In this document: positions 1-64,000 of the stretch, piece by piece | Layout of the letters: each line of letters begins with the position of its first letter | How positions within the stretch are numbered: position 1 is the first letter of the stretch | IMG/VR virus record: IMGVR_UViG_3300027749_002876 | Span: 460,566 to 524,565 of that record | DNA: 64,000 nt | Direction: 5' to 3' (one strand) | Program-made: the position numbers and the translations under genes | The notes under the pieces: generated by a model | Seen by the model: the letters and a program-made list of their open reading frames with translations, nothing else | Database searches by the model: none | Told to the model about the DNA's origin: nothing

Positions 1-484
1 CATGTTCATCGTTGCGAATAACACGATAATCATTCATCATGCCATTCAATGTCAATATGGTTAATCTATCGTTTCTATTACAGTCAGTCCATAGTGTAGC
101 ACCAATAAAGGACACTTCATTGATAACCTTGATATCACGTTCTAAAAAGTAAATATTTGGATATCTGTCACATTCAGTGCGTAGATGGTCTAAACTTTGG
201 TTCCATCTGCCGTGATAGAATTCATGGTTACCCGCAACATAAACAACATGAGGAAACTCGTTACTTACTCTATTTAAAAAAGCACGGAACTTTTGTGCGG
301 TTTTTTGTCGTTTACTCAATTCAGCATATGGAGCATACGGATTTGTTACAGTAGGAGGATGACTATGTAAATCTGCCGCCAACATAATATCACCCGATAA
401 TATAAGGACCTCAGCACCTTCTGTATTTTTGAGGTTAATATCTTCAAATTCTAAATGCAGGTCACTACATAATGCTATTTTCAT
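1..484 (-). CDS. Calcineurin-like metallophosphoesterase (3' end runs off window)
   Basis: Not in ORF track; manual translation from ATG at 484 gives MKIALCSDLHLEFEDINLKNTEGAEVLILSGDIMLAADLH...AGNHEFY (DxH, GD, GNH motifs). Confidence 0.85.
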   Translation of the reverse strand, partial: MKIALCSDLHLEFEDINLKNTEGAEVLILSGDIMLAADLHSHPPTVTNPYAPYAELSKRQKTAQKFRAFLNRVSNEFPHVVYVAGNHEFYHGRWNQSLDHLRTECDRYPNIYFLERDIKVINEVSFIGATLWTDCNRNDRLTILTLNGMMNDYRVIRNDEH

Positions 485-489
485 TTTAT

Positions 490-732
490 TTAACTATGTT
501 TCAAAACAAAGAATACCTCATCTGTATTGATTTGTATTCTACTCAAAGAACCTTTTTTATCCAATATATATTCAATATCGTAATTGTATTTGTTCTTTAG
601 TAAATTTTTTACTAGGGGTCTAAACTCTCCCTGAATATACCTAGTATCTTTTGTTGCTTCTCCAATTAAATTACAAACAGCAATTGCAACATTTCCGTGT
701 TTCCAAGGATCAGTCATGTCAATGTCAATCAT
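490..732 (-). CDS. Hypothetical phage protein
   Basis: 80-aa ORF, ATGA overlap with upstream gene. Confidence 0.6.
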   Translation of the reverse strand: MIDIDMTDPWKHGNVAIAVCNLIGEATKDTRYIQGEFRPLVKNLLKNKYNYDIEYILDKKGSLSRIQINTDEVFFVLKHS

Positions 733-1058
733 ACTAACTCCGCAATATGTTTACATGTACCACGATACATGTAGCCGGGGCATGTACATGTTTTGTCTTC
801 GGTATCGATGGAATAGACATTACCTTTACTACCGGACACTTTAACGATTGTACTCTTTTCCTTAACTGCCTTGAAAGGATTGGGTTTTACTGTAGTAAAC
901 TTACGACCACGCTTGTCAATTGTGATCGGGGTTTTGAAATAGACAGGAGTAGTAGAACCAACCTTGATGTATGCAACCATTTTGGTTCCATCAAGTAAGT
1001 ATGTGTGATTAGCAAGGTTGCTATCATTCCAAACAGTTGTTTCTACTACTGCTTCCAT
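729..1058 (-). CDS. SWIM zinc-finger protein
   Basis: C-terminal CTCPGYMYRGTCKH (CxC...CxH). Confidence 0.8.
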   Translation of the reverse strand: MEAVVETTVWNDSNLANHTYLLDGTKMVAYIKVGSTTPVYFKTPITIDKRGRKFTTVKPNPFKAVKEKSTIVKVSGSKGNVYSIDTEDKTCTCPGYMYRGTCKHIAELV

Positions 1059-1059
1059 A

Positions 1060-1530
1060 TTAAGCTACCTCTAATTCTGCTTCTTTGGCAATTGCCTCTG
1101 TCAACAACTTAAAGTCTCCACCATGATCGGATACGAACCAAGTAGCAACACCATCGATGTTTCGCAAAAGATAATCGTATTCTTCTTCTTGACCATCAAC
1201 TAAAAAATGTAGATAATCGTTATAGTATGTTGCATCGGATTGGCCTTCACCACGATCACGACCATAGAATGTACACATGTCACGATACAGGTTAACGTAT
1301 TCATCCTGTGTCATGTTTGCTTCAAACATACTGAAGGGATGTTTTGTACCAATTGTTGGGTGCAAGCTAGACAAGCTACCGAGGTCGATCAAATCACGCA
1401 AGATAAAGGGATTAGAATAATACTCTTGCAACATTTTACCGTTGTGAGACAAGTAACCATCCCAGTGACAATACACTTGACCGATAGTACCATCTGCAAA
1501 TTCGAGAGCGATTGTTGAACGTGTAGCCAT
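1060..1530 (-). CDS. Conserved hypothetical phage early protein
   Basis: MATRSTI...VYCHWDGY motif common in phage proteins; AGGA RBS. Confidence 0.7.
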   Translation of the reverse strand: MATRSTIALEFADGTIGQVYCHWDGYLSHNGKMLQEYYSNPFILRDLIDLGSLSSLHPTIGTKHPFSMFEANMTQDEYVNLYRDMCTFYGRDRGEGQSDATYYNDYLHFLVDGQEEEYDYLLRNIDGVATWFVSDHGGDFKLLTEAIAKEAELEVA

Positions 1531-1545
1531 TTTGTTTATCCTATA

Positions 1546-1791
1546 TTAGAAAAAAATTACTTCTGTGGTAACAACAACTGTTAAGTCTGTTCTGGAAGTT
1601 TGATATGATGACATATGCCCGGGGGTACCGTATACGTTCATGTATGAAGATTGGTGCTTTGCACGATTTTCTGTTGACAGTGATTTGACAATCTCAGGTA
1701 CCTGAGATTTAATGTCAACACCATCAACCCATTTGTAAACTTCCCAACGATTGTCAGTCTTGCTAAGACCATAAGTGAAAAAATTGCTCAT
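1546..1791 (-). CDS. Small early hypothetical protein
   Basis: AGGAG RBS; own sigma70 promoter at 1826-1854. Confidence 0.7.
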   Translation of the reverse strand: MSNFFTYGLSKTDNRWEVYKWVDGVDIKSQVPEIVKSLSTENRAKHQSSYMNVYGTPGHMSSYQTSRTDLTVVVTTEVIFF

Positions 1792-1825
1792 TTATTTCTC
1801 CTGTTGTTTAACTGTTTAAGATTCT

Positions 1826-1854
1826 ATTATATACTCAAATCCATTTATTGTCAA
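1826..1854 (-). promoter_or_regulatory. Sigma70-type early promoter (repeated cassette)
   Basis: TTGACA-ATAAATGGATTTGAGTA(17)-TATAAT. Confidence 0.9.
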
Positions 1855-1857
1855 ATT

Positions 1858-2130
1858 TTACACCAAGTCAACTTGGACTTGTTTACCACGGATTGTATGA
1901 CCTAGGCCTGTAGGAACTTCCTCATTTTTACGTTTTGCTTCATAACGCAAATAAGACAATTTAATTAGTGCATCCCAGCAAGTAGCACGGGCGTTTACCG
2001 TAGCAAACATTTCCGTCATTTGCTGGACCGTCATATACATACCGATATCGTTTTCGGATCCGTCACCCTTGAAAATTACACGGAATTTTTGTGAGTTATT
2101 AAATCCGTCAATGATAGTTTTTGTACGCAT
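1858..2130 (-). CDS. Small early hypothetical protein
   Basis: 90-aa ORF between two promoter cassettes, AAGGA RBS. Confidence 0.7.
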   Translation of the reverse strand: MRTKTIIDGFNNSQKFRVIFKGDGSENDIGMYMTVQQMTEMFATVNARATCWDALIKLSYLRYEAKRKNEEVPTGLGHTIRGKQVQVDLV

Positions 2131-2146
2131 TTTCTAGTCCTTTTCT

Positions 2147-2368
2147 TTATTGTCTAGATTCTATTGTAACAGAAACACCATTTATTGTCAAGTTTTGGTC
2201 AAGTTTAAAGTCCTCAAAATCTATCTCATTTTCCACATCGGAGATAACATTGCTAAGGTTGATGGACATGTCAAAAGCCTCGTCCGCATCACCAAATATT
2301 TCCTCAATGAGATCCTGAGCCTCGTTGAGCAAACTCAACAATTCCTGGAGGTTTTCAAATTTAGTCAT
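2147..2368 (-). CDS. Small acidic early protein
   Basis: 73-aa acidic ORF whose tail reads through the next promoter. Confidence 0.6.
   Translation of the reverse strand: MTKFENLQELLSLLNEAQDLIEEIFGDADEAFDMSINLSNVISDVENEIDFEDFKLDQNLTINGVSVTIESRQ
2163..2191 (-). promoter_or_regulatory. Sigma70-type early promoter (repeated cassette)
   Basis: TTGACA-ATAAATGG...(17)-TACAAT. Confidence 0.85.
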
Positions 2369-2381
2369 TTAGTATTACCTT

Positions 2382-2603
2382 TTAGATATAGAATTCAGTA
2401 TCAAAATTCAAAGCGGTATAGACACATTCACGGACTTCTGTATCCATTGCTTCACCGAACAATTCATAGTCGCTGTCGGCCAAGTCACGCAAATTTTGAT
2501 AGACAACGGGCCAAGTGCTTTTCTGCATTTTGTGGAATTCAATAATATCGGCAATTTGTTTGTTACCGTTTTCGCTAAACATTCCGTATGATACTGTAGT
2601 CAT
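2382..2603 (-). CDS. Small early hypothetical protein
   Basis: 73-aa ORF with AAGGA RBS and own promoter. Confidence 0.7.
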   Translation of the reverse strand: MTTVSYGMFSENGNKQIADIIEFHKMQKSTWPVVYQNLRDLADSDYELFGEAMDTEVRECVYTALNFDTEFYI

Positions 2604-2636
2604 TTCTAAGTCCTTTTCTTTACTGTCTAAGATTCT

Positions 2637-2665
2637 ATTATATACCCAAACCCATTTATTGTCAA
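2637..2665 (-). promoter_or_regulatory. Sigma70-type early promoter (repeated cassette)
   Basis: TTGACA-ATAAATGGGTTTGGGTA(17)-TATAAT. Confidence 0.9.
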
Positions 2666-2669
2666 ATTT

Positions 2670-2930
2670 TTACATTGACCAATAAGTCTCTGTTGCAGGA
2701 TTACAACAGTGTGGGGTGTCGGCATCAATTTCTATTTCCTTACCGGACATGAGATTTTTAACTGTTTTCTTGGGGAAAACGAATCCAGGGTTAAGAACCT
2801 TGAAAGCTTCCAAAGTCTTAGCAGTTTGTGCTAACGGGTTAGTTTCAATGAATTTAATCATTGACAGAAAAGTCATACCCAAAAATTCTGCGTCTTTTTG
2901 AATAACTTTGATTGCTGTAACTTGTTTCAT
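2670..2930 (-). CDS. Small early hypothetical protein
   Basis: Ends KNLMSGKEIEIDADTPHCCNPATETYWSM, a recurrent phage motif. Confidence 0.7.
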   Translation of the reverse strand: MKQVTAIKVIQKDAEFLGMTFLSMIKFIETNPLAQTAKTLEAFKVLNPGFVFPKKTVKNLMSGKEIEIDADTPHCCNPATETYWSM

Positions 2931-2961
2931 TTGTGTCCTTTAGTTGACTGTCTAAGATTCT

Positions 2962-2990
2962 ATTATATACCCAAAACCATTTATTGTCAA
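2962..2990 (-). promoter_or_regulatory. Sigma70-type early promoter (repeated cassette)
   Basis: TTGACA-ATAAATGGTTTTGGGTA(17)-TATAAT. Confidence 0.9.
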
Positions 2991-2994
2991 CCTT

Positions 2995-3285
2995 TTATCG
3001 TTTGTCGCAATACTCAAAAAGTATCCATTTTGCACGATTGAGGGCTTGACGGGCATCTTCGGCTCGCATATAGTCAATTTCACCATATTCGGTGTTAATC
3101 ATCTCTTGGGCATCACTCATCAAACTAGCGGCCATCATTGCAGGACCCGAATGACGAAAAGTAATACTTTGTTCTACAGCCTCACGCATTTGGGCTTCTG
3201 TGCAACCATACATGCGGATCTCACGTTTTTCTTGCATATCACGGTTAACAGCATTGACGATAGAAGAACGAAAATCAACTGTCAT
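2995..3285 (-). CDS. Small early hypothetical protein
   Basis: 96-aa ORF, AAGGAG RBS, own promoter. Confidence 0.7.
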   Translation of the reverse strand: MTVDFRSSIVNAVNRDMQEKREIRMYGCTEAQMREAVEQSITFRHSGPAMMAASLMSDAQEMINTEYGEIDYMRAEDARQALNRAKWILFEYCDKR

Positions 3286-3317
3286 AAAAACTCCTTTAAT
3301 TAACTTACTAAGACTCT

Positions 3318-3346
3318 ATTATATACCCAAAACTATTTATTGTCAA
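3318..3346 (-). promoter_or_regulatory. Sigma70-type early promoter (repeated cassette)
   Basis: TTGACA-ATAAATAGTTTTGGGTA(17)-TATAAT. Confidence 0.9.
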
Positions 3347-3360
3347 ATTTTGGTAACCGT

Positions 3361-3382
3361 AAAAAAGCCCCGTTTCCAGGGC
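3361..3382 (-). terminator. Intrinsic terminator after clpP
   Basis: GCCCUG-GAAA-CGGGGC followed by UUUUUU. Confidence 0.85.
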
Positions 3383-3397
3383 AAAACGTAATATTTT

Positions 3398-3985
3398 TTA
3401 TTCTCGTTTTTCGATAATTTTATCAATCAATCCATAGTCTAATGCTTGTTTGGCTGACATAAAGTTATCACGTTCCATATCAAGTGTAAGTTGTTCAAAC
3501 GTTTTACCTGCACTGTTATGTTTGACATATATTTCAGTAAGGTTCTTTTTCATTGCTAGAATTTCTTCTACTTGAATCAACATATCAGTTGCCTGACCAC
3601 GTGCGCCACCACTAGGTTGATGAATCATATGTCGTGCATTTGGCAACATAAAACGTTTGTCTTTGGCACCTGCTGTTGCCAATAGACTGCCCATACTACA
3701 AGCCTGACCCATAACGATTGTTTGCACATCAGGTTTGATGAATTGCATACAATCATAGATGGCCATACCAGCAGTTACGCTACCACCTGGACTATTGATA
3801 TACATTGAGATATCTTTCTCACCCTCTGATTCTAAAAATAATAGCTGGGCAACGATTAGATTTGCCATTTGGTCGTGTACTTCACCTTCAAGCAAAATAA
3901 CACGGTCACGCAATAGACGGCTGTAGATATCGTAACTACGCTCGCCTTTAGCGGTTTGTTCAATAACGATTGGGACTAGACTCAT
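3398..3985 (-). CDS. clpP: ATP-dependent Clp protease proteolytic subunit
   Basis: [28 protein letters not shown] (catalytic Ser), [13 protein letters not shown]. Confidence 0.97.
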
Positions 3986-4013
3986 AAACTTCCTTTATAA
4001 AAATATTTCTATT

Positions 4014-4042
4014 ATTATAACAAGAGTTTATGCTGTTGTCAA
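4014..4042 (-). promoter_or_regulatory. Sigma70-type promoter for clpP
   Basis: TTGACA-17-TATAAT. Confidence 0.85.
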
Positions 4043-4055
4043 ATGTTTTTGGTAA

Positions 4056-5624
4056 TTAACGTGTCTTACGTTTTTTACGACCTGCACCACCCGTATCAGT
4101 ATCAACGGGTTCAATTGTTCTAGGTTCTTTCCTACGTTTTGGATCAACAATATCAGCCGCCGCAACAGTTACGTCATCGCCGTATTCATCAGATTGAACT
4201 ACATCACCTGTAGCACCATCTGGACCTGGATCTTCATAGTCTTGTGCATTTCTACCCAATTTGAAACTGAACCCTGCACTACTTGGTTGTTTTGCACTAG
4301 ATTTGTTTTCTAATGTAACAACACCTTCTAGCTTAGATGGCCATTGGGTTGCAAAGGTCAATTCACCGTTAGCATGATAATCAGTGTATTGTTGAATGAA
4401 GTTCATTTCCAAAACTTGTAAGATAGTATCAGCAAACTCAGGTATTGCATTATCTTCATTCACCGCACGTGATATTGTTTTCTTAATTAGATATACTAAT
4501 TTACCACCTTCTGTAGCAACCTCACTATTAACAGTTGCAAGTAAAGGTTGATATGATGCTGGTAATCTAGAGCCATTGTTTATACTATCAATACTTTGTT
4601 GTAATACTTTAGGTGATGTGGTTTCAAATGGTAAAAACTTATGCCATACTTTAGGAATGCTATTCGGATTTACTTTGAATAAAAAATCCATAATCTTAAA
4701 TGCTTGAACGATAGTACTTGGCCCGGTTTCGTCTTTTCCTGCCTGACACAACTCAATAAGTTTAACTGCGTTTTTTAGTTTACCATTACGCTTGATATCA
4801 TCACTAACCTTTAAGCCTGATACAGCAGGAGCCGCTCCTCCTCCGGTGCCTTTACTTGAAATGTTTAAGCTATGACTTGTTCCTGGATTAGTAATAGTAG
4901 CATAACTATCAGCAATATTATTGTTAGCCGCACTCGGAAAGTTTAATACTAGTGAACCCATATCACCGCCTAGCCATTCTAGGAATTGACGTTTTCTAGG
5001 GAAGCGAGTACGGTCATATAATAATGCTAGTACACCTAAGTATTCACCGGCATAATCAACAATGGCCTTACGTTCTTTTTCTTTTTCTTTTGTTACGTAG
5101 TTTTCAGGTAGTTGAACATATTCACCTGACACAATATAAGTAGCAAGTTGTTGTACTACTTGTCCGTAATCTGTACTAGCTAATACTTGATTGTTCTCAA
5201 TAGTATCGTATAAGTCTGATGCTGGGATATTTCTATCTGTGATTTTAATCAATGATGGTTTTAATAAAACAGATTCTTTTGTACTACCACCAAATTCTTC
5301 ATTCTTAGCTAACTGTGCCATTGGGATTTCTCTACCATCTTTGGTTATAATAGTAATCTTTTCACCGATAAAATCACCTGAATCTTTAAGTTGAGTTAAC
5401 CGATTTACTTCGCTAGCTTTGATATAAATATCTTCACCGGTATAGTTATCAACAAATGGTTTATTAGTTTTTATTTTATTGATTAACAAATTCCATCTTT
5501 CAGGTTTTTTATTAATCTGTGTTGGAGTTAAACCGTTAGCAAACAAAGTAGAAGGAGCGTTAGGATCCTTCTTTTTAGCTTCATCCATAGCTAAGTTTTC
5601 AAGTAATGTTAATAAATCACGCAT
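4056..5624 (-). CDS. Late protein, putative head-internal; possible PD-(D/E)xK-like nuclease domain
   Basis: 522 aa; ATAAATA 6 nt before ATG; N-terminus MRDLLTLLE; IADSY...ISSKG motif; basic C-terminal tail. Confidence 0.6.
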   Translation of the reverse strand: MRDLLTLLENLAMDEAKKKDPNAPSTLFANGLTPTQINKKPERWNLLINKIKTNKPFVDNYTGEDIYIKASEVNRLTQLKDSGDFIGEKITIITKDGREIPMAQLAKNEEFGGSTKESVLLKPSLIKITDRNIPASDLYDTIENNQVLASTDYGQVVQQLATYIVSGEYVQLPENYVTKEKEKERKAIVDYAGEYLGVLALLYDRTRFPRKRQFLEWLGGDMGSLVLNFPSAANNNIADSYATITNPGTSHSLNISSKGTGGGAAPAVSGLKVSDDIKRNGKLKNAVKLIELCQAGKDETGPSTIVQAFKIMDFLFKVNPNSIPKVWHKFLPFETTSPKVLQQSIDSINNGSRLPASYQPLLATVNSEVATEGGKLVYLIKKTISRAVNEDNAIPEFADTILQVLEMNFIQQYTDYHANGELTFATQWPSKLEGVVTLENKSSAKQPSSAGFSFKLGRNAQDYEDPGPDGATGDVVQSDEYGDDVTVAAADIVDPKRRKEPRTIEPVDTDTGGAGRKKRKTR

Positions 5625-5685
5625 AATGAGTATTTATGCTTTTAAACAGATTTTGATATTTAAACCATTGCCTAATAGGCAAGTG

Positions 5686-6825
5686 TTAACTCAACATGAG
5701 GTTAGCCTCACGGCTAACATAATTGTCATAGTCTTTTGCAAGTAATAACACCGTATCATGTGGTGTGTTAATATTCCTTGCTACACGGGCTCTAACATAC
5801 TTGCTTACATTTTTTGCAAGTAACATCAATGTTTCAGGTGGAGTGCTTCGATTTGATGCTACATTCATTTGAACATCTACGACTGGGTCTTTTGCAAGTA
5901 ACATCAATGTTTTAGGTGGGGTGCTTGGATTTGATGCTACTAACTCTCTAACATCTATATCCTTATCTTTTGCTAGCAACATCAATTGTTCGGATGGAAC
6001 TTCTTCCCGATCGGCAATTAATTTTTTTGTTTTTAATGGCATTTTAGATACATCAATTTTAGAGAAGTCGTAATGTGCTCTAATAGCTGATTGTGTATCC
6101 AAATAACTGCTACTACGTAGACGATAGTTGCCTTCAGGACTATTAGAATTTGCAAACTTACAAAATTTATCAACTACTTCTCTAAAGCCAGCTACATTAG
6201 TTCCGTACGCATTATCTGGAAAAAGTACCATATGATTTTTGTAATAATATGGCTTTATCAATATTCGAGCCAATGGGTTATCAATATTTTTATCATTTTC
6301 TCTAATCAAGTATGCAATGATTGCTCCGTTTTTAATGTCTGCTGGTATATATTTATTATTAACAGTCGGACCGTCATCTAAATCCATACATGAAACCCAA
6401 CCACGGTCTGTACTCATACCTGCAATATCAATCGGATCTCTTGAAAACACCACCTCAAGTGGAGAAGCCTGCCGTGTCGCGGCCCTAATTGGGTCATTTG
6501 CAAATTTATTTAATAACTTTTTATCCTTGATTAATTTTCCAATTTTTATTTTTTTACTTGGATCACTAGATTTTTTTGCCAATCCATGCTTATAGTCATC
6601 AATTTCATACCCAAGATTAGAAATTGCATTTTGTAGTTCTTTTTGAGTGGATGAAATTTCTTTACCTGAATCGGAAGATTGTACTTCTAGAGGTGCATAA
6701 ATCCGAGATTTTCCATTAAACACATTATCGTGTATATTAGCATCGTACTCTGACCCTAAATCTTTGTATAATTTTGCAATTTGTTCAGGTGTTAGTGCTT
6801 CAATTAAAAATTCTGTGGCTCTCAT
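5686..6825 (-). CDS. MRAxEF-leader protein with C-terminal LRV/HEAT-like repeats
   Basis: N-terminus MRATEFLIE; 26-aa repeats LMLLAKD...VASNxxTP; ATAAGTA motif upstream. Confidence 0.7.
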   Translation of the reverse strand: MRATEFLIEALTPEQIAKLYKDLGSEYDANIHDNVFNGKSRIYAPLEVQSSDSGKEISSTQKELQNAISNLGYEIDDYKHGLAKKSSDPSKKIKIGKLIKDKKLLNKFANDPIRAATRQASPLEVVFSRDPIDIAGMSTDRGWVSCMDLDDGPTVNNKYIPADIKNGAIIAYLIRENDKNIDNPLARILIKPYYYKNHMVLFPDNAYGTNVAGFREVVDKFCKFANSNSPEGNYRLRSSSYLDTQSAIRAHYDFSKIDVSKMPLKTKKLIADREEVPSEQLMLLAKDKDIDVRELVASNPSTPPKTLMLLAKDPVVDVQMNVASNRSTPPETLMLLAKNVSKYVRARVARNINTPHDTVLLLAKDYDNYVSREANLMLS

Positions 6826-6833
6826 ATTAGTAC

Positions 6834-7325
6834 TTATGCTTTAAACAAATCCTGGTGCTTAAACCACTTGCGCTTACTGTGAGCACCTTTTAATGAAATT
6901 CTATGTTTCTTTAATTTATCTCGGAATACAAAGAAGCTAGGACCATGACTCATTAGAGGTTGTTTACCTCGTTGAAGTCTTTCCATTCCTTGAATATCCC
7001 ATTGATATTGATGGCACATTTCGTGTGCTAATACTGTGATAAGCCACTGCTTACAGTACCACTTGTCCATCACTCTTATTTTACAGTAGCTCTTAGTCCT
7101 ACTAGGCATTTCTAATGAACCGTAACACATGCCCCAATATTTTCTACAACGTGGCATAACTTCAATCTCAGGCATTATTAGCTTGTTATTAAATATTGTT
7201 TTATTCAGCATCCTATAAAGTGATATAACTTCATCACGGTTGGTTCTATAACAAAGACGTTTTTGATATGTGATTGGTGGCAATTCCTCACGCATAAGGT
7301 CGATAATAGAAGTTTTTTTGAACAT
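6834..7325 (-). CDS. SprT-like zinc metalloprotease
   Basis: VLAHEMCH (HExxH) plus SHGPSF. Confidence 0.8.
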   Translation of the reverse strand: MFKKTSIIDLMREELPPITYQKRLCYRTNRDEVISLYRMLNKTIFNNKLIMPEIEVMPRCRKYWGMCYGSLEMPSRTKSYCKIRVMDKWYCKQWLITVLAHEMCHQYQWDIQGMERLQRGKQPLMSHGPSFFVFRDKLKKHRISLKGAHSKRKWFKHQDLFKA

Positions 7326-7424
7326 AATGTATTTATGATACTATTTAAATACGAATAATACACATATTACGGAAAAAATATATAACTTCTCTATCCGATT
7401 AAATATATGTTTAGGAGAAATCAA

Positions 7425-7745
7425 ATGGAAATTATTATAGGATTGGTCATTTTGGCCGGAGTAGCTTGGTTCTTTTTCATGCGTAATGATAAGAAATCAG
7501 ATGAGGTAGTCACATCTGCTACAGATAACGTCACTGCCCCGTACAAAGTACCAGAACCATCCGCTACTACACCAATACCGTTGGTCGCAGAAGTTATCCC
7601 AGCTGGTACGGAAGCTACAATGGCTGCACCAACTAAAGCTAAAGCACCAGCAAAGCCAAAGGCGCCGGCTAAGCCAAAAGCAACAACTGCTAAAGTTTCG
7701 GCAAAAGCTAAAGCACCTGCAAAGCCAAAAGCACCAAAAGCTTAA
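7425..7745 (+). CDS. Membrane-anchored protein with Lys/Ala/Pro-rich tail
   Basis: AGGAGA RBS before MEIIIGLVILAGVAWFFF TM helix; KAPAKPK repeats. Confidence 0.7.
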   Translation: MEIIIGLVILAGVAWFFFMRNDKKSDEVVTSATDNVTAPYKVPEPSATTPIPLVAEVIPAGTEATMAAPTKAKAPAKPKAPAKPKATTAKVSAKAKAPAKPKAPKA

Positions 7746-8446
7746 TGAATATAGGGTTTGATGTTATTAGCGACCTTAATCTGGCCGCTGAAGATAGCTT
7801 TGATTGGGAAGATAAGGCAACAAGCCTATACCTAATTATAGCAGGAAATATAAGCAATGATTTGCGAGTAATACATCAAACACTGGTTCATCTATCAAAA
7901 TTTTATCAGGGTATCTTTTATATGCCCGGATCGTTAGAACACGATTCAATGCACCTTATAAAAAACAGATACAGAGAAATAGTAGAACTCTGTAGACCAT
8001 TGAAAAAAGTAGCATGTCTATATAGATATGTAGTTATCATCAATGGTGTTGCCGTTCTAGGAGCAAATGGATGGTACGGTAATAAAAATGATTTGACCGA
8101 CTCTTTAGAGAAGCTACATCTACATTCACAGCAAGTAGAAGATGTAACTTATCTGGGTGCTAGTTTAGAAAGACTTCAACTACATCTGGACGTTAAGAAA
8201 ATAATTGTAGTTACACATAGTTCCCCTAGTCCCGAGTTGTTCTTTAAAGAAAATCCACCCGATCTTGATGTTCAAATTCCAATGATGCAAGTATTAGGAA
8301 ATGATTCAGAAAATAAAGTAGTTACTTGGGTTTATGGTAGCTACAACAAAAATGTTGAAACTACTATCAATAACATAAATTATGTAAACAATTCATGTTA
8401 TGATAAAAATCCTTATTGGCCTAAAAGAATTGATGTAGAAGTTTAA
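7745..8446 (+). CDS. Degenerate metallophosphoesterase-fold protein
   Basis: ISDLN / AGNIS / PGSLEH / VVTH correspond to MPP motifs with several metal ligands substituted. Confidence 0.65.
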   Translation: MNIGFDVISDLNLAAEDSFDWEDKATSLYLIIAGNISNDLRVIHQTLVHLSKFYQGIFYMPGSLEHDSMHLIKNRYREIVELCRPLKKVACLYRYVVIINGVAVLGANGWYGNKNDLTDSLEKLHLHSQQVEDVTYLGASLERLQLHLDVKKIIVVTHSSPSPELFFKENPPDLDVQIPMMQVLGNDSENKVVTWVYGSYNKNVETTINNINYVNNSCYDKNPYWPKRIDVEV

Positions 8447-8751
8447 TTAACATCAGCTTCAACTTTAACCTGTAGAGGGAATCCCTGACTACGTGCATCA
8501 AGTGTAACTTCAATCCCGCGCTGTTCTGCAATCTCATATGGTAATACAGCAACTATAGCACTACCCTGTTGATGAATATTTTCAGTTAGTGATGTAGCAG
8601 TATCTTGATTATAATTAAAATACCCGATTAAACTGTTAACCACAAAATTCATACTGGTAACTTCATCGTTCATATAAATGACTCTATAGAGTGGTGGTTC
8701 AGCAAGATTTATGTTTGGGCTGATTTTAATTTTAATATCTGTTTTGGACAT
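8443..8751 (-). CDS. clpS: Clp protease adaptor ClpS
   Basis: PPLYRVIYMNDEVTSMNFVV...IHQQGSAIVAVLPYEIAE...FPLQV. Confidence 0.9.
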   Translation of the reverse strand: MSKTDIKIKISPNINLAEPPLYRVIYMNDEVTSMNFVVNSLIGYFNYNQDTATSLTENIHQQGSAIVAVLPYEIAEQRGIEVTLDARSQGFPLQVKVEADVN

Positions 8752-8815
8752 AGTGTTAAGTTAGTTATATGTGCGAGTGTTACCCCGCACATTTATTTAT
8801 ATAAAATTTATTATA

Positions 8816-9265
8816 TTACTTAGTGTAATTTATTGCAATAGATTTCGGCTTCTTTTCTTCAGGAACTTTACGTTCTAAAAAGATAGAAAGAATTCCATTC
8901 TTTACTTCAGCATGTATAACCTCCACATGTTCAGCTAATGGGAATGTCTGTGTGAAATCTCTACTGCTTAGTCCTCGATGTAAATATTCATAATTAATTA
9001 CTTCTTCACGTACCCTAGATCCAGATACAATTAGTGCATTGTTATCTAATTTAACATCTAATTCATCTTCACCAAACCCGGCTACTGCAATTTCAATGGT
9101 TACAGTTTCCTCACCTGTTTTAATTACATTGTGTGGTGGATAATTAGTATTAGTTTGTCCAGCTGTTAAACGCATTAGTTCGTCTAACATAGAATCAAAT
9201 CCGATTCCAAATTTGTGTATAGATGGAATATCTATAGCACGAAGGGTTAAAGTTTTTGTTGTCAT
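8816..9265 (-). CDS. Small heat-shock protein (Hsp20/IbpA family)
   Basis: IGFD, NYPPHNV, IAVAGF, YLHRGLSSRDF, NGILSI, PEEKKP. Confidence 0.95.
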   Translation of the reverse strand: MTTKTLTLRAIDIPSIHKFGIGFDSMLDELMRLTAGQTNTNYPPHNVIKTGEETVTIEIAVAGFGEDELDVKLDNNALIVSGSRVREEVINYEYLHRGLSSRDFTQTFPLAEHVEVIHAEVKNGILSIFLERKVPEEKKPKSIAINYTK

Positions 9266-9323
9266 GTTTTTCTCCTATTAAGCAAGTTTATGACTATCGG
9301 GCCCGCAGAATGCGGCACCCGAT
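9263..9323 (-). promoter_or_regulatory. ROSE-like RNA thermometer in hsp20 leader
   Basis: Hairpin AUCGGGU-G-CCGCA-UUC-UGCGG-GCCCGAU, then CUUGCU-UAAU-AGGAG pairing with the SD (bulged G). Confidence 0.75.
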
Positions 9324-9335
9324 TTTTTATCTAAT

Positions 9336-11231
9336 TTAATTAGATTCTTTTACTTCCGCATCAACTACATTGTCATTAGCATTCTTTGCTTCTGTAGCTT
9401 CTTTGGCTTTTTGTTCCTCATCATATTTGATTTTTGTGATGGGACTAATTGCTTCGTATAAGTCTTTGATTTTGTTTTCAATTTCTTCTACGTCTGTTCC
9501 AGCTAATGCAACTTCCAATGCATCAATGCTATTAGATGCTTTTTCTTTTTCTTCTGCTGTAACACTATCTCCGTGCTTCTCGTAGTCTTTACGGAAACTG
9601 TTCAATGTTGATTCGCCGTTATTTTTTGCTTGAATAAATTTAACTTGTTTGGCATCAGATTCAGCATTTGCTTCAGCATCATTAACCATTTGTTGAATTT
9701 CTCTTTCAGTTAGTCCTGAATCAGATTTGATAGTAATCTTATTCTCTTTGCCTGTACCTTTATCTTTGGCACTTACATTAAGAATACCATTTGCATCAAT
9801 ATCTAACGTGACTTCAATTTGAGGAACACCACGCATTGATGGAGGAATGCCCTCTAAATTAAATTCACCTAATATCTTATTGTATGTAAACAAATCACGT
9901 TCACCTTGTGCAACCTTAATAGTTACTGCAGGTTGATTGTCTTCCGCTGTACTAAACACTTGACTATGCTTAGTTGGGATAGTTGTATTCTTCTTAATCA
10001 ATTTAGTGAATACACCGCCACTTGTTTCAATACCCAAACTCAGTGGTGTCACATCCAATAACAATACGTCAGTGCGTTCACCGGCTAATACACTACCTTG
10101 AAGTGCCGCACCTGCCGCCACTGCTTCATCAGGATTAACATCTTTGCGTGGTGCCTGACCAAACAACTTCTCAACTGTTTCTTGTACTTTGGGCATACGT
10201 GTCATACCACCAACAAGAATAACCTCATCAATGTCAGCAATTTTAACACCGGCATCTTGTATAGCTTGTTGACATGGTTTGATACTACGTTGAATCAATT
10301 CATCAACTAACAATTCTAATTTAGCACGACTTAATTTAACATTTAAGTGTTTAGGTCCACTAACATCGGCTGTGATATATGGCAAGTTAACATCTGTTTG
10401 AGCACTACTACTTAACTCAATCTTTGCTTTCTCAGCCGCATCTTTCATCCGTTGCAATGCCAATACATCTTTGGTTAAGTCAATACCGTTGTCTTTCTTA
10501 AACTCATCAACTAAGAAGTCCATGATACGTTGGTCAAAGTCTTCGCCACCTAAGAACGTATCACCATTTGTTGATAATACTTCAATTTGTGTTTCACCAT
10601 CAACATCTGCTAATTCAATAATACTTACATCAAATGTACCACCACCTAAGTCATAAACAGCAATCTTACGGTCCGTTTTATCTTTTTTATCTACACCATA
10701 TGCTAGTGCAGCCGCAGTAGGTTCGTTGATAATACGCAATACTTCTAGTCCTGCAATACGTCCTGCGTCTTTAGTTGCTTGACGTTGGCTATCATTGAAG
10801 TAAGCTGGAACTGTAATAACTGCTTGAGTAACTGTTGTACCCAAATAGTCTTCAGCAGTCTTTTTCATCTTACGTAATACTTCAGCACTGATTTGCGGTG
10901 GTGCTAATTTTTGCCCATTAGACTCAACCCATGCATCGCCATTGTCTGCCTTAATGATTTTGTATGGCATCAAGTCAATATCTTTTTGAACCGCTTGTTC
11001 TGTGAACTTACGACCAATCAATCGCTTGGCAGCATAGATTGTATTCTTTGGGTTTGTAACTGATTGACGTTTGGCACTTGCACCTACTAATATCTCATCA
11101 TTGGCATAGGCAACGATTGAGGGTGTAGTTCTTGCACCTTCACTGTTTTCAATTATTTTGGGGATTCCGTTTTCAATAACGGCTACGCAGGAATTTGTGG
11201 TTCCGAGGTCTATTCCAATTACTTTGCTCAT
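9336..11231 (-). CDS. dnaK: Chaperone DnaK (Hsp70)
   Basis: [37 protein letters not shown]; start placed at 11231 after AAGGAG. Confidence 0.98.
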
Positions 11232-11286
11232 TTTTTCTCCTTTATAAAGCAAGATTCTAATTTCAGACCCGATAATCGGCATCTGA
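11229..11286 (-). promoter_or_regulatory. ROSE-like RNA thermometer in dnaK leader
   Basis: Hairpin UCAGAU-G-CCGA-UUA-UCGG-GUCUGA, then UCUUGCU-UUAUAA-AGGAGA; ATAAATA motif at 11292-11298 just upstream. Confidence 0.7.
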
Positions 11287-11329
11287 GTACATATTTATCA
11301 TATTGATAATACGTAAAAAATTCTATTAT

Positions 11330-11545
11330 TTAAAAGTCTTTCTTAGGAAGACTTTGGTCTCTTAAAAATTTCTGCCACCTACGTTTAGCTTGACTTTTTG
11401 CTAGTTTACGTTTGATAGTAGGTTTTACGAATTCTTGACGGTCACGTACCTCTTGTAAGGTGCCGTAGTCTGCGATAACTTTTTTAAATTTCCGCAATGC
11501 TTTGTCTACGTTTCCATCCTGAACTAAAACTTTCCTACCTCTCAT
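11330..11545 (-). CDS. rpsU: Ribosomal protein bS21
   Basis: NVDKALRKFKK...EVRDRQEFVKPTIKRK. Confidence 0.9.
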   Translation of the reverse strand: MRGRKVLVQDGNVDKALRKFKKVIADYGTLQEVRDRQEFVKPTIKRKLAKSQAKRRWQKFLRDQSLPKKDF

Positions 11546-12744
11546 ACTATAACTGTTGGCTCCAAAATTTGTTTTCTATCTATATTTATGTTTAGTACAT
11601 TATTATCACGGTACTTTTTAGTGTAGAACATGTGAGGCATCAATACACGCTCAATTTCAGTATGCAATCCACGTGCCCCTGTCTTAAGTGACAATGTATT
11701 CTCTGCTAATTGGTCTAGTGCATCTACCGTAAAGCTTAAATCAATGTTGTCCAAGCTTAACAAGTACTTGTATTGGTCAATATAGTTATTTTTGATTCCG
11801 GTCAATACTGTGATTAACTCATCTTTTGTCAAATCTTCCACATTGACTGTTGTAGTAAAACGACCAATGAACTCGGGAATCATACCAAATTTAACTAAGT
11901 CATCTGGACTAACATTACTTAAATTACCATCAGTGTTGGCGTTTTTAATTTGAGCGCCAAATCCAATACTTGTACCGTTTTCACGATTGCTAACAATACC
12001 CTTTAATCCAACAAATGCACCGCCAGCAATGAATAAGATATTCTTAGTATTGATTTCAATCATATCTCCACCGGGATGTTTACGTCCACCACCAGCTGGA
12101 ATACGACAAACAGTACCTTCAACCAGTTTAAGTAATGCTTGTTGAACACCTTCACCTGACACATCACGTGTGATATTAGCACTTTCACCTTTACGGGCAA
12201 TCTTGTCAATCTCGTCAATGAATACAATGCCACGCTCGGCTAGTTTAACGTCACCACCTGCGGCATTGAGTAGCATACTAATCATTGATTCAACATCATC
12301 ACCTACATAACCTGCTTCTGTAATACTTGTTGCATCTGCTACGATGAAGGGCACTTTAAGATATTTTGCTACTGTTTTAGCAAGTAAGGTTTTACCTGAA
12401 CCAGTTGGTCCTACTAGTAATACATTACCTTTAGAAATCTCTAAGTCTTTAGGTGGTTTGTTGATACGTTTATAGTGATTAGCAATAGCCACACTTAATA
12501 CTTTTTTAGCATTGTGTTGACCAACTACATGAGTATCAAGGAAATCTTTAATAGACTCTGGATCATATGATACTGCATCTTCTATTACAAATTCGTTCTT
12601 GGATTCATCGTCTACCATTAATGTATTGCATAATTCTACGCAATCACTACAGATAGCTACTTCTTCACTTACAATCAATTTTTTTACATTGTCTTTGTGG
12701 TTATCACAAAAGGAACAACGGTTGAGTTTATTTTCTGTTGACAT
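11542..12744 (-). CDS. clpX: ATP-dependent Clp protease ATP-binding subunit ClpX
   Basis: CSFC...ICSDC zinc finger, [31 protein letters not shown] loop, TGARGL. Confidence 0.97.
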
Positions 12745-12781
12745 ATTAATACTTATCTACAATTTATTGTTTAAATGATTT

Positions 12782-13750
12782 TTATGGACAACTACTGTCA
12801 TCTACTACTGACAACTCAATATTGTGAATATATTTTATTGCCTCTTCCATATTGGTTAGTCTTAATTCTATTAAGTTTTTTTCTGTTTGATTTCCGTATA
12901 CTACTAGTGTAGAACCCAAATCATAAAAAGCTGGCTTCTTACCTACAACAGAATCTGGCACATAACATTGCTTAAACGTTATAGTATTCTTAAAATCTTT
13001 AATAGTTAACAAAATGTTAGGTTTATTTCTTTGCATTTTATCTCTAATAGTCGATGTAATAATCATATCGTTAAACTTATATTGATTTTTACTACCAATA
13101 ACCCAATCTTTAGGATCCTTTGCCATTACAGTAACATTGCTCGGGCTGGGTGTTAACAATCCATTACTGCCATCCTCTAATATCTTCAATGCTTCATTAA
13201 ATGAAACAATGTAGTTATAGTTCCATTTCAATTCTAATGGAATTTCAATGATACCATTGCGATAGCTATCCACTTTAAATTGATGAACCCCTTGAGTAAC
13301 AGTAAATGCTTTTTTGGGATAGTCATTTAATACTTGGTTTAACAATCTATCTGCGTTAGCTTTTACTTGTAGAAATGTTTTATATTGGTTAGAGTGTTTA
13401 TCAGTATCAAAGTTTTTAACTTCTTTACCCACTCCTAATATTCTATCGGATAACTTACTACTGGCTACTTGAACATCAACAATAACTTGAATATGATTTC
13501 CCAATTTAAATGTGTTAATGATTTTGTAATCAGTTACATAACCGGCACTATAAACTAAAATTTCATCTTTAACTAGTTTATAGTTGACAGATTCACGTTC
13601 TGTGGTTACGACTGAGCCAGCAACAATCTCAATCGCTGTTCTAAAAGCATTTAGTTTAGCTTCCTCGAACGTAGATCCTTGACCACTAACCTGCAATGCG
13701 TTAGCAAAAGGTGCTACCAGACATAATAACACTAATAATAGTCTTTTCAT
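12782..13750 (-). CDS. Exported protein (LPP20-like N-terminal domain)
   Basis: Signal peptide MKRLLLVLLCLVAPFANA; GQGSTFEEAKLNAFRTAIE motif. Confidence 0.65.
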   Translation of the reverse strand: MKRLLLVLLCLVAPFANALQVSGQGSTFEEAKLNAFRTAIEIVAGSVVTTERESVNYKLVKDEILVYSAGYVTDYKIINTFKLGNHIQVIVDVQVASSKLSDRILGVGKEVKNFDTDKHSNQYKTFLQVKANADRLLNQVLNDYPKKAFTVTQGVHQFKVDSYRNGIIEIPLELKWNYNYIVSFNEALKILEDGSNGLLTPSPSNVTVMAKDPKDWVIGSKNQYKFNDMIITSTIRDKMQRNKPNILLTIKDFKNTITFKQCYVPDSVVGKKPAFYDLGSTLVVYGNQTEKNLIELRLTNMEEAIKYIHNIELSVVDDSSCP

Positions 13751-14418
13751 TATTGACCAAAGCGTTTACGCATATACATTGCGGCACGTTCAGTATCATG
13801 GTCCCAACGAATAACTGCCTTAACAGTTTGTCTATCTACGATTTCAGCATCTTTAAGTAATGCACCACGTAGTTTACCTTCAGCATTGTTACGAATGCTT
13901 TCACTCAGTGTACGAACAACCTCGTTATTGTTTTCACGTACAGCAAAGTTTGTGTCTTTGCTTGCATCTTGGTCACTCATTTCAACTGCTTCATCGGCAC
14001 TGATACGATTTTTAATACGATCCTGAGCCTTCTCTACATTCTTTGTAACAGTATTAGAAAAGTTGTTTGAACTAACACCCTCATTCATAAAACGAATTAG
14101 TCTTGCCTTCGCATCCATCTCTGCGGCAATAAATGCACGTTCACGTAATGCTTCACTATTGCCAAAACTATTTGCATAGCCGGTAACTTCAATAGATTGG
14201 ATTTCACCCTTGACACACAATGCATCAGTAACACCAAACATACCTGTGCCAAATGCACAAGACCATTCAATCTTGATACCCTGTCGTTTAAAACTAGAGG
14301 TAAGTTTTTGTGTATTAATTGCAGTAATGGGCGCAGATTCTACACTTGCTTTTTTACTGGTTGACGAACATCCAGCTAGCACCAATGCTACTGAAATTGC
14401 TACTAGTTTGAGTTTCAT
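13750..14418 (-). CDS. Lipoprotein (LPP20-like)
   Basis: Start revised to MKLKLVAISVALVLAGC (lipobox LAGC) after GGAG. Confidence 0.75.
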   Translation of the reverse strand: MKLKLVAISVALVLAGCSSTSKKASVESAPITAINTQKLTSSFKRQGIKIEWSCAFGTGMFGVTDALCVKGEIQSIEVTGYANSFGNSEALRERAFIAAEMDAKARLIRFMNEGVSSNNFSNTVTKNVEKAQDRIKNRISADEAVEMSDQDASKDTNFAVRENNNEVVRTLSESIRNNAEGKLRGALLKDAEIVDRQTVKAVIRWDHDTERAAMYMRKRFGQ

Positions 14419-14448
14419 ATATACTCCGATTTTGTTAAAGATGTGTTT

Positions 14449-14477
14449 ATTATACACTACTTTTAACTAAACGTCAA
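14449..14477 (-). promoter_or_regulatory. Sigma70-type promoter for lipoprotein pair
   Basis: TTGACG-17-TATAAT. Confidence 0.75.
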
Positions 14478-16009
14478 CTATTTTGGTTACCCTTTTGAAT
14501 TTTAATGTAATCTTCAATTTGGTAACGCTCATTGTCTGACAACAATTCTGGGTCATACTCGCCCTTTGCAATCATATCAATAAGGTAATCAATGTATTTG
14601 GTATTGTACAAGTATGTATTGCTAGAAGTTTTGGCAATTTCAATCCAATTTTGTCCATCAAATTTGTAAACTTTATTGGGTAATACATCTACACGGGTGA
14701 ACACATCACCTTTATCCGAGGAATCAGGAAACTTTGGTCCAAACCCACTGGTAATCTGTTTACCCGAATCTACTGAGATTTTTAAGAATTCCGGATGCAT
14801 ACTGAATAATGCTTCTTTTTGCATATGTTTACCTTCGTATGCAACATATCCGCCTGGTAATTCTTTAAACGGTAAATCCTGTTTTACCAACATAGTGTGA
14901 TCCTCATCTGCTGTGAGTTCAACATCAGGTTCTTTTGTAGCAACCATTGGCTTAGTATCAAAATGAACGAATGGTTTATTCAAATATGGATGTTGTTTTA
15001 GTATTGATTCTTCTTCAAAAGGACCATCACTAACGTCACATAATTTATTTGGGCAAAATAGACCGATGCCAGTAGCATTTATCAATTCAGTACCACACAT
15101 ATAACAGTTGATTGGTTCATTAACCGATTCTTTAATCTGTACAATTTGGCCATCTGTTAATGGCCCATCATCAGGTTCATATGCTGGTTCTGTGACAGTG
15201 GGAGTTGATACTGGTTCAGTCCCTAGAGGGCTGTCACCCTCCTCATCCCATTCTTTACTTGCATTGGCAGCTAATACTAAAGCAATAGCTAAAGGATCAA
15301 ATACAATAACAAGTAAAATAATAACCCAACGCACTGATGCCTCTAACATATTGGTATCAGCGTTGTCACCATATATCAACGCGGCAATGTATTTTATCGG
15401 ACCGACTTCTGCCTCAACCTTGCGTACCTCGGAAGCAATAGGGGCTCGTTCTTCATTAAGTATTGTAATTTTTTTCTGTTCGGCTTCAATCTCAGCAAGG
15501 AGACGCCCACGTTCCTTTTGTTGACCCCTACGTACAGCCACGGCCTTATCTGCACCCGTTTCTGTTGTACTTCGACCCATAATTTGGTCCACTGCCTCAT
15601 CCATTTGTTTGAGAGCTTTGCGATTAACATCTATATTTTCCTTTGATATTTTAATCTTCTCATCGTATAATGCAATCTTAGATTGTACATCACCTGAGGT
15701 AACACCTTGTTCCATGTGTGCTTTGCTTAAGAAGCCAAAGATACCCATGCTTGTTAATAGTGCAAGTGCAATAACAGCAGGTACAAGATATAGTTTAAGT
15801 AAGAAGCCGGCACGATTCCAATACTTACGTAGCCAAACAGTTGTGGTAATCTTACCTATTTCAAGGATACCGCCCATGATGATAACAGGAACAACCGCAC
15901 CTGCAAAGATGGCGGTTAATCCAATGATACTATACCAGGCTGCGACTGAGCTAAGTGCAAGAGCAACCAATAGTGTAAGATTTGAGAATGATAGAAATTT
16001 TAAGCGCAT
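14474..16009 (-). CDS. Multi-pass membrane protein with coiled coil
   Basis: Three N-terminal TM segments, coiled coil, TM IILLVIVFDPLAIALVLAA, CxxC...CPxxxC motif. Confidence 0.7.
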   Translation of the reverse strand: MRLKFLSFSNLTLLVALALSSVAAWYSIIGLTAIFAGAVVPVIIMGGILEIGKITTTVWLRKYWNRAGFLLKLYLVPAVIALALLTSMGIFGFLSKAHMEQGVTSGDVQSKIALYDEKIKISKENIDVNRKALKQMDEAVDQIMGRSTTETGADKAVAVRRGQQKERGRLLAEIEAEQKKITILNEERAPIASEVRKVEAEVGPIKYIAALIYGDNADTNMLEASVRWVIILLVIVFDPLAIALVLAANASKEWDEEGDSPLGTEPVSTPTVTEPAYEPDDGPLTDGQIVQIKESVNEPINCYMCGTELINATGIGLFCPNKLCDVSDGPFEEESILKQHPYLNKPFVHFDTKPMVATKEPDVELTADEDHTMLVKQDLPFKELPGGYVAYEGKHMQKEALFSMHPEFLKISVDSGKQITSGFGPKFPDSSDKGDVFTRVDVLPNKVYKFDGQNWIEIAKTSSNTYLYNTKYIDYLIDMIAKGEYDPELLSDNERYQIEDYIKIQKGNQNS

Positions 16010-16016
16010 CTAATAT

Positions 16017-16223
16017 TTAGTCTTTAAATAGGTAGCCATAAGTGTTGATAAATTCCTCTACTCCCATTACATATCTGACAGGTATACCAGGTCCTGTTTT
16101 AGTCATATAAGTGACCCAGTATATCCCTTCATCACGTAATTTAATTTGTGTGACAGTGATTGTAGCACCATCTTCAAATACAAAAGATTTACCAACTAGC
16201 TTTTCTAGTTCTGGTGGAATCAT
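16017..16223 (-). CDS. Hypothetical protein
   Basis: 68-aa ORF, ATGA overlap. Confidence 0.6.
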   Translation of the reverse strand: MIPPELEKLVGKSFVFEDGATITVTQIKLRDEGIYWVTYMTKTGPGIPVRYVMGVEEFINTYGYLFKD

Positions 16224-17545
16224 TTTGCATTATGATACACATCAAACTGTGACCACTGACCTCGCCAGTTTTCATGTTCACTATCCATACCTTCATCACC
16301 AAGTTCTTCACCATCATATACTAATCGTGTGACTACGCTTGTGCCTTGAATATCCCAGTTGAATACTTTCAGTTTCTTAGGTTCAAATGCACCTTCAATA
16401 CTTGTTTGAATACAACTGCCCTTACCACCTTGTGTCCACATCAACCAGTAACCTTTACCTAGATGTTCTGGATAGAGTTCTTCTACTTCTTCTGATGCTT
16501 CCCAACGGCTATCTTCTTCTCCGTGTGCGTCACTAAAGAATGATTCAATGTCGCCGTCATAGATTGTCTCGCCTGCACTATTTTCAATGGTCATACGGGT
16601 ATCGTCTTGGTCAAAGCCCCAGAATGAATGTTTACCTTGATACTCATAATAAGGCAAATCAAATCGTGCCGCCTTAGGAGTTTTGTTCTCATCGTAGTCA
16701 TAATTCTCGTTAAGTGCATCACTCAAGTCATCTTCGTGATCCTCATTACTCCAGTAATCATATTGTTGTTTCTTAATCTTATGTACGCCAATCTCACGTG
16801 TACGACCCCAGATACGAATTGTATATGTATCTTCAGGATAAATTTCTTTTAATGAATCATCATCCTCAACTACAATATTTTCAAAGGGCCATTCAGCAGT
16901 TTCTACGAAATTACTATCTGGAGTGGGCCATTGTGTAGTAGGAGTATCCACTATTAATTTTTCAAACTCCAGTTTGAGTTCTTCTAATCCTGCTTCTAAC
17001 TCAGCAGTATCTACATGTTCTTCTTCCTCTTCATCAAGGGCTTCTTTAGCCCAACGTGCTTCACGTTCTGCTTTTTCTTGTTCTTCTTTAACACCGGCTT
17101 CTGTTAATACGAGATTGCTATCACACATTGGACAAATCTTAACAGCCTCATCTAATTGTTTGCCACCTTTATATACCCAAGACATTTCAGCATCATAACT
17201 TTGACCAACCCATTTACAATTACTACATTTGTGCGTGGGTTTTGGTGGCTCGGGTTCAACATGCCAACTAGATTTGTCACCTAATTCATATGTAACTTCG
17301 TAACCACCTTTGCGGTCAGTCCAACAGTCATCATATTGAAATTCCCATTCAATGTCAACATCATTTTCGTTGGCATCGTCAAGCACTTCTTCATAATCAA
17401 TTTCACCTGCCTCGAGGTCTGCGAGTTTTTGTGCAATCTCATCTTCATCTAAGTCAGGATAGATTTCACTTAATAGTGCTTCATCAATTTCAATAGCATA
17501 TTGTCTATCGTGTTGATGCCATTCATGTTTTACGACTGTTACCAT
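16220..17545 (-). CDS. Highly acidic hypothetical protein with zinc ribbon
   Basis: Very D/E-rich; CSNC...CPMC; AGGAGG RBS. Confidence 0.7.
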   Translation of the reverse strand: MVTVVKHEWHQHDRQYAIEIDEALLSEIYPDLDEDEIAQKLADLEAGEIDYEEVLDDANENDVDIEWEFQYDDCWTDRKGGYEVTYELGDKSSWHVEPEPPKPTHKCSNCKWVGQSYDAEMSWVYKGGKQLDEAVKICPMCDSNLVLTEAGVKEEQEKAEREARWAKEALDEEEEEHVDTAELEAGLEELKLEFEKLIVDTPTTQWPTPDSNFVETAEWPFENIVVEDDDSLKEIYPEDTYTIRIWGRTREIGVHKIKKQQYDYWSNEDHEDDLSDALNENYDYDENKTPKAARFDLPYYEYQGKHSFWGFDQDDTRMTIENSAGETIYDGDIESFFSDAHGEEDSRWEASEEVEELYPEHLGKGYWLMWTQGGKGSCIQTSIEGAFEPKKLKVFNWDIQGTSVVTRLVYDGEELGDEGMDSEHENWRGQWSQFDVYHNAK

Positions 17546-17672
17546 TTTGTGCCTCCTTAGCGTTCTGGTAAATTTTCTTTAATATATCTACTATTGGACG
17601 AACTATCCATCCACCCCAAACTATACCACAAATAAAATAAATCCATTCATTGAAAGTCATAATGTCATTGTA

Positions 17673-19007
17673 TCACTTATCGTCACGGAAACGAACAAAT
17701 CTGGGGAAACGCAAACTATATGTACCATCTTGGTTCTGTGTAATTACATCACATAAGACTTCACAAGTGCGACCAATGACCAAATTACGGTTAGTGTAAT
17801 AATCATCTCTATCAACATCACTAAAGCCACTACCCACATTGACTGTAATTTCTTTCCCGTCGTCAACTCCATGACAAACCAGTGCTCCAAGTCTTCCCAA
17901 GTTTCTACCAGTACCTTCTTCAACACCTACGACCTCCAAATCTACAGTTAATGTTGGCTTCCATTTCATCCAATCAGTGCTACGTTTACAGATATATGGA
18001 GCTTCTAATTCTTTAATCATAATGCCTTCAAACCCTGCATTGACATTGTCCTTAGCATAACGCATCAATTGATCCTTACCTGCGGCTGTATCTAAGTCAA
18101 CCATGATGTGTGGTAATAGTTCAACATTGGGCATAGTGTCAACCACGTGCCGAATGTGTTCAAGGATATCGATACGTTTACGCAGTTGACTATTCCAATG
18201 TCCTTCACGGAAATCACTCAATGGAATAATATCAAAGATATTAAACACACTGTCATCAGCCTGCACGTTGTCTTTTCTACGTGCTTGTCGCATCAGTTCT
18301 TGGAATGTATTACCGATCACTTCACCGTCTAATACGAACCCGTTAATCAATGCGTTCTGATGTCCTCTAGCAATTTTAATCCAGTTCTCACGCACCTGTT
18401 CTTCAATGTGACCAAAGTTGTCAAACTGTTTGCCGTTACGACTGAAACAGATAGTAGTCACATCACCAAAGTCACTTGGGATAACCATTAGTAACACACG
18501 AACACCATCAAGCTTTGGCTCAAGACGTTTAACACCTTTCATCTCAGGACGACCCTCGCTATTAGTTGCTAGTTGACAACCAAAGATTGGGATCTCGTAA
18601 TCAGTTTTTTTACAGATTTTATTAACTGTCTTATCGCTGATACCTGCACGTAAGTCTCTACGCAATACAGGTGCTAAGAATGTATTCCATTCACTACTAT
18701 CAAAACGCTCTGCCATTTCCTGAATAGCATCACGTGCGGCATGACCTGTCAATCTACGTTGGCTAAGTTGTAACATCAATTCATTAAACTCTTCCCAGGG
18801 ATTTTCTGCATCACTAATACCTACTGTGTCTGGTACTTGGCGAACACCAAACGTAACGTAAGGATTGTAACACGCTTTTACAAAAGACAAGAAATTGATA
18901 GCGTTTGTACTACCTAGGACACTTGCCTCTAATGCTTGTTTGATAACGTCTTCCTTGTGTAGGCGACTATCTGATTCGTTTAGTTTATTAATCCAACTTG
19001 CACTCAT
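17673..19007 (-). CDS. ATP-dependent DNA ligase
   Basis: EPKLDGVR adenylation motif, LDGE, FEGIMIK, WMKWK, VGSGFSD, SLRFPRF. Confidence 0.95.
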   Translation of the reverse strand: MSASWINKLNESDSRLHKEDVIKQALEASVLGSTNAINFLSFVKACYNPYVTFGVRQVPDTVGISDAENPWEEFNELMLQLSQRRLTGHAARDAIQEMAERFDSSEWNTFLAPVLRRDLRAGISDKTVNKICKKTDYEIPIFGCQLATNSEGRPEMKGVKRLEPKLDGVRVLLMVIPSDFGDVTTICFSRNGKQFDNFGHIEEQVRENWIKIARGHQNALINGFVLDGEVIGNTFQELMRQARRKDNVQADDSVFNIFDIIPLSDFREGHWNSQLRKRIDILEHIRHVVDTMPNVELLPHIMVDLDTAAGKDQLMRYAKDNVNAGFEGIMIKELEAPYICKRSTDWMKWKPTLTVDLEVVGVEEGTGRNLGRLGALVCHGVDDGKEITVNVGSGFSDVDRDDYYTNRNLVIGRTCEVLCDVITQNQDGTYSLRFPRFVRFRDDK

Positions 19008-19153
19008 TTTTCACTCCATTCACAGGTACAGTATTGAAACTCATGTCGGGTTTCATCTATAGGTAGATAATCAAACTCAGGGCAATAGTGTGCCTTCTCA
19101 CCAGTCAATATCTTACCGTGTATTTGTAAGCAATCTTTTTCAAACTCGGTCAT
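19004..19153 (-). CDS. Small Cys/His-containing protein
   Basis: Manual: MTEFEKDCLQIHGK...HYCPEFDY...YCTCEWSEK; ATGA overlaps on both sides. Confidence 0.5.
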   Translation of the reverse strand: MTEFEKDCLQIHGKILTGEKAHYCPEFDYLPIDETRHEFQYCTCEWSEK

Positions 19154-19437
19154 TCTGTAACTCCAAAATGTTGTTTAATCAAATTCGAAGCAAGGAATGG
19201 TTCCGCAGTATCAGCAATCTCGGCGCATTTAAGAACAATCAACTCAGCGAACTTTTCATATACTGTGTCGTCGGGCATTGTTACATATTTTACGCCCGCC
19301 TGTTCAAGTAGTTCTCTAATTCGTTCGTTCTTTTTAAGTTTTAGTTTAGGAGCATACGGACCTCTACTACAAACGTGTGCAACATCAAAGTCTGGGTAAG
19401 TGCCTGCACAATGCTGGCAAACAAATCGCTTATTCAT
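19150..19437 (-). CDS. Small protein of the EKFAELIV paralogue family with N-terminal CxxC
   Basis: NERIRELLEQAG...EKFAELIVLKC. Confidence 0.65.
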   Translation of the reverse strand: MNKRFVCQHCAGTYPDFDVAHVCSRGPYAPKLKLKKNERIRELLEQAGVKYVTMPDDTVYEKFAELIVLKCAEIADTAEPFLASNLIKQHFGVTE

Positions 19438-19440
19438 ATA

Positions 19441-19926
19441 TTATCCTGAGAATGGCCACGCTGTCGTTGCGACAAAAGGTGGACGGGGTTTAAGTTCTAT
19501 TGTTTCAATAGTCTCATTATACACGTCCTCGTCAATTTTGTCAACAGTAAACGGACCCAAAATAGTAATAGTATCCTCTTCAACTTCCCAATTATGTTCA
19601 CCATCATAGAGCCAACCTGCACCACCGTCTGCCCAAAGTTGTTCAATTTCTTCTTTTTCTTCTTCGGTGAAACTGTCATCAAACTCAAAATCTACTGCAC
19701 AAAGGTCCTCAAGTTCACAGCCCCAACCAATAGTAGGATCGACACAATGGTATCTGTCATCACTAAAGGGTAGTTCATCTTCATCTTCTACAAATCCTTG
19801 ACCCCAACGATATAGTTCAGTAACACTCCAACCACGGATATTACCTTGTTCATCTTTGCTGTAAACATCATAGTATGCCTCAACGGATTTTTTATCTTGT
19901 GGTTTAATTCTGTATAGTATATTCAT
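19441..19926 (-). CDS. Acidic hypothetical protein
   Basis: Start revised to MNILYRIK after AAGGAG. Confidence 0.65.
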   Translation of the reverse strand: MNILYRIKPQDKKSVEAYYDVYSKDEQGNIRGWSVTELYRWGQGFVEDEDELPFSDDRYHCVDPTIGWGCELEDLCAVDFEFDDSFTEEEKEEIEQLWADGGAGWLYDGEHNWEVEEDTITILGPFTVDKIDEDVYNETIETIELKPRPPFVATTAWPFSG

Positions 19927-20344
19927 TATATTCTCCTTGTAAAAGCATATCAATATGCGCTGTTAAATTATCTACATCCAAACCATGTGCCAGATAACCT
20001 TCATATAAACAGTTATCATAACCCACACTTGGTGCAATTTCTGGACCTTTACTATTCATAATATAAGCCATAGCAACTGAACCATCAAGTAATACTACAT
20101 CAATCTTATTATAATAATAAGGATAACCTTCTAATCTATCTAATGATTTTTCACACTCAGGTGTAATCTCCCACAATACACCTTCCATTGCACTACCGGG
20201 AACAAGGTCAATATCGGCGTGGTGTCTAAACTTTAACTCAAAGTTAGGCAATACACAACGACCGAGACTAACCGCTTTTGGACAACGATTATTCATCTCG
20301 GCAATATTTGTATTCATACCATATGCAAAATAATATCTGTTCAT
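19904..20344 (-). CDS. Gamma-glutamylcyclotransferase-like protein
   Basis: YYFAYGMN, GVLWEI, LDRLEGYP. Confidence 0.85.
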   Translation of the reverse strand: MNRYYFAYGMNTNIAEMNNRCPKAVSLGRCVLPNFELKFRHHADIDLVPGSAMEGVLWEITPECEKSLDRLEGYPYYYNKIDVVLLDGSVAMAYIMNSKGPEIAPSVGYDNCLYEGYLAHGLDVDNLTAHIDMLLQGEYNEYTIQN

Positions 20345-20772
20345 TACCAGCTACTGTTATAAAATACTTTCAATCCTAAGAACACTTCTGCCTTAGCGTT
20401 ATTTACAAACTCAAGGTCTTGTTCATAGTAATGACTGTCAGCGGGATTACCAAAGAAGAAACCTTGTGTATCTGGAAGTTGACTATGCCGAATCGCTCGT
20501 TCAAGTTCATCCAAATCATCCCAAGTTAGTTCAAGTTCAATGCCATTGAATGTAGCATCACTATTACCTGTACCGGGCATACCCTTGCTTCGCCAAAGAC
20601 GTTCCATCCAACCATGCAAGTTAGGATGTTTACGCCAATAAGCAATTTCGTATGGCTTAGTAACAGTTGTACTTACAAATTCATTAACTGTTTTATCAAA
20701 CTCGGCAGTTTCATAATAATCATTGTATTGCCCTTTCTTGTTGGCAACATATGCATACATATCTAGTCCCAT
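20344..20772 (-). CDS. Conserved hypothetical phage protein
   Basis: MGLDMY...YWRKHPNLHGWM...GFFFG...YNSSW; start after GGAGGAG. Confidence 0.75.
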   Translation of the reverse strand: MGLDMYAYVANKKGQYNDYYETAEFDKTVNEFVSTTVTKPYEIAYWRKHPNLHGWMERLWRSKGMPGTGNSDATFNGIELELTWDDLDELERAIRHSQLPDTQGFFFGNPADSHYYEQDLEFVNNAKAEVFLGLKVFYNSSW

Positions 20773-20801
20773 AATCTCCTCCACCTTTTTACGTTTATAT
20801 T

Positions 20802-20930
20802 TCACTTTGTTTGTTCAATAGTCACTTCTTTAACCTTGTCTATGCTTTTATCAGCCATCTTAGCAATACCACTAAAGCCAACTGTTGAGACAACGATACC
20901 AAGAACAAAGCCTACTAATAAATTTATCAT
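20802..20930 (-). CDS. Small membrane protein
   Basis: MINLLVGFVLGIVVSTVGFSGIA TM helix; start revised after GGAG. Confidence 0.6.
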   Translation of the reverse strand: MINLLVGFVLGIVVSTVGFSGIAKMADKSIDKVKEVTIEQTK

Positions 20931-20932
20931 TT

Positions 20933-21166
20933 TCAAATCTCCGGAAATTCTAATTTTTGCCAATCTTCGGCATACTCTGTTTTTAACACAGTTGCCGCAT
21001 CTGTATAGCCATGATTGACTAATGTTTGAATACACTTTTCTACAATCAAACTAGCAAAAGCATCAGGATCAAAATCATATGTATATGTAGAACGATTACC
21101 TTCACCGTCTACTTCAACATAACCTTTGGCTTCTTTAAAAAGTTTTTCGATATCTTTATTCATCAT
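20933..21166 (-). CDS. Small protein, EKFAELIV paralogue family
   Basis: NKDIEKLFKEA...DAFASLIVEKC. Confidence 0.65.
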   Translation of the reverse strand: MMNKDIEKLFKEAKGYVEVDGEGNRSTYTYDFDPDAFASLIVEKCIQTLVNHGYTDAATVLKTEYAEDWQKLEFPEI

Positions 21167-21362
21167 TCAACTCCACCATTCCAAAATGTATAAGTAAATC
21201 TCTACCCAATAACGGACCATGTTCCCATGCACTACATGCATAACGATTACATTCCTGAACAATCAACTCGGCAAACTTTTCCATATTATTCGGCAATCCA
21301 ATTTCCAAAAAGTCTTTTGAGTAACCAGCCTGTTCAGCAAATTCTTTAAATAGAATGTTCAT
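21156..21362 (-). CDS. Small protein, EKFAELIV paralogue family
   Basis: FKEFAEQAG...EKFAELIVQEC...HFG. Confidence 0.65.
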   Translation of the reverse strand: MNILFKEFAEQAGYSKDFLEIGLPNNMEKFAELIVQECNRYACSAWEHGPLLGRDLLIHFGMVELNDE

Positions 21363-22099
21363 ACAATAACCTTCACACGATTAAGTTGGGTACTATTGTC
21401 TCTATAACCTTTAACAGTACCATAAATGTCATACATCTTTCCTACGTCTAATTCACTCTTGTAAGCAAAGAATACAACTTGGTCATCACTAGTGATACCA
21501 GTAATAAAATTTACATTGTAAGTTTGCGAATATGCCGATCTTAATACTTCAACACTCGTTGATATTTTATTACCAACTTGACCAATAAAACCACCAGTAG
21601 AAAAGTTAATACGCTGGTCTACTGTTTGACGTTTTACACCACGCTCATAGCAACTTGGCAAACTTGCAATTACTGCCAAATCATAAGTACCAGTGATAAC
21701 CTCACGATTGGCAATCAACATAGCATTGTTATCAAACTCACTTAGTTGTTTACCTTGTAGTATTTTGAAAGTAAATGCCTGATAGAAAGCACGAACCTTT
21801 TTACCCTGTTCACGGTCTTCGTCAGTAATCAATGTAGTATCAACCAACAAACTTTCAACAATCTGACGATTGGATAGTTTGTTTTGGCTCTTGTCGTCCT
21901 CGGTCAATACACTCAGTTTAACATACGCACCATTTGTACGTTGTGCCTGACAGGCCGCGGCCCATACATCATCGGCATTAAGATTCAACACAACTTTTTT
22001 AGTGTTAGACCTTGCACGATATGGAGTAGTGTCATCAGCATGACCCATGCGTTGGATCTGACGACTAGTCATATTTGATACGTTAGCAAATCCGTACAT
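21359..22099 (-). CDS. Hypothetical protein with probable C-terminal OB-fold
   Basis: C-terminal IYGTVKGY...TQLNRVK pattern; AAGGAG RBS. Confidence 0.6.
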   Translation of the reverse strand: MYGFANVSNMTSRQIQRMGHADDTTPYRARSNTKKVVLNLNADDVWAAACQAQRTNGAYVKLSVLTEDDKSQNKLSNRQIVESLLVDTTLITDEDREQGKKVRAFYQAFTFKILQGKQLSEFDNNAMLIANREVITGTYDLAVIASLPSCYERGVKRQTVDQRINFSTGGFIGQVGNKISTSVEVLRSAYSQTYNVNFITGITSDDQVVFFAYKSELDVGKMYDIYGTVKGYRDNSTQLNRVKVIV

Positions 22100-22109
22100 A
22101 ATTGTCTCC

Positions 22110-22367
22110 TTAAACGAATTCGTAAAACTTAACAGATGGGTCTAACTTTTGCAATTCTTTAGCCGCCATTGTCAATTCCTTGTAGCGTTTCTGAACCAGA
22201 CTACGGGGCAGTTCACCATCACAAGTCAAATTCTCGGGACTCAAATCACTATCGATTGAATCGGCAATCTTTTGACGGTCAGTAGCATTGTCTAATGTAA
22301 GTTCTTTGGCACCAAAGATTGTAGCGTAAGCGTTCTTGCGAACCAGATATGTTTTTAATGCTGACAT
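22110..22367 (-). CDS. Small early hypothetical protein
   Basis: LSPENLTCDGE motif recurrent in phage early proteins. Confidence 0.7.
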   Translation of the reverse strand: MSALKTYLVRKNAYATIFGAKELTLDNATDRQKIADSIDSDLSPENLTCDGELPRSLVQKRYKELTMAAKELQKLDPSVKFYEFV

Positions 22368-22401
22368 TTTTAACTCCTGTTGTTTAACTGTTTAAGATTC
22401 T

Positions 22402-22430
22402 ATTATATACCCAAAACCATTTATTGTCAA
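22402..22430 (-). promoter_or_regulatory. Sigma70-type early promoter (repeated cassette)
   Basis: TTGACA-ATAAATGGTTTTGGGTA-TATAAT, identical to 2962-2990. Confidence 0.9.
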
Positions 22431-22434
22431 CCTT

Positions 22435-22659
22435 TTAGCCACGAATTTCAAATGCAAATTCAGTGCCGGATCTAGTGACATAAATCTTACGGCCATAGAC
22501 CGTGATATAACCCCACTCACCGTCTTGGTAAATGTCGTGCGGGTCCTTTTCAATAGTGACATTACGGACTATTTCACAGAAACCATTGCGCCATGTAGGC
22601 AGTTTCTGCTTAAAATACTTATCGTTGTCACGTTGAACAATGAAGATTTTTGATTTCAT
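22435..22659 (-). CDS. Small early protein, probably leaderless
   Basis: Start revised to MKSKIFIVQRD, 6 nt after TATAAT. Confidence 0.65.
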   Translation of the reverse strand: MKSKIFIVQRDNDKYFKQKLPTWRNGFCEIVRNVTIEKDPHDIYQDGEWGYITVYGRKIYVTRSGTEFAFEIRG

Positions 22660-22665
22660 AAATGT

Positions 22666-22694
22666 ATTATACACCCAAATCCATTTATTGTCAA
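22666..22694 (-). promoter_or_regulatory. Sigma70-type early promoter (repeated cassette)
   Basis: TTGACA-ATAAATGGATTTGGGTG-TATAAT. Confidence 0.9.
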
Positions 22695-22957
22695 ATTTTG
22701 TATGAGCAATAACCACGGATTTTGCTTTGCTTATTGGTAAAACTCTCATTGAATTTTACTTCATAACCCTTGGATTTAAGAGCCGTCATCAGTGTTGACA
22801 GGTCACAGTCTTCCTCAAGGAAAGCATTAGTACCATTTTGGTAACTGTAAGGGGTGATTTTATCAGCGATACCAAGACTGACCAACTTAGCTTTGGGGAA
22901 GCGAGCCCAGGCGTGTCCGGGGTCACCAAATACTTTGATAGAGATTTTCTTTGTCAT
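22691..22957 (-). CDS. Small early hypothetical protein
   Basis: DPGHAW...FLEEDCD motif recurrent in phages. Confidence 0.7.
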   Translation of the reverse strand: MTKKISIKVFGDPGHAWARFPKAKLVSLGIADKITPYSYQNGTNAFLEEDCDLSTLMTALKSKGYEVKFNESFTNKQSKIRGYCSYKI

Positions 22958-22990
22958 TTCATAGTCCTTTATTTAACTGTCTAAGACTCT

Positions 22991-23019
22991 ATTATAGCAC
23001 AGTGTCCATTTAATGTCAA
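22991..23019 (-). promoter_or_regulatory. Sigma70-type early promoter
   Basis: TTGACA-TTAAATGG...(17)-TATAAT. Confidence 0.85.
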
Positions 23020-23028
23020 ATTTTAGGT

Positions 23029-23058
23029 AAAAAAAGCCCCAAAAACAGGGGCATTTTT
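23029..23058 (-). terminator. Intrinsic terminator (possibly bidirectional)
   Basis: GCCCC-UGUUUUU-GGGGC-UUUUUUU on minus; T-run also on plus. Confidence 0.8.
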
Positions 23059-23072
23059 ATGAACTAAAAGTA

Positions 23073-23342
23073 TTACTTTTTAGTAGTACCTTGGTTTACA
23101 AAACCGTACATCTTTTCAGCAGTTTCAAGGATCTTGTCTAGACCAGGAAACTCTGGCATGTTTACTTTGTTAACAATTTGTCCGGTCTTCTCATCACGTT
23201 CGGCACTGACTTCCCAGCCCATGTATTTGGCATGATACTCTTGACCTACTAAGTCTTTAGCCATTGATAAAATATCGGTACGAATTTCGTAGCCATTTTT
23301 ATTGAATTTAACTTCTGGTAGTTTTGGTGTAAAGTCTGTCAT
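23073..23342 (-). CDS. Conserved hypothetical phage protein
   Basis: KNGYEIRTDILSMAK...ILETAEKMYGFV; promoter TTGACA-17-TACAAT at 23369-23397. Confidence 0.7.
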   Translation of the reverse strand: MTDFTPKLPEVKFNKNGYEIRTDILSMAKDLVGQEYHAKYMGWEVSAERDEKTGQIVNKVNMPEFPGLDKILETAEKMYGFVNQGTTKK

Positions 23343-23638
23343 TTTATTTCCTTAAAAAGTGTGTGTTAATTGTAGTTTGTTTTGACTGGAATGTCAACGG
23401 GTTTTGGTAATGTACCATGATTAACCCACTCCCAGTCTTCGTCAGTCATAGGTTGCCATTGATTCATATCCAACCTTTAAATTCATTGTCAATGATTGGA
23501 TGTACTTCCCAACCTTCATTAGCCCATTTGAATAGCATGATTAGGTCGTTGATACATCTCATTTTACTTTGCCCGCTTTGTATACTTTAAAGTCTCGGAC
23601 TGTTTGTACTATTGATAATAGTAGTTGTTTGATTTTGT

Positions 23639-23833
23639 TCATAGATACCTCTGTTGTGATTTTCTTTCAAATTCATTAGTCAACCGTTCAATATCACCAA
23701 TATCCTTGGGATTTTTACTATTGATATATTGCTCCAATTGACTACCATATGATTGGTTAGATAGCAATCCCAATAAAGGAATTGCTATGCCAATCACAGT
23801 CATTGTAATGATTGTGAGTAATACTGATATCAT
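23639..23833 (-). CDS. Small membrane protein
   Basis: Start revised to MISVLLTII (TM); YGSQLEQYINSKNP. Confidence 0.6.
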   Translation of the reverse strand: MISVLLTIITMTVIGIAIPLLGLLSNQSYGSQLEQYINSKNPKDIGDIERLTNEFERKSQQRYL

Positions 23834-23834
23834 A

Positions 23835-24104
23835 TTACTTAGATTTTTTTGTATTGAAAGCAGGAACCATTGCTTTGAATTGGTCACTCATTTCTGTGTA
23901 GAAATCTTTGCTTGTGAAAATCATACCCAAAGCCATCATAGATTGCATTCCTGCATCTGCGGCTTGTTTTGTATATTTTGATTGTGCATCAACAAATGTA
24001 ATCATTGCTGATTTGATGCCGTCGTGTTGAACTGTTTGTTCTACGAATTTCTTTTTAAAGTCTGAAACGCCGTCAATAAAGGCGTAAGTTGCTGTGTTAA
24101 ACAT
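23835..24104 (-). CDS. Phasin-like amphipathic helical protein
   Basis: FIDGVSDFKKKFVEQTV...FVDAQSKYTKQA pattern; AGGAG RBS. Confidence 0.5.
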   Translation of the reverse strand: MFNTATYAFIDGVSDFKKKFVEQTVQHDGIKSAMITFVDAQSKYTKQAADAGMQSMMALGMIFTSKDFYTEMSDQFKAMVPAFNTKKSK

Positions 24105-24175
24105 TTTATATCTCCTATGTGTGTGTTTAAAATTGAGTTTTTATGAAGAACTCGTAACTTCATATATATTTATGC

Positions 24176-24481
24176 CTAGTCATATATTTCTCTATATTTC
24201 GACATAGCCATTTCTCTAGCCAGAAACAATCTTAATTGTACATAATCACTTAATTCCTCATCGTCATGTAAAGACGTTTCAATCTTTAATATGATACGAC
24301 GGGAATTAACTAATATGTCCTCATCATCAATTAGAACCTGATTTGGATCAAGTCCCCAAGTCCTAATTGCTATGAGTCTATATGGATTACTTCTTAGGAG
24401 CTTCGGCTTTTTTATCTTCGGCTTTTGCTGGGGCTGGACTAGCAGGCTTTGCGTCACTTTTAGTGTCTGCCTTGGGAGCAT
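24176..24481 (-). CDS. Hypothetical protein (true start uncertain)
   Basis: C-terminal ~60 aa looks coding; N-terminal part overlaps 24387-24656 in another frame. Confidence 0.35.
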   Translation of the reverse strand: MLPRQTLKVTQSLLVQPQQKPKIKKPKLLRSNPYRLIAIRTWGLDPNQVLIDDEDILVNSRRIILKIETSLHDDEELSDYVQLRLFLAREMAMSKYREIYD

Positions 24482-24656
24482 CCTTTTTCTTAGCTAATTT
24501 CATTTCAGCTTTTGGAGCTTCTGTTTTAGCAGGTGCAGCCGGTGCTACTGCTGCCGGAGTAGTAGTTGCTGGGGCTGTAGTTGCTTTTGCTGGCTCAGCG
24601 GCAAAAGCTGTTGCTACTGATAATGTTGTGATTAGGGCGATTGCTAATGTTTTCAT
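24387..24656 (-). CDS. Exported Ala/Pro/Lys-rich small protein
   Basis: Signal peptide MKTLAIALITTLSVATAFA, then low-complexity region. Confidence 0.75.
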   Translation of the reverse strand: MKTLAIALITTLSVATAFAAEPAKATTAPATTTPAAVAPAAPAKTEAPKAEMKLAKKKDAPKADTKSDAKPASPAPAKAEDKKAEAPKK

Positions 24657-24747
24657 TTTAAGTTTCCTTTAAGTTAATGAAGTAGATTTATGTGTCTACA
24701 TATATATAACGCAGTAGCTATTGATTCCGTTGACATAAATACATATT

Positions 24748-25239
24748 ATGTTATATATATCTTATCAAGGAATCTACGATGGCCAAGACTATGAAAGTGC
24801 CAATACTCCCAAACAAATAAACAAAGCATTGGGTAAAGGCTATAGTTGTTTAATAGACGTTTGGAGAGTAGACAACAAATTGTATGTAGGAAATGGTCAA
24901 CCGTTAATTGAAGTAACCGAGAAATATATACAGGGTAATAGATTTTGGATTAATGCTGTAAACACTGATATGCAAGATTGGATAGCTACACAATCAAGTA
25001 CATTGTATCCAAACTACTTTAATTTTGCGGCAAGTACCCCGCCCCCACCATATGCTACTGCTAGTAATGGGAAACTGATTACTCCCGGAACTGTACCTAT
25101 CAATAGTAATAGTGTTATGTTTTTACCAGAGATAAACGACCGTAGCTTATATACTATGGTTAAGGTAAAAAGCTACGGAATATGTAGCGGATTTTTAACC
25201 CTTATTAAACGTATGCGTAATGAAGGTGTTTGGTATTAA
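24748..25239 (+). CDS. Degenerate GDPD/PLC-like phosphodiesterase-fold protein
   Basis: YISYQG...ANTPKQINKALGKGYSCLIDVW resembles the HRG...EN...EIDV pattern with catalytic residues lost. Confidence 0.5.
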   Translation: MLYISYQGIYDGQDYESANTPKQINKALGKGYSCLIDVWRVDNKLYVGNGQPLIEVTEKYIQGNRFWINAVNTDMQDWIATQSSTLYPNYFNFAASTPPPPYATASNGKLITPGTVPINSNSVMFLPEINDRSLYTMVKVKSYGICSGFLTLIKRMRNEGVWY

Positions 25240-25400
25240 CCACCACGCCCAGTACGTCTAACTACGCTAGCACCACCAAATCCTTTGCTAGGTTTGGGTG
25301 ATTTTTGTTCTGTTTTCTTTCCATTAATCATTGGTGCATTTTTCTTTTTAGCTTCATTGGCTAAATTAATGAATGGATTTGGGTTTTTCTTTTCTGTCAT
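25236..25400 (-). CDS. Small basic protein
   Basis: Manual: MTEKKNPNPFINLA...RRTGRGG (54 aa), ATGA overlap. Confidence 0.55.
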   Translation of the reverse strand: MTEKKNPNPFINLANEAKKKNAPMINGKKTEQKSPKPSKGFGGASVVRRTGRGG

Positions 25401-25801
25401 TTTCTTACCTTTATTGAATCTAAGTAACTTACTATATCACCATATAGTTCAATCATCATAGCAATTTTGCTATCATATAATCTTATGTATGGTTTCTTTT
25501 TCTTACCTTCAATCTTATTTACACCCAAGTAGAAGGGGCATTTGATTTTTTTATTAATCTCCATAACATAAGCATGTTCACTAGTTCCCTCTCTAAGTTT
25601 AAAATCAGATTGATAATATTCAATCTCTGCCATTCTAAAAATGAAATCTCCATATTCTGTTAGTCGTAATCCATCTTGTCTACCACTGATCCATATACGC
25701 ATCATTAAATTATCCGCAGTGGAATCAATGCTTTTATTAGCAGGTAGTTCGGCCAATACGGCTTCGGTTATAATTTGTTTGATTGACTTACGATTAGTCA
25801 T
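25397..25801 (-). CDS. Hypothetical phage protein
   Basis: 134-aa ORF in a tightly packed operon. Confidence 0.65.
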   Translation of the reverse strand: MTNRKSIKQIITEAVLAELPANKSIDSTADNLMMRIWISGRQDGLRLTEYGDFIFRMAEIEYYQSDFKLREGTSEHAYVMEINKKIKCPFYLGVNKIEGKKKKPYIRLYDSKIAMMIELYGDIVSYLDSIKVRK

Positions 25802-26087
25802 CTGGATAAACTTTTTGGCCGTTGTTCATAAAAACGACACTAAATTTATCAGTTTTGAATTGTGCGTTTAATTTACGACACAGGTTCCTAGCGTGACCAG
25901 GATTGCTGAAGCTAGTTTTTTTATATTTTGGAGTTGCATCCGGATCTTGATAATGTTGGCTTTTTAAATTGATAGGTTGGTTATCATAGAAGACAGCCCA
26001 AATTCCTGCAGCCTCAACAATTTGATCGCACTTGTATGTATTCTTATCTACGATTTCTAACAAAATCTTTGGTTGTGTCCTAGACAT
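25794..26087 (-). CDS. Conserved hypothetical phage protein
   Basis: IWAVFY...PKYKKTSFSNPGHA. Confidence 0.7.
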   Translation of the reverse strand: MSRTQPKILLEIVDKNTYKCDQIVEAAGIWAVFYDNQPINLKSQHYQDPDATPKYKKTSFSNPGHARNLCRKLNAQFKTDKFSVVFMNNGQKVYPDD

Positions 26088-26281
26088 TAAAATCTACCGC
26101 CGTTAATTTCTAGTTGAATAACATTATCATCGGTTGCTTTTTTGGTATTAAGTAACTCATAATTTTCTGCTATTAACTTAGCTATCTCATCACGCAATGT
26201 TCTAGCCTCATCTATGGGCAAAACTAAATTAGTCCCCTTAGTGGCTGAAACCTTGTCAATGAAACGCTTTATAATAATCAT
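26087..26281 (-). CDS. Hypothetical protein
   Basis: 64-aa ORF, coupled start/stop. Confidence 0.6.
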   Translation of the reverse strand: MIIIKRFIDKVSATKGTNLVLPIDEARTLRDEIAKLIAENYELLNTKKATDDNVIQLEINGGRF

Positions 26282-26745
26282 ACATTATTTATCAAGGCCT
26301 CAGCTTCTTCTTCAGTTTTAAACGGACCTTGATACTGATAACGCTGGATAAAGATGTATTTAGGGCAAAAAATTGATTTTTCTTCACTACCTTGCTTAAA
26401 TGTGTACCATCCTGCGGCATGATAGCACTTACTTTTGGGAGTTTTAGTAAACAAATGTAATTTGCGTTTGATATCTAATACTGAATTATATACCTTATTT
26501 GTTGTGGGATATTCATTGAATGGTACTTCTTTCTTATCACTACTAAATTTACTGAAGGTTAGAAATTCAATATTTGCTATTTTTTTAATAGTTTTTGTAT
26601 TTTTGTAATGTGTTTTATTTCCGTTAAGTTTTACCTCAAATCCAGATCCATCAGCAAGTACATTGCCGACTTTCTCTGTACCATCAGTAACAATCCAGAA
26701 TTGATTTTTAACTACAGGTTTTGCAATTAATGTTTTATTAGTCAT
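26278..26745 (-). CDS. Conserved hypothetical phage protein
   Basis: LFTKTPKSKCYHAAGWY...FCPK...GPFKT. Confidence 0.7.
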   Translation of the reverse strand: MTNKTLIAKPVVKNQFWIVTDGTEKVGNVLADGSGFEVKLNGNKTHYKNTKTIKKIANIEFLTFSKFSSDKKEVPFNEYPTTNKVYNSVLDIKRKLHLFTKTPKSKCYHAAGWYTFKQGSEEKSIFCPKYIFIQRYQYQGPFKTEEEAEALINNV

Positions 26746-27020
26746 TTTTTTCTTTTCTTTGTTTCAGGTTCATCGTCAAAATTTGTTAATCGTGTGACAC
26801 CCTTATGCGTACATATTAACACATTTGTATATCTATTGTCAACCTTTAAAGGTAAATCTAAATGAATATGTAATTCAGGACCTCGAACTTCACTAATTAC
26901 AGTATCATTGCCCACACTACCTATCCAACGTATTTTACCATACATCCCGGTCACTCTAGCCATAAATTCATATTTAGGCTTATATCTATGTTGTTCGAAA
27001 TATTCAGCTAGACTTGCCAT
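26742..27020 (-). CDS. Hypothetical protein
   Basis: 92-aa ORF in operon. Confidence 0.6.
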   Translation of the reverse strand: MASLAEYFEQHRYKPKYEFMARVTGMYGKIRWIGSVGNDTVISEVRGPELHIHLDLPLKVDNRYTNVLICTHKGVTRLTNFDDEPETKKRKK

Positions 27021-27204
27021 TTTTTAATTCCATAACAGGTGCAATATTATTATCAAAAATCTGAGCCATTGTCTTATACAATCCTTTACGCTCGTCCGGC
27101 GTCATTCCTGCTACCCAGGGAGGACCATTTGGATCTTTATCTAATCCATAATCATGTCGATATGTATAACACATATCAGTAATGACTTCTTCCCGTGATT
27201 TCAT
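27004..27204 (-). CDS. Hypothetical protein
   Basis: MCYTYRHDYGL motif. Confidence 0.6.
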   Translation of the reverse strand: MKSREEVITDMCYTYRHDYGLDKDPNGPPWVAGMTPDERKGLYKTMAQIFDNNIAPVMELKNGKSS

Positions 27205-27401
27205 TATAGTTGAAACTTTTTCAAGTACTCTTTAGCCAAATTATAATCTTCTACAACTGGCTCATCTAACATTTTTCTGTATTCAATAATGATTTCCATA
27301 GCATAGGCCTGATCCTCATCTTCTAATGAGTACCACCACTCTTGTAATTCTTCCGGTGTTTTGTTTAAAATATATTGTAAGTTGTTGTAATCTCTACTCA
27401 T
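27204..27401 (-). CDS. Hypothetical protein
   Basis: AGGAG RBS, 65 aa. Confidence 0.6.
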   Translation of the reverse strand: MSRDYNNLQYILNKTPEELQEWWYSLEDEDQAYAMEIIIEYRKMLDEPVVEDYNLAKEYLKKFQL

Positions 27402-27410
27402 ATTATTCTC

Positions 27411-27605
27411 CTAGTTTTCCCAAGTTTCAAATCCAAAATGTTTTTTAATCAAATCATTAGCCTTGTACGGTTCTGCATTATCAGCAATATCAGCACATTC
27501 CTTGACAATTAACTCGGCTAACTTTCCTACATTGTCAACATTCATCCATTTGCCACTAACGTCGGTTCCCACTTGTGTAATCAATTCTTTAATTCGTTCA
27601 CTCAT
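27411..27605 (-). CDS. Small protein, EKFAELIV paralogue family
   Basis: SERIKELITQVG...GKLAELIVKECADIA...HFG. Confidence 0.65.
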   Translation of the reverse strand: MSERIKELITQVGTDVSGKWMNVDNVGKLAELIVKECADIADNAEPYKANDLIKKHFGFETWEN

Positions 27606-28603
27606 ACTAAACTTCCCTTATATGGACTGTTCAACCATTTCGAATATATTTCCGCTTGTGCGCTAATTTTTTGTAAATCATACTTGCCACAGAATTTTAG
27701 AAAGTGTAGACCCACTTGAGGAATAGTCTCAACTCGGACACTTTCACGAATACGTTGATCCACAGCATCTTTAATTTCTTGGGGCTGTGCAGTCAAGTCA
27801 ATGAGGGTTTTGTTGCGCTCAAATGCATCTTTAACTCGCACCTCAACATTATTGTGATCGACAAAACGTTGCAACATAAAATTATTATAATTAAAGCCCA
27901 TTTTATTTCGATCCTCAAATGCTTCACGAATACCAACTTTATTCTTAGTGCCTTTTTCTCTGGCCCCGGGGTACGCCGCAAATACGTTGTCGCTTGAATC
28001 ACCTCTGACCAATTTTTTAAATAATCCGTACTCGGGATCTTCTAAGAGTTTTGGTTCTTTAGTTTTCTTATCAATGACTGGTTTACCATTTTCTTTGAGA
28101 TATCCATTAGTAGTTACAAGTTCATTGCCTACGCCATTATATCTAGAAACTTTGTCTGTAATGAGTTGGTCGTAATCCGTGTCTGTGGAAATTATGTAGT
28201 GCCGATCTGATGGATGCAATGCGATGAAGCGGGCAATCATGTCATCTGCCTCAGCACGTTCGTGTCGCAGGACACTTACGTTGGTCTTGGATTGAATGTA
28301 TTCTGTAAATTTTGAATACGTGTCCCAAAACATTTTTGATTCTTCAGCCTCTTCCTCAGTAATAGACATAGCATCTACTACACGATTTTTTTTATATGGA
28401 GCATATAAATCTTTGCGAAAGCTACGGCCTTCGAGACAGAAAACGCAGTGGTCAATTCCAAAACGTTTTACTGCTTGATTCACACTTGCTAGTGTAAGGT
28501 GCAAGGCCATGCCTATCTTCTCTTCCAAGGTACTAGAACGTGATGCCACGTGTCTAGCACGGAAGAAAGTATTTGCAGTATCGATGAGAGCGTATTTTGT
28601 CAT
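27602..28603 (-). CDS. rnh: RNase H / 5'-3' flap exonuclease (T4 rnh-like)
   Basis: LIDTAN, FRKDLYAPYKKNR, EADD, ISTDTDYDQL, GDSSDNV. Confidence 0.9.
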   Translation of the reverse strand: MTKYALIDTANTFFRARHVASRSSTLEEKIGMALHLTLASVNQAVKRFGIDHCVFCLEGRSFRKDLYAPYKKNRVVDAMSITEEEAEESKMFWDTYSKFTEYIQSKTNVSVLRHERAEADDMIARFIALHPSDRHYIISTDTDYDQLITDKVSRYNGVGNELVTTNGYLKENGKPVIDKKTKEPKLLEDPEYGLFKKLVRGDSSDNVFAAYPGAREKGTKNKVGIREAFEDRNKMGFNYNNFMLQRFVDHNNVEVRVKDAFERNKTLIDLTAQPQEIKDAVDQRIRESVRVETIPQVGLHFLKFCGKYDLQKISAQAEIYSKWLNSPYKGSLV

Positions 28604-28609
28604 GTGTCT

Positions 28610-28638
28610 ATTATATACTACTATTTAGATGTTGTCAA
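28610..28638 (-). promoter_or_regulatory. Sigma70-type promoter, leaderless rnh transcript
   Basis: TTGACA-17-TATAAT-AGACAC-ATG. Confidence 0.8.
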
Positions 28639-28641
28639 GAT

Positions 28642-29073
28642 TTAAAACCCTTCAAGATACTTTTCTGGGTGCTTTAATGCGGTCTTCATAAAATCTTTAA
28701 GATTTGGTGTCTCTCTGGTTAATGGTAAATGTTTCTTTTTAACAATGAAGATACCAGGAATACGTGCGATTTTAGAACGATAATATTCTTCTAAAATATC
28801 CACTGTAATTCCAGTGTCCTTTATGCTAATGTATTCTGTGCGGTTGTAACCATTGAATTTAGAAAAGTGTTTTTTGAAGTAAGCTTTTCCATCTTCTTCT
28901 AGAGTACGAATCTTACCCTCAAGCCCGGGCCGTGCGATACATGCAAAGTGAATGATAACTTGATTACCTCCTTTTGAATATCCACCGATACGAGAACCAA
29001 AATCCTCTGTAATCCCGGGCTTTGAGTACAATTCTTTACCCTGCACTTCAGCAATGTAAAGTCCCTGTGTCAT
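28642..29073 (-). CDS. GIY-YIG/T5orf172-like protein
   Basis: GLYI...KPGITEDFGSRI...LE...TEY. Confidence 0.5.
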   Translation of the reverse strand: MTQGLYIAEVQGKELYSKPGITEDFGSRIGGYSKGGNQVIIHFACIARPGLEGKIRTLEEDGKAYFKKHFSKFNGYNRTEYISIKDTGITVDILEEYYRSKIARIPGIFIVKKKHLPLTRETPNLKDFMKTALKHPEKYLEGF

Positions 29074-30374
29074 TATCCCACCAAATCTTGTGTTTCTTGG
29101 GGTAATGCATCAAACAATGTATAATCATTATCATCGTAGTCTTCCAAGAATGTCCTAGATATATTCTTAAATGTACCACCGTGTTTGTAATATATTTGCA
29201 ATAACAGTGCTAAAGATGCATCAGCAGGTGTACTTGGTATCTTCTCATCTGGATTAGATTCCTTGTGCCAAGTTCTGAACGTGCCTTCAGCAAGTCGACG
29301 GAACTCTGCCGGAGAACCTGAAATGTTACGAATGATATTACCTAATGACATTACAAATTCTTTAATATCTTTTGATTTCAAAGACTTGTTACCTTTGATT
29401 TTATTACGCAAGTTAATCATAGGAATAACTTCAATAGAGTCAACACTCCGATAGTCCCAATTCCACTGATGAATTTGACACCACCAGTGTACTTCTTCGT
29501 CTGTCAAGTCTTTTAACAAGTCAACACGAACAAACGCACCCGGCAAATCTTTATTGTCATCATCTTCTTCATGTACCGGGACAATGCCATATGATTCCAT
29601 GATAATCTGTTTAGCAAATGCTTCTTCGTATAATTCCTTAGTAACAGTATTTGGATTGTCTTGTCGCTTACACAAAACATAGTTCTTCCATTTATCAAAG
29701 TAAACCAGTCTACGCTTGTCCTCGCCGTTAATACCCAAGAAGTGTTCACGTGCAAAAGTAAAATTGTGAAACTCAATCACTTGACATTTGATTTCAACAT
29801 CAAGCCAATTGTCAGCAGAAATACCATCATCAGCAAAGTGACCCCATTTAGACAATACACCATATGATACTGCGGTATGTTGACCGTCAATGATGTAGTA
29901 ATGATATTTGTTTTTAACTTTGATTTTAAGAATGTTAACGTATTGCACTTTCTTGGGATCAAAGTTCTCTACGATTTTCTTAATGTGACCATGAATTAAT
30001 GGACGTTGAACAGCAAGTGCGCTCAACAACTCACGCAATGGTATTGCTTCATAGTACGGTAAATTCTTGTAAGAAACTACCTTCTTACTTGTATTACGTT
30101 TTGCAATACCTGAAAGTTTATCATTCATAAATCCTTCAACCAATGCTTCAACAGTTTTAGCATCATGTTCATTGGGCTTCTTATCTAAAACGTTTACAGC
30201 ACGTTCAGATGGGCTAATTGTATGGATATCTGCATCATCAAATGCAAACAAATCAATCGGTGTAGTGAGAATAGCCTTCATAAGTGCCTTTTTTACTTTC
30301 TTTGCGCTAGGTTTTCTTACTGGATCTTCTTTCGAAAGTTTTGCAGATTGTGTTTTTTTAGCTATAGTTACCAT
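29073..30374 (-). CDS. ParB/Srx-like (DGQH) domain protein
   Basis: VQRPL...HIKKIVENFD...YIIDGQHT...FLGIN. Confidence 0.65.
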   Translation of the reverse strand: MVTIAKKTQSAKLSKEDPVRKPSAKKVKKALMKAILTTPIDLFAFDDADIHTISPSERAVNVLDKKPNEHDAKTVEALVEGFMNDKLSGIAKRNTSKKVVSYKNLPYYEAIPLRELLSALAVQRPLIHGHIKKIVENFDPKKVQYVNILKIKVKNKYHYYIIDGQHTAVSYGVLSKWGHFADDGISADNWLDVEIKCQVIEFHNFTFAREHFLGINGEDKRRLVYFDKWKNYVLCKRQDNPNTVTKELYEEAFAKQIIMESYGIVPVHEEDDDNKDLPGAFVRVDLLKDLTDEEVHWWCQIHQWNWDYRSVDSIEVIPMINLRNKIKGNKSLKSKDIKEFVMSLGNIIRNISGSPAEFRRLAEGTFRTWHKESNPDEKIPSTPADASLALLLQIYYKHGGTFKNISRTFLEDYDDNDYTLFDALPQETQDLVG

Positions 30375-30408
30375 GAAAAATTCCTATGAGTCAAGTTGAT
30401 AAGTCTCT

Positions 30409-30437
30409 ATTATAGACCCAAACGGATTAATTGTCAA
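30409..30437 (-). promoter_or_regulatory. Sigma70-type early promoter
   Basis: TTGACA-17-TATAAT-AGAGACTT, related to the repeated cassette. Confidence 0.85.
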
Positions 30438-31495
30438 GTTTTATCTAATTTGTATCCGGTTACAATAAGCCCATATTGTGAAAATTCACGGTAAAATGCA
30501 TCGATATCATTACCATAATATAGGAAACATTGTCCTCGGGTATTTACACTACTTTTTTTACCATCTACTGCAATAAAACTAATTCTATGGTCAGTGAAGC
30601 AAAGAGCATTAGCTGTATCTGCTAGTTTTTTAAACCAACCTGTGTCGGTTGAATTGTTACACAAAATGATAGCTTGTTCAAAATTAGATTTTTCTAGCTC
30701 GGTCAAAAACTTATTTACTGCTACTTTCATAAGAGGACCATATGGTGGATTTAACCATACTGATTTGGCATTCCAATCCTTTGAACACCCATCATCTTTT
30801 TCTGTGAATATTCTTGAGGCTTTTACAGTTTCGTTTGCTTTGACACTACTAAACGGGTCCAAATCAATAGTTCCACCAAATACGTTACGTGCAGAATTTG
30901 TGTATTTTTCAGGTGTGTACCAGCTATCGCTGTCTCTATCTTTAGTATATGCTACGGGTGAAGAACCTACATATGCAATATTAACTTTTTTAGTGACCTT
31001 TTTCATTTGATTATTTATCACTTGGTCAATTTTAGTACAAGTACCTTCATAATCAAGCGCAACAAATTTGTTGTTTTTTATGCGAGAGGCTTCTAAATTT
31101 ATTGCTTCTATAATAAGTTTCCCTCGCTTTTCTTTCCAATGCTTACCCATAGTTGCACACAAGTATTCTTGAAATATGCTTTTATTAGCATGAAATAATA
31201 CACCAAGCATTTTTTCATCAACACTACCCGGTACCTCTTGTGTTTTCACTTCAATCCCTAATAAGGGAACAGTACCTTTAAACAAACCAAAATCGATTCT
31301 TCCAGGAGCACCAAACCAATTAGTATATGGATATTGTTTAACTGCAACGATTTTATCTTTTGGAATTATAGAATTTTGAAATGCACTATATGATTCATAA
31401 ATTGTAATTCCGCTTTTTATTAAATGAGCGGCAACTAATGAATCCCCTGCTTTACCTGAATCCTGTGCCAATGTGCCCTGACTGTGTTTAATCAT
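30434..31495 (-). CDS. PD-(D/E)xK nuclease fused to phage-type N6-adenine DNA methyltransferase
   Basis: N-terminal RIDF...IEVKTQEVPGSVDEK; C-terminal WYTP, DLDPFS, WLNPPYG. Confidence 0.75.
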   Translation of the reverse strand: MIKHSQGTLAQDSGKAGDSLVAAHLIKSGITIYESYSAFQNSIIPKDKIVAVKQYPYTNWFGAPGRIDFGLFKGTVPLLGIEVKTQEVPGSVDEKMLGVLFHANKSIFQEYLCATMGKHWKEKRGKLIIEAINLEASRIKNNKFVALDYEGTCTKIDQVINNQMKKVTKKVNIAYVGSSPVAYTKDRDSDSWYTPEKYTNSARNVFGGTIDLDPFSSVKANETVKASRIFTEKDDGCSKDWNAKSVWLNPPYGPLMKVAVNKFLTELEKSNFEQAIILCNNSTDTGWFKKLADTANALCFTDHRISFIAVDGKKSSVNTRGQCFLYYGNDIDAFYREFSQYGLIVTGYKLDKT

Positions 31496-31525
31496 TACTT
31501 GTGTCCTATAATATTTTTGAATAAA

Positions 31526-31945
31526 TTAACTAACCTCAGTACGGCCTTCGCCTAAGTTTTTAGTGCGTACCATTCGTAAGTCACGGTTCGTTGGATCGGC
31601 CTGTTGTTGTTCATAGACCTCGAGTGCAATATTTCTACAAATTGTTTGAAACCAACGATCTACTAACACGTTATCTGTATCAGTATCTTTTTGTTTATAA
31701 CCTGCACGAATTAAATTTACAATAAACTTCTCATTCCAGTCAAGTTCAAATGCACCATTGTTAACATCATTGGGGTCAAGCTCCAAACTTAGAATGTTAA
31801 TATACGGCTCACCTGCTGCCGTTGCTTTTTCTTTAGCAGTAAGTTCAGGTACTACTGGTGCAATTTTCTTTTCCTTAACTTTTTTAGGTTCGGGTTCAGA
31901 TTTAACTTCTGGCTTTTTAAATAAATTCTTTATTTTTTCAAACAT
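31526..31945 (-). CDS. Conserved hypothetical phage protein
   Basis: KEKATAAGEPY...FELDWN...VDRWF. Confidence 0.7.
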   Translation of the reverse strand: MFEKIKNLFKKPEVKSEPEPKKVKEKKIAPVVPELTAKEKATAAGEPYINILSLELDPNDVNNGAFELDWNEKFIVNLIRAGYKQKDTDTDNVLVDRWFQTICRNIALEVYEQQQADPTNRDLRMVRTKNLGEGRTEVS

Positions 31946-32955
31946 TTGTATCTCTCTAGTAATTTAAAGCTGGCTAAGTTTTTAGCTTTGCTTTCGCACA
32001 TCATATCAAAATTATCAATGAATGTCAATGCCCAATCGTTCACCGCTTCGTTCCAATAGTAATCACTATGTGCCCTAAGCTTCTGTTTACTGTATCCCGC
32101 TTCAATCAACGCACCATGAGAGGGTAATTGTGATCCGGAATGTCCGACAAGTACATCTTCACGGCTGACGGAGTAATGTAGAGTAGGCCTAACACCACGC
32201 CAGCTATCAATAACCATTTTAACACGGTCGTCAGTAGGTTGAATATATTCACCTTCCCTAATCCAATTATGGTGAATGTCCATGACCGTAGGTACGAGGT
32301 CAGATAATGATAAGCAGTCTGTAAGTCCATGTGTGTATTCCTCATTTTCTAGTGTTAGTGTGTTTCTTGCTTCGGGGCTGAGTCTTCCGTAGACTTCTCT
32401 GATTCCTTGGGGACCTCTTCGTCCTGAGATGTGGACGTTGGTTTTAAAGTCCTGAAACTGTTTGCCGAAACCCATCCATCGAACCATGTCTGCATGATAC
32501 TCAAACTCCTCTATACTCTTATTTACTACCTCATCACGGTCACTTGCTAAAACTACAAACTGATCCGGATGAAATGATAACCGAACATCATTAGCTCTAG
32601 CTGTTTCACCGATAGGTGCAAACCATCGTTGTAAACTATTTTGTACATCGGTTGATTGCCAAAATTCTTTGTAGCCATCCATAGTATAAAAACTAAGCAT
32701 ATCACTAGTAAGACGAACCATACGCAATTCGGGTTCTAATGTGGCAACACGCTTAACAAGTGCGTGAGTATTCATAATATTGCGTTTAGCAACATCCATA
32801 ATCTTTTCTTCTACTACATTACGGTTATTACGCTTTGCCCACGCTTGTGTAGTACCACCTGTGTTAAGACCCTCGGCTGAAACAAGCTCACCTTTGTGAT
32901 TGATTTCCGCCCATTTACAAGCAAAGCCGATGCGTTTGATAGATTGATTTGTCAA
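31930..32955 (-). CDS. uvsE: UV-damage endonuclease UvsE
   Basis: RIGFAC, RLSFHPDQF, NVHISG, TLENEE, DIHH, HYS, RAHSD, MCESKAK. Confidence 0.9.
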   Translation of the reverse strand: MTNQSIKRIGFACKWAEINHKGELVSAEGLNTGGTTQAWAKRNNRNVVEEKIMDVAKRNIMNTHALVKRVATLEPELRMVRLTSDMLSFYTMDGYKEFWQSTDVQNSLQRWFAPIGETARANDVRLSFHPDQFVVLASDRDEVVNKSIEEFEYHADMVRWMGFGKQFQDFKTNVHISGRRGPQGIREVYGRLSPEARNTLTLENEEYTHGLTDCLSLSDLVPTVMDIHHNWIREGEYIQPTDDRVKMVIDSWRGVRPTLHYSVSREDVLVGHSGSQLPSHGALIEAGYSKQKLRAHSDYYWNEAVNDWALTFIDNFDMMCESKAKNLASFKLLERYKCLKK

Positions 32956-32988
32956 AGTAATAGTCCAAAGTGATAAATAATAAGATAC

Positions 32989-33017
32989 AGTGTAACATAT
33001 TTACGCAATAAAGTCAA
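32989..33017 (-). promoter_or_regulatory. Sigma70-type promoter for uvsE
   Basis: TTGACT-17-TACACT. Confidence 0.6.
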
Positions 33018-33035
33018 CTATTTACGGATACCACT

Positions 33036-33911
33036 ATGAGAATTAACGAATTTATAACAGAGTCTAGTAAGATTTGCCCACAATGTGGAATGAGAGGTTG
33101 CACGTGCAAACCTGGAAAATGTAATTGCAAACCAAAGCCTGGTTATCCAAAACAGGTTGATGAAGCCGCTAATCCAGCACAACAAGCCGCTATAGCTATT
33201 GCTATGAAAAAAGCTGGTAAAAAGCCAAAAAATATGCATGAAGAAGATGAGGGTATGTTTGGTAGATCCAAAAACGATAAACGATATTTAGATAAATTTG
33301 ATCCAACTGAAGTTATGAATATCAGTGATGATCCTAGTAAGGCACATAAAACAACGGGCAAGGGTTCATTAAGAACATCTAAGAAAGATTTAGAATTTGC
33401 ATTTGGACCACCCGGAGAAGATGATACATGGGTTTTAGAATTTAAGAATGGTTTAATTGCCACTATATACCCACAATCTAACAGTGGTGGCATGGATTGG
33501 ATCATAGGTGGTAATCATACAAACACTGAAGATTTTGTACATATGGCTTATTCAGCCGCACTTGATGAAAAACTTGAAGAGGATTGGAACAAGGTCAACC
33601 AGAAAGACAAAACATCTGGTATGAGCCGTAAGGCAGTAAAAGCATATCGTAGAGAAAATCCAGGTAGCAAATTACAAACAGCAGTTACTACTAAACCTAG
33701 TAAATTAAAGCCTGGATCAAAAGCTGCCAAACGCCGTAAGAGTTTTTGTGCTAGAATGAGTGGTAACAAAGGTCCTATGAAAAAGCCTAATGGTAAACCT
33801 ACTCCCAAAGCATTAGCACTACGTAGATGGAATTGTGAGAGTGTAGAGCAAATGGAAGAATTGGTAATGTTAGCAGAACAATTTATCCGCAATCACAAGA
33901 CTAAACTTTAA
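33036..33911 (+). CDS. MRxxEF-leader modular late protein (putative head-internal polyprotein)
   Basis: MRINEFITE; Cys-rich module; AANPAQQAAIAIAMKK module; basic RRKSFCARM...ALRRWNC module; ATAAATA at 32973-32979. Confidence 0.65.
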   Translation: MRINEFITESSKICPQCGMRGCTCKPGKCNCKPKPGYPKQVDEAANPAQQAAIAIAMKKAGKKPKNMHEEDEGMFGRSKNDKRYLDKFDPTEVMNISDDPSKAHKTTGKGSLRTSKKDLEFAFGPPGEDDTWVLEFKNGLIATIYPQSNSGGMDWIIGGNHTNTEDFVHMAYSAALDEKLEEDWNKVNQKDKTSGMSRKAVKAYRRENPGSKLQTAVTTKPSKLKPGSKAAKRRKSFCARMSGNKGPMKKPNGKPTPKALALRRWNCESVEQMEELVMLAEQFIRNHKTKL

Positions 33912-34728
33912 GTAGTTCTTCTAAAGTATATAAGTTCTTCATATAGGGTGATACATTTTCTAGTACACTACTAGCAATGTCGCCCTTCCTTCTTGGGCCG
34001 TATTTCACGTTGAAGCTAACATCATTGACTTTTTGAAACTCATCAACAATCTCACTAACAGTATATCCTACTCCGTGACCTAAACATTCTACACTATTGC
34101 TAGGTTTCTCAATAGCTTGTTTTAATGAATCACATATCTCATTTACGTGTACATAGTCACGTACACAAGTACCATCAGGTGATACATCATAATCATTACC
34201 AAAAATTGTAAACTCTTTTGATTGCATGGCCATTATTAAATTATACATTAATCCATCGGGGTTAGTGGGAGCAAAGCCTTCGCTTCCAATAACATTATAA
34301 AATCTAAAGATTGTATATGGGGTTGCTCGATGGGTTGTACAATATTCTCTTACCACATCTTCTGCCGCACGTTTGCTGATACCATAAGCACTACAACAAT
34401 CTTGTGCGGCACCGGTGCTTGCAAAGATAAAGTTCTTTGTCTTAATCTTATTCAATACATTCATTGTACCATTCAAGTTAGTTATATAATATTGAATAGG
34501 TTTCTGCTCACTTTCACCCACATTAACTAACGCGGCCAAATGAATAACACAATCAAACTCATCTTCTAAACTAAAAGGTCGATTGATATCACAATGATAG
34601 AATGTATGCGGCGACTCTTGTGGTTCTACTTTATCTAAACCATACACTTGATATTCACCCTTCAATATCTTAGTAAGATGTGAACCAATGTAACCGCTAT
34701 TACCTGTTATTAAAACTTTTTTTACCAC
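33901..34728 (-). CDS. NAD-dependent epimerase/dehydratase (GalE-like)
   Basis: ITGNSGYIG, HLAA, YGISK, RFYNV, GTCVRDYVHV. Confidence 0.9.
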   Translation of the reverse strand: MVKKVLITGNSGYIGSHLTKILKGEYQVYGLDKVEPQESPHTFYHCDINRPFSLEDEFDCVIHLAALVNVGESEQKPIQYYITNLNGTMNVLNKIKTKNFIFASTGAAQDCCSAYGISKRAAEDVVREYCTTHRATPYTIFRFYNVIGSEGFAPTNPDGLMYNLIMAMQSKEFTIFGNDYDVSPDGTCVRDYVHVNEICDSLKQAIEKPSNSVECLGHGVGYTVSEIVDEFQKVNDVSFNVKYGPRRKGDIASSVLENVSPYMKNLYTLEELLKV

Positions 34729-36053
34729 TGAAATAATTCCTCACTAGTTTCTAATGCTGGTTCAAAGATCGGATCTTTGGTTAAATATGTGTCATTGTCT
34801 GTATAGATAACTCTAAATTTATGTTTGTTAGTCAACACACTGCGAACATCATCAATACAAATTACATTACGTCCTAAATTCTTAATGAAGTCAGTATGTG
34901 TAATAGTTGTTTCATTGCAAATTTTGGCTGTATTAGTGTTAGATTTTTTACTATCAAACTCATTAAAACAATTATTCCACTTATGAAACACAGTAGCTTC
35001 TTGTTCTTGTGCATGTTGTAATGATCCTAAGTTATACCATCTTTCTGCTTTTTCAAAAATATCATATAACTCTTTTGCTTTACTTGCCATGTCTTTCTTT
35101 GTGCATTTGTAAAAGAAATTATCATTGAAGTTTTTAGTCCAGCGTTGATTTTCTAATACCAGTGTGGGCAATTGAATATGTTGTTCATAGAAAGCCATAC
35201 CATAACTCTCAACAACACTAGGATTAAACGCAATACGACTAGACTTAATAAAATCTACTTTCTCTTGTCCAACAATACTAGCACGAACATCATACATGAC
35301 TCCTAGTTTAGACAATCTATCTTCAAACTTCTTTACACCATTAGGACTAGTCATAACCTTAACCGGTAGTTTAGTCTGCTCAATCAATTCAATAAACAAC
35401 TCAGGATTCTTACCTTCTTCCCATCGACCAACAAACAGTATCCCCTCACGTTCACCTGTGTACACAGTTAATAAGTCTGGTTCAGTAATAGGTATAGGAA
35501 GATGATAGGATGATTCATTTAAATGTAGTTGATTGAATTTACTTTGAGTTCCTATATCAATGTTTGTTGTGCTTAATTGTTGGCGCATCATCACATTGGT
35601 GTTGTGTAAGAATGGATTCTTAGTGTCTTTGAATATCTGGCTTTCTAAGTGAGTGTAGGCAATGATTTGAATACAATCCTCAAGACCCATAGTACTAGCT
35701 ACTTGCACAGTTTCATATGTATTACATACAAACGCATCGTATAAGTTATTCTCTAACGCTTTGATAATACTATTACGGAAATTAGCCATGCGTTCATAAC
35801 AGAATGTATCACCATACATAAAGATGTTGCTATGCTCAGTATAACGTAATGAATCAGCAGGCGATATGATATTAGCCGGAATAGATTTGATAAACTCATT
35901 ATCTTGCGGTTCTTTGTCAGTAATGATATCAACTTTAACATTATGACTATCCATTAACTCACAAAAACTTTTTGTAAATTGTCCTATGCCACCATGTGGT
36001 ATTAATGTTTGATAGCTTACTAAAAAGCCAATTCGTTTATCGTATGTTCTCAT
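34722..36053 (-). CDS. GT-B (GT4-like) glycosyltransferase
   Basis: HGGIG, LFVGRWEEGKN, PSVVESYGMAFYE. Confidence 0.85.
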   Translation of the reverse strand: MRTYDKRIGFLVSYQTLIPHGGIGQFTKSFCELMDSHNVKVDIITDKEPQDNEFIKSIPANIISPADSLRYTEHSNIFMYGDTFCYERMANFRNSIIKALENNLYDAFVCNTYETVQVASTMGLEDCIQIIAYTHLESQIFKDTKNPFLHNTNVMMRQQLSTTNIDIGTQSKFNQLHLNESSYHLPIPITEPDLLTVYTGEREGILFVGRWEEGKNPELFIELIEQTKLPVKVMTSPNGVKKFEDRLSKLGVMYDVRASIVGQEKVDFIKSSRIAFNPSVVESYGMAFYEQHIQLPTLVLENQRWTKNFNDNFFYKCTKKDMASKAKELYDIFEKAERWYNLGSLQHAQEQEATVFHKWNNCFNEFDSKKSNTNTAKICNETTITHTDFIKNLGRNVICIDDVRSVLTNKHKFRVIYTDNDTYLTKDPIFEPALETSEELFQW

Positions 36054-36227
36054 TTATCTTCTATAGTAGGTACATCTTGCCATTCAGTATATTCACGCTT
36101 TTTAGTAAAACTACCTTGAATAGTAGTTGTACTATAATCAGTTACTTCAATTTGTGTTCTATATTGTAACACTTTTTCAGGTCCGTCCCAACCGCTTCGG
36201 ACAAGATATCTTAATTCATACATATAT

Positions 36228-36464
36228 TTACCTTTTTAACAACCACATAATATGGGCATTTTTATCGTGCCAACTGTGTTCTAAACTAATTTCACTTGGT
36301 CCAGCATAGATACTGGTTAGTCTATAAGCCCACTTTAACCAAATACATTTACCTGACAAATCACAAGTTTCAGGCAACCATGCAAACTTTAAATCTGCAC
36401 CCAAGTATTTGTTACGATAGGAGTCATTGATACCCATACTATCTAGTGGCATAACTATCTCCAT
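36228..36464 (-). CDS. Hypothetical protein
   Basis: FAWLPETCDLSGKCIWL motif. Confidence 0.55.
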   Translation of the reverse strand: MEIVMPLDSMGINDSYRNKYLGADLKFAWLPETCDLSGKCIWLKWAYRLTSIYAGPSEISLEHSWHDKNAHIMWLLKR

Positions 36465-36706
36465 CGTAACATAAAATGAATATAATCTTTCTCATCTGTG
36501 AATTTGAACGTAGTTTCAAATCCATCATCTTGTGTATCTTTATATTCATACGTCCACCTAGATTTTGTTCTACCAGGACCAAAAGTATCAACACACCAAT
36601 CTAATGGATTATTTTTATCTCTTATAGAACCGTCTGGTCCCATATAGTGTTTCCAATAATCCCAAGATAATAAAGCAATGTGTTGATATTTTTTCATGTG
36701 CCCCAC
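36455..36706 (-). CDS. Hypothetical protein
   Basis: WCVDTFG...FKFTDEKDYIHFMLRW. Confidence 0.55.
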   Translation of the reverse strand: MGHMKKYQHIALLSWDYWKHYMGPDGSIRDKNNPLDWCVDTFGPGRTKSRWTYEYKDTQDDGFETTFKFTDEKDYIHFMLRWR

Positions 36707-37542
36707 TCGTTTTTGAAAAGAGGTACTTGAAGTCTATCACTGTACCGATAACCACGATTCATTGCTTCAATAGCAACATTCTTAGCATTTAAGTTATACA
36801 ATGATTCTACACCACCGCAAGGCATGAAGTATACAGGGCCTCTGAATCCACCATTACGAAATTCTAGTACAGCTTTGTCTGCTTCAATTGCATCTTCACT
36901 AGTAGCAATAACAAACTTAAGATACACAAAGCCAATACTTTCATATTGACGAATGATGTTAGGACAAATTGCTTCACTCCACTTCTCGCCACTGATACTT
37001 AGTTTAGGACTAACACTAAATGTTAATGCATTCTTTTCTCTGTTAATCTTCCATTGTTGTAGATAGATTGATAGGTCTTGACTTAGTTCTTGTGTACCAT
37101 TAGTTTCAAAAGTAATCTCTTTGAGACCTCTCATTTTTTCGTTTGAAAGTAATTCTGGATATGCTCTTTGCCATCCAAGAAGAGGTTCACCACCAGTGAT
37201 AACAAGGTGCTCATCCATCCAGCGACCGTGAGGAAGGATAGTAAGAATAGAGTCAACAATAGAAACGGTACTGAGCATAGGACTAAGATGCTTAAATCTA
37301 GAGTCCCACGAGGCGTAGGAATCGCAACCTGTACTGACAAGCGGTAAGGATTTATAATCTGTATAATCTTGTGCTTTAATCGCAATAACATCTCTTTCAC
37401 TACTCAATTCTCCTTTATTCATGCCGAAGCCACCACACGTAAAATTGCATCCATATGTTCTAAGGAAAATACTTGGTACTCCGATATATCGGCCTTCTCC
37501 TTGTATACTATAAAAAAGTTCACTTACTTTTATGCTTGTCAT
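36694..37542 (-). CDS. queE: 7-carboxy-7-deazaguanine synthase (radical SAM)
   Basis: ELFYSIQGEG, FLRTYGCNFTC...GCDS, ITGGEP, FETNGT, SPKL. Confidence 0.92.
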   Translation of the reverse strand: MTSIKVSELFYSIQGEGRYIGVPSIFLRTYGCNFTCGGFGMNKGELSSERDVIAIKAQDYTDYKSLPLVSTGCDSYASWDSRFKHLSPMLSTVSIVDSILTILPHGRWMDEHLVITGGEPLLGWQRAYPELLSNEKMRGLKEITFETNGTQELSQDLSIYLQQWKINREKNALTFSVSPKLSISGEKWSEAICPNIIRQYESIGFVYLKFVIATSEDAIEADKAVLEFRNGGFRGPVYFMPCGGVESLYNLNAKNVAIEAMNRGYRYSDRLQVPLFKNEWGT

Positions 37543-38083
37543 TAATATGTTCTTTCAAATCATTCATTGATATATAGAGTTTTTCACAAATGAAGCCCTC
37601 TTTCTTTCGTTTACTATCGGATAAGCACCATCCCCTAATAGTTGTCTCATGTACATCGTAATATTTAGCCGCATGCCCCATTGAAGGGAATATACCATCA
37701 GGCGTAGTCACCATCATTTTCCAATTAGGTCTATCATTGTGAATTATACGTTCAATTGAATCTAAAACTGCAGGTACCTTATAGTCTCTTTTTAAGTATT
37801 CTACTGCATTTAACAGATTTTGTAAATCATCTTGGAACTTCCCGAGAGCCATATTACAGTTGGTGCAAAGTAAACCTCTTACTTTTTTTGTAACATGACA
37901 ATGATCCACTGCTAAATCCCTATTACATATATCAAGTTTATTACAAATCGCACAGCCATGATTTTGTTCTACCAACATTGCTTCGTACTGGTCGGCATTA
38001 ATTCCAAAATCTTTCATCAAATCTGACCTTTTTCGGCGTTTGTTAGTTCGTTCTTTACTATTGAGTGTTTTTTGCTTAATCAT
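37520..38083 (-). CDS. Endonuclease VII-like HNH homing endonuclease
   Basis: CAIC...LAVDHCH...VRGLLCTNCNMALG; C-terminal NUMOD/HTH-like segment; TATAAATA and AAGGAG upstream. Confidence 0.85.
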   Translation of the reverse strand: MIKQKTLNSKERTNKRRKRSDLMKDFGINADQYEAMLVEQNHGCAICNKLDICNRDLAVDHCHVTKKVRGLLCTNCNMALGKFQDDLQNLLNAVEYLKRDYKVPAVLDSIERIIHNDRPNWKMMVTTPDGIFPSMGHAAKYYDVHETTIRGWCLSDSKRKKEGFICEKLYISMNDLKEHINDKHKSK

Positions 38084-38130
38084 TATTATCTCCTTATATG
38101 TATTTATACAAGGTGACGGTAGAGTAAGAT

Positions 38131-38184
38131 TTAACCCTCTCCTTGGATGCTATAAAATAATTCTGATACTTTTAAATGATTCAT
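38131..38184 (-). pseudogene. Orphaned duplicate of the queE 5' end (17 codons)
   Basis: MNHLKVSELFYSIQGEG-stop; matches QueE start MTSIKVSELFYSIQGEG. Confidence 0.85.
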
Positions 38185-38399
38185 TTGATTTTTAAATTGT
38201 AATTTTTTAAAATAACTTCAGCGTATGTACCGCCACCTTGTTTATAAACACCATTAACTTGCTTTGCACAATCCCTGATTAATAGTTCAGCAAACTTTTC
38301 AATACTTTCTTCATCATCAGTTTGACCTGCGACAGATGCTCGTTTGAGCGCCCAGTCAAAACCTGCTTCTTTTGCCAGGTCTTCTATTTTTTTATTCAT
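38181..38399 (-). CDS. Small protein, EKFAELIV paralogue family
   Basis: NKKIEDLAKEAG...EKFAELLIRDC. Confidence 0.65.
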   Translation of the reverse strand: MNKKIEDLAKEAGFDWALKRASVAGQTDDEESIEKFAELLIRDCAKQVNGVYKQGGGTYAEVILKNYNLKIK

Positions 38400-38402
38400 A
38401 TA

Positions 38403-38594
38403 TTACCAATGATGTAAAGTGTTTGCTATGATGAAACAACATGTTATCACATGTAGCACCACCCAGAAAGTTTTTAGGAACAATGCGATTTTTGCTTCAC
38501 CTAATGTAAGAATAGGTACATCAGGCCTGTCATCATCGGTATTACCCATTAGATGACCGGTTGCTCTTGCCCATATTTTTTCTAAGCTATTCAT
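38403..38594 (-). CDS. Small membrane protein
   Basis: KIWARATG...C-terminal TM ending HHW. Confidence 0.6.
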   Translation of the reverse strand: MNSLEKIWARATGHLMGNTDDDRPDVPILTLGEAKIALFLKTFWVVLHVITCCFIIANTLHHW

Positions 38595-39010
38595 TAAGCT
38601 ACCTCGTCTTTATTGTTGTTAGGATATTTTGCACTAGTATATCTAATAACTAATACGCTTATTGCGATAACAAATGTAGAGCCGGCTACAGCTAACATTT
38701 CAATAACATTGATTGGCTGATGACTCATTATATCTACCATATGCCGTGTCAGTGCTGTTATTGCAATGTATAGCAGGAACCTGACAGGCATATGATTGGT
38801 CTTGAAATAAATGCCCACCATTGCACCTATTTCCAAATAGATAAACATTAATAACAAGTCACCGACTGTTGCGTGATGTTTTTGAAACATTTCAGCGAAG
38901 GTCCAACCGGCAGCCCATACTGTTGCGGCACCGATACCAAACAATGCAAGCCTATGAAATATGTCTACTAAGGTATGTCCTACCTTATCTACCATTTCTG
39001 TTTTCAACAT
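38594..39010 (-). CDS. psiE: Phosphate-starvation-inducible PsiE-like membrane protein
   Basis: DLLLMFIYLEIGAMVGIYFKTNHMPVRFLLYIAITALTR. Confidence 0.85.
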   Translation of the reverse strand: MLKTEMVDKVGHTLVDIFHRLALFGIGAATVWAAGWTFAEMFQKHHATVGDLLLMFIYLEIGAMVGIYFKTNHMPVRFLLYIAITALTRHMVDIMSHQPINVIEMLAVAGSTFVIAISVLVIRYTSAKYPNNNKDEVA

Positions 39011-39492
39011 TATTCAAACTCTCTATCTTCACGATGACCGCCACGTCCTGCCATGTTGCTATCAGTCTCACGTACCTCTACTCTACAGCACCATACACGT
39101 TTAGCTTCTTCGCTACCACAGTTGGGTAAGAAGATTGTGTTGATGTATTCATATAAAAAGTCAGCAATACCTTCACAACCAGTGCGTTCTACTTCTGTGA
39201 TCTTTGCTAGTTTCAATCTACCTAGTTCTAATAGATGTTCACGCATTGGGTCATCTTGTGCGACTAATAATGTATGGTCAAACCATTCTTCTAGTTTATC
39301 TTTGAGTGGGCGTAGTCCACCAAAATCAGTTACCCAGTTACGGGCATCCAATGTATCAGCTTCAAACTCAAAGTGAAAACTCATAGCATAGCCATGAATT
39401 AAATTACAATGACTGTCAGCACGCCATTGACGATATGCGACAGGACCTATTTGTCTGTATGTCTTTGTTGAAAAGAATTTTTTGTTTGCCAT
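39010..39492 (-). CDS. queD: 6-carboxytetrahydropterin synthase (QueD/PTPS family)
   Basis: SHCNLIHGY, DFGGL, FDHT, GCE, VEVRET. Confidence 0.88.
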   Translation of the reverse strand: MANKKFFSTKTYRQIGPVAYRQWRADSHCNLIHGYAMSFHFEFEADTLDARNWVTDFGGLRPLKDKLEEWFDHTLLVAQDDPMREHLLELGRLKLAKITEVERTGCEGIADFLYEYINTIFLPNCGSEEAKRVWCCRVEVRETDSNMAGRGGHREDREFE

Positions 39493-39573
39493 GTTTTCTC
39501 CTATGTTGTATTATAGCATAGGCGGCAGAGTTTGTAAAGCGGGAGTGACGCCAAGACCGCTACTTTTATTTAA
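39490..39573 (-). promoter_or_regulatory. Structured queD leader: preQ1-I-like pseudoknot, SD-sequestering hairpin and internal sigma70 promoter
   Basis: AGCGG-UCUUGGCGUCACUC-CCGCU-UUACAAA-CUCUGCCGCC; CCUAUG/CAUAGG over SD; TTTACA-17-TATAAT at 39510-39538. Confidence 0.55.
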
Positions 39574-40272
39574 CAAAAAACCCATAACCTCTTCTTTATT
39601 AAGAATTAAATTAAATGGATCAGTTTTAATAGATTTTTCTCCTAAATATTTGAATTTTGTATTGTAGATTTTTTCCATGTCTGAATAGATAGATTCATAT
39701 TTTACTTTTTTATATTCAATATTGTGTAATATTATAGACAAATTCTTTTCCCATAATAGGTGACTATTATAAATTTCAGTTAATCCATTATTCAGACGAT
39801 TAATATCAATTGTTGCAGGTTCATTGATTTCACTATTGATTCCAAATACGTTTTTTAGGTTGTTAGCATATGAGCGGGCAATCATAAAACTTAACAATTG
39901 TTCTTTAATATCTCTTGTCAATGTGATAAATTCAAAACCTATATTTTTTAACTCTATTATTATTTTAGATAATGTTTCCTTATCATAATGATCCATCAAA
40001 AAAATTCTTACAGTTAATGATTGGTTTATATTTGTATTTTTTAATAAATTAAGTCGTTCTTCAAATCCTTCAAATATTTTAAAGTTTGAAGGAATGCTAG
40101 CAAAATTCTTTAATCTTATATTATTGTCATCATCAGTCACATATTCACTGCGATTCCAATTTTCAAAATACTCGCCCAATTGAAAGCTTGATTTTATTTC
40201 TCCGGATAATTTTTCACACAATTGACTACCTGTTCTGGGTAAACAAATAATACATGTTCTGTTGCCGTTCAT
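39511..40272 (-). CDS. Sulfotransferase-like (Stf0/P-loop) protein
   Basis: LPRTGSQ (PAPS-binding-like), LGEYF, LTRDIKEQLLS, VKYE. Confidence 0.6.
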   Translation of the reverse strand: MNGNRTCIICLPRTGSQLCEKLSGEIKSSFQLGEYFENWNRSEYVTDDDNNIRLKNFASIPSNFKIFEGFEERLNLLKNTNINQSLTVRIFLMDHYDKETLSKIIIELKNIGFEFITLTRDIKEQLLSFMIARSYANNLKNVFGINSEINEPATIDINRLNNGLTEIYNSHLLWEKNLSIILHNIEYKKVKYESIYSDMEKIYNTKFKYLGEKSIKTDPFNLILNKEEVMGFLLNKSSGLGVTPALQTLPPML

Positions 40273-41063
40273 TTTAATCCTAAATTTTTCCTAATTTTAG
40301 TTGCACTGATATTATGTGTAGCATCATCAAATATTTCTTGCTCAATCTTATAACCAACATCACGACCGTATGTAATATTCACAATGTTTGGTACAATTTG
40401 AATTTCGTATTGACCTTGATATAACATATCTAAGTCACGTTTAATAAAACTTTTAACTTGTTCGATGGCAAATGGATTACTTCCTTGCCAACCTTGACAG
40501 TCACGTATTTGTATAACTACTTGCCCAGTCTTAGCAATAGCCCGTTCAAACAACTTACGATGTCCTTCATGCCATGGTTGCCAACGACCTAGCATCTGTA
40601 CTGTTTCTTTCTGCCAATCAAACACTGGTCTGCGTCTATTATCTAATATGTGTGCGGCAATAAACTCACCCCACTTTTCACCTTTTTGTTCAGTAATTCT
40701 AAAGTCATATACTTCTGGTGGGATAAATGCTTTGTTAGTATCGTCAAATCTACCTTTATCAATAGTATCAACCCATACAGTCCAATCTGCTTTAAAGTTA
40801 TTACGCATTTCAACTAATGGTGCAACAAAGTCACATATAACATAATCACATTCAATCATATTATCTGCTAGTTCACGCATACGTAAACTTTGACGAACAC
40901 GACCTTCTGTGCTAAAGTCCCAATCGTTATACTTTTTTCGTACATCGTCAGCATTTAGCCAACCTACTTTTTTCTTATCCGCTTGTAGGTGCTCTACAAT
41001 ATGTTGTGCTATATAAGTTTTACCTGCGCCAGGCAGGCCCATTACTAATATTCTTTTAGGCAT
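40269..41063 (-). CDS. Adenylylsulfate-kinase-like domain fused to HxGH nucleotidyltransferase domain
   Basis: GLPGAGKT, LNADDVR, FSTEGR; GRWQPWHEGH, ISATKIR. Confidence 0.8.
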   Translation of the reverse strand: MPKRILVMGLPGAGKTYIAQHIVEHLQADKKKVGWLNADDVRKKYNDWDFSTEGRVRQSLRMRELADNMIECDYVICDFVAPLVEMRNNFKADWTVWVDTIDKGRFDDTNKAFIPPEVYDFRITEQKGEKWGEFIAAHILDNRRRPVFDWQKETVQMLGRWQPWHEGHRKLFERAIAKTGQVVIQIRDCQGWQGSNPFAIEQVKSFIKRDLDMLYQGQYEIQIVPNIVNITYGRDVGYKIEQEIFDDATHNISATKIRKNLGLK

Positions 41064-41523
41064 TTTTGTTTTTCTCCGCTTCTGCTACACGTTTGCGTAG
41101 ACTTGAACTGCTAAAACTATGGTCACGTTTGTTAAATATAACCTGTACACCACGGCCTGCACCCTCATTACGTCCGGTAAAATTCTTATCCTCATACTCT
41201 GTACCCAAAATACGAACATCTAACGGTAGAATCAATAACAAGTCAATTAAGTCTTGTTCAGTTTGATATACCACTACTTCATCAACATAGCGACAAGCCG
41301 CAAGTTGAATCTGTCGTTCTACAATACTTTGAATAGGTTTATTCTTAGTATCAGGTCTATCAATGGTTGGATCGGTTTGTAGCCCACAAATCAAGTAATC
41401 ACAATGATTTTTTGCTTCACTTAACATAGCAACGTGACCTGCATGAAGCATATCAAATGTGCTAAAAGTAATACCAATCTTTTTACCCTGTGCTTTTAAT
41501 TCTTTAATATGATTGAAAATCAT
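41056..41523 (-). CDS. Glycerol-3-phosphate cytidylyltransferase-like (TagD family)
   Basis: TFDMLHAGH, YVDEV, SSSSLR; start revised to MIFNH. Confidence 0.85.
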   Translation of the reverse strand: MIFNHIKELKAQGKKIGITFSTFDMLHAGHVAMLSEAKNHCDYLICGLQTDPTIDRPDTKNKPIQSIVERQIQLAACRYVDEVVVYQTEQDLIDLLLILPLDVRILGTEYEDKNFTGRNEGAGRGVQVIFNKRDHSFSSSSLRKRVAEAEKNKNA

Positions 41524-41765
41524 TTTGAAAGTGTTCTCCACATTTTAGTTTGTTCATGTTCTTTTAAGAATTCATCCTCACCCGTAAATGTAGGTGCATC
41601 ATTCATAATCTCATCCAATAACCATTTCAATTTATGTAAATCTTTTTTGATTTCAAATGTAGTAAATCCATCGTTATACGGACTGTGAAGTTCTACACCT
41701 GCAATGTAGATTTGATGATGTACACTATTATAATCCATTGGTTTTTTAAATCCCATTATTTGCAA
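41520..41765 (-). CDS. Hypothetical protein
   Basis: [13 protein letters not shown] motif. Confidence 0.6.
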
Positions 41766-42436
41766 CCTTTATTTGCAATCTGCAAAAACTCTTGTCTTGC
41801 GGCTGGATCTGTTTTGAATCCACCACCTAGACGGCAGGTAGTTGTACTTGAACCAGTATCTTCTACACCTCGGGCCGCAACACAATAATGCCTGGCATCA
41901 ATCATTACAGCTACATCTTCTGTTTCTAGTATATAACATAGTGAATGAAAAATTTGTTCAGTTAATCGTTCTTGTATTTGCGGGCGCTTACTGAAATATT
42001 CTACTATACGGTTGATTTTACTAAGGCCTAGTACCTTATCCTTTGGTACATAAGCAACGGTAGCCAAACCCGCAATAGTAATAAAATGATGTTCACATGA
42101 ACTTTGTACATTGACATTGCGTTCAACAACCATTTCATTATATTTCATTTTATTTTCTACAGTAGTACATTTTGGAAATGCTTCATAATCTAGTCCGTAG
42201 AAAATTTCATTTACATACATCTTAGCAACACGCTTGGGTGTCTCAATTAGACTATCATCAGATAAATCTAAACCAAGATATTGCATAATAATAGTGAAGT
42301 GTTCTTCAATACGATCAATCTTATCTTTTCTGTCTAAGTTGTTTGGCAATGTAGGAGTCTCAACTCCCATTTTGACTAAGTGCTGATGCACTTGTTGACC
42401 CAACTCTGGATCTGTTTTTGTTTTATTATAACTCAT
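41756..42436 (-). CDS. folE: GTP cyclohydrolase I
   Basis: [39 protein letters not shown]; start revised to MSYNK. Confidence 0.95.
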
Positions 42437-42502
42437 AGATAACCTTCCTTTGTGATGGTTTTGTTTTGATATTGTGTTACCATTGTGTAACACAAGTATT
42501 TA

Positions 42503-42715
42503 TCACTTTGTTTTAGCAACTGATTTTTTTGATTTAGCCTTAACTGCAGGCTTCATATTAGCTAATTCTACACTAGCACAAGCTTCACGCACCTCATTAA
42601 CTAATGCGTCCCAATCCCATTTTAATTCAGTACGACCATCAGGAAAAGTAGTCACAGTTAAGTGACTACCTTTAACTACTGTTGGTTCTGCAAGTTGAAT
42701 TTTCTTGCGAGCCAT
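42503..42715 (-). CDS. Hypothetical protein
   Basis: 70-aa ORF in operon. Confidence 0.6.
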   Translation of the reverse strand: MARKKIQLAEPTVVKGSHLTVTTFPDGRTELKWDWDALVNEVREACASVELANMKPAVKAKSKKSVAKTK

Positions 42716-42717
42716 GG

Positions 42718-42912
42718 TTAAGCCTTAGCTTTTGCTTCTGCTCTTGCGGCTTTTTCTGCTGTAATTTCATTACGGCGAGCCTTAACTGCTTTAGCTAGTT
42801 CTGCTAATGCTTTACGTGCCCTAGTACCGGCGGCTGCATTACCCTTGTTAAATTTATCGTTCTCAGCATTGTATGCTTCTAAACTATTTTCAATATCATT
42901 TTGTGCGCTCAT
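42718..42912 (-). CDS. Histone H1-like (Hc1-type) DNA-binding protein
   Basis: KFNKGNAAAGTRARKALAELAK...RRNEI; start MSAQND after AAGGAG. Confidence 0.8.
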   Translation of the reverse strand: MSAQNDIENSLEAYNAENDKFNKGNAAAGTRARKALAELAKAVKARRNEITAEKAARAEAKAKA

Positions 42913-42922
42913 AATTTTCTCC

Positions 42923-44122
42923 TTAATATTTTGCTTCACGGGTGTGTTTGCGATAATCACTATCCATACGCAACCATTGTTGTCCGTTACCTTCTAGGAT
43001 ATCACAAATTCTATCGATTGTACTGTCAGTCCAATCACTAATCTTTCCTTGATTTACATGCGGTTGATGTAACATATTATATAACTTAATTGTTGCATCT
43101 TCAACACTCCAGGGCGTATACAGTCTTGTATAGTCATTCGCAAATGTTTCTGGGAAACTGCGATATGCCGGATACAATACATTGCAACCCAAACTATCTG
43201 CTTCACTGACTGTGTTACTCACCCAGTCTTGTAATGCACAATTAAACAATACTCTTGTATCATTTAATAACTCATAGTATGCGTTCTTATCTAGGTCTTG
43301 ATATACTTTTAATAGTCCACGATTTTGCATATCTTGTGTACGTTTCATGTAACTATCGTTATTGCTTTTTAGTTTACTACCGCTGAACACACAGAATTCT
43401 ACACCACGATATACACCATGACGATCCTTCTCACCGTACCGGTTATAGAATTCTTCAATCACATCCATGTAGAAGTCAGGTTGCTTTTCTTGATCCCATC
43501 TAGCACTAAATGCAATACGCATTGTACGTTCATTGAATGGCTTGATGACATTATTTACACGGCTACGAACTTCTTCTTTGCCAAATGCTAAGCCTGAGAT
43601 ATTGTAGATCGGTGCCTTCCAACCCGCAATCTTCATATGCATTACCATTTCTTCATTACTAGCAAGTACACCATCAACGAATGAATCAACCATCTTTTCA
43701 TAGTGACCCATGAACTCACTCATGCCCCATACATGTACGAAATCATCCGGATCGATTGACTGAGCAAGACAACGGACAAATATACGAGGACGGAGATTAA
43801 TAGGAACTTGCTTAAGTATATAAGGAAGACTTTCAATGCCCGGCTGAAACATATCTTCAAAGTATACAATATCTTCATAACTACACTCACCTTTTTTCAT
43901 CATCTTTACTAGATTCATTAATTGACTCATACCAAAGTATGTACGTCCATGAGCATCTAATACTTGTCCGGTAACAATAGCTTGGTCATCACTTAATGTT
44001 TCGCCGGGAACGATAACATAGTTAATGCCTCTACGTTTGAATACACGTTCATTCCAGTCTTGTAACTGTAGTGTGTATCTTGCTTTGTAAGGCTCTAGGC
44101 CCATATAAAATAACTTATGCAT
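42923..44122 (-). CDS. GT-B glycosyltransferase (phage type)
   Basis: FSARWDQEKQP, CALQDWVSNTVSEA, PAYRSFPE. Confidence 0.75.
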   Translation of the reverse strand: MHKLFYMGLEPYKARYTLQLQDWNERVFKRRGINYVIVPGETLSDDQAIVTGQVLDAHGRTYFGMSQLMNLVKMMKKGECSYEDIVYFEDMFQPGIESLPYILKQVPINLRPRIFVRCLAQSIDPDDFVHVWGMSEFMGHYEKMVDSFVDGVLASNEEMVMHMKIAGWKAPIYNISGLAFGKEEVRSRVNNVIKPFNERTMRIAFSARWDQEKQPDFYMDVIEEFYNRYGEKDRHGVYRGVEFCVFSGSKLKSNNDSYMKRTQDMQNRGLLKVYQDLDKNAYYELLNDTRVLFNCALQDWVSNTVSEADSLGCNVLYPAYRSFPETFANDYTRLYTPWSVEDATIKLYNMLHQPHVNQGKISDWTDSTIDRICDILEGNGQQWLRMDSDYRKHTREAKY

Positions 44123-44873
44123 TTTCTCTTTCTATATCTAGTTCATCACATTCTTCACCATACTGTATTTCTACAATACGACATGGTGTATCATATGGAT
44201 TACTTAGTTGATGCCAATCACCTTGTGAAATTTTTACTTGACCAAACGTTGACAATTCAATTGGAAGTAAACTGTAACCACTTGACAATTTTGTATATAG
44301 TATACACTTACCTTCTGTAACATGCCAAAATTCACTTCGTTTAAAATGCCGTTGCATACTTAAACTTTGACCCGGCTCTACTGTTAGTTCTTTTACTTTA
44401 CATCCACTTACATCATGTAGTATACGATAGTATCCCCACTGACGCAATGTTTTAGGTTGTTTCCATTCACGTAGTATCCAACTACTACTGTTCTTTTTGT
44501 CATCCCCACCCACACCAAATACAAATTCTACATCATCAAATATCATTTCGGGAATGTTATCTTTAGTTCTATCTCCCCCATTAGCAAATATAATATTTGT
44601 TTTTGGGTACATTTCTTTGACTTTGCGAATGGCATCAATGGCGGTATCATCACTATCATCAAACTCTATTACTTTATGCACTTGATGTAAATTTTCAATG
44701 ATTATTTTACGTTCTTGAATAGGCATAAAAGGTTGACCTTTTTTACGGGTCAACCATGCGTCACTATTAACTCCTACTATCAGTAAGAAACCTAAATGCT
44801 TAGCGGAATTGAAATATTCAATATGGCCACTATGCAAGGGGTCAAAGCCCCCAGTGACTAACACTATCTTCAT
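44115..44873 (-). CDS. Cytidylyltransferase fused to mannose-6-phosphate-isomerase-type cupin
   Basis: TGGFDPLHSGH, FANGGDR, NSSS; RQWGYY, LSMQRH, WHQLSNP, EIQYG. Confidence 0.88.
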   Translation of the reverse strand: MKIVLVTGGFDPLHSGHIEYFNSAKHLGFLLIVGVNSDAWLTRKKGQPFMPIQERKIIIENLHQVHKVIEFDDSDDTAIDAIRKVKEMYPKTNIIFANGGDRTKDNIPEMIFDDVEFVFGVGGDDKKNSSSWILREWKQPKTLRQWGYYRILHDVSGCKVKELTVEPGQSLSMQRHFKRSEFWHVTEGKCILYTKLSSGYSLLPIELSTFGQVKISQGDWHQLSNPYDTPCRIVEIQYGEECDELDIERENA

Positions 44874-45076
44874 GGACGCATATCCTCTTGCCATTGATCC
44901 TTAGCCCATTTGCCGGCAATTTGTTTTTGATGTTGACGGTATGCGAAACTCCGCATGTCATACAATGATGTTTCATCAAACTTGTACCCAAAGTCCTGAC
45001 AGAATTCAAGGTACTTTTCAAGATCCTCAAAAATCTGATTGATACGTGGGTTAGGTTGATATTGTTGTTTTGCCAT
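44870..45076 (-). CDS. Hypothetical protein
   Basis: IFEDLEKYLEFCQDFGYKFDE. Confidence 0.65.
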   Translation of the reverse strand: MAKQQYQPNPRINQIFEDLEKYLEFCQDFGYKFDETSLYDMRSFAYRQHQKQIAGKWAKDQWQEDMRP

Positions 45077-45087
45077 TTTTAATTCCT

Positions 45088-45543
45088 TTAAATAGCGAGT
45101 TGTTGATAAGGTTTGTTTGTGTTATAGACAATAGTAGCCCCGTTCTCATTATCTTCTGATACTTGAATAGCAATATTACGATCTGGATATCGAGTTGCAA
45201 TGACTTCATAGAGGTCATCACTAATCATTTCACAACTTTTGTAATCCAACGCAAGAATGCCTTGAGAATATTGATTCTCTAACCATCTTTTAAACTGAAT
45301 AAACTCAATATCACGGTCGTTGTGAAATACTTCAATAGACACTTCAAAGTGAAAGATGTGTCTATGTGGAGTAGCTAAAAAGCTAACATCATACTCATCA
45401 CCTGTTGCCAAGTTAGGGTCTGTTGCCGCCGCTGGGTATTTATGAATACCTTCTTTTTGAAAACGCACAAAAATTGTACGTAATGCATGTTGTTTGATAC
45501 GTACACGTTTCTCGGTCAATGCCTGTATATGTTGTTCTTGCAT
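45088..45543 (-). CDS. Second T-fold (QueD-paralogous) protein
   Basis: EGIH...PHRHIFHF...DRDIEFIQFKR...SCEMIS...VSEDNENG, His/SCE/E pattern like PTPS. Confidence 0.65.
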   Translation of the reverse strand: MQEQHIQALTEKRVRIKQHALRTIFVRFQKEGIHKYPAAATDPNLATGDEYDVSFLATPHRHIFHFEVSIEVFHNDRDIEFIQFKRWLENQYSQGILALDYKSCEMISDDLYEVIATRYPDRNIAIQVSEDNENGATIVYNTNKPYQQLAI

Positions 45544-45544
45544 A

Positions 45545-47098
45545 TTATTCTCCTAGTACTTTTGAAATTTCATCATCACTATCTTCAATAGCTTCTTCAA
45601 CTTCCGGTTCACTATCAGTTACGTCAAACAATTGGTCAAACATTGTCATAGCATTCATTGCTTTCTTGCCACTTAAACCCTGACTACCTGACTTCATCTG
45701 CATCCAGAAGCTACTATGTGATTCTATCATATCTAGGCTCTTTTGTCTATCTTTTTGTGCAAATATCTTATCAACAATTTCACCAAAATGCTCATCATCA
45801 AACTTGCTCATAACCATTTTAGGCATGATGCCCTTATCATACTGGCGATTAGCTTCTTGTACAGCAGTCATATGCATATAAACATTATGACTCTGTAGTA
45901 ATGTATAACTCAATGTATCCCAACTTGTTTTAGTTTCTTTACCATGTTGACCAATAAAGCCTTGACCACGATAACAAAGGTCCTTCATCAACATAAGGTC
46001 CGTTACTGGACTATCTGTAAACTTGTCATGGATATTATCTTGTAGTACAGCATCACTATACTTACGATTATCATTAGCATAACTTTTCTTCTCGGCAGTC
46101 TTTTCCATACTGTATGCCCACTTCTTATCGTGTTCAATACTATTGTTAAAGTATGCTAGACCTTTAGCCGCACTAAAGAATGGACTTGCACAGTCAAATG
46201 TAATCTGTAGTTTAGGGTTGTGATACTTACGAATAGCTTTTTGAATGTCACTGAACAATACAGCATATTCCATAATGCTTACACCCAAGCAATGAATCAA
46301 ATCATGTTTACCCTCTACCAGTAAACCATCATGTATGATATCAACTAATCTACGCAACATCAAATGAACATCAATCTTGTTCTGTCCACCGAATGCCCAA
46401 CCATTAAAGTGATTATCTGGATAGACATTTGGATCACAATACTTCTTCATTTCTTCATACCAATCGTCTGATTGTTTATGATTGCGACCCTGCAATACAT
46501 TTAAGAACTTACATTTACCATTACGGTTCTTAATGAAGTATTCGTTATTGATGTGAGTAGCAGTAATAGCTTCTTCAATCGTACTGATACCATGTGCTGA
46601 CTTACCAGTCTTTGGGTCTTTGATATTGAATGTAGTAAGACTTTGTGATGGGATATCTAAACACATACCATAGTCCATGTATGTGTCCATCCAGTTCAAT
46701 ACAGCTTTACGTTTAATCATAGCACGTGGGCAGTTAGGATCTTTCCAGTCTGCTGGCCACTGACATTTAAGAATCTGAAAACCACCACTATCACCTAACA
46801 TGAACGTACCCTCTTCACGTTCTCTAATAATACTTTCACTAGGATCGTCTTTAGTAGTATCTAAGTTAGCATGACCAGCACTGTATAAGCCCCACTTATA
46901 ATAGTATAGGCCTTCTTTACTGTTTAAGAAGTTAAGTTTTTCAACATCACCATTAAAGCCGGCCGGGATACGTGCTTTAGGGAAGTAATCTTCACCTTTG
47001 CGTTGTTTACCTAAGCCAGCAATATAGAAACTACTGACTGCAGGTAAGAACAATGCCCAATCGGGCTTGTGCTGTGCTGATAGATTAACTTGTTCCAT
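45545..47098 (-). CDS. dpdA: TGT-fold transglycosylase, DpdA-like (DNA 7-deazaguanine insertion)
   Basis: GDSGGFQ, MCLDIP, VLQG, GWAFGG, IHCLG, TFDCASP, HN; sits with folE/queD/queE beside the replication genes. Confidence 0.75.
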   Translation of the reverse strand: MEQVNLSAQHKPDWALFLPAVSSFYIAGLGKQRKGEDYFPKARIPAGFNGDVEKLNFLNSKEGLYYYKWGLYSAGHANLDTTKDDPSESIIREREEGTFMLGDSGGFQILKCQWPADWKDPNCPRAMIKRKAVLNWMDTYMDYGMCLDIPSQSLTTFNIKDPKTGKSAHGISTIEEAITATHINNEYFIKNRNGKCKFLNVLQGRNHKQSDDWYEEMKKYCDPNVYPDNHFNGWAFGGQNKIDVHLMLRRLVDIIHDGLLVEGKHDLIHCLGVSIMEYAVLFSDIQKAIRKYHNPKLQITFDCASPFFSAAKGLAYFNNSIEHDKKWAYSMEKTAEKKSYANDNRKYSDAVLQDNIHDKFTDSPVTDLMLMKDLCYRGQGFIGQHGKETKTSWDTLSYTLLQSHNVYMHMTAVQEANRQYDKGIMPKMVMSKFDDEHFGEIVDKIFAQKDRQKSLDMIESHSSFWMQMKSGSQGLSGKKAMNAMTMFDQLFDVTDSEPEVEEAIEDSDDEISKVLGE

Positions 47099-47101
47099 TA
47101 A

Positions 47102-47833
47102 TTACTTTGCGTTAGCTGGCAATAGATATGTGTAAGTAGCAAGACCACTGTCAACTATAATCTCAGTCGCACCTGCATCAGCAATACGAACTTTCTTATC
47201 ACCTGGCAAATCCATGATAGCTAAGAATACTTTAACAGGCCAGTTCCATACTTTAGTCAATGAACCAGTTACACTGTGTTGAAATACAAAGTTACCACTG
47301 TGAGTTGATGGGTCACCAAAGTTAATCTTCAAGTCACCATTAACTGTAGTGAATGTAAAATGTTCTTCTTCACTATTAGCACTTGCTTGTTTCTTTAGTC
47401 GTTGAATGCCTGCGATAGTTGGCTCAAACTCAACATTCCAAGTAGTACCTTTAAAAGTAACAGTTTTAACTTTTTCTTCTACGATTGATTTAGTCATCAA
47501 ACGATAGTCGTTAACAAATGTACCGTCTTTTGTTTCAAAGTGAATAGTACTAGGTACATCAACACCATCACGTGTAGTACGTAACACAGAGATTTTAGCG
47601 TGTTCATCATAGTCATCGAAACCAAGAACAGTTTTTAGTTTAGTTAAGTTAGGCATACCAAATACACCAATGAAGTCACTGATTGGACCATTCAATACTC
47701 CTGATACAATAACAGTTTTCTTTTCTGATATTGCATTAATATGTGTTTCAGTATCTGTACCGGATACTTTAATTAAGTCTACGTCCCCTAGACCGTTTGT
47801 GTGTGTAATTAAATCTTGTAAATAATCTTTCAT
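47102..47833 (-). CDS. DNA polymerase sliding clamp (gp45-like)
   Basis: 243-aa beta-rich protein with FGMPNL motif, immediately downstream of the polymerase. Confidence 0.6.
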   Translation of the reverse strand: MKDYLQDLITHTNGLGDVDLIKVSGTDTETHINAISEKKTVIVSGVLNGPISDFIGVFGMPNLTKLKTVLGFDDYDEHAKISVLRTTRDGVDVPSTIHFETKDGTFVNDYRLMTKSIVEEKVKTVTFKGTTWNVEFEPTIAGIQRLKKQASANSEEEHFTFTTVNGDLKINFGDPSTHSGNFVFQHSVTGSLTKVWNWPVKVFLAIMDLPGDKKVRIADAGATEIIVDSGLATYTYLLPANAK

Positions 47834-47874
47834 GTTTTTCCTTTGTATACCTATTTAGGCAGTTTATGTTATCT

Positions 47875-47903
47875 ATTATAGTGGATTTTATTGCGTAAAG
47901 CAA
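47875..47903 (-). promoter_or_regulatory. Sigma70-type promoter for clamp gene
   Basis: TTGCTT-17-TATAAT. Confidence 0.65.
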
Positions 47904-47910
47904 TAGCAGT

Positions 47911-50628
47911 TTACCCGAAGCTGAACAAATCATCAAATGTACTATTAGTATCTGTACTACTACGAATATCCCAACCAAGTACGCCCAGTAAGTTATCAAT
48001 CTTCTCATCAACCAATGTTTGTTCCATTGCTTGGTCATCAAAAGGTAACTCGGTGAACCATTTTGGTAATCGTAATTCGTCAACCGGATATGCAACTGAA
48101 GTGAAGCCTAATGGATTGGGTTTAAGTTTACATACTACTACCTTCATACCATCAATAATCTTTTGACTATAGTTATCGCTATTCACTCTACGCAAGTAGT
48201 TGTAATTCAATGCCGCTCTTACGTGTCCGGGCATATTAGCACGACCTGTACTGCTCTTGGCTTCTAAGTCACCGTACATTGTAAGTTTATTAACACCTTT
48301 GGGTGAGCCTTTAGTCCAACTGTCTTGTGCAGTTAATACACGTTTAAAGTCTTTGATAGCTTCAATGACCTCGTCACGACCTTTACCTTGTTGCAGAACC
48401 ATTTGCAATACATTCATTAAGAATTCTTGTATGTATTTAGGAGTATCAGCACGTTTCAAGTCAAGACCCATAGCTTTGATATCACCAAGCTTACCATCTT
48501 TGTCTTTACGCTTACCTTCTTTGTCAAAGATGTTAATAGCATAACGCTTCTTAACCATAAAGATAGCACGATCACCAATCAGTTCACGACCAGCTTTGAT
48601 AATTTCACCATTCTTTCTTGGAGCGTGAAACGCCTTCTCCATAAATGATGGGAAACTTTCATTAGCTTGGTCTGCGATACTATCGTATAGTCCGATACAG
48701 AGTTCTTTGTCCCATACCAATTCACCTTTATCAATCTGTGGCTTGAGTGTGGGATAAGCTGTGAAGTAACAACTATCAGTATCACCATATACAATTGCAT
48801 TTCCTTCGTGTGAATACGTACCTTCAACTGATTCATTGATAGTACTCATCATATGCCGAACAATCTGACGACCACTTAGTGTAACACTTTGACCTATGCG
48901 CTTATCATAGAATCTGCAATGTTCATTTAACAATGCACCATATGCCGAGTTCAATAAAATCTTACGAACAAGTTGTCGCTTGTCCCAATATTCTCTATCC
49001 TCAGTCGTAGTTGACTCTTTGAGTTTCTTCTGCATTTCTTTACGGTCTGAGTACCAGCGTGTTAGTAGACCAGGAACAATACCTTCTTTTTCATAAGTAA
49101 AGATTGTACCATTAGCACTTAACATCCAAGGCTTGTGACTGTCGAATATCATCTTCCAGACTTCTGCCGCACTCATTTCTTCAGTACGACCATCTTCAAA
49201 GTCAACTATAAGCATAGTACCACGTTCTTGATTCATAACCGCAGTATATTCTAATGCACCAAACAAATTCTCCCATAGTATAGCACCAGTCACATCATCG
49301 TCACCTTCTTTATAGCGTTTCTTCTCACTGGCTAGTCGAAGGCCTTTGTCTTTCATGTACTGGTCTGTGATTGTCTGTCTGATTTGAGCAACGATGGTTT
49401 CACCACCCATGTTGAGGCTACGAATAACCGAGGGATAGAGCGAGTTAATGTCGACGGCTCCGACATATTCATGCATGCCTCTTTTCGGCGTAGCAACAAA
49501 GGCACCTGCTGCCTGCTGGATTTCTTCTTCATTTTCAACCTTTCGTTTTTTATCTGGAACAACTAAGCCACGTTCGTGTGCTTCATTAAAAATTGCCATC
49601 TCAATCATTGCCACTGAACCCATAACTGTTGGAAGCAGTACTGTGTTCTCATGTGCAAGTTGATTAGCTAATTCTAAAAACTTTAGTTTGTTGTGAATCT
49701 TCACCAACAACATTGTATCTTGTCTGTTGTATTCAATGAACTTTTTAAAGTCTTTGTTATACAGTTGGTCAAGCGTGCCTTCATATTGTGTTTTGTTTTC
49801 ACCTACTTCCATCTCACCGATACTATCAAGTTTATAACTATGGCGTGATTCATAGTTATACTTTTTGTACAACTGTAGATAGTCCAAGTGAATACGACCT
49901 ACTAAGTCATAAGTTGTTTCACTCTTACCGAATCGTTCATACTCTCTAGCTTTAGGAAGTTGACCCATCAAGCAAAACTTGCGTGTGTCATCTTTACTCA
50001 TCACCCTAGTAACACGATTGACCATATAGGGAATATCATAGCCCTCTGAGTTCCAACCAGTCAATACATCAGCATCTTCAATAAGTTGAAAAAAAACATC
50101 AAACATTTCCTTTTCTGTTTTGAAAAGCATTGTGTTTTCAAATCCACCAGCGATTTCTAATGCGGTTTCACTAGACATATGTTTGGGAGCAATTACTAAC
50201 GTAATACATTGGTCTAGCCAATCTAAGTAACAACTGATAGCAGTTACAGGATTGAATGGATCACTAGTAGGACTGAAACCTTTATCTGGATCAAAGTCTA
50301 CCTCAATGTCAAAGAAACAAGTATGAAGTTTAGGAGCGTCAACTTTTAAATAGTTTTCACTTAGACAACGGAAGACAACATTGATATCACTTTCAAATAA
50401 TTTCTTACCTGAATGAATGCGTCTTTCTTTTTCAAACTCTTGTCGTTTGCGTGTACTGAAACGACTGACTGGGTCACCATAGATACTACGATGCTTACCT
50501 TTATTATTAGGATAATATAATACATAGTTAGTAGGATACTCTTTATACTCTCGTTTACCTTGAGGTGACCGTTCTACTACATAGATGCGATCCTCATCTT
50601 TACTGTGAATGGCATCCACATAACTCAA
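47911..50628 (-). CDS. Family B DNA polymerase (gp43-like)
   Basis: Exonuclease FDIE, GWNSEGYD, YNRQD; polymerase DINSLYPS, KILLNSAYG, YGDTDS, KKRY. Confidence 0.96.
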   Translation of the reverse strand: MSYVDAIHSKDEDRIYVVERSPQGKREYKEYPTNYVLYYPNNKGKHRSIYGDPVSRFSTRKRQEFEKERRIHSGKKLFESDINVVFRCLSENYLKVDAPKLHTCFFDIEVDFDPDKGFSPTSDPFNPVTAISCYLDWLDQCITLVIAPKHMSSETALEIAGGFENTMLFKTEKEMFDVFFQLIEDADVLTGWNSEGYDIPYMVNRVTRVMSKDDTRKFCLMGQLPKAREYERFGKSETTYDLVGRIHLDYLQLYKKYNYESRHSYKLDSIGEMEVGENKTQYEGTLDQLYNKDFKKFIEYNRQDTMLLVKIHNKLKFLELANQLAHENTVLLPTVMGSVAMIEMAIFNEAHERGLVVPDKKRKVENEEEIQQAAGAFVATPKRGMHEYVGAVDINSLYPSVIRSLNMGGETIVAQIRQTITDQYMKDKGLRLASEKKRYKEGDDDVTGAILWENLFGALEYTAVMNQERGTMLIVDFEDGRTEEMSAAEVWKMIFDSHKPWMLSANGTIFTYEKEGIVPGLLTRWYSDRKEMQKKLKESTTTEDREYWDKRQLVRKILLNSAYGALLNEHCRFYDKRIGQSVTLSGRQIVRHMMSTINESVEGTYSHEGNAIVYGDTDSCYFTAYPTLKPQIDKGELVWDKELCIGLYDSIADQANESFPSFMEKAFHAPRKNGEIIKAGRELIGDRAIFMVKKRYAINIFDKEGKRKDKDGKLGDIKAMGLDLKRADTPKYIQEFLMNVLQMVLQQGKGRDEVIEAIKDFKRVLTAQDSWTKGSPKGVNKLTMYGDLEAKSSTGRANMPGHVRAALNYNYLRRVNSDNYSQKIIDGMKVVVCKLKPNPLGFTSVAYPVDELRLPKWFTELPFDDQAMEQTLVDEKIDNLLGVLGWDIRSSTDTNSTFDDLFSFG

Positions 50629-50891
50629 AGTGTTTTCCCTACAGTTTCTAGGATCGTATTGAGTTCATCATGGTCTTTGTTAGTCTGACCGAGACTTGCT
50701 TTGTGAGCAATTTTAATTGCTTTTTTTAATGTACTAGCTTTGATTTCAAGTTCCTCGGCAACCGCTTTTACTGTATCCGAAAGTCCACCATTCAATGTAT
50801 CAATCTCATGTAGGACTGTCATACCTTCATTAATTAATTGTGTAAGTTTAATCTTAGCTTCACCATTAAACGTTCTATTATAATCTGACAT
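50625..50891 (-). CDS. Small dsDNA-binding protein (T4 DsbA/GapR-like)
   Basis: 88-aa helical protein, VKAVAEELEIKASTLKKAIKIAH; promoter TTGACT-17-TATACT at 50915-50943. Confidence 0.55.
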   Translation of the reverse strand: MSDYNRTFNGEAKIKLTQLINEGMTVLHEIDTLNGGLSDTVKAVAEELEIKASTLKKAIKIAHKASLGQTNKDHDELNTILETVGKTL

Positions 50892-50939
50892 AGTTTCTCC
50901 TTAAATAATTAGTTAGTATACTTGAGTTGCGTAGAGAAG

Positions 50940-51536
50940 TCAAGTATTTTGTTTACCTTGTACAATCTTCTTGACCAAAGTATGTAGTCCTGGATTGACA
51001 TGTAATGCATGTGGCATCAATTCATTACGAACATAGTTACGCATATAGCGTGAGTTTTTGTTTGATTCATCTTCAAGCCAGGGTACGTTATGACTCTCAC
51101 ACCAATAGATAAACTCCTGTTTGCGTGTAGTTAAGAATGGTCTGATTACATTGTTGCGTGTTAATGGAATAACTTTGGGTGTACCATGTAAGCTTGACCA
51201 AATATATGTTTCAACACAATCATCTAAGTGATGACAAGTGATGACTGGCCCAAGACCACTTAAAAAATCATAACGTTCTCTACGCCAGTATTCTTCTTGA
51301 CTTTCTTTACTACCCTTTTGACTTCGTGGTGATCCATATAGCATTGGGATATTATTATCACTGCAATATCTGGAAACAAATTGTGAGGCTTTTTCACCGT
51401 TTTGTGTTCTGTGATTAAAATGGGCAATCGTTACTTCGTGCTTGCGACTTAAAAAGTCAACTACTGCCATGCTATCTACACCACCGCTACAAGCGACTGT
51501 GATACTTTTGGGTAATGGAACTGTTAGCTTAATCAT
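50940..51536 (-). CDS. tilS: tRNA(Ile)-lysidine synthase-like (PP-loop domain only)
   Basis: ACSGGVDS, HFNH, RRERY, HHLDDCVET, IRPFL, EDESN...RNYVR. Confidence 0.85.
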   Translation of the reverse strand: MIKLTVPLPKSITVACSGGVDSMAVVDFLSRKHEVTIAHFNHRTQNGEKASQFVSRYCSDNNIPMLYGSPRSQKGSKESQEEYWRRERYDFLSGLGPVITCHHLDDCVETYIWSSLHGTPKVIPLTRNNVIRPFLTTRKQEFIYWCESHNVPWLEDESNKNSRYMRNYVRNELMPHALHVNPGLHTLVKKIVQGKQNT

Positions 51537-51542
51537 CTATAC

Positions 51543-51571
51543 ATTATAGCATATAATGATTTGTTTAGCAA
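51543..51571 (-). promoter_or_regulatory. Sigma70-type promoter, leaderless tilS transcript
   Basis: TTGCTA-17-TATAAT-GTATAG-ATG. Confidence 0.7.
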
Positions 51572-51588
51572 CGATTATGGATAGTTGG

Positions 51589-52542
51589 TTAACCGTAGGC
51601 TGCGGCTGCTAATTGGGTTCTAGCAGTACCTACACCAGTAGTGTCACTAGCAACTACACCTGTATTACTTACTAGATTGGTTGTTGATACTGCAACAGTT
51701 GTAGTACCATAACCAAATATAGCGTTATCAGTACCATAACCAGCGGCAGCTAGGTTATACCTAGCTGTACCTACACCAGTGGTGTCAGTGGCCACTACGC
51801 CTGTATTACTTACTAGATTAGTTATGGCTGTTCTACCAGCACCTCCGCTGGTAGTACCAAATCCAAATATAGCTTTATCTGTGCCGTATCCGGCAGCCGC
51901 CAAGGCATTTCTAGCAGTACCTACACCTGTGGTGTCTGTGGCTACAACACCGGCGTTACTTACTAGGTTAGTCACGGCTGTGGATGCACTATTGTCAAGT
52001 CCGTAACCAAATACAGCTTTGTCAGTGCTGTACCTTGCGGCTGCCAGGTTAACTCTGGCAGTACCTACACCTGTGGTATCTGTGGCCACTACTCCTGTAT
52101 TACTTACTAGATTAGTCATTGATACTCTGGCAAAAGAAGAATTATCTCCATACCCAAATATAGCTTTATCTGTACCATAACCAGCAGCCGCCAACGAATA
52201 TCTAGCAGTACCAACACCTGTGGTGTCAGTGGCTACAACACCAGCGTTACTTACTAGATTAGTCATGGATACAACGGTGCTGCCATCAGTAGTCCCGTAA
52301 CCAAATATAGCTTTATCTGTGCCATAGCCTGCGGCTGCTGGTCCGAATCTAGCAGTACCTACTCCTGCAGTATCAGTTGCTACTACACCTGTGTTTGATA
52401 CTAAATTGGTCATTGACACACCGGCAAAAGTAGGATTACCTACATATCCATAACCAAATATAGCTTTATTACCACTCGGTCCGGGAGAAACAGTACATCC
52501 AGCACCAGTAAATGTTATACCACCTGTTATTGTAATTGACAT
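51589..52542 (-). CDS. Six-repeat beta-propeller-like virion/adhesin protein (paralogue 1)
   Basis: 6 x ~48-aa KAIFGYG-var-TNLVSNTGVVATDTTGVGTAR-xx-LAAAGYGTD. Confidence 0.75.
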   Translation of the reverse strand: MSITITGGITFTGAGCTVSPGPSGNKAIFGYGYVGNPTFAGVSMTNLVSNTGVVATDTAGVGTARFGPAAAGYGTDKAIFGYGTTDGSTVVSMTNLVSNAGVVATDTTGVGTARYSLAAAGYGTDKAIFGYGDNSSFARVSMTNLVSNTGVVATDTTGVGTARVNLAAARYSTDKAVFGYGLDNSASTAVTNLVSNAGVVATDTTGVGTARNALAAAGYGTDKAIFGFGTTSGGAGRTAITNLVSNTGVVATDTTGVGTARYNLAAAGYGTDNAIFGYGTTTVAVSTTNLVSNTGVVASDTTGVGTARTQLAAAAYG

Positions 52543-52551
52543 GTTATTCCT

Positions 52552-53121
52552 TTATTGAAAGATATGATGATTCTGTTCCCCGTATATCTTAATATATTTA
52601 CCAGCAAGCATATCTGCCATTGCTTCTATTGGACTACCTGGATAACTATCACCCGGATCAATCATATCTAATTCACCTTGACGGACATGTACCAATTCGT
52701 GGAATACTGTGCGTAGTATATCTACTAGGTTACGATTTTTAGCATATACCCAAATACTATCATCACCCATTTTATGTCCTCCAGTATGATGATTATTTTG
52801 TGCTTCATCAGTATCCATACTGAGTTCAATACGTGGTTTGTTTTTTAGATGTAATCGTTTACATGCCCAATCACAGAACTTATCAACTTCTTGTTGTAGT
52901 TCACTACTATCACCCTCGTCTAGTTTATTCTTAATCCAACTATCCGGACTACGATGGAATTTCTTTACGAACAAGTCATGTAGTGCTTTACCAGTGATAC
53001 TATGTTTGCTAGCAATTCTTCGCATCAATTTATCAATGGTATTATAATCGTGCTTTTCCAAACTAGGCAATTTTCTTGCTAGTTCTTTTGCGGCTGATTC
53101 GTATAGTTCTATTGATTTCAT
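52552..53121 (-). CDS. Late protein with HExxH metallopeptidase motif
   Basis: Start revised to MKSIELYES, 5 nt after ATAAATA; LRTVFHELVH...PIEAMA. Confidence 0.7.
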   Translation of the reverse strand: MKSIELYESAAKELARKLPSLEKHDYNTIDKLMRRIASKHSITGKALHDLFVKKFHRSPDSWIKNKLDEGDSSELQQEVDKFCDWACKRLHLKNKPRIELSMDTDEAQNNHHTGGHKMGDDSIWVYAKNRNLVDILRTVFHELVHVRQGELDMIDPGDSYPGSPIEAMADMLAGKYIKIYGEQNHHIFQ

Positions 53122-53133
53122 ATTAGTATTTAT

Positions 53134-53224
53134 GCTCACTTTTGATTTCACAGTAGCGAATTGTTACATCAGGCCAGCAGCCGGCCCACACTTTATAACG
53201 CAAAGGTCCTAAGGTAGTGTGTTC
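53134..53224 (-). ncRNA. Candidate structured RNA of unknown class
   Basis: GC-richer intergenic: CACACU/AGUGUG, GGCCGG/CUGGCC, UGAU..ACA/UGU..AUCA stems; loop UUCGC can pair with 3' GUGAG. Confidence 0.45.
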
Positions 53225-54037
53225 TTAATCATTCGTTTTACATTTAGCACGTTTACTATTAGTTAATAGACCGTAATCTACTGGCCATTCTTTACCAGGC
53301 TGTAATTCTTTAGCATTAGCAGGGAAATGATACTTTACACCTGCATATTCTTGTATCTGTGCTAATGGTGCACGAAATTGTGTTAAATCATTACCCAAGT
53401 TAACATATGGTTTCTTATGTGGGAATTGCCATCCAGCAACTTCTTTTGTAGTATTATTAATTACAATCTTGTAGTACCCATGAGGCACAACTACTCCGTT
53501 ACCAATCTTCTCATTGCTAGGTCCATAGTATGCACCTACATAGATAGTAAACGGTTGCTTTAATTGTACTGCCCAGCCACGAATACTTGTTTCTAATAGT
53601 TTCCATATACCACGATTTAAACTACCATGTTGCGGATACATATTAGTCATTAAGAAACTTTCGTATTCTACAATTTGACTATAACTTAAATCACCATCTG
53701 GTGCGGCATGACCTTTGTCATAACCTGTAGCTACATAATCATCAGGCTTTGCACCATCTTTAATACTAGCATCAGCAACAAAAGCGTTTGTACGTGGGAA
53801 ACATCCTAATGCGTTTTCTGGTTTTAATGTATATGCTACATAGACTGGAATCTTAGCAGGAGCATCATATGCTACAAGATATGCTTCACGGCATATAGGT
53901 TGTGATGGTCTTTGTGTTTGTGCGAATCCATATGGACTATGTACTTGACATTGTTGTGGTGGTAATGGTATACGTTGATCCCAAGCAAAGGCATTTATTG
54001 ATAGCATTACTGCTAGTATTGTTAATAGTTTTTTCAT
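53225..54037 (-). CDS. Secreted DNA/RNA non-specific endonuclease (NucA/EndoG family)
   Basis: Signal peptide; YDKGHAAP, ESFLMTNMYPQ, LNRGIW..LE, VPHGYYK. Confidence 0.9.
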   Translation of the reverse strand: MKKLLTILAVMLSINAFAWDQRIPLPPQQCQVHSPYGFAQTQRPSQPICREAYLVAYDAPAKIPVYVAYTLKPENALGCFPRTNAFVADASIKDGAKPDDYVATGYDKGHAAPDGDLSYSQIVEYESFLMTNMYPQHGSLNRGIWKLLETSIRGWAVQLKQPFTIYVGAYYGPSNEKIGNGVVVPHGYYKIVINNTTKEVAGWQFPHKKPYVNLGNDLTQFRAPLAQIQEYAGVKYHFPANAKELQPGKEWPVDYGLLTNSKRAKCKTND

Positions 54038-55230
54038 AATAATATATTTTTGTAATCAACGAAATTTGCATGTCTATCTTCTAGACCTTTGCCGGCAGGG
54101 TTAATTTTTTGTGTTACTGCTTTTGTATCGTTGAAGTTATTTATACTAGGTTTGACACGTGTTTGCCAATACCATACAGCAATTTTGGCTGCAACGTCTG
54201 GTCGTTCTGCTAATTCAGGTTGTTGTAGTAGAGGAATATTTAATGCTGTTTGTGCCATGCGATAATTATCACGACCAGTCAATTGAATGAATCCACGACC
54301 ATGGTATTTTTCACCATCTCCGGGTTGTTTGTTACCTAGTATTTTAGCAGTACGTGGTGCAAACTTAGGATCATATTTTTTAGCAAAATAGTTTGGACCC
54401 ATGCTTTTTTCTTTTAACCTACTGAAGTTCCAAGATTCATGTTTAGTTTGACCCATAAGTTGTGCCAATTCAGTGCCAACAATGCCGGCTTGTCTAGCAG
54501 TTTTTTGCATCATTGTTTCTTCTTGTGGATTATTACTTAGTGTGGTTATATTGTTTGCTACAGCTTTAGGTTCAGGTTGTGCCGGTTCATCTTGTTTATT
54601 TTGTGAATTATAATTACCTATCATACTACCCACTGTAGCGGCACCTAAACTACCTAGTGCAAATCCCCTGCGAGATATATCGTCAGCTATTATGTTACGA
54701 TTCTTTACTTTGCTAATCTCAATACTGATTGGTGTATTGGTAGTCATTGCCCTAAAGATTTTTTCAGTTTCACCCTGACCTGGTTTAAGTTTTGCTGATA
54801 TTATGTTGAATCGTAACCTATTCTTTTTAACACCAATGAACTCTCCTATTAATACTTCATAGTTAGGATAGTTAGGTGACAAATCCACTTTGGGATTTTC
54901 TTGTTCTTCTAAATAAAATACATCTTCATCCGGTGATGTTTGTAATGTTGGATGTGCTGTTAATACAATATATGCATTTTCACCATGATTATCTTTTTGC
55001 TTAGACATTGCTACTCCTAAATCAGGAGTTCTAACTACAAAAGTAATATATGGCATTTTTATTAGTTCATGTCCACGTTTAGTTTCTAATTTATGTAATA
55101 CTCGAAGGACTTTTTCTATAGGAATATTACGTTTTGAACCGTCACTTCTATCATTAATGAAGTGTTTGCTCACAACTAAATATCCGTCTGCAAAGGGTAT
55201 TTCTTTATTAATAAATTCTGTTGCTCTCAT
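54034..55230 (-). CDS. MRAxEF-leader modular protein with C-terminal GH19 chitinase/lysozyme
   Basis: MRATEFINKE; AQLMGQTKHES, YHGRGFIQLTGRDNY, AVWYW, TQKIN...GLEDR. Confidence 0.85.
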   Translation of the reverse strand: MRATEFINKEIPFADGYLVVSKHFINDRSDGSKRNIPIEKVLRVLHKLETKRGHELIKMPYITFVVRTPDLGVAMSKQKDNHGENAYIVLTAHPTLQTSPDEDVFYLEEQENPKVDLSPNYPNYEVLIGEFIGVKKNRLRFNIISAKLKPGQGETEKIFRAMTTNTPISIEISKVKNRNIIADDISRRGFALGSLGAATVGSMIGNYNSQNKQDEPAQPEPKAVANNITTLSNNPQEETMMQKTARQAGIVGTELAQLMGQTKHESWNFSRLKEKSMGPNYFAKKYDPKFAPRTAKILGNKQPGDGEKYHGRGFIQLTGRDNYRMAQTALNIPLLQQPELAERPDVAAKIAVWYWQTRVKPSINNFNDTKAVTQKINPAGKGLEDRHANFVDYKNILL

Positions 55231-55231
55231 A

Positions 55232-57595
55232 TTAGCTCATTATAGGTAATACTTCAATGTCCGTACCTTGATCGTACCCATTGTCTCTTAGCCATTGAAT
55301 AGCTACACGATTAGCATCACGTTGAACATTGCCTATGCCACTAAAACGATGTACTTCACGTCCGTCTGCCATTACTTTCCAAGCACCGGTGAATGAACCA
55401 GGTATTTGTCTTTGTTGTTGAATAGCATTAGTGCTATCTGGGGCGGGTGCAGGTTGATCCATACGTGATAGACCATACCCTCGTCTATCAATACCCTGAT
55501 CCAATAACCAAGCTTGAGCTTTTTCTCTCGCATCTTCAACTGATGTAGCTTGGAATGTATAAACTATACTTTGGTCTGCTGTTCTGTATAGTTTGTAATC
55601 TTGTGTTTCGCCACTTGGTTCATTAGTAGCACGAATTGGTTGTGCTAGTATAGGTTCACTATCACCAACACGTCTTATACCAAATATGTCTCTAGCTTGT
55701 CTTGCTGGAAATCTGTGTGGACCGTGTTCAAGATAATCATTTAGTCGAATCAATGCTTCTCTATCATTAGTAATGCCTTCAGCATCCTCTACCTTTCTAT
55801 TAGTATCCAAATTAAATATTTCATATTTTGGTTTATCATCTTTAGGTTCTTCAAACTTACGAACTGGATAAACAGCGGCAGCAGTTAATGCACCTAAACG
55901 AATGTTCCATTCATCTGATGCTTTTTGTAGTGCTTCTTCTTTACTTGTAGCAACAACTTCAATACTTGCACCACTACGGCCACGACCTTCTTTATCAACA
56001 CGATACCAATACTTTTTGCCAACTTCATTGTCAGCCTTTACTTTACGTTCTATCTGTGCTTGTTTAACAAAGCTACGTAATGCAGCCTTTGGTAACTCAC
56101 CTGCGGCATACTTAGCAAAGTATTGAATCGTATCTGTATTATCTTTACTTGGCTCTAATAACTTATAAAGTTTTTTTAGATATTCTTTTCTATACTTCTG
56201 TGGGTCAACTGCGGCATCCAGTGCTACAACAAATCGTAACAGTGTGTTCTCAATCTTAGGTATATCAGTATCCAACCAATCACCTCCCGGGCTACGAAAC
56301 TCAATGTAACCATCTTTAGTATTGATACTTGTATATTTGGCTGTTGAACCACTATGAACTAGTTTGCTAGCAATATCACTTAGTCCACTTTTCATTCCAT
56401 CTAACAACTTTTTAGCGTTTGCTGGATTTTCTCTAATGTTATCTTTAACTTGTTTCAACGCACTCTTGCAAAAAGTGTTACCTTCACGGTCGAACTCTTT
56501 CAATATATATTCGTCACCTAATAGTAATGCTAGTTTAACATAGTCAAGCTTTTCTCTACTGAAGTCAGGAACACTTACGTTGATATGTAAGCCGGTACTA
56601 TCATTCGTATAGCAACCTGTTTTCTTAGCCCAAGCAACAACTTTGTTGAAGTCAGTTATCATTTCATCTATTGGCATTGGTGGACTTACAAACTCTAATC
56701 CAGCAGAACTGTAATCATCTGGCTCTAAGCTACCATCAGGTTCAACTACATAGTGACCTGCTTCTCTACGAGCACCGTGATAACGTTCGCTTGTATTGAC
56801 TGGCTTACCAATCATTCTACTGAACTCATCACCAACATCATCAACGCTTAAGTCACCACCATTGTCGGGATAAAACCAATGTGGCCAAGTAATATCATAG
56901 TTACTTTCAACGTCTTGCATTGTATAAAGACCTTCACTTTCTAACCAATCATTTTCGTCTGGCCAATCAGTTTCATCCATCCACTTTTCACGTGCATTGT
57001 CATACAATCTAGATTGTTCATCCCATTCTTCTTCAACAAACTGGTCGAACTTTTCACTTGCTAAATCGTGTGCTTCTTTCCAGTGTTTCCAAGCTTCATT
57101 GCCTTCTGTTTCACTGCGTTTAGATATCTTACCTGCTTTGTTCGCCGCTTCCTTTTGTTCATCTGTTAAGCCTAATTGGTCATACGCTTCATCAAGTGCG
57201 GCATCTTCATCAAACTCACCTTCACTTTCAATGTATTCACGTAGATAATCTTTACCTTCACTATCCCATTGTTCGCTACGTCTTTCATCTGCCCATTCGT
57301 GATAACCTTCAGTTAGCTCATCAACTAAACTATCTACTTCTCTAAGACCATTGTAGTTACGGTCATAGAAAAAGTTGCGTATGTTTTGAATACTACCAGC
57401 ACTTTCATCACTATCATAGTCAGCTTCTGGATCTCCGTCACCTTCTTCTCGTTTAACGTTTGGAACAATCATCTCAAATTCCATACCAGCCTGAGCACCA
57501 GTCTTAGCAGCCTCTTGCTTTAACCGTGTAGGATTCATTGCTACTTCGTCAAGTATCTCTGTATCTTCTAATATTATAAAGTCTGTTGCTCTCAT
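55232..57595 (-). CDS. MRAxEF-leader putative amidoligase (COOH-NH2 ligase) protein
   Basis: MRATDFIILE; GMEFE, EPDGSL, GLEFVSP, TNDSTGLHIN, KYTSIN, IEFRSPGG. Confidence 0.8.
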   Translation of the reverse strand: MRATDFIILEDTEILDEVAMNPTRLKQEAAKTGAQAGMEFEMIVPNVKREEGDGDPEADYDSDESAGSIQNIRNFFYDRNYNGLREVDSLVDELTEGYHEWADERRSEQWDSEGKDYLREYIESEGEFDEDAALDEAYDQLGLTDEQKEAANKAGKISKRSETEGNEAWKHWKEAHDLASEKFDQFVEEEWDEQSRLYDNAREKWMDETDWPDENDWLESEGLYTMQDVESNYDITWPHWFYPDNGGDLSVDDVGDEFSRMIGKPVNTSERYHGARREAGHYVVEPDGSLEPDDYSSAGLEFVSPPMPIDEMITDFNKVVAWAKKTGCYTNDSTGLHINVSVPDFSREKLDYVKLALLLGDEYILKEFDREGNTFCKSALKQVKDNIRENPANAKKLLDGMKSGLSDIASKLVHSGSTAKYTSINTKDGYIEFRSPGGDWLDTDIPKIENTLLRFVVALDAAVDPQKYRKEYLKKLYKLLEPSKDNTDTIQYFAKYAAGELPKAALRSFVKQAQIERKVKADNEVGKKYWYRVDKEGRGRSGASIEVVATSKEEALQKASDEWNIRLGALTAAAVYPVRKFEEPKDDKPKYEIFNLDTNRKVEDAEGITNDREALIRLNDYLEHGPHRFPARQARDIFGIRRVGDSEPILAQPIRATNEPSGETQDYKLYRTADQSIVYTFQATSVEDAREKAQAWLLDQGIDRRGYGLSRMDQPAPAPDSTNAIQQQRQIPGSFTGAWKVMADGREVHRFSGIGNVQRDANRVAIQWLRDNGYDQGTDIEVLPIMS

Positions 57596-57615
57596 TTTTA
57601 TTTCATCTTTTTTGT

Positions 57616-58566
57616 TTAACCGTAGGCTGCGGCTGCTAAACTATCCCTAGCAGTACCTACACCTGTAGTATCAGTAGCAACAACGCCTGTGTTTGATACT
57701 AAATTGGTTATTGCAGTTACTGAGCCACTATTACCATATCCAAATATAGCTTTATCAGCTCCATACCCGGCTGCTGAAAGAGCATACCTAGTAGTACCTA
57801 CACCTGTAGTATTTGTAGCAACAACACCGGTGTTACTTACTAAGTTGGTTGTTGCGGAAGGACCTACACTTGTGACATTTCCATACCCAAATATTGCTTT
57901 ATCAGTACCATACCCTGCGGCTGCTAGATAATATCTAGCAAGACCAACTCCTGTTGTATCTGTAGCAACTACTCCTGCATTACTTACTAAATTAGTCATT
58001 GACACTCCGCTACCGACAAGACCATATCCAAATATAGCTTTGTCAGTACCATAACCTGCAGCCGCAAGGGCAAACCTAGCAGTACCAACACCAGTGGTAT
58101 CTATGGCAACTACACCAGTGTTTGATACTAGATTGGTCATTGACAATCCGGTAAAACTTATGTTAGCACCATATCCAAATATAGCTTTATCGGTGCCATA
58201 TCCAGCGGCTGCAAGATAACCTCGCACTGTACCTACACCCGTTGTATCGGTAGCTATTACGCCTGTGTTTGATACTAAGTTAGTTAGTGAATATGCAACG
58301 GTATAACTAGCATTAAACCCATATCCAAATATAGCTTTGTCAGTACCATAACCTGCTGCCGCAAGGCCTTCTCTAGCAGTACCCACACCTGTAACATCAT
58401 TACCAACTACACCCGTGTTAGATACTAGATTAGTTATTGCTGTAACTGTACCGGTAGTTCCATATCCAAAGATAGCCTTTTGAGTGCCACCACCTCCACC
58501 CCCGCCACCAGGTGTAAACGTCCATCCGCCACTAAATGTTAATCCACCTGTTATTGTTACTGTCAT
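57616..58566 (-). CDS. Six-repeat beta-propeller-like virion/adhesin protein (paralogue 2)
   Basis: Same 6-repeat framework as 51589-52542; poly-Gly linker. Confidence 0.75.
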   Translation of the reverse strand: MTVTITGGLTFSGGWTFTPGGGGGGGGTQKAIFGYGTTGTVTAITNLVSNTGVVGNDVTGVGTAREGLAAAGYGTDKAIFGYGFNASYTVAYSLTNLVSNTGVIATDTTGVGTVRGYLAAAGYGTDKAIFGYGANISFTGLSMTNLVSNTGVVAIDTTGVGTARFALAAAGYGTDKAIFGYGLVGSGVSMTNLVSNAGVVATDTTGVGLARYYLAAAGYGTDKAIFGYGNVTSVGPSATTNLVSNTGVVATNTTGVGTTRYALSAAGYGADKAIFGYGNSGSVTAITNLVSNTGVVATDTTGVGTARDSLAAAAYG

Positions 58567-58567
58567 A

Positions 58568-59443
58568 TTATGTTGCCTTTTTCAACTTATTCCATTTATC
58601 ATATATATAGTTTTTCAACTCTATTGTATTTTTAATTTCATTGTCGTTCATGTATTTAATCAACTTCACAGCACTAGCTCTATCTCCTGCATCTGGCTTA
58701 CGTGCGTTACTTAAATCAACACCTATGTTATGATCGCCTGTAGTATCGTGATACCATAACAGGTTCTTTAGTTGTCTCTTTGCTCTATCGCTTAGATATT
58801 CCTCTTTGTCTTTTTCAATCAACTCAATCCAAGGCTTAACAAAGTCAGTTGGCTTACGAGTAGCACCTCTAGTTGGTTGACCCTTCAATACATCTTTGGC
58901 TTGACTTGGCTGAACACTCTTACGTGTATCTAATAATCTCCAAGCACTCTCATTTGTATAAAGATATGCTGGTATATCTTTTTGTTTAGCTGTTATCATT
59001 ATTTGCCGTGTTTGTGGGCTACGATATTCATTTTGTTCTTTTAATAAGATATGTATCTCTGTAACAGGTGTCATTGGTATACTTGGCTCTTTGCTGAACA
59101 CTCTATCTTCTGATTCACGTGTTCTAGTACCATCACTTTTTAACCAAGCACTATTCCAATAGTCTATTGGCTTAACAATGTATCTACTGTTGAACCAATC
59201 ACCGTTCATTTTAAACATTACACCACCCGTACCAACATATCTATGATAGTCACCAGTCGGTGTTCTTGTTAAACTTAAGAAGTATGGATAACCTTTTGGT
59301 GCATAATCTTCTTCGCTACTATTACCTGTTACACTTGCTAGTTCAAAGTTACCTGATTGTAGAATCTTTAATGCGGCATTGGTACTAGTGTAATGAAATA
59401 CTACGCTGGTTGCACGTTCTATTAAAAACTCGTTTGCTCTCAT
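58568..59443 (-). CDS. MRAxEF-leader protein, possible ADP-ribosyltransferase fold
   Basis: MRANEFLIE; VFHYT, FLSLTR, RESEDR. Confidence 0.5.
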   Translation of the reverse strand: MRANEFLIERATSVVFHYTSTNAALKILQSGNFELASVTGNSSEEDYAPKGYPYFLSLTRTPTGDYHRYVGTGGVMFKMNGDWFNSRYIVKPIDYWNSAWLKSDGTRTRESEDRVFSKEPSIPMTPVTEIHILLKEQNEYRSPQTRQIMITAKQKDIPAYLYTNESAWRLLDTRKSVQPSQAKDVLKGQPTRGATRKPTDFVKPWIELIEKDKEEYLSDRAKRQLKNLLWYHDTTGDHNIGVDLSNARKPDAGDRASAVKLIKYMNDNEIKNTIELKNYIYDKWNKLKKAT

Positions 59444-59450
59444 TATGTTA

Positions 59451-61457
59451 TTAATATGTTGGTAATGCCGCTGTGGGTGGCGTGAATGTGGTGGTGTATC
59501 TGGCCAAGCCTTTTGTGATGCGGAGATCGTCTATATAACCATTTAAATCATATACGTTATCTATAGTTTTACCTACTCTCAATGGACCTGTTGGCATCAT
59601 ACTGGTTGAGTTTGCACCGCTATAGCCCTGTACTCCATCATTGAATATTCGTAATGTTCCACTTGCTCTACAAATTGCAATATGAGTCCACGTGGCCGAA
59701 GCAACAGCAATTGAGCTGGCAATATCGCTTGCAATTAAAATATAAGGTTGATTGCTGGAATTTAACAGCACTGCCCAAGGCGATGCAGTTCCTGAACTTC
59801 TTGTGTCAAGTATTGTTTGATATGCTGATCCACCGGCTCTATAAAGCCAAAATTCTATTGTAAAATCTCCAGTACCAAATTGATTGGCCACAGAGAAAGG
59901 TGCAGTTAGATAATCACCTGTACCATCGAACGCCATACTTGATCCGCCAAATTTTGATTGTGCAGTAGAGATTTTGGCATCACCCACTGTTTCCAAGTTG
60001 TTCATCATTGCATTGTCAATGATACCAGCGTTGGTGTAGTTGAGTAGTAGGCTTGTGTTTGTGATTGCTGTTAGTGGTGATGTGGGTACGGTTACAGTGG
60101 TAACACCCGAACCTTTAACTATGCGAAGGTCTTCTATGTATGCTTTTGCATAAACAGGAGCACCGTCATTTGATGCACCAATCAACAAGGTGCCACTTGT
60201 ATCGATATTTGCAGTAACAGAAGTTGGTGTCATTGCTGATACACCATTGATAAATTGATACAATGTTCCGCTAACTCGGCTAGTAACTACATGAGTCCAG
60301 GTATTCAATGGAAAAGTTGAAGTGGTAATATAATTTGTGCCGGTATAAAAATTAAGTTTTCCGGCAGTATCCGTGTACCAAACCCAGGGAGCAACAGATC
60401 CAGTAGTAGTTCGTTTATCAAGTATTCCACTATTACCAGAAAAACTAGTTATATAAATCCACGCTTCTATTGTAAAATCACCAGTACCTAAATTTAGGGC
60501 AGCATTATTGGCCACACTCAAATAATCCCCTGAGCCGTCAAAGTATCCTGACCCACCGATTGTGCTGGCACTGTATGCGGCTGTGGGTTCGAATGGTGAG
60601 AATCGTTGTACAGTTGGTGAACCTGTTAGTGTAATGGCAAAAGTGTTTGCGGAGTTGTCAATGAATCTATTGCTTTGACAGGTTAATAATCTTGTACCCG
60701 ATATAGCAGTCAATGGAGTTGTGCTTGGAGTAAATGCTGATGAATAAACAACTGTATTTGTCAACCGGTAATTAGAAATGTAGCCAGAAAAATATGTTGG
60801 TTGATTGCCTTCAACACCAATATTGTCATTTTGGTTAAGACCAGCGGCTGCTACACCAGTATAAGTTGCAGAAGTTGTACTTAATACCCCGTTGACATAA
60901 ATTTTAATTGTAGTGCCATTAATTGTAGCCGCAATATGAGTCCATGTATTAAGTGGAACATCACTTGTAGACGCAGAATCTACATTTTTATATCCCCCGT
61001 CATACCAGTAAAATCTAACAGCTCCATTACGAATACCAAAATTAAAGTATGTTGCACCTTTAGCCTGAACGGGAGAAAACATCCAAGCAGATGCACCTGT
61101 GTTATATGCTGTTGGATACACCCATGCTTCAAATGTGGCAGTTATACCAGTAGCTGAACCTGTACAAAGAAAGTTTGATGCAGTTGTTCCTGCGGTTAAA
61201 TAACTGCTACCTGTAAAGAAATTACTCCAATTACTTCCATAAGGACTAAACGTGCCTTGTGTTGTATTACCGTTGCGAGTTATTGCAAAGTTGTTTGTAC
61301 TACCATCTAAAAATGTATTGTTCTGTGCAAGATTTGTACCATTCCCTGGTAACAACAATGAGTTGTACATAAAGTATGGGTCGTTTGCGGCAGCTCCCGA
61401 AGGTGCAAACGTCAATCCACCACTAAATGTTATACCTCCGGTTACTGTTACTGTCAT
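59451..61457 (-). CDS. Virion fibre/adhesin with three LamG (ConA-like) domains
   Basis: Three FTIE/TFEAW...WTH.A...Y(F)xNG...GYI.(D/N).R.T units; SGYFDGSGDYL. Confidence 0.85.
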   Translation of the reverse strand: MTVTVTGGITFSGGLTFAPSGAAANDPYFMYNSLLLPGNGTNLAQNNTFLDGSTNNFAITRNGNTTQGTFSPYGSNWSNFFTGSSYLTAGTTASNFLCTGSATGITATFEAWVYPTAYNTGASAWMFSPVQAKGATYFNFGIRNGAVRFYWYDGGYKNVDSASTSDVPLNTWTHIAATINGTTIKIYVNGVLSTTSATYTGVAAAGLNQNDNIGVEGNQPTYFSGYISNYRLTNTVVYSSAFTPSTTPLTAISGTRLLTCQSNRFIDNSANTFAITLTGSPTVQRFSPFEPTAAYSASTIGGSGYFDGSGDYLSVANNAALNLGTGDFTIEAWIYITSFSGNSGILDKRTTTGSVAPWVWYTDTAGKLNFYTGTNYITTSTFPLNTWTHVVTSRVSGTLYQFINGVSAMTPTSVTANIDTSGTLLIGASNDGAPVYAKAYIEDLRIVKGSGVTTVTVPTSPLTAITNTSLLLNYTNAGIIDNAMMNNLETVGDAKISTAQSKFGGSSMAFDGTGDYLTAPFSVANQFGTGDFTIEFWLYRAGGSAYQTILDTRSSGTASPWAVLLNSSNQPYILIASDIASSIAVASATWTHIAICRASGTLRIFNDGVQGYSGANSTSMMPTGPLRVGKTIDNVYDLNGYIDDLRITKGLARYTTTFTPPTAALPTY

Positions 61458-61466
61458 AATATTCCT

Positions 61467-61904
61467 TTATTCACGGTTCTTTAATATACTACGCAACATC
61501 CAACTATGTTTTTCGTGTGCGTCTAGTCGTTCAGCAATGAAGTTTGCGATACCTTGTTTGTTCTCATCTTCAGCAGAAACAAAACAACCATTTAGTAAAT
61601 CAATCATCTTTTCATTATCAGATAATAACTCAGCAAACATTAAGTGTGGACGAGGAACTTTAAGTTGGTCCTCAATGATAGTTAGTTCTGCATAACGTGA
61701 CAAACTACCCGGTGCATAGCTATCTAGTGTGCGAATATACTCTCCAATCGGGTCAATGGAATTATACACCTCAGCATAAAAATCACCTAAAAACTTGTGG
61801 TATTGCGGGAAGTTATCACCCTCTATATTAAAATGAAAACCATGTATTTTTACATAAAATGCAAAAGTACTACCTAACAATACCTTAAGATTATCTACTA
61901 ACAT
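61467..61904 (-). CDS. dps: Dps/ferritin-like DNA protection protein
   Basis: HGFHFNIEGDNFPQYH, IDPIGEYIR, HEKHSWMLRS. Confidence 0.88.
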   Translation of the reverse strand: MLVDNLKVLLGSTFAFYVKIHGFHFNIEGDNFPQYHKFLGDFYAEVYNSIDPIGEYIRTLDSYAPGSLSRYAELTIIEDQLKVPRPHLMFAELLSDNEKMIDLLNGCFVSAEDENKQGIANFIAERLDAHEKHSWMLRSILKNRE

Positions 61905-61942
61905 TTGAAATTCCTTATATAACTATATTTATCTATTTTAGC

Positions 61943-62011
61943 ATAAATAAAAGTGAGGATCGCGGTACTGGAAATACCCACCCTCTCTAATGCTAAAAAG
62001 GAGCAATCAGC
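61943..62011 (+). promoter_or_regulatory. Late-promoter motif and structured leader of HNH gene
   Basis: ATAAATA, then GAGG..GGUA-CUGGAAA-UACC..CCUC hairpin and UGCU-AAAAAGG-AGCA over the SD. Confidence 0.5.
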
Positions 62012-62608
62012 TTGACTATTTATTCAACTTCGGACCATCGTAAGATTTACGAAACACACATTGGTCCAATTCCAAAAGACATAGAAGGTCGTAGTTATGA
62101 AATTCATCATATTGACGGAAATCACAATAACAATGAATTGTCAAATTTATTGTGTGTTTCTATTAGAGAACACTATGAAATACATAAATCTCAGGGAGAC
62201 CTTAAGGCTTGTTTAATTATGTCTCAAAGAATGGGTGTTTCCCCTGAAGAAAAATCACACCTAGCAAAATTATCAAATACAGGAAAAAATAATCCAATGT
62301 ATGGTACTATTTGGATTAACGACGGAATTATTAATAAGAAAATTCGCGGAGATATACCCGAAGGCTGGGCACGAGGCAGATTAATATCACACGAACACGC
62401 TTCAAAATTTACAAAACGATCCAAAGTTGGTACTAATAACACTAGATTTAATAAGACAATTTATTGTTTTGAGAATATTAAAACACTAGAACAAATTCAT
62501 AGTACATCATATGAGTTTGCTATTAAGTATGGAGTTAGCACTGTTGGAATAAGAGGTCTCATTCAAAAAAACAAGACCTCTTATAAGGGTTGGCGAATGG
62601 TTTTTTGA
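62012..62608 (+). CDS. Free-standing HNH homing endonuclease
   Basis: YEIHHIDGNHNNN...NL...EH...H; NUMOD-like GKNNPMYG, WINDG, KGW; opposite strand to neighbours. Confidence 0.88.
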   Translation: MTIYSTSDHRKIYETHIGPIPKDIEGRSYEIHHIDGNHNNNELSNLLCVSIREHYEIHKSQGDLKACLIMSQRMGVSPEEKSHLAKLSNTGKNNPMYGTIWINDGIINKKIRGDIPEGWARGRLISHEHASKFTKRSKVGTNNTRFNKTIYCFENIKTLEQIHSTSYEFAIKYGVSTVGIRGLIQKNKTSYKGWRMVF

Positions 62609-64000
62609 TTATTCATTTCTAGGCAATACGAATACTCTACCGCCTGCTAAAATAGCCATATAGTTTCCTATGCCACGCTCACCCATTACAGCTTGGGGGA
62701 TAACAATTTGTTGCCCGCCGCGTGGTCTGATGCCACCAGGTTCTAACATAATCATTTTATATTCTTGTCCATCAACTGTAACAGTACCTGCTTGTCTATC
62801 AGCACGTTCTGCACGAACTAATCCTTGACCGGGTATAGTTGCAGTAGATGGTGTTGCCGCCGGAGCTGGATCAGTTGCTTGTTGTGTAGCAGTGGGTTTC
62901 ATTCCACCTACTTGATTACCGTCAGCATCATATGTTACACGACCGTGTGCGGCACCTGTACCTAATGCCATTGCACCAGTCAATGCGGCGGCACCTAATT
63001 TTTGTTTCCAACCTTCGTCTACATTTTCATTAGACTTTTTCTTTGTATCAACATTGATAGCTTTACCACTACGATCTGGATTAGGATCTTCTCTACGCTT
63101 ACGTTGAGCGGCACTTGCACGACCCTTCTTACCTAAACTATGCGCTTTACTTTGAGGCAAGCATTTTGGTTTACCTTCTCCTGGTTCTCTAGCACACGGA
63201 CCTTTAATCTTTCCTTTAGTATCCATGCGAACCCATTTTTCTTTGTTGAACCAATCGTGCAAACTTTCATCTGCTTGTTCAATACCTTCTAGTATAGAAC
63301 TTTCATTCTTCTTTCCACCGTTGCCCCAGTTACTTGCACCTTTTTTACGACATTTAACTAATGCCCCAGACGCATAAGCACTTGGCCATACTTTATAACG
63401 ACTCTTTACTTTATAGTAGCAAGCATCTTTCTTTTCGTTCATTAGTTCTTCGCTAACCATTTCACCACCACAGTGTGGGCAACTATGTTGTGCTTCCGCC
63501 ACACCTTGCTGACCCGGCACTGTATCAACAATGTTTATCATTTTATCAGGAACTATTTGTACAGGAACATTGCCGTTGTATCCGGCGGCTTGGTATGCGA
63601 TAAATCTATGATTCCCATCTATTACAAAAAGTTTACCTTTGTTATTCCAAACAACTAACGGACCTAATTTCCCATTTTGTTTTAGTTGTGGTAAAAGATT
63701 GTTATTGACCCATTGAGCAACCTTTGGATCCTTCATTGACTTACCATTTTCCCACATTTGTAATTTATTAAAAGGTGCTTCAGTTACTGGCAAACTTTTC
63801 TTTATCCTGTCATCAACAGTAGCACCTTTATAAGCAGGATTTGTGTAGATAGTTACTAGTTGCTGTTCCAAGGCTTCCGCCACACCTTGCTGTCCTAGTA
63901 ATGATTGCACCCAAGGAATGAACGTGTTAATGATCCAGTCATTGTGCTGTTTGCTTTTGTCCAGTGTGCTGGAATCTGCCACACGACCGTTTATGGTCAC
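62609..64000 (-). CDS. Modular polyprotein-like late protein (5' end beyond window) with ParB-like domain
   Basis: QQGVAE x2; VIDGNHR ParB motif; CPHC; DACYYKVKSRYKVWPSAYASG and WFNKEKWV...KCLP modules; internal signal-peptide-like segment. Confidence 0.75.
   Translation of the reverse strand: MTINGRVADSSTLDKSKQHNDWIINTFIPWVQSLLGQQGVAEALEQQLVTIYTNPAYKGATVDDRIKKSLPVTEAPFNKLQMWENGKSMKDPKVAQWVNNNLLPQLKQNGKLGPLVVWNNKGKLFVIDGNHRFIAYQAAGYNGNVPVQIVPDKMINIVDTVPGQQGVAEAQHSCPHCGGEMVSEELMNEKKDACYYKVKSRYKVWPSAYASGALVKCRKKGASNWGNGGKKNESSILEGIEQADESLHDWFNKEKWVRMDTKGKIKGPCAREPGEGKPKCLPQSKAHSLGKKGRASAAQRKRREDPNPDRSGKAINVDTKKKSNENVDEGWKQKLGAAALTGAMALGTGAAHGRVTYDADGNQVGGMKPTATQQATDPAPAATPSTATIPGQGLVRAERADRQAGTVTVDGQEYKMIMLEPGGIRPRGGQQIVIPQAVMGERGIGNYMAILAGGRVFVLPRNE
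63492..63892. repeat. Exact 20-bp direct repeat flanking ParB-like domain
   Basis: gcttccgccacaccttgctg at 63492-63511 and 63873-63892 (encodes QQGVAE on minus). Confidence 0.9.

What the first reader, a model, noticed from the sequence alone, without database searches (positions are those of the whole stretch)
4056..59443. Shared N-terminal MRAxEF..E leader on unrelated late proteins: a capsid-targeting cargo system
Seen: MRATEFLIE (6825), MRINEFITE (33036), MRATEFINKE (55230), MRATDFIILE (57595) and MRANEFLIE (59443), with looser MRDLLTLLE (5624) and MKSIELYE (53121). They head otherwise unrelated proteins: LRV repeats, GH19 lysozyme, amidoligase, ART-like, nuclease-like and metallopeptidase. 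Known: T4 internal proteins use a ~10-aa capsid-targeting sequence (MKTYQEFIAE) removed after Glu by prohead protease gp21. Inference: a portable tag lets this phage load a large, variable arsenal of enzymes into the head for co-injection with the DNA, far beyond T4's few internal proteins.
Basis: partly seen in the sequence, partly recalled or inferred. Interest (0 to 1): 0.75.

Follow-up and report, generated by a model that had tools for sequence, protein, structure and literature searches.

The report
Capsid-loading tag on jumbo-phage proteins
A nine-residue N-terminal tag (MRATEFxxE) heads many unrelated proteins of this freshwater jumbo phage and of over a hundred related viral contigs, and it most likely works like phage T4's capsid-targeting sequence, loading enzymes into the head for injection with the DNA.

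Summary
All seven N-termini sit at the stated coordinates, and the strict motif heads 9 proteins of the record against 0.03 expected by chance.

The phage is a distant T4 relative. Outside the window it has the T4 head-gene order: portal, 74-aa protein, 276-aa protein, gp21-type (S77) prohead protease, scaffold, gp23-type capsid protein.

The tag keeps the residues that matter in T4's MKTYQEFIAE: the Phe needed for targeting and the I/L-x-E needed for cleavage. The same L/I-x-E signature marks the expected protease substrates:
- The scaffold has 20 sites, the 99.8th percentile of the proteome.
- The capsid protein's only four sites all lie in its first 44 residues.

The tag's DNA pattern hits more than 119 IMG/VR contigs, always at an ORF start, on at least 53 cargo families. 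These include GNAT, NUDIX, SOD, lysozymes, ADP-ribosyltransferases and a ParB-like nuclease.

One cargo folds as a DarT/Tpt1-like ADP-ribosyltransferase. Its homologues in non-T4-type phages lack the tag.

No virion data exist, so packaging and cleavage are inferred. A ClpXP-degron reading is unlikely but not excluded.

I rate it a new variant of a known kind.

The 524-kb record is probably a complete ~348-kb genome joined to a fragment of a relative.

The parts
5686..6825 (-). 379-aa LRV-repeat protein. Tag MRATEFLIE is encoded at 6799-6825. A late-like box ATAAGTA lies at 6831-6837, 5 nt before the ATG, with no Shine-Dalgarno sequence.
4056..5624 (-). 522-aa protein of unknown fold with a basic C-terminus. 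Its diverged tag MRDLLTLLE is encoded at 5598-5624. The box ATAAATA lies at 5631-5637, 6 nt before the ATG. The counterparts in segment B (genome 66506) and in two IMG/VR contigs start MRAHQFLTE and MRATEFLTE.
   Evidence: model unusable
33036..33911 (+). 291-aa protein with a C-terminal DUF6321 domain. Tag MRINEFITE is encoded at 33036-33062. The segment-B counterpart starts MRIKEFINE.
52552..53121 (-). 189-aa protein with an HELVH (HExxH) motif. Its diverged tag MKSIELYE is encoded at 53098-53121. The box ATAAATA lies at 53127-53133, 5 nt before the ATG. Relatives start MRIGEVLSE, MRATEFLSE and MRATEFITE.
54034..55230 (-). 398-aa protein with a C-terminal GH19 lysozyme/chitinase domain. The 10-residue tag MRATEFINKE is encoded at 55201-55230. 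Its start abuts the stop codon of the upstream gene.
55232..57595 (-). 787-aa protein with an Amidoligase_2 domain. The 10-residue tag MRATDFIILE is encoded at 57566-57595.
58568..59443 (-). 291-aa protein whose N-terminal domain has a DarT/Tpt1-like ADP-ribosyltransferase fold. Tag MRANEFLIE is encoded at 59417-59443. The invariant residues H17, Y66 and E110/E112 are candidates for an H-Y-E triad.
54037..62628 (.). An 8.6-kb variable island present in segment A of the record, where the related segment B has about 650 bp. It holds three tagged genes plus two MTVTITGG-type proteins and a ferritin-like gene. A secreted non-specific endonuclease gene (53225-54037) lies at its lower edge. No convincing terminator was found on the - strand.

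Best explanation
The leader M-[RK]-A-x-[EDQ]-F-[ILV]-x-E is the capsid-targeting sequence of a T4-superfamily jumbo phage.

Inferred mechanism, by homology with T4:
1. The unstructured tag binds the prohead scaffolding core while the shell assembles, so any protein carrying it is enclosed.
2. The gp21-type serine protease then cuts after the Glu of [ILV]-x-E. This frees the mature cargo inside the head, while the scaffold is chopped up and lost.
3. The cargo leaves with the DNA at the next infection.

The cargo includes lysozymes, a DarT-like ADP-ribosyltransferase, an amidoligase, peptidase-like and nuclease-like proteins and small basic proteins. In relatives it also includes GNAT, NUDIX, SOD and ParB-nuclease proteins.

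Shown here: the tag, its statistics, its spread, its portability, the protease and head module, and the L/I-x-E signature on the expected protease substrates.

Inferred only: binding to the core, cleavage, presence in virions and injection.
For: - Enrichment: 9 observed against 0.03 expected. Looser forms bring the record's total to 16 genes in at least 10 unrelated families.
- Protease and head module: an S77 prohead protease (94 bits) lies in the order portal, 74 aa, 276 aa, protease, scaffold, gp23-like capsid protein. The cultured relatives PA5oct, Vibrio 2.275.O and E. coli Turkey5 have the same order.
- Match to T4: the T4 CTS is MKTYQEFIAE, with residues 4 and 7 needed for targeting and 8 and 10 for processing, and gp21 cuts after L/I-x-E (PMC8442874, PMC9026906). 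Among 122 IMG/VR tags, the unconstrained position 7 is I in 76, L in 32 and V in 14.
- Substrate signature: the scaffold has 20 [LI]xE sites (99.8th percentile). The capsid protein's only four sites are at residues 5, 17, 32 and 41. The protease itself has LKE at residues 5-7.
- Spread: the pattern hits more than 119 IMG/VR contigs at ORF starts. Ten related 175-367-kb records carry 1-6 strict copies each, against none for the reversed pattern.
- Clustering: one relative has ten tagged genes in a 9-kb island.
- Portability: the ART-like cargo has MKKFNEFANELAE in what appears to be a T4-type Vibrio phage and MNLNE in Salicola SCTP-2. It has no such leader in Dickeya JA13 or Pseudomonas Lu11.
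- Protein-level selection: synonymous sites of Ala, Glu and Phe codons vary as in the rest of the genome.
- Structure: the tag is disordered and precedes the fold.
- Cargo domains (ART-PolyVal, ParB-like nuclease, lysozymes, amidoligase) are, from my own knowledge, of the kind seen in proteins that phages deliver with their DNA.
Against: - There is no proteomic or structural evidence that any of these proteins is in a virion or is cleaved.
- The protease-peptide complex prediction gave no answer.
- ClpP co-occurs with the tag as consistently as the S77 protease does (6 of 6 complete relatives each), and ClpP lies just downstream of two tagged genes.
- Only 7 of 16 tagged genes have the late-like box directly upstream. 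That box also precedes ClpX, Hsp70 and S21, so it is not a clean marker of 'late structural' genes.
- Codon 2 is AGA in 20 of 23 Arg cases against 24% in the background, so some constraint at the nucleotide level or recent common descent also acts.
- The closest cultured relatives lack the exact MRxxEF form.
- Mature cargo proteins are not clearly depleted in [LI]xE.
Confidence: 0.75

Rival explanations
1. The leader is an N-terminal degron or recognition tag for the phage's own ClpXP. It would time the destruction, or the ClpX-dependent unfolding, of a set of phage proteins.
For: ClpP (window 3398-3985) and ClpX (11542-12744) are encoded here. ClpP lies directly downstream of two tagged genes. 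ClpP is present in all 6 complete relatives that carry the tag. Some known ClpX N-terminal signals begin Met-basic (own knowledge).
Against: The tag's conserved residues match the T4 CTS and the gp21 cleavage rule, not any defined ClpX motif. The same L/I-x-E rule marks the scaffold and the capsid propeptide. A tag-like start sits on the core-position protein beside the prohead protease. Variants of the tag occur on the same cargo in an apparently T4-type Vibrio phage.
Confidence: 0.05
2. The conserved 5' end acts mainly at the RNA level, as a translation-initiation enhancer for leaderless or weakly led late mRNAs. The peptide would be a by-product.
For: Three tagged window genes have the promoter box 5-6 nt from the ATG and no Shine-Dalgarno sequence. 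Codon 2 is AGA far more often than the background.
Against: Dozens of other genes with the same leaderless architecture have unrelated N-termini. Tagged genes also occur behind ordinary Shine-Dalgarno sites and in coupled operons. Synonymous positions of Ala3, Glu5, Phe6 and Glu9 vary as in the background, while the amino acids are fixed.
Confidence: 0.07
3. The tag targets proteins to the virion or another phage structure but is not cleaved, or it directs them to another place such as the tail, the cell pole or export after injection.
For: In T4, targeting and cleavage are separable: Asp at position 10 blocks cleavage but not packaging (PMC9026906). Several tags here have 10 rather than 9 residues, or end imperfectly.
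Against: Glu at the last tag position is essentially invariant, as is an aliphatic residue two positions before it. That is the cleavage rule, not merely a binding motif.
Confidence: 0.08
4. The shared start is only a relic of repeated gene-start duplication or recombination (a shared promoter and start cassette) and the peptide has no function.
For: Some tagged genes share upstream DNA, for example the pair at genome 493601 and 37866. There is also the AGA bias at codon 2.
Against: Most tagged genes have unrelated upstream sequences. The peptide is conserved across genomes of 36-48% GC and across at least 53 cargo families.
Confidence: 0.03

Closest known systems
[quoted passage not shown]
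   Same: It is a tag of about 10 residues at the extreme N-terminus. The pattern is the same: M-basic-x-x-(Q/E)-F-(I/L)-x-E. It ends in the gp21 L/I-x-E cleavage rule. The genome has an S77 protease and a gp20-67-68-21-22-23-like gene order. T4 also packages an ADP-ribosyltransferase, Alt (PMC9026906).
   Different: The consensus is one residue shorter (MRATEFITE against MKTYQEFIAE). There are about 11 tagged genes in the ~348-kb genome against T4's few. Most cargo are large enzymes rather than small basic proteins. The tagged genes are scattered and also clustered in islands. Nothing here has been shown experimentally.
Hypervariable internal-protein loci of T-even phages: diverse proteins that share only the CTS
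   Same: One conserved tag sits on unrelated, fast-changing cargo. The 8.6-kb island present in one genome and absent in its relative, and the ten-gene island in another relative, behave in the same way.
   Different: The scale is larger: at least 53 cargo families in a capped sample of contigs. The lineage is different: uncultured freshwater jumbo phages whose capsid protein is 62-67% identical to those of PA5oct, the 121Q-like E. coli phages and Vibrio 2.275.O.
Ejection or inner-body proteins of phiKZ, 201phi2-1 and SPN3US, processed by a diverged gp21 homologue
   Same: Many head-internal proteins carry N-terminal propeptides that are cut after Glu and are then injected (PMC9026906, PMC7411985).
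   Different: From my own knowledge, those propeptides are long and varied and their cleavage motif differs. Here the tag is a short, uniform, sequence-searchable leader, and the protease is a canonical S77 member (94 bits).
Polyvalent proteins of phages and conjugative elements (own knowledge: Iyer, Aravind and colleagues, 2017)
   Same: The effector repertoire overlaps: ART-PolyVal, ParB-like nuclease, peptidases and lysozymes. The presumed role is also the same, delivery with the DNA.
   Different: In polyvalent proteins many effector domains are fused into one giant protein. Here each effector is a separate gene with its own tag.

Membership tests
T4-type capsid-targeting sequence (CTS) system | A short leader at the extreme N-terminus, shared by otherwise unrelated proteins | tested here: met
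   9 observed against 0.03 expected. No similarity beyond the leader among the window proteins. At least 53 cargo families in IMG/VR contigs.
T4-type capsid-targeting sequence (CTS) system | The leader keeps the T4 targeting residue (Phe7) and the processing residues (I/L8, Glu10) | tested here: met
   M-R-A-T-E-F-[ILV]-x-E aligns with MKTYQEFIAE with one residue fewer. Position 7 is I, L or V in 122 of 122 tags. The T4 data come from PMC8442874 and PMC9026906.
T4-type capsid-targeting sequence (CTS) system | A gp21-type (Peptidase_S77) prohead protease in the same genome, within a T4-like head module | tested here: met
   PF03420 at 94 bits at genome 353734-354165. Portal, protease and gp23-like capsid protein were identified by PHROGs and PDB matches, in T4 gene order. 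The protease is present in 6 of 6 complete relatives.
T4-type capsid-targeting sequence (CTS) system | The protease cuts after L/I-x-E. The scaffold is degraded and the capsid protein loses an N-terminal propeptide. | tested here: inconclusive
   The sequence signature fits: the scaffold has 20 sites (99.8th percentile), and all four capsid-protein sites lie in residues 1-44 and none in the other 356. Cleavage itself cannot be observed with these tools.
T4-type capsid-targeting sequence (CTS) system | Tagged proteins are found inside virions with the tag removed | not testable with these tools
   No cultured isolate is known for this phage. The cargo has no homologues in phages with published virion proteomes.
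T4-type capsid-targeting sequence (CTS) system | The tag alone is enough to package a foreign protein | not testable with these tools
   This needs a fusion experiment. The protease-peptide complex prediction gave no answer.
T4 internal proteins (IPI/II/III type cargo) | Small, highly basic, DNA-associated proteins | tested here: not met
   Only the 124- and 131-aa proteins at genome 258302-259068 look like this, with KGYKRK tails. The window cargo are 189-787-aa, mostly enzyme-like proteins.
ClpX N-terminal degron | A match to a defined ClpX N-terminal motif, and dependence on ClpXP | not tested
   Only co-occurrence could be examined, and it does not discriminate.
DarT / Tpt1-like (H-Y-E type) ADP-ribosyltransferases, for the cargo at 58568-59443 | The ART fold with a conserved His, Tyr and Glu | tested here: inconclusive
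   Foldseek probability is 1.00 to DarT structures (E 7e-4), but the TM-scores are low (0.34 by the query, 0.43 to 0.48 by the DarT targets) because the query has two domains. H17, Y66 and E110/E112 are invariant in 8 homologues. There is no sequence-level Pfam or PDB hit.

The most novel reading that the evidence does not exclude
The tag is a sequence-readable address label for a whole uncultured clade of freshwater jumbo phages. Anything that begins M-[RK]-A-x-E-F-[ILV]-x-E would then be an injected protein. That would allow a phage's set of injected proteins to be listed from metagenomes alone. It already points to more than 50 families of pre-made effectors delivered at the moment of infection, including a DarT-like ART, GNAT, NUDIX, SOD and ParB-nuclease proteins, lysozymes and an amidoligase. 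At least one cargo carries a twin-arginine export signal directly after the tag, which would be a two-stage address: capsid first, then host periplasm.
Probability: 0.45. Interest if true: 0.75.

Novelty: new variant of a known kind. Interest (0 to 1): 0.6.

Why it matters
Proteins injected with phage DNA act before any phage gene is expressed. They are therefore prime candidates for anti-defence and host-takeover functions, but they are normally found only by virion proteomics of cultured phages.

If this tag works as T4's does, it gives a simple sequence rule for finding such proteins in uncultured jumbo phages. It shows that the T4 loading mechanism is old and widely shared in the T4 superfamily. 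It also reveals a much larger and more enzymatic cargo set than T4's.

The tag may also offer alternative packaging tags for phage-based protein delivery.

Tried and rejected
- Megablast of the cargo island against cultured phages found no match.
- Full-text searches found no paper that mentions the MRATEF leader and none that describes a CTS in this jumbo-phage group.
- The complex prediction of the protease with the first 30 residues of a tagged protein scored 0.01. The tool says not to use this as evidence either way.
- The AlphaFold model of the 522-aa protein at 4056-5624, built from 4 sequences, had pLDDT 44 and was not used for a fold search.
- tblastn of three cargo proteins against cultured phages, done to borrow virion-proteome evidence, found nothing or only partial hits in cyanophages.
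- Co-occurrence of the tag with the S77 protease against ClpP was meant to separate the two readings. Both are present in every complete relative.
- The exact MRxxEF pattern is absent from five cultured relatives. A looser MK-type pattern was needed to find their versions.
- Single-linkage clustering of the cargo merged 60 proteins through shared domains. It was replaced by a rule requiring 60% coverage of both proteins.
Full report
**1. The observation**

The seventh, MKSIELYE at 53121, is an internal ATG of an ORF whose first possible start is a GTG at 53151. The ATG is the better start for two reasons. It is preceded by GCATAAATACTAAT, the same arrangement as in front of the genes at 6825 and 5624. 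Relatives of this protein also begin with fuller versions of the tag.

The window is the last 64 kb of a 524,565-bp IMG/VR virus record. Across that record the strict motif heads 9 of 642 called proteins, where 0.03 would be expected from its internal frequency (P about 6e-20).

Looser forms (MRAHQFLTE, MRIGEVLSE, MKISQIIQE, MKLFEMFDE and others) bring the total to 16 genes. With the tag removed, the seven window proteins share no detectable similarity.

**2. What the cargo proteins are**

- 5686-6825: LRV repeats (Pfam).
- 33036-33911: DUF6321.
- 54034-55230: GH19 lysozyme/chitinase domain.
- 55232-57595: Amidoligase_2 domain.
- 52552-53121: a visible HELVH motif.
- 58568-59443: modelled from eight homologues at pLDDT 82. 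Residues 1-6 are disordered and the fold starts at residue 14. Its best PDB matches are DarT toxins and Tpt1/KptA, both members of the ADP-ribosyltransferase superfamily. His17, Tyr66 and Glu110/112 are invariant. T4's packaged Alt protein is also an ADP-ribosyltransferase (PMC9026906).
- 4056-5624: could not be modelled (pLDDT 44), so its function remains open.

**3. The context that decides the reading**

The record encodes a Peptidase_S77 (T4 gp21-type) prohead protease at genome 353734-354165, with 94 bits against a cut-off of 27.

The protease sits in the gene order portal, 74-aa protein, 276-aa protein, protease, 367-aa scaffold-position protein, 400-aa capsid protein. The capsid protein matches solved T4 gp23 structures. 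This is the T4 order 20-67-68-21-22-23. Pseudomonas phage PA5oct, Vibrio phage 2.275.O and E. coli phage Turkey5 have the same order, and their capsid proteins are 62-67% identical to this one.

In T4 the CTS is MKTYQEFIAE (PMC8442874). Residues 4 and 7 matter for targeting and residues 8 and 10 for processing, and gp21 cuts after L/I-x-E (PMC9026906). The tag here, M-R-A-T-E-F-[ILV]-x-E, aligns with one residue fewer and keeps Phe, the aliphatic residue and the Glu. In 122 tags from other contigs, the position I left free in the search is I, L or V every time.

The same rule is written on the expected substrates of the protease:
- The scaffold-position protein has 20 [LI]xE sites, 5.45 per 100 residues, the 99.8th percentile of the proteome.
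- The capsid protein has four sites, at residues 5, 17, 32 and 41, and none in its remaining 356 residues.
- The protease has LKE at residues 5-7, which recalls T4 gp21's LIE near its own N-terminus (PMC9026906).
- Three of the capsid-protein sites are conserved in cultured relatives.
- By alignment, the T4 gp23 cleavage point falls at about residue 32 of this protein.
- The 74-aa protein in the gp67 position begins MKLFEMFDE. Its relatives begin MKLVELFE, MLKDIFE and MKINDIITE.

**4. How widespread the tag is**

About one or two hits would be expected by chance (my own estimate). Every hit lies at the start of an ORF.

The 108 complete proteins fall into at least 53 families. Their Pfam domains include GNAT acetyltransferases, NUDIX, Fe/Mn superoxide dismutase, GH19, Phage_lysozyme2, LysM, ART-PolyVal, ParB-like nuclease, ASCH, DUF6321 and DUF6934.

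Ten related records of 175-367 kb each carry 1-6 strict copies, against none for the reversed control pattern. In two relatives that I read in full, a looser protein pattern finds 8 and 11 tagged genes. In the second, which has 47.6% GC, ten of them lie in one 9-kb island.

Five cultured relatives lack the MRxxEF form. A looser MK-type pattern finds seven genes in Salicola phage SCTP-2, four of them in a tandem array of 'hypothetical proteins'. It also finds the gp67-position gene of PA5oct.

**5. Portability**

The ART-like cargo has different N-termini in different phages:
- MRANEFLIE in this phage.
- MKKFNEFANELAE in the 255-kb Vibrio phage K566, which I take to be T4-type from its size and neighbouring genes. 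I did not test this.
- MNLNE in Salicola phage SCTP-2.
- Dickeya phage JA13 starts directly with the conserved domain, and Pseudomonas phage Lu11 has an unrelated N-terminus. I take both to be non-T4-type (own knowledge).

So the tag is an add-on that appears tied to the T4-type head machinery. It is not part of the cargo fold.

**6. Rivals**

The phage also encodes ClpX and ClpP. ClpP lies just downstream of two tagged genes and is present in all complete relatives, as is the S77 protease. Co-occurrence therefore cannot exclude a ClpXP degron. I rate that reading low, because the conserved residues are those of the T4 CTS and of the gp21 rule.

An RNA-level role is suggested by the leaderless-type promoters and by a strong AGA preference at codon 2 (20 of 23 against 24% in the background). 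Two findings argue against it. Dozens of genes with the same promoter architecture have unrelated starts. The other synonymous sites of the tag vary freely.

**7. Timing**

[GCT]ATAAATA, which resembles the T4 late promoter TATAAATA (own knowledge), is the most enriched upstream 8-mer, with 55 occurrences against 1.8 expected.

Seven of the 16 tagged genes have it directly upstream. Several others lie in same-strand gene strings headed by one, with no convincing terminators between. None follows the other enriched motif, TATAATAGAATCTTA-type, which precedes short ORFs and is probably an early promoter.

The association with 'late' expression is therefore compatible but weak. The same box also precedes ClpX, Hsp70 and S21.

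**8. Comparison and verdict**

This works like, and is very probably homologous to, the T4 CTS/internal-protein system. The T-even literature already describes a conserved CTS on diverse cargo (PMC3012670, PMC9026906).

Four things are new:
- The lineage: uncultured freshwater jumbo phages of the PA5oct/121Q/SCTP-2 group.
- The consensus sequence of the tag.
- The number of tagged genes per genome.
- The breadth and enzymatic nature of the cargo.

I found no paper in the library that describes any of this. Packaging, cleavage and injection remain to be shown.

Noticed in passing
whole record G000; window 59912-64000 is one copy of the repeat: The 524,565-bp record is probably not one genome. 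Genome 172,924-177,012 equals 520,477-524,565 (direct, 99.6%, 4,089 bp), so 172,924-524,565 closes on itself as a genome of about 347.5 kb, the size of complete relatives (318-367 kb). Genome 1-172,923 is colinear with it in inverted orientation at 73-91% identity, which fits a fragment of a second phage. The two parts vary independently among public runs: run X3 holds 0.84 of the sampled words of one part and 0.32 of the other, and several runs hold only one part. However, contigs of two runs span the junction, so both phages seem to share the 4.1-kb segment, which contains an HNH endonuclease gene.
   Followed up: partly
window 5625-5637, 6826-6837, 7326-7336, 53122-53133 and about 56 genes of the record: The distance from the late-like ATAAATA box to the start codon is bimodal. 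There is a sharp peak at 4-5 nt with no Shine-Dalgarno sequence (56 genes) and a broad peak at 16-27 nt with AGGA. The first class would give leaderless or nearly leaderless mRNAs, which is unusual on this scale for a phage.
   Followed up: partly
window 51589-52542, 57616-58566, 59451-61457; also genome 218-220, 269-278, 287-288, 357-362 and 452-454 kb: A second shared N-terminus, M-x-[IV]-T-[IV]-T-G-G-[IL]-T-F-[ST]-G-G, heads a large paralogous family with about 145-nt internal repeats. Four copies lie directly after the capsid gene. The 668-aa member has three Laminin_G_3 domains. These may be head or fibre decoration proteins.
   Followed up: no
window 3398-3985, 9336-11282, 11330-11545, 11542-12744: The phage encodes ClpP, an Hsp70/DnaK, ribosomal protein S21 and ClpX in one neighbourhood. 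ClpP is conserved in all complete relatives. The GenBank record of PA5oct marks its ClpP as detected by ESI-MS/MS.
   Followed up: partly
codon 2 of tagged genes, e.g. window 6820-6822 and 59438-59440: Arg2 of the tag is encoded by AGA in 20 of 23 cases, against 24% AGA among Arg codons in the background. The other synonymous sites follow the background. This could be an A-rich second-codon effect on initiation, or recent common descent.
   Followed up: partly
L012:4467-4493 (-), IMG/VR contig 3300043451_000093: One tagged protein continues straight after the tag with a twin-arginine-type signal: MRATEFVTE, then MDRRGFLRGLAGAGAMAATGAAQA. This may be a cargo that the host exports after injection.
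   Followed up: no
L172 (Salicola phage SCTP-2, MF360958.1, 208780-214398): A cultured relative has a tandem array of 'hypothetical proteins' (genes 213 and 216-218) that each start MK[IV]ND[IL]LxE. Three more such genes lie elsewhere in the genome. This is a ready experimental proxy for the tag system.
   Followed up: partly
window 53225-54037 and 6834-7325: Two neighbours of tagged genes lack the tag. One is a DNA/RNA non-specific endonuclease with a Sec-type signal peptide. The other is a SprT-like metallopeptidase behind a leaderless-type late box.
   Followed up: no
window 1791, 2930, 3285, 22367 (gene starts): A second enriched upstream motif, TATAATAGAATCTTAGAC-type, precedes 19 short ORFs with a median length of 90 aa. 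It is probably the early promoter class.
   Followed up: partly
genome 258302-259068 (outside the window; L009): Two adjacent tagged proteins of 124 and 131 aa end in a shared basic tail, K[PG]FKGYKRK. Their family is the commonest cargo in the IMG/VR sample (18 of 108). They are the best candidates for true T4-style internal proteins.
   Followed up: no

What the first reader, a model, noticed from the sequence alone, without database searches (positions are those of the whole stretch)
33901..47098. 7-deazaguanine pathway without queC, interleaved with glycosyl-, nucleotidyl- and sulfo-transfer genes: candidate new DNA hypermodification
Seen: folE, queD, queE, a DpdA/TGT-like gene and a second T-fold gene lie in one co-oriented block directly downstream of polymerase and clamp. 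Mixed in are two GT-B glycosyltransferases, three HxGH nucleotidyltransferase domains, an isomerase cupin, a GalE-like epimerase, and APS-kinase-like and sulfotransferase-like genes. No queC, queF or Gat-QueC is in the window. Known: FolE-QueD-QueE makes CDG, and DpdA swaps deazaguanines into phage DNA. Glycosylation of phage DNA is well known on hydroxymethyl-pyrimidines, but I know of none on deazapurines. Inference: a CDG-derived base further decorated with a sugar (possibly sulfated or polyol-phosphorylated), giving an undescribed anti-restriction/anti-CRISPR modification.
Basis: partly seen in the sequence, partly recalled or inferred. Interest (0 to 1): 0.82.

Follow-up and report, generated by a model that had tools for sequence, protein, structure and literature searches.

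The report
Deazaguanine DNA-modification cluster with dedicated glycosyltransferase
A jumbo freshwater phage carries the known gene set for replacing guanine in its DNA with 7-deazaguanine, plus a sugar-transferring enzyme that sits beside these genes in nearly every phage lineage examined, which suggests an undescribed sugar-decorated purine in phage DNA.

Summary
The missing queC is already explained. The 151-aa "second T-fold" gene carries the DpdL signature LxxxHRHxF; DpdL is the predicted CDG decarboxylase of Cui 2023. FolE-QueD-QueE-DpdL plus a TGT-superfamily transglycosylase is therefore the known 7-deazaguanine (dDG) route.

The 399-aa gene at 42923-44122 is new. It is a confidently modelled GT4/GT-B glycosyltransferase. 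Its family lies within a few genes of DpdL and a long DpdA-like gene in every lineage examined:
- six cultured groups: PA5oct, ACP17, X1/BUDD, BCSR5, Phosso, BUCT-ZZ01
- three distant metagenomic contigs
- 84 of 85 further loci, each with at least one deazaguanine gene

DpdL phages split into two exclusive types. One has the short phiST-type DpdA3 and no GT; dDG was measured there. The other has the GT plus a long DpdA-like protein.

I infer a glycosylated 7-deazaguanine; the chemistry is untested. The other sugar genes occur only in this freshwater clade, and variably: HxGH nucleotidyltransferases, cupin, kinase, and a weakly supported sulfotransferase. The second GT and the GalE-like gene each have one counterpart outside the clade.

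The 524-kb record looks like a chimera of one 347.6-kb genome and part of a relative.

The parts
47911..50628 (-). Family B DNA polymerase, at the head of the co-oriented block
   Evidence: PF00136 E 5e-42 and PF03104 E 1e-22
47102..47833 (-). Sliding-clamp-like protein (243 aa)
   Evidence: phrog_12062 E 3e-29. phmmer 3e-38 to the Phosso gene annotated as sliding clamp, and 4e-34 to PA5oct EST35_0314.
45545..47098 (-). Long DpdA-like guanine transglycosylase of the TGT superfamily (517 aa); not the phiST-type DpdA3
   Evidence: DSGGFQ motif. Invariant DSGGxQ, M.LD.P, QG, H.LG and FD across five lineages. Atlas neighbours are TGT and DpdA clusters. 34% identical to PA5oct EST35_0316. No Pfam hit. 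No significant match to phiST DpdA3.
45088..45543 (-). DpdL, a QueD-like T-fold protein and the predicted 7-carboxy-7-deazaguanine decarboxylase
   Evidence: LATPHRHIF matches the LxxxHRHxF signature of Cui 2023. 56% identical to the ACP17 DpdL homologue (E 2e-41) and 34% to phiST DpdL. phrog_17812 E 1e-31.
44870..45076 (-). Small ORF (68 aa) conserved only within the freshwater clade; function unknown
   Evidence: Present in most close relatives. No Pfam hit.
44115..44894 (-). Fusion of an HxGH nucleotidyltransferase and a mannose-6-phosphate-isomerase-type cupin; its 5' end overlaps the GT gene's 3' neighbour region by 8 bases with the GT start
   Evidence: PF01467 E 3e-12 and PF01050 E 1.5e-18. 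PDB matches to cytidylyltransferases. Absent from about a third of close relatives.
42923..44122 (-). GT4-type GT-B glycosyltransferase (p399), the conserved partner of DpdL and the long DpdA-like gene
   Evidence: AlphaFold2 pLDDT 94.9. Foldseek BshA/MshA/PimA at E about 1e-12. 48 of 71 family members hit PF00534. Invariant R208 and K213 and nearly invariant E307. Synteny census.
42718..42960 (-). Hc1-type histone H1-like basic protein (80 aa, pI 9.9)
   Evidence: PF07432 E 4.5e-11. An Hc1 gene also sits between FolE and the GT in L089.
41756..42493 (-). FolE, GTP cyclohydrolase I
   Evidence: PF01227 E 2e-61
41056..41541 (-). TagD/ECT/RfaE-domain-II-like HxGH nucleotidyltransferase (161 aa)
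   Evidence: PF01467 E 2e-12. PDB ethanolamine-phosphate cytidylyltransferase 1e-18 and glycerol-3-phosphate cytidylyltransferase 3.5e-12.
40269..41063 (-). APS-kinase-like P-loop kinase fused to an NMNAT-like HxGH nucleotidyltransferase
   Evidence: PF01583 E 1e-11. PDB SAT/APS kinase 1.6e-5 and NMNAT 1.3e-4. Its 89% paralogue in the record's other arm lies far from the second module copy.
39511..40272 (-). Sulfotransferase-like protein (253 aa); weak assignment
   Evidence: Invariant PRxGS and R120..Q125..S128. 3 of 22 family members hit PF13469. One member carries a JGI NodH label. Found in only 3 of 80 related loci.
39010..39492 (-). QueD, 6-carboxy-tetrahydropterin synthase, with motif CxxxHGY
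   Evidence: PF01242 E 9e-16. The same CxxxHGY motif occurs in the phiST and ACP17 QueD.
38594..39010 (-). PsiE-family membrane protein; an inserted passenger present in few relatives
   Evidence: PF06146 E 4e-22; distribution
37520..38083 (-). Endonuclease VII; a passenger absent from the second module copy
   Evidence: PF02945 E 7e-22
36694..37542 (-). QueE-like radical-SAM CDG synthase
   Evidence: phrog_2076 E 1.6e-51. TIGR QueE models E 1e-13, below cut-off. Cysteines at 32, 36 and 73, with no canonical CxxxCxxC.
34722..36053 (-). Second GT4-like GT-B glycosyltransferase (443 aa)
   Evidence: PF00534 E 7.5e-4. Atlas neighbours are GT4 families. A 38% homologue lies between FolE and the DpdA-like gene in cyanophage BUCT-ZZ01.
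33901..34728 (-). Short GalE-like NDP-sugar 4-epimerase (275 aa)
   Evidence: PF01370 E 1e-33 and TIGR01179 E 6e-47, below cut-off. An epimerase-like fragment also lies in the PA5oct cluster.

Best explanation
The locus is a 7-deazaguanine DNA-modification module of a type not yet described, which I call type 2.

Proposed pathway:
1. FolE, QueD and QueE convert GTP to 7-carboxy-7-deazaguanine (CDG).
2. DpdL removes the carboxyl group to give 7-deazaguanine. This is why no QueC is needed.
3. The 517-aa TGT-superfamily protein exchanges guanine in phage DNA for this base.
4. The GT4 glycosyltransferase p399 uses an NDP-sugar to glycosylate the deazaguanine. This gene is always found with DpdL and a long DpdA-like gene, and never with the short phiST-type DpdA3.

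Timing of step 4: The strict pairing with one DpdA type slightly favours glycosylation of the free base, with a matched transglycosylase then inserting the product. Decoration after insertion remains possible.

Accessory genes: In this freshwater jumbo-phage clade, further genes probably supply or extend the sugar. These are an HxGH nucleotidyltransferase-cupin fusion overlapping the GT start, a TagD-like nucleotidyltransferase, a GalE-like epimerase and a second GT4. The kinase-nucleotidyltransferase and the sulfotransferase-like gene are sporadic add-ons.

Status of each claim:
- Shown: gene identities, folds, motifs and synteny.
- Taken from the literature: the chemistry of steps 1-3, with dDG measured only in phiST-type phages.
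- Inferred: the acceptor of the GT, and everything about the sugar.
For: Gene identities.

DpdL: the signature matches Cui 2023. QueC and QueF are absent from the whole record.

Transglycosylase: the TGT catalytic motifs are invariant in the long DpdA-like family.

p399 as an active GT4:
- Fold.
- Pfam hits in 48 of 71 family members.
- Conserved R-x4-K and E donor-site residues.

The GT is adjacent to DpdL and/or the DpdA-like gene in:
- BUCT-ZZ01, ACP17, X1 and PA5oct (hhalign 99.6% for PA5oct), Phosso, BCSR5
- three distant metagenomic members
- 84 of 85 further loci, each with at least one deazaguanine gene; 57 have the long DpdA-like gene, mostly within about 190 bp

Exclusive split of DpdL phages: one group has the short DpdA3, the other has the GT plus the long DpdA-like gene. 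Positive controls were included.

DNA evidence from a type-2 phage: PA5oct DNA resists restriction enzymes with G in their sites and is sensed by END nucleases (PMC12191111).

Other support:
- Cui et al. could not reconstitute dDG from ACP17 dpdL plus dpdA without other genes.
- Bacterial glycosylases attack dDG-modified DNA, which gives a selective reason to decorate the base.
- GT4-like enzymes are already known to glycosylate pyrimidines in phage DNA.
Against: - No chemical data exist for any type-2 phage.
- dDG has no hydroxyl or amine at C7, so the atom that would accept the sugar is unknown. C-glycosylation by a retaining GT4 has no precedent that I know of.
- Both GTs are acidic (pI 5.6-5.8). 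The nearest solved structures act on small molecules, not DNA.
- The DpdA-like protein is not recognised by the Pfam TGT or DpdA models, and its AlphaFold model was poor (pLDDT 50).
- The sugar-nucleotide genes are not conserved outside this clade.
- Similar cupin, HIGH-nucleotidyltransferase and GT sets in jumbo phages have been read as surface-polysaccharide modification (PMC7824862).
Confidence: 0.5

Rival explanations
1. The DNA carries plain dDG, or another already known deazaguanine. The GTs and sugar-nucleotide genes work on something else, such as host surface polysaccharide (superinfection exclusion) or virion proteins. They sit in the cluster only because it is an early-gene region.
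For: dDG needs no GT in phiST. Iyer et al. 2021 read cupin, HIGH-nucleotidyltransferase and GT clusters in jumbo phages as polysaccharide modification. The nucleotidyltransferases, kinase and sulfotransferase-like genes come and go among close relatives. The kinase-NT paralogue in the other arm lies elsewhere. The record holds other GTs and an epimerase far from the cluster.
Against: The p399 family was found only beside deazaguanine genes: 84 of 85 loci plus ten other lineages. It often lies 0-10 bp from the DpdA-like gene. It spans phages with PolB and PolA replication modules and hosts from Pseudomonas to Synechococcus. It was never found with the phiST-type DpdA3. A surface-glycan enzyme has no reason to track one DpdA type. 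This rival fits the accessory genes better than it fits p399.
Confidence: 0.2
2. The GT is needed for the base exchange itself, not for decoration. It might glycosylate or scaffold the long DpdA-like enzyme, or make a transient glycosylated intermediate that is removed later. The final DNA base would still be dDG.
For: The GT plus long DpdA-like pair replaces the short DpdA3 as a unit, while DpdL is shared. On the DpdL tree the two types are interleaved: 5 changes, equal to the shuffled mean. dpdL plus dpdA from ACP17 alone gave no dDG in E. coli.
Against: No such role is known for a GT4. The same reconstitution also failed for phiST, which has no GT. The conserved donor-site residues point to a real sugar transfer. 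A second GT and an epimerase recur in clusters of other lineages (BUCT-ZZ01 and PA5oct), which fits building a glycan.
Confidence: 0.15
3. The TGT-like enzyme and the GT act on tRNA rather than DNA, as a phage version of queuosine-type modification with glycosylation. The eukaryotic mannosyl-queuosine transferase QTMAN would be the model.
For: A QTMAN cluster appears among the language-model neighbours of p399 (rank 56). The window also encodes a TilS-like tRNA-modifying domain next to PolB.
Against: QTMAN_N was not among the Pfam hits of 71 family members. The cluster is embedded in replication genes in every lineage. DNA of the type-2 phage PA5oct resists G-site restriction enzymes. DpdL phages of the other type have fully substituted DNA.
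Confidence: 0.07
4. FolE, the PTPS-like proteins and the GT make a glycosylated pterin, as cyanobacterial BGluT does, rather than a DNA base.
For: Tetrahydrobiopterin glucosyltransferases are among the structural matches (ranks 37, 45 and 48). FolE and PTPS-family enzymes start pterin synthesis.
Against: QueE and a TGT-like enzyme have no role in pterin glycoside synthesis, yet they are conserved in the clusters. The BGluT matches are no better than dozens of other GT4 enzymes. The hosts are mostly not cyanobacteria.
Confidence: 0.03

Closest known systems
dDG system of Cellulophaga phage phiST (FolE, QueD, QueE, DpdL, DpdA3; Cui et al. 2023, NAR, PMC10516641)
   Same: FolE, QueD (same CxxxHGY motif), QueE and DpdL (LxxxHRHxF). 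No QueC. The cluster lies next to the DNA polymerase. A TGT-superfamily enzyme is present.
   Different: The transglycosylase is a different, long family (416-540 aa). It has no significant similarity to phiST DpdA3, and phiST-type DpdA3 is absent. A GT4 glycosyltransferase is always present. No MazG-like gene is in the cluster. The product has not been measured.
Acidovorax phage ACP17 and Pseudomonas jumbo phage PA5oct deazaguanine clusters
   Same: Same type-2 core: DpdA-like, GT4 and DpdL adjacent to one another, with FolE, QueD or QueE nearby. In PA5oct and Phosso the order PolB, clamp-like gene, then the module is also kept.
   Different: They lack the nucleotidyltransferase, cupin, kinase, sulfotransferase-like and second-GT genes. 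PA5oct has an epimerase-like fragment. In these records the GT is annotated as a hypothetical protein.
T-even phage 5-hydroxymethylcytosine glucosylation (alpha- and beta-glucosyltransferases) and the newer 5hmC / 5-hydroxycytosine glycan systems
   Same: A phage GT-B enzyme genetically tied to a base-replacement pathway. Multiple GTs and sugar-nucleotide genes can build longer glycans. GT4-like DNA GTs are known.
   Different: The acceptor there is a pyrimidine hydroxyl made by a thymidylate-synthase-like or TET enzyme. Here the only TS homologue is a true ThyA and no TET is present. The linked base is a deazapurine without an obvious hydroxyl.
QTMAN/GTDC1, the GT4-like tRNA-queuosine mannosyltransferase
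   Same: A GT-B enzyme that glycosylates a 7-deazaguanine derivative in a nucleic acid.
   Different: It acts on the cyclopentenediol of queuosine in tRNA. No QTMAN_N domain was detected in the p399 family, and no queuosine side chain can be made here.

Membership tests
Phage 7-deazaguanine DNA modification system (Dpd-type; Hutinet 2019, Cui 2023) | CDG synthesis genes FolE, QueD and QueE | tested here: met
   PF01227 E 2e-61, PF01242 E 9e-16, phrog QueE-like E 2e-51
Phage 7-deazaguanine DNA modification system (Dpd-type; Hutinet 2019, Cui 2023) | A DpdA (TGT-superfamily) guanine transglycosylase | tested here: inconclusive
   Motifs equivalent to the catalytic Asp residues are invariant, and atlas neighbours are TGT/DpdA clusters. 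Against this, the Pfam TGT and DpdA models do not hit, the PDB profile search is empty, and the AlphaFold model is poor.
Phage 7-deazaguanine DNA modification system (Dpd-type; Hutinet 2019, Cui 2023) | Deazaguanine present in virion DNA | not testable with these tools
   The phage is known only from metagenomes, and the public runs are held as contigs.
dDG subsystem (DpdL plus DpdA3, phiST type) | DpdL with LxxxHRHxF in place of the QueD motif CxxxHGH | tested here: met
   LATPHRHIF. Alignment with phiST, ACP17 and 12 others.
dDG subsystem (DpdL plus DpdA3, phiST type) | No QueC or QueF | tested here: met
   Whole-record searches found nothing over the cut-offs. The weak QueC hits have no Pfam support, and the QueF hits are FolE cross-matches. 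The PP-loop gene at 50940-51536 is TilS-like.
dDG subsystem (DpdL plus DpdA3, phiST type) | phiST-type DpdA3 transglycosylase | tested here: not met
   A profile of six phiST-type DpdA3 proteins finds nothing in the record, while phiST and D479 score at 1e-99 and 1e-133 as controls. hhalign between the families gives probability 20% or less.
GT4 (retaining GT-B) glycosyltransferases | Two-Rossmann GT-B fold | tested here: met
   pLDDT 94.9. More than 400 PDB matches at E <= 0.001, with GT4 enzymes at the top.
GT4 (retaining GT-B) glycosyltransferases | Donor-site R-x4-K and the glutamate of the C-terminal domain | tested here: met
   R208 and K213 are invariant, and E307 is conserved in at least 90% of 69 sequences. 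The mapping to GT4 motifs comes from my knowledge of PimA and MshA.
GT4 (retaining GT-B) glycosyltransferases | Sugar-transfer activity and identity of the acceptor | not testable with these tools
   Needs an enzyme assay.
PAPS synthesis plus sulfotransfer | ATP sulfurylase, APS kinase and a PAPS-dependent sulfotransferase | tested here: inconclusive
   The APS-kinase-like domain matches at E 1e-11, below the NCBIfam cut-offs. The fused HxGH domain resembles NMNAT (GRWQPWHEGH), not sulfurylase. The sulfotransferase assignment is weak.
Hydroxymethyl-pyrimidine glycosylation (T4-like or TET-based) | dCMP/dUMP hydroxymethylase or a TET/JBP dioxygenase | tested here: not met
   The single TS homologue has the thymidylate-synthase Asn (PFNIAS). 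No Tet_JBP match.
Jumbo-phage surface-polysaccharide modification clusters (Iyer et al. 2021) | Cupin isomerase, HIGH-superfamily nucleotidyltransferase and paralogous GTs that vary between related phages | tested here: met
   These components are present and variable. This fits the accessory genes but not p399, whose distribution follows DpdL.

The most novel reading that the evidence does not exclude
Type-2 DpdL phages carry a glycosylated 7-deazaguanine in their DNA. They form a very large environmental group (761 GT clusters at 50% identity) and include the cultured phages PA5oct, ACP17, X1, BCSR5, Phosso and BUCT-ZZ01. To my knowledge this would be the first sugar-decorated purine analogue in any genome. 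It would be made by a co-adapted pair: a GT4 and a new DpdA subfamily. In this freshwater jumbo clade the sugar would be extended by a second GT and possibly by a polyol-phosphate or sulfate group.
Probability: 0.4. Interest if true: 0.9.

Novelty: new variant of a known kind. Interest (0 to 1): 0.75.

Why it matters
As far as I know, every described sugar modification of phage DNA sits on a pyrimidine. A glycosylated deazapurine would be a new chemical class of DNA base.

It would also address open questions:
- Why a large group of phages pair DpdL with a different transglycosylase.
- Possibly why dDG could not be rebuilt from ACP17 genes alone.

It would predict resistance to newly found defences that recognise plain 7-deazaguanine, such as Dag glycosylases and possibly END nucleases.

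The module occurs in cultured Pseudomonas, Acidovorax, Xanthomonas, Burkholderia, Sinorhizobium and Synechococcus phages. The hypothesis can therefore be tested at once by mass spectrometry and by GT knock-outs.

Even if the sugar goes elsewhere, the split of DpdL systems into two exclusive types, and the new long DpdA-like family, refine the published classification.

Tried and rejected
- **Nucleotide search for relatives.** A megablast of the region against 50,697 phage records found nothing. Protein-level searches were needed.
- **DpdA-like gene by sequence models.** Pfam TGT and DpdA, NCBIfam, and PDB searches with the sequence and with a profile all failed. A shallow alignment gave an unusable AlphaFold model (pLDDT 50), so I ran no fold search on it.
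- **Weak QueC matches at C1:429037 and C1:137325.** Rejected: no Pfam support at E 0.01.
- **Weak QueF matches.** These are FolE paralogues.
- **PP-loop gene next to PolB as a QueC substitute.** It is a TilS N-terminal domain (122 bits, over the cut-off). It is absent from the other lineages' clusters.
- **A hydroxymethyl-pyrimidine acceptor for the GTs.** Rejected: only a true ThyA, and no TET.
- **The two GTs as paralogues.** Only the donor domain aligns (hhalign E 5e-6).
- **Failed locus searches.** A search seeded with P0265 found nothing. The 69-sequence alignment was too diverse for pattern scanning. A smaller alignment worked.
- **Cui 2023 supplements.** None are held, so I could not check their gene tables for ACP17.
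- **Modification signals in reads.** The public runs holding this sequence are kept only as contigs, so I did not use read laying.

Full report
**1. What is in the sequence**

From 50628 down to 33901 all sizeable ORFs lie on the minus strand, packed head to tail.

| Window coordinates | Gene | Evidence |
|---|---|---|
| 47911-50628 | PolB | |
| 47102-47833 | 243-aa protein, homologous to the Phosso gene annotated as sliding clamp | |
| 41756-42493 | FolE | |
| 39010-39492 | QueD | |
| 36694-37542 | QueE-like radical-SAM enzyme | |
| 33901-34728 | GalE-like epimerase | |
| 44115-44894 | HxGH nucleotidyltransferase fused to a mannose-6-phosphate-isomerase cupin | |
| 41056-41541 | TagD/RfaE-II-like HxGH nucleotidyltransferase | |
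| 40269-41063 | APS-kinase-like kinase fused to a third HxGH domain | |

The 253-aa gene at 39511-40272 is only weakly sulfotransferase-like.

The whole 524-kb record has no QueC or QueF over the family cut-offs and no Tet/JBP match. Its only thymidylate-synthase homologue is a true ThyA. A PP-loop gene just upstream of PolB is a TilS catalytic domain, not QueC.

**2. The missing queC has a published explanation**

The 151-aa "second T-fold" protein carries LATPHRHIF. This is exactly the LxxxHRHxF signature that Cui et al. (2023, PMC10516641) use to define DpdL. DpdL is the QueD paralogue proposed to decarboxylate CDG to 7-deazaguanine. It is 56% identical to the DpdL homologue of Acidovorax phage ACP17 and 34% identical to that of Cellulophaga phage phiST.

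phiST encodes FolE, QueD, QueE and DpdL but no QueC. All its guanine is replaced by 2'-deoxy-7-deazaguanosine. The base pathway here is therefore a known kind.

**3. The transglycosylase**

The 517-aa protein (45545-47098) is missed by the Pfam TGT and DpdA models and by PDB sequence searches. My AlphaFold model, built from a shallow alignment, was poor.

Several lines still place it in the TGT superfamily:
- It contains DSGGFQ.
- An alignment with the neighbouring genes of PA5oct, ACP17, X1, BUCT-ZZ01 and BCSR5 keeps DSGGxQ, M.LD.P, QG, H.LG and FD invariant. From my memory of Z. mobilis TGT, these correspond to Asp102, Asp156 and the nucleophile Asp280.
- Language-model and structure neighbours of its family are TGT- and DpdA-labelled viral clusters.

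It is not the phiST-type DpdA3. Profile comparisons are insignificant. A profile of six phiST-type proteins finds nothing in this record, while the controls score at 1e-99 and 1e-133.

**4. The 399-aa gene is a real glycosyltransferase and belongs to the module**

Its family is large: 761 clusters at 50% identity. Evidence that it is an active GT4:
- 48 of 71 aligned members hit Glycos_transf_1.
- The AlphaFold model has pLDDT 94.9.
- The model matches GT4 enzymes such as BshA, MshA and PimA at E about 1e-12.
- R208, K213 and E307 are conserved. They are in the positions of the GT4 donor-binding R-x4-K pair and glutamate.

Where the family is found, by lineage:

| Phage or locus | Gene order around the GT |
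|---|---|
| BUCT-ZZ01 (cyanophage) | DpdA-like, DpdL, GT |
| ACP17 | DpdA-like, GT, DpdL, QueE |
| Xanthomonas X1 | GT, DpdA-like, DpdL, QueE |
| PA5oct | DpdA-like, GT, DpdL (hhalign probability 99.6%) |
| Phosso | DpdL, GT |
| BCSR5 | GT, DpdA-like |
| Three metagenomic members (31-32% identical) | GT beside DpdL |

In a further 85 loci (80 IMG/VR and 5 MAG contigs), 62 contained DpdL. 57 contained the long DpdA-like gene, mostly within about 190 bp of the GT. 43, 40 and 39 contained QueE, FolE and QueD. The only locus with none of these was a 44-residue partial match.

The GT does not assort independently of dpdA.

**5. Two exclusive types of DpdL system**

Clustering the neighbourhoods of all DpdL-bearing phages in the isolate collection gave a clean split.

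| Type | Lineages | Transglycosylase | GT |
|---|---|---|---|
| 1 | phiST group, RHph_I1_18, Bakedbeans, Ahp1_CNU-2021, D479, MA9V-3 | short phiST-type DpdA3 | none near DpdL in any; none genome-wide in the five non-phiST genomes (which had no positive control in that run) |
| 2 | this clade, PA5oct group, Phosso, ACP17, X1/BUDD, BCSR5, BUCT-ZZ01 | long DpdA-like protein; no phiST-type DpdA3 | present |

None of the 85 extra GT loci had a short DpdA3.

On a DpdL tree the two types are interleaved. The tree needs 5 changes, the same as shuffled labels, and one well-supported PA5oct-Ahp1 pair crosses types. The tree is short and weakly supported. It gives no sign that DpdL itself differs between types. 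What is swapped is the short DpdA3 against the pair of GT plus long DpdA-like gene.

**6. Mechanism**

*Established elsewhere:* GTP to CDG by FolE, QueD and QueE. DpdL is the proposed decarboxylase. Base exchange is by a TGT-type enzyme.

*Inferred here:* the GT transfers a sugar from an NDP-sugar to the deazaguanine.

The GT tracks one transglycosylase family and is never seen with the other. I therefore slightly favour glycosylation of the free base, followed by insertion by a matched enzyme. Decoration after insertion, as T4 glucosyltransferases do, is also possible.

Indirect support from the literature:
[quoted passage not shown] It is also sensed by END nucleases that target hypermodified DNA (PMC12191111).
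- Cui et al. could not obtain dDG from ACP17 dpdL plus dpdA and suggested that other enzymes are needed. The phiST pair also failed, so this is weak.
- Many integron glycosylases attack the fully dDG-substituted vibriophage VP1 (bioRxiv 2025.10.29.685425). That is the kind of pressure that would select for further decoration.

The main weakness is chemical. dDG offers no obvious oxygen or nitrogen at C7, so the attachment atom is unknown.

**7. The other sugar genes**

Among 80 loci from close relatives (79-100% identity in the DpdA-like protein), the following genes are conserved wherever the contig extends far enough: PolB, the clamp-like gene, the DpdA-like gene, DpdL, the GT, FolE, QueD and QueE, plus the TagD-like nucleotidyltransferase in most.

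The remaining genes are less regular:
- The nucleotidyltransferase-cupin fusion, the kinase-nucleotidyltransferase, the second GT and the epimerase are variable.
- The sulfotransferase-like gene is in only three loci.

None of the nucleotidyltransferases, the kinase or the sulfotransferase-like gene was found in the clusters of other lineages.

Two points tie some of these genes to the module:
- The cupin fusion's gene overlaps the GT start by 8 bases.
- The second GT has a 38% homologue between FolE and the DpdA-like gene in BUCT-ZZ01, and PA5oct has an epimerase-like fragment in its cluster.

I read them as clade-specific donor supply and glycan extension. The published alternative is surface-polysaccharide modification (PMC7824862), and for these accessory genes it remains a fair rival. 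Sulfation is not supported as a conserved feature.

**8. Literature check**

Five full-text searches and targeted reading found no description of a glycosyltransferase in deazaguanine clusters, and none of a glycosylated deazaguanine in DNA. The 2024 MMBR review was not available, and the supplements of Cui 2023 are not held. A mention there cannot be excluded.

**9. The record itself**

The last 4,089 bases of the contig repeat C1:172,924-177,012 at 99.6% identity, which gives a unit of 347,553 bp. The first 173 kb is a gene-by-gene inverted copy of part of that unit, diverged to 45-98% amino-acid identity. It includes a second complete module at C1:18.7-39 kb.

Contigs of relatives reach 330-360 kb. 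The 524-kb "genome" is therefore most likely a chimera of one complete jumbo-phage genome and part of a related one. The window lies in the complete unit.

Near-identical sequence occurs in several independent freshwater metagenomes.

**10. Verdict**

- I file the locus as a new variant of a known kind of system.

Noticed in passing
Whole record. Window 59912-64000 equals C1:520477-524565.: The last 4,089 bases are a 99.6% direct repeat of C1:172924-177012, which gives a 347,553-bp unit. C1:1-172923 is an inverted copy of part of that unit, with genes 45-98% identical at the amino-acid level. The 524-kb record is probably a chimera of one complete genome and part of a relative, not a true megaphage.
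   Followed up: partly
G000 C1:18719-33869 (outside the window): A second, diverged copy of the whole module: PolB 90%, DpdA-like 89%, DpdL 87%, GT 93%, FolE 85%, QueD 98%, QueE 84%, second GT 84%, GalE-like 73%. It lacks the kinase-NT, the sulfotransferase-like gene and endonuclease VII. It serves as a natural comparison that shows which genes are dispensable.
   Followed up: partly
window 51589-52542 and 57616-58566 (minus strand): Two members of an ORF family of about 315 aa. The family has at least 17 copies scattered over the record (60-73% identity) and no Pfam match. Function unknown.
   Followed up: partly
window 42718-42960 (minus strand); also L089:6621-6851: An Hc1-type histone H1-like protein lies between the GT and FolE, followed by a second small basic ORF at 42503-42715. 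A distant PolA-type phage contig has an Hc1 gene in the same position.
   Followed up: partly
window 50940-51536 (minus strand): A stand-alone TilS N-terminal PP-loop domain (TIGR02432, 122 bits) lies immediately upstream of PolB. It lacks the tRNA-binding C-terminal domains of TilS.
   Followed up: partly
window 55232-57595, 54034-55230 and 53225-54037 (minus strand): Three genes upstream of the replication block: a 787-aa protein with an Amidoligase_2 domain, a chitinase-class-I-like protein, and a non-specific DNA/RNA endonuclease.
   Followed up: no
L083:7093-7554 (Synechococcus phage BUCT-ZZ01): A phosphoribosyltransferase (PF00156, E 3e-13; annotated as xanthine-guanine PRT) sits between QueE and QueD in this type-2 cluster. 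This hints that the deazaguanine base might also be turned into a nucleotide, a pre-replicative route.
   Followed up: no
L085:8332-8865 (Xanthomonas phage X1): A 177-aa PAPS-reductase-type PP-loop protein lies inside the X1 cluster between FolE and the GT. It could activate the CDG carboxylate in the way QueC does.
   Followed up: no
L107:14215-15366 (Vibrio phage Bakedbeans gp176); also L111:14524-15405: In these type-1 phages DpdL is the C-terminal part of a longer protein (383 and 293 aa). This suggests a fusion with an unidentified N-terminal domain.
   Followed up: no
L119-L135 and L089 (PolA-type phage contigs): These loci have the GT, DpdL, QueE, FolE and QueD, but my profiles detect neither the long nor the short DpdA. 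An uncharacterised gene of about 257 aa occupies the expected place in L089 and may be a third transglycosylase type.
   Followed up: no
window 36694-37542 (minus strand): The QueE-like protein has cysteines at 32 and 36 (CNFTC) but no third cysteine in the canonical CxxxCxxC spacing. The next cysteine is at position 73.
   Followed up: no
window 30434-31495 and 31930-32955 (minus strand); 33036-33911 (plus strand): Downstream of the module lie a UvdE UV endonuclease and a fusion of a PD-(D/E)XK nuclease domain with a Dam-type N6-adenine methyltransferase. A lone plus-strand DUF6321 gene is also there.
   Followed up: no

What the first reader, a model, noticed from the sequence alone, without database searches (positions are those of the whole stretch)
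37492..38184. Homing endonuclease insertion that duplicated and replaced the start of queE
Seen: upstream of the EndoVII gene is a 17-codon ORF, MNHLKVSELFYSIQGEG-TAA (38131-38184), coupled by ATGA to the previous gene. Downstream, QueE begins MTSIKVSELFYSIQGEG. Thirteen residues are identical but codons differ (TCA/AGT, TTA/CTT, AGC/AGT, ATC/ATA, GAG/GAA, GGT/GGC). The insert brings its own TATAAATA promoter and SD. Inference: an intron-less way to invade an essential gene. The element lands in the conserved SIQGEG codons and supplies a recoded, cleavage-resistant N-terminus, so no splicing is needed.
Basis: partly seen in the sequence, partly recalled or inferred. Interest (0 to 1): 0.68.

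Follow-up and report, generated by a model that had tools for sequence, protein, structure and literature searches.

The report
Homing endonuclease cassette replacing queE's start
A selfish nuclease gene has inserted into the start of a giant freshwater phage's queE gene. It brings a foreign replacement copy of the first ~28 codons, so the gene stays whole without splicing and the phage's own first 17 codons are left behind as a stub.

Summary

All features are on the minus strand, in this order:
- an upstream 72-aa gene;
- a 17-codon stub of queE, joined to that gene by ATGA (38184..38131);
- a conserved TATAAATA + AAGGAG block;
- a 187-aa EndoVII-family nuclease gene (38083..37520);
- a full-length queE (37542..36694), whose start overlaps the nuclease gene's end by 23 nt.

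Related phage contigs settle the history. Nuclease-free relatives carry the stub's allele as the real start of one uninterrupted queE, with the same ATGA coupling. Homology stops exactly at the stub's last codon. In nuclease-bearing loci, the first ~84 nt of queE are 93-97% identical to each other but saturated at synonymous sites against the nearest nuclease-free relatives. The rest of the gene follows the host backbone.

All 20 metagenome homologues of the nuclease (58-100% identity) sit at this same place, and every locus whose upstream DNA is present shows at least a trace of a stub. Among intact stubs, codons 1-15 vary almost only synonymously and codons 16-17 vary freely. Other stubs are deleted.

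Cleavage, resistance of the replacement allele and promoter use remain untested.

The closest known parallel is the endonuclease ORFs of fungal mitochondria that carry a foreign gene C-terminus. This is a phage version acting at the 5' end.

The parts
38181..38399 (-). Upstream 72-aa gene of unknown function ('gX72'). It is the left flank of the insertion, and its TGA overlaps the stub's ATG (ATGA).
   Evidence: No Pfam match. In nuclease-free relatives L012-L015 it is 84% aa identical and coupled by the same ATGA directly to full-length queE.
38131..38184 (-). Displaced native 5' end of queE: a 17-codon stub plus a TAA that belongs to the element. The left junction lies between 38134 and 38133.
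   Evidence: 48/51 nt identical to the queE start of L012/L013. Homology ends exactly after codon 17. Only 36/51 identical to the new start.
38088..38117 (-). Predicted RNA hairpin that pairs the nuclease gene's Shine-Dalgarno (AAGGAG, 38095..38090) with CACCTT. The TATAAATA (38108..38101) straddles the 5' arm and the loop.
   Evidence: Fold of -9.2 kcal/mol, z -2.0. Across 20 loci, 84% of cells pair against 37-62% in slid controls, with few double changes. TATAAATA is conserved in every cassette. The same design is described for I-TevI, segB and Aeh1 mobE (PMC2988022). Function is inferred.
37520..38083 (-). Free-standing endonuclease gene, 187 aa. The N-terminal part is an EndoVII/HNH-type (beta-beta-alpha-metal) nuclease; the C-terminal part is a helix-turn-helix-like domain.
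   Evidence: Pfam PF02945 at E 6.6e-22. PDB sequence matches to Hpy99I (1.3e-7) and T4 endonuclease VII (2.4e-3). The D-H..H..N..N core columns (D60, H61, H63, N75, N77) are invariant in 19 homologues; C62 is kept in 18 of 19. dN/dS is 0.075-0.09. Model pLDDT is 86.6, and residues 118-168 best match the I-TevI DNA-binding domain at Z 5.0, rmsd 2.8 A, 47 aa, which is weak.
37550..37556 (-). Shine-Dalgarno-like GAAAGAA inside the nuclease ORF (its L-K-E codons), 8-14 nt before the queE ATG.
   Evidence: The same position reads AAAGGAA, GAAGGAA or AGAGGAA in the other nuclease-bearing loci. Function is inferred.
37459..37542 (-). Replacement 5' end of queE carried by the cassette (nt 1 to about 84). 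Nt 1-51 duplicate the stub, nt 52-84 replace native sequence, and nt 1-23 also encode the nuclease's C-terminal tail.
   Evidence: 93-97% identical to nuclease-bearing L047 and L028, but 61-76% identical to the nearest nuclease-free relatives. Identity switches at nt 80-95. dS is saturated over nt 4-84. Two Ser codons (Ser7, Ser24) switch between TCN and AGT.
36694..37542 (-). Full-length queE-like radical SAM gene (282 aa), intact.
   Evidence: Matches solved QueE structures 6nhl, 4njg and 5tgs, mainly through residues 5-38. NCBIfam QueE models hit but below their cut-offs. Phage homologues are annotated QueE. Body dN/dS against L006 is 0.08.
37459..38133 (-). The mobile cassette as a whole (about 675 bp): stop codon, promoter/SD block, nuclease gene, and the new translation start with the first ~28 codons of queE.
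   Evidence: The left boundary comes from filled/empty comparison. The right boundary comes from mosaic breakpoints in five nuclease-bearing/nuclease-free pairs.
39010..39492 (-). QueD (6-carboxytetrahydropterin synthase family), pathway context.
   Evidence: Pfam PTPS at E 8.7e-16. GTP cyclohydrolase I lies at 41756..42493.

Best explanation
This is a free-standing homing-endonuclease cassette sitting inside the 5' coding region of a phage queE gene. It needs neither an intron nor an intein.

The cassette is about 675 bp and consists of:
- an in-frame stop codon;
- a conserved TATAAATA plus Shine-Dalgarno block, probably folded so that the nuclease is translated only from late transcripts;
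- an EndoVII/HNH-type nuclease with a helix-turn-helix-like DNA-binding tail;
- a ribosome-binding site embedded in the nuclease's last codons;
- a foreign, synonymously very divergent copy of queE codons 1 to about 28.

Proposed cycle (inferred):
1. The nuclease cuts nuclease-free queE alleles somewhere near codons 15-30.
2. The right end of the break pairs with the donor's queE body beyond nt ~84.
3. The left end pairs with the donor's stub.
4. The whole cassette is copied in.
5. The recipient's own first ~15-17 codons remain upstream as a fresh stub, which later decays.

The divergent replacement 5' end keeps QueE complete and is presumably not cut. If the left end pairs instead with the replacement copy, the product is a nuclease-free chimeric allele.

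Shown here: the anatomy, the insertion junctions, the foreign origin and joint movement of the nuclease gene with nt 1-84, its sporadic distribution, purifying selection on the nuclease, and renewal and decay of the stub.

Inferred: cleavage, where it occurs, resistance of the replacement allele, late-only expression, and the stub's role as a homology arm.
For: 1. Filled and empty sites in two deeply separated lineages.
- Window against L013: homology runs through the flank and the stub to nt 51, then drops to 27%.
- L092 against L096: 1 mismatch in 128 nt up to stub nt 46, then unrelated sequence.

2. Mosaic structure. Window queE nt 1-75 is 97% and 93% identical to nuclease-bearing L047 and L028, but 61-76% identical to the most closely related nuclease-free loci. 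From nt ~90 this reverses: 85-96% to L003/L006/L010, about 71% to L047. The same breakpoint at nt ~82-90 appears in five nuclease-bearing/nuclease-free pairs. dS is saturated over nt 4-84, against 0.2-0.58 in the gene body.

3. Sporadic distribution.
- The nuclease is present in 4 of about 56 close queE loci.
- It is present in 1 of 80 loci of a second group.
- On the queE-body tree, at least 8 gains or losses are forced by well-supported branches. The window is nested (support 100) among 6 nuclease-free loci.

4. Site fidelity. All 20 metagenome homologues (58-100% aa) lie directly upstream of queE and overlap its start.

5. A live protein. dN/dS is 0.075-0.09, and the D-H..H..N..N core columns are invariant across 19 homologues.

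6. Stub dynamics.
- Eleven intact stubs differ at codons 5-15 by 287 synonymous against 64 nonsynonymous pairwise codon changes.
- Codons 16-17 vary freely: E/V, and G/K/R/H/Y/C.
- About ten loci have stubs with internal deletions or no ATG.

7. Predicted by-products exist. Nuclease-free chimeric alleles carry a native nt 1-20/28 joined to cassette-type sequence: L032, L037, L049, L101, L102.

8. No ribozyme family matches.

9. The regulatory design matches that of T4-type homing endonucleases.
Against: - No cleavage or inheritance data exist for this enzyme, so the target site is unknown.
- EndoVII-family proteins can also be Holliday-junction resolvases.
- The similarity of the C-terminal domain to I-TevI is weak (Z 5.0). 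Foldseek found nothing significant.
- TATAAATA is not enriched in the window. T4-type late transcription in this 524-kb phage was not shown.
- The hairpin has little true covariation.
- Nuclease identity falls roughly in step with QueE identity across the deep lineages. Much of the association could therefore be vertical, with repeated loss rather than repeated gain.
- General phage recombination at a conserved stretch of nucleotides (nt 85-130) could produce the shared right breakpoint without nuclease action.
- Nuclease-free loci were sampled only around two queE lineages.
Confidence: 0.8

Rival explanations
1. There was one ancient insertion, then only vertical descent. The nuclease is now a domesticated or inert passenger. 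The patchy distribution reflects repeated loss, and the mosaics reflect ordinary phage recombination.
For: - Nuclease and QueE identities fall together across the deep lineages.
- All loci share the same general junction and the same stop position at codon 18.
- The right breakpoint lies next to a very conserved stretch.
Against: - The window's queE body is nested among nuclease-free relatives (support 100). Its cassette is closest to those of L047 and L028, which sit in another clade.
- Stub codons 1-15 match the local nuclease-free allele (48/51 for the window, 46/46 for L092) and vary almost only synonymously. A stub decaying since one old event would not do this.
- The nuclease is under strong purifying selection.
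Confidence: 0.12
2. The nuclease serves the phage, and is linked to queE for functional reasons. Possible roles are a Holliday-junction resolvase like T4 gp49, or a nuclease that attacks DNA lacking 7-deazaguanine.
For: - Pfam Endonuclease_7, and a sequence match to T4 endonuclease VII.
- It is always adjacent to a 7-deazaguanine pathway gene.
- It is the only EndoVII-family gene in the 524-kb genome.
Against: - It is absent from the great majority of close relatives that keep the same pathway.
- The match to T4 endonuclease VII covers only the nuclease core.
- The C-terminal half resembles homing-endonuclease DNA-binding domains, not the gp49 dimerisation domain.
- Target duplication and a co-transferred foreign gene end are hallmarks of a selfish insertion.
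Confidence: 0.05
3. The stub is exon 1, or a functional leader. Either it is joined to queE by RNA splicing or translational bypass, or the 17-residue peptide and its translation are needed in themselves.
For: - The stub keeps its ATG, its frame and its ATGA coupling in the window and in ten other loci.
Against: - No Rfam match at E <= 1.
- Only 47 nt of the insert are non-coding, which leaves no room for a ribozyme core.
- Downstream queE has its own complete, family-typical N-terminus.
- Stubs without an ATG or with large deletions occur in loci whose queE is intact: L047, L028, L065, L066, L076, L077, L084, L086.
- Codons 16-17 are unconstrained.
Confidence: 0.03

Closest known systems
Mobile endonuclease ORFs of fungal mitochondria that carry a foreign gene terminus: Allomyces macrogynus atp6; Glomus atp6, atp9, cox2, nad3; Rhizopus atp9; Mortierella cox2 (as described in PMC3630166)
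   Same: - An endonuclease ORF inserts into a conserved gene together with a divergent copy of the gene's end.
- The hybrid gene stays functional.
- The native end remains beside it as a duplicate. That duplicate is nearly identical to the allele of endonuclease-free relatives.
- The differences between the two copies are mostly synonymous.
   Different: - Here it is a phage, not a mitochondrion.
- The 5' end (N-terminus) is replaced, not the 3' end. The cassette must therefore also supply a stop for the stub and a new translation start for the gene.
- The nuclease is EndoVII/HNH-type rather than LAGLIDADG or GIY-YIG.
- The nuclease is a separate ORF overlapping the gene out of frame, not fused in frame.
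- The duplicate lies upstream.
Intronless homing by free-standing T4-type endonucleases (seg and mob genes; review PMC2988022)
   Same: - A free-standing nuclease gene lies next to a conserved gene and is sporadic among relatives.
- Flanking sequence is co-converted.
- Its ribosome-binding site sits in a hairpin with a TATAAATA late-promoter motif.
- Expression signals of the neighbouring gene are embedded in the nuclease ORF, which favours retention.
   Different: - T4 seg and mob genes sit between genes and, per the review, cut hundreds to thousands of bp away.
- No duplication or replacement of part of the target gene is described for them.
- Here the insertion point is inside the coding sequence, and the likely target lies within about 100 bp.
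Aeh1 mobE in nrdA, the 'genes in pieces' case (Friedrich et al. 2007; known to me and cited in PMC8351571 and PMC2988022; the paper itself is not held)
   Same: An HNH-type free-standing endonuclease inserts inside a phage metabolic gene without an intron, and gene function is retained.
   Different: In Aeh1 the gene is split into two polypeptides that reassemble. Here nothing is split: the downstream ORF is complete, and the upstream piece is a dispensable 17-codon stub.
[quoted passage not shown]
   Same: - A two-domain design: nuclease plus helix-turn-helix DNA-binding module.
- Insertion within a conserved coding motif.
- Late-promoter and hairpin control.
   Different: There is no ribozyme and no splicing. 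Continuity of the gene is restored at the DNA level by a duplicated, recoded 5' end.

Membership tests
Free-standing homing endonuclease gene (intronless homing) | Encodes a nuclease of a known homing-endonuclease fold with an intact active site | tested here: met
   Pfam Endonuclease_7 at E 6.6e-22. Core columns D60, H61, H63, N75, N77 are invariant in 19 homologues. dN/dS is about 0.08.
Free-standing homing endonuclease gene (intronless homing) | A separate sequence-specific DNA-binding module | tested here: inconclusive
   Residues 118-168 of the model best match the I-TevI DNA-binding domain (Z 5.0, rmsd 2.8 A, 47 aa) and I-HmuI (Z 3.9). Pfam HTH_17 scores only E 0.027. These scores are within the range of chance folds.
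Free-standing homing endonuclease gene (intronless homing) | Present or absent among close relatives at one fixed site | tested here: met
   4 of about 56 and 1 of 80 queE loci carry it. At least 8 changes are needed on the tree. All 20 metagenome homologues sit at the queE start.
Free-standing homing endonuclease gene (intronless homing) | Flanking marker co-conversion, seen as mosaic flanks that travel with the gene | tested here: met
   queE nt 1 to ~84 travels with the nuclease across different backbones.
Free-standing homing endonuclease gene (intronless homing) | Cuts the endonuclease-free allele and is inherited preferentially | not testable with these tools
   This needs protein and DNA substrates or crosses. 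No RNA or experimental data exist for this uncultured phage.
Endonuclease ORF carrying a replacement gene terminus (Allomyces atp6 type) | The inserted copy of the gene end is divergent, while the displaced native copy matches endonuclease-free relatives | tested here: met
   Stub 48/51 to L013 and 46/46 to L096. New start 35/51 to L013 and 49/51 to nuclease-bearing L047.
Endonuclease ORF carrying a replacement gene terminus (Allomyces atp6 type) | The 3' (C-terminal) end of a mitochondrial gene is replaced, often with an in-frame ORF fusion | tested here: not met
   Here the 5' end of a phage gene is replaced. The nuclease is a separate ORF overlapping queE by 23 nt in another frame.
Group I intron with an endonuclease ORF | A ribozyme core flanking the ORF, with exons joined in the RNA | tested here: not met
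   No Rfam family matches at E <= 1 over 36000-39500. Only 47 nt are non-coding. The 'exon 1' is degraded in many loci. RNA joining itself was not testable.
T4 gp49-type Holliday-junction resolvase | Full-length similarity including the dimerisation domain, and conservation as a core gene | tested here: not met
   The PDB match to T4 endonuclease VII covers only query residues 37-102, at E 2.4e-3. The gene is absent from most close relatives.
Genes in pieces (Aeh1 nrdA/mobE) | The target gene is split into two ORFs that are both needed | tested here: not met
   Downstream queE is full length (282 aa) with the family's N-terminal motif. The upstream piece is dispensable.
QueE (7-carboxy-7-deazaguanine synthase) | The family's N-terminal substrate motif, radical SAM core and pathway neighbours | tested here: inconclusive
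   Residues 5-38 match solved QueE structures (E 4e-7). Five NCBIfam QueE models hit, but far below their cut-offs (51 bits against 206). FolE and QueD lie nearby. It is a divergent QueE-like enzyme, and its activity is not shown.

The most novel reading that the evidence does not exclude
The upstream stub is not mere debris. It would be the cassette's portable left homology arm, and this would be a distinct way for a homing endonuclease to live inside a coding sequence.

The region upstream of queE is hypervariable among these phages. The 45-51 nt stub is therefore the only homology reliably present to the left of the break. Each invasion would renew it from the recipient. The strong synonymous divergence of the replacement copy would steer repair toward the stub, so that the nuclease gene is copied, while also protecting the allele from cleavage.

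Because queE's ribosome-binding site and start codon lie inside the nuclease ORF, simple deletion of the nuclease would also silence queE. That would be an addiction-like lock.
Probability: 0.4. Interest if true: 0.75.

Novelty: new variant of a known kind. Interest (0 to 1): 0.62.

Why it matters
Homing endonucleases are thought to survive inside essential or useful genes only by hiding in self-splicing introns or inteins, by sitting between genes, or rarely by splitting a gene into two working pieces. This cassette shows a further solution in a phage. It inserts within the most conserved codons of a gene and repairs the damage at the DNA level, by bringing its own copy of the gene's start together with a stop, a promoter and a ribosome-binding site.

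The family is abundant in lake phage metagenomes. It offers many natural filled, empty, chimeric and decayed sites, so the gain, decay and loss cycle of a homing endonuclease can be read directly from sequence.

It also matters in practice:
- Annotation will call such stubs spurious small ORFs.
- Phylogenies of queE will be distorted by the foreign first ~84 nt.
- A compact nuclease with a probable target in a conserved QueE motif could be a useful reagent.

Tried and rejected
- **DNA search of the phage collection.** A search with 36600-38700 found nothing. Only distant QueE proteins (45% or less) are present there.
- **Rfam.** No family at E <= 1 over 36000-39500, so the intron idea was dropped.
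- **RNAalifold.** It gave no consensus structure on 20 promoter/SD blocks. A hand-specified hairpin was tested instead and got only moderate support.
- **TATAAATA enrichment.** Not supported in the window: 4 sites against 8.8 expected. Whether this phage has T4-type late transcription was not established.
- **Foldseek.** Nothing significant for the whole nuclease model against PDB. The wide VIA search gave only weak matches.
- **L104.** I suspected that nuclease-free L104, which has a cassette-type queE start, keeps a fragment of the nuclease gene upstream. On reading it, the upstream DNA looks like an unrelated gene.
- **Operator-like site.** I compared by eye the cassette's promoter/SD region with the queE target region, looking for a site of the I-TevI autorepression kind. 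The resemblance in the window's group (about 11 of 14 nt) is not kept in the second group, so I dropped it.
- **RNA evidence.** No RNA run holds this DNA. The runs laid were contigs only, so transcript starts and splicing could not be examined.
- **Literature.** Searches for a phage precedent of a duplicated or replaced 5' end found none. This is absence in the held library, not proof of novelty. Friedrich 2007 and Belle 2002 are not held and are cited from memory and from reference lists.
- **Big protein searches.** Not used, because the locus scans gave enough relatives.
Full report
**What is there**

The window is the last 64 kb of a 524,565-bp virus record from a freshwater metagenome. Around the finding nearly all genes are on the minus strand. 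Reading that strand, the order is:

1. A 72-aa gene of unknown function (38399..38181).
2. A 17-codon ORF, MNHLKVSELFYSIQGEG-TAA (38184..38131). Its ATG overlaps the previous stop as ATGA.
3. 47 non-coding nt holding TATAAATA (38108..38101) and AAGGAG (38095..38090).
4. A 187-aa ORF (38083..37520).
5. A 282-aa ORF (37542..36694) starting MTSIKVSELFYSIQGEG. Its first 23 nt overlap the end of the 187-aa ORF in another frame.

The 187-aa protein matches Pfam Endonuclease_7 over residues 23-98 at E 6.6e-22. Among solved structures it matches the beta-beta-alpha-metal nucleases Hpy99I and T4 endonuclease VII.

The 282-aa protein is a divergent QueE-like radical SAM enzyme:
- It matches solved QueE structures mainly through residues 5-38, exactly the segment that is duplicated.
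- It hits five NCBIfam QueE models, all below their cut-offs.
- Its phage homologues are annotated QueE.
- QueD (39010..39492) and GTP cyclohydrolase I (41756..42493) lie nearby.

**Is it real, and more than chance?**

The stub and the new start share 36 of 51 nt and 14 of 17 residues.

The arrangement is not an assembly artefact. Identical sequence occurs in two IMG/VR contigs from other samples (L001, L002). Two further independent freshwater runs each hold a 1302-nt contig spanning 37150-38451 without a single difference.

**Empty sites**

A scan of viral contigs with QueE returned 61 related loci at 72-100% aa identity. Only four carry the nuclease gene: L001 and L002, which are identical to the window, plus L047 and L028.

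In L012-L015 the same upstream gene (84% aa) is coupled by the same ATGA to a single full-length queE. Its first 51 nt are 48/51 identical to the window's stub.

Aligning the window to L013, identity is 80% through the upstream gene and about 92-94% through the stub. It falls to 27% immediately after the stub's last codon. That defines the left junction between 38134 and 38133.

**A cassette that moves**

The first 75 nt of the window's queE are 97% and 93% identical to those of nuclease-bearing L047 and L028. They are only 61-76% identical to the nuclease-free loci most closely related in the rest of the gene. From about nt 90 the pattern reverses: 85-96% to L003/L006/L010, about 71% to L047.

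In five pairs of a nuclease-bearing locus with its nearest nuclease-free relative, mismatches are dense up to nt 82-90 and then sparse. For L093 against L050 there are 26 mismatches in nt 1-90, then 7 in nt 91-300.

Synonymous divergence over nt 4-84 is saturated, while the gene body has dS 0.2-0.58 and dN/dS about 0.08. Two serine codons (Ser7, Ser24) have switched between the TCN and AGT families.

So the replacement segment is foreign, extends to about nt 84 (37459), and travels with the nuclease gene. On a tree of queE nt 100-846, presence of the nuclease needs at least 8 changes. The window is nested with support 100 among six nuclease-free loci.

**The nuclease family is tied to this site**

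A metagenome scan with a four-sequence profile found 20 loci with homologues of 58-100% identity. Every one lies directly upstream of queE and ends 14-35 nt inside it.

The proteins are full length. The D-H..H..N..N core columns are invariant across 19 homologues (C62 is kept in 18 of 19), and dN/dS is 0.075-0.09. This is a working protein, not a relic.

An AlphaFold model built on 19 sequences (pLDDT 86.6) shows an N-terminal nuclease and a small C-terminal strand-plus-helix-turn-helix domain. The best structural matches of that domain are the DNA-binding domains of the intron endonucleases I-TevI (Z 5.0, rmsd 2.8 A, 47 residues) and I-HmuI (Z 3.9). These scores are low and count only as a hint.

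**The stub is renewed, then decays**

Every nuclease-bearing locus whose upstream DNA is present has at least a trace of a queE 5' stub in front of the cassette.

Eleven loci have an intact 16-17-codon ORF. Among them, codons 5-15 differ by 287 synonymous against 64 nonsynonymous pairwise codon changes. The nonsynonymous ones are the V/I, S/A and I/V polymorphisms of functional queE. Codons 16 and 17, just before the stop, vary freely: E or V, and G, K, R, H, Y or C.

A second scan, with the QueE of the distant locus L092, gave 80 loci of which only one (L094, matching L092 itself) carries the nuclease. Its close nuclease-free relative L096 matches L092's upstream flank and stub with 1 mismatch in 128 nt, up to stub nt 46. 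After that the two are unrelated. The boundary between gene-like and free evolution in the stub therefore coincides with an observed junction.

The simplest reading has two parts:
- Codons 1-15 are captured afresh from a functional recipient gene at each invasion.
- The last two codons and the stop belong to the element.

About ten other loci show stubs with internal deletions, no ATG, or fusion to the upstream gene: L047/L075, L028, L065, L066, L076, L077, L079, L084, L085, L086. An old stub is therefore not maintained, and the peptide is not needed.

**By-products**

Some nuclease-free loci have a native-type nt 1-20/28 joined to cassette-type sequence up to about nt 84 (L032, L037, L049, L101, L102). 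This is what break repair would give if the left end paired with the replacement copy instead of the stub. It could also arise by loss of the nuclease through recombination between the two copies.

Cassette-type 5' alleles also occur in phages with no trace of the nuclease (L104, L147, L027; also a variant contig in run X5). The 'recoded' start was therefore probably borrowed from a divergent natural allele rather than built for the purpose.

**Expression signals (inferred)**

The TATAAATA is conserved in all 21 cassettes listed; two have CATAAATA. In the RNA fold, the Shine-Dalgarno sequence pairs with CACCTT upstream, and the TATAAATA straddles the 5' arm and the loop (-9.2 kcal/mol, z -2.0).

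Across 20 loci, 84% of cells keep the pairs, against 37-62% when the partner is slid. Only three pairs change on both sides.

The same design limits translation of I-TevI, segB and Aeh1 mobE to late transcripts (PMC2988022). However, TATAAATA is not enriched in the window, and T4-type late transcription was not shown for this phage.

Inside the nuclease's last codons (L-K-E) lies an SD-like AAGGAA or GAAAGAA, 8-14 nt before the queE ATG in all loci. The cassette therefore also supplies queE's translation start. Its most conserved stretches are the promoter block and the last ~50 nt of the nuclease ORF plus queE nt 1-72.

**Mechanism proposed**

Shown:
- an insertion at codon 15-17 of queE;
- the content of the cassette;
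- joint horizontal movement of the nuclease gene and queE nt 1-84;
- renewal and decay of the stub.

Inferred:
1. The nuclease cuts nuclease-free alleles near codons 15-30.
2. The right end of the break pairs with the donor's queE body.
3. The left end pairs with the donor's stub.
4. The replacement copy escapes cutting.

The region between QueD and queE holds anything from zero to several different small genes in the relatives. The stub may therefore be the only dependable homology to the left of the break.

**Rivals**

- *Purely vertical history with losses.* It fits the parallel fall of nuclease and QueE identity in the deep lineages. It does not fit the window's mosaic or the local-allele stubs.
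- *Resolvase or modification-sensing nuclease serving the phage.* It is contradicted by the gene's absence from most close relatives and by the target duplication.
- *Splicing, bypass or a functional leader peptide.* It is contradicted by the missing ribozyme, the complete downstream gene and the degraded stubs.

**Comparison with what is known**

The closest parallel is the mobile endonuclease ORFs of fungal mitochondria that carry a foreign C-terminal piece of atp6, atp9, cox2 or nad3 and leave the native C-terminus as a duplicate. This was first seen in Allomyces macrogynus (PMC3630166).

The logic here is the same but mirrored to the 5' end. That forces the cassette to bring a stop codon, its own expression signals and a new translation start for the host gene. 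The host is a phage and the nuclease family is different.

It differs from T4 seg and mob genes, which sit between genes and cut far away (PMC2988022). It differs from Aeh1 mobE, which splits nrdA into two working pieces.

Five literature searches found no phage case with a duplicated and replaced 5' end. That is absence in the held library only.

**Verdict**

This is a new variant of a known kind of element. It is of moderate to good interest because it offers a natural series of filled, empty, chimeric and decayed sites.

Noticed in passing
window 62012..62608 (+): A second free-standing endonuclease-like gene (Pfam HNH_3, E 1.2e-10). It lies antisense between a ferritin-like gene (61467..61904, -) and a DUF5872-like gene (62609..64000, -). 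A place with the same score lies at G000:C1:175048-175185. The genome also holds three more HNH_3 and three GIY-YIG matches.
   Followed up: partly
window 38181..39010, and loci L001-L059 upstream of queE: The stretch between QueD and queE is hypervariable among close relatives. It holds anything from nothing (QueD directly followed by queE) to a PsiE-family gene, a 63-aa gene and differing versions of the 72-aa gene.
   Followed up: partly
L032, L037, L049 (queE nt 1-90); L101, L102: These are nuclease-free queE alleles that are chimeras: the first 20-28 nt are native-type, followed by cassette-type sequence to about nt 84. They could be footprints of break repair without nuclease gain, or of nuclease loss.
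   Followed up: partly
window 37470..37590 (-): The last ~50 nt of the nuclease ORF plus queE nt 1-72 are the most conserved part of the cassette at the nucleotide level. Identity to L075 and L028 is 92-100%, against 75-90% in most of the nuclease ORF. This includes third codon positions. The reason is unknown. Dual coding, queE's translation start, or a need to stay uncut are possibilities.
   Followed up: partly
window 37532, run X5: One freshwater run holds a contig in which cassette-type queE sequence is preceded by the end of QueD instead of by the nuclease gene. This is a nuclease-free phage with a cassette-type start, from a lake that also yields pieces of the window's own cassette.
   Followed up: no
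window 38594..39010 (-): A PsiE-family (phosphate-starvation-inducible E) membrane protein gene lies inside the phage's 7-deazaguanine gene cluster (Pfam E 3.7e-22). It is present in only some relatives.
   Followed up: no
window 33901..36053 and 40269..44894 (-): Sugar-nucleotide and nucleotidyl-transfer genes lie around FolE, QueD and QueE: an NAD-dependent epimerase/dehydratase, two cytidylyltransferase-like genes, a mannose-6-phosphate isomerase/cupin fusion, and an APS-kinase-like P-loop gene. This hints at a further elaborated modification.
   Followed up: no
L081:2424-2476 and upstream: In this locus the stub has no stop at codon 18. It reads on (..QGEGKGAFF..) into the promoter block. 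The in-frame stop is therefore not kept in every lineage.
   Followed up: no
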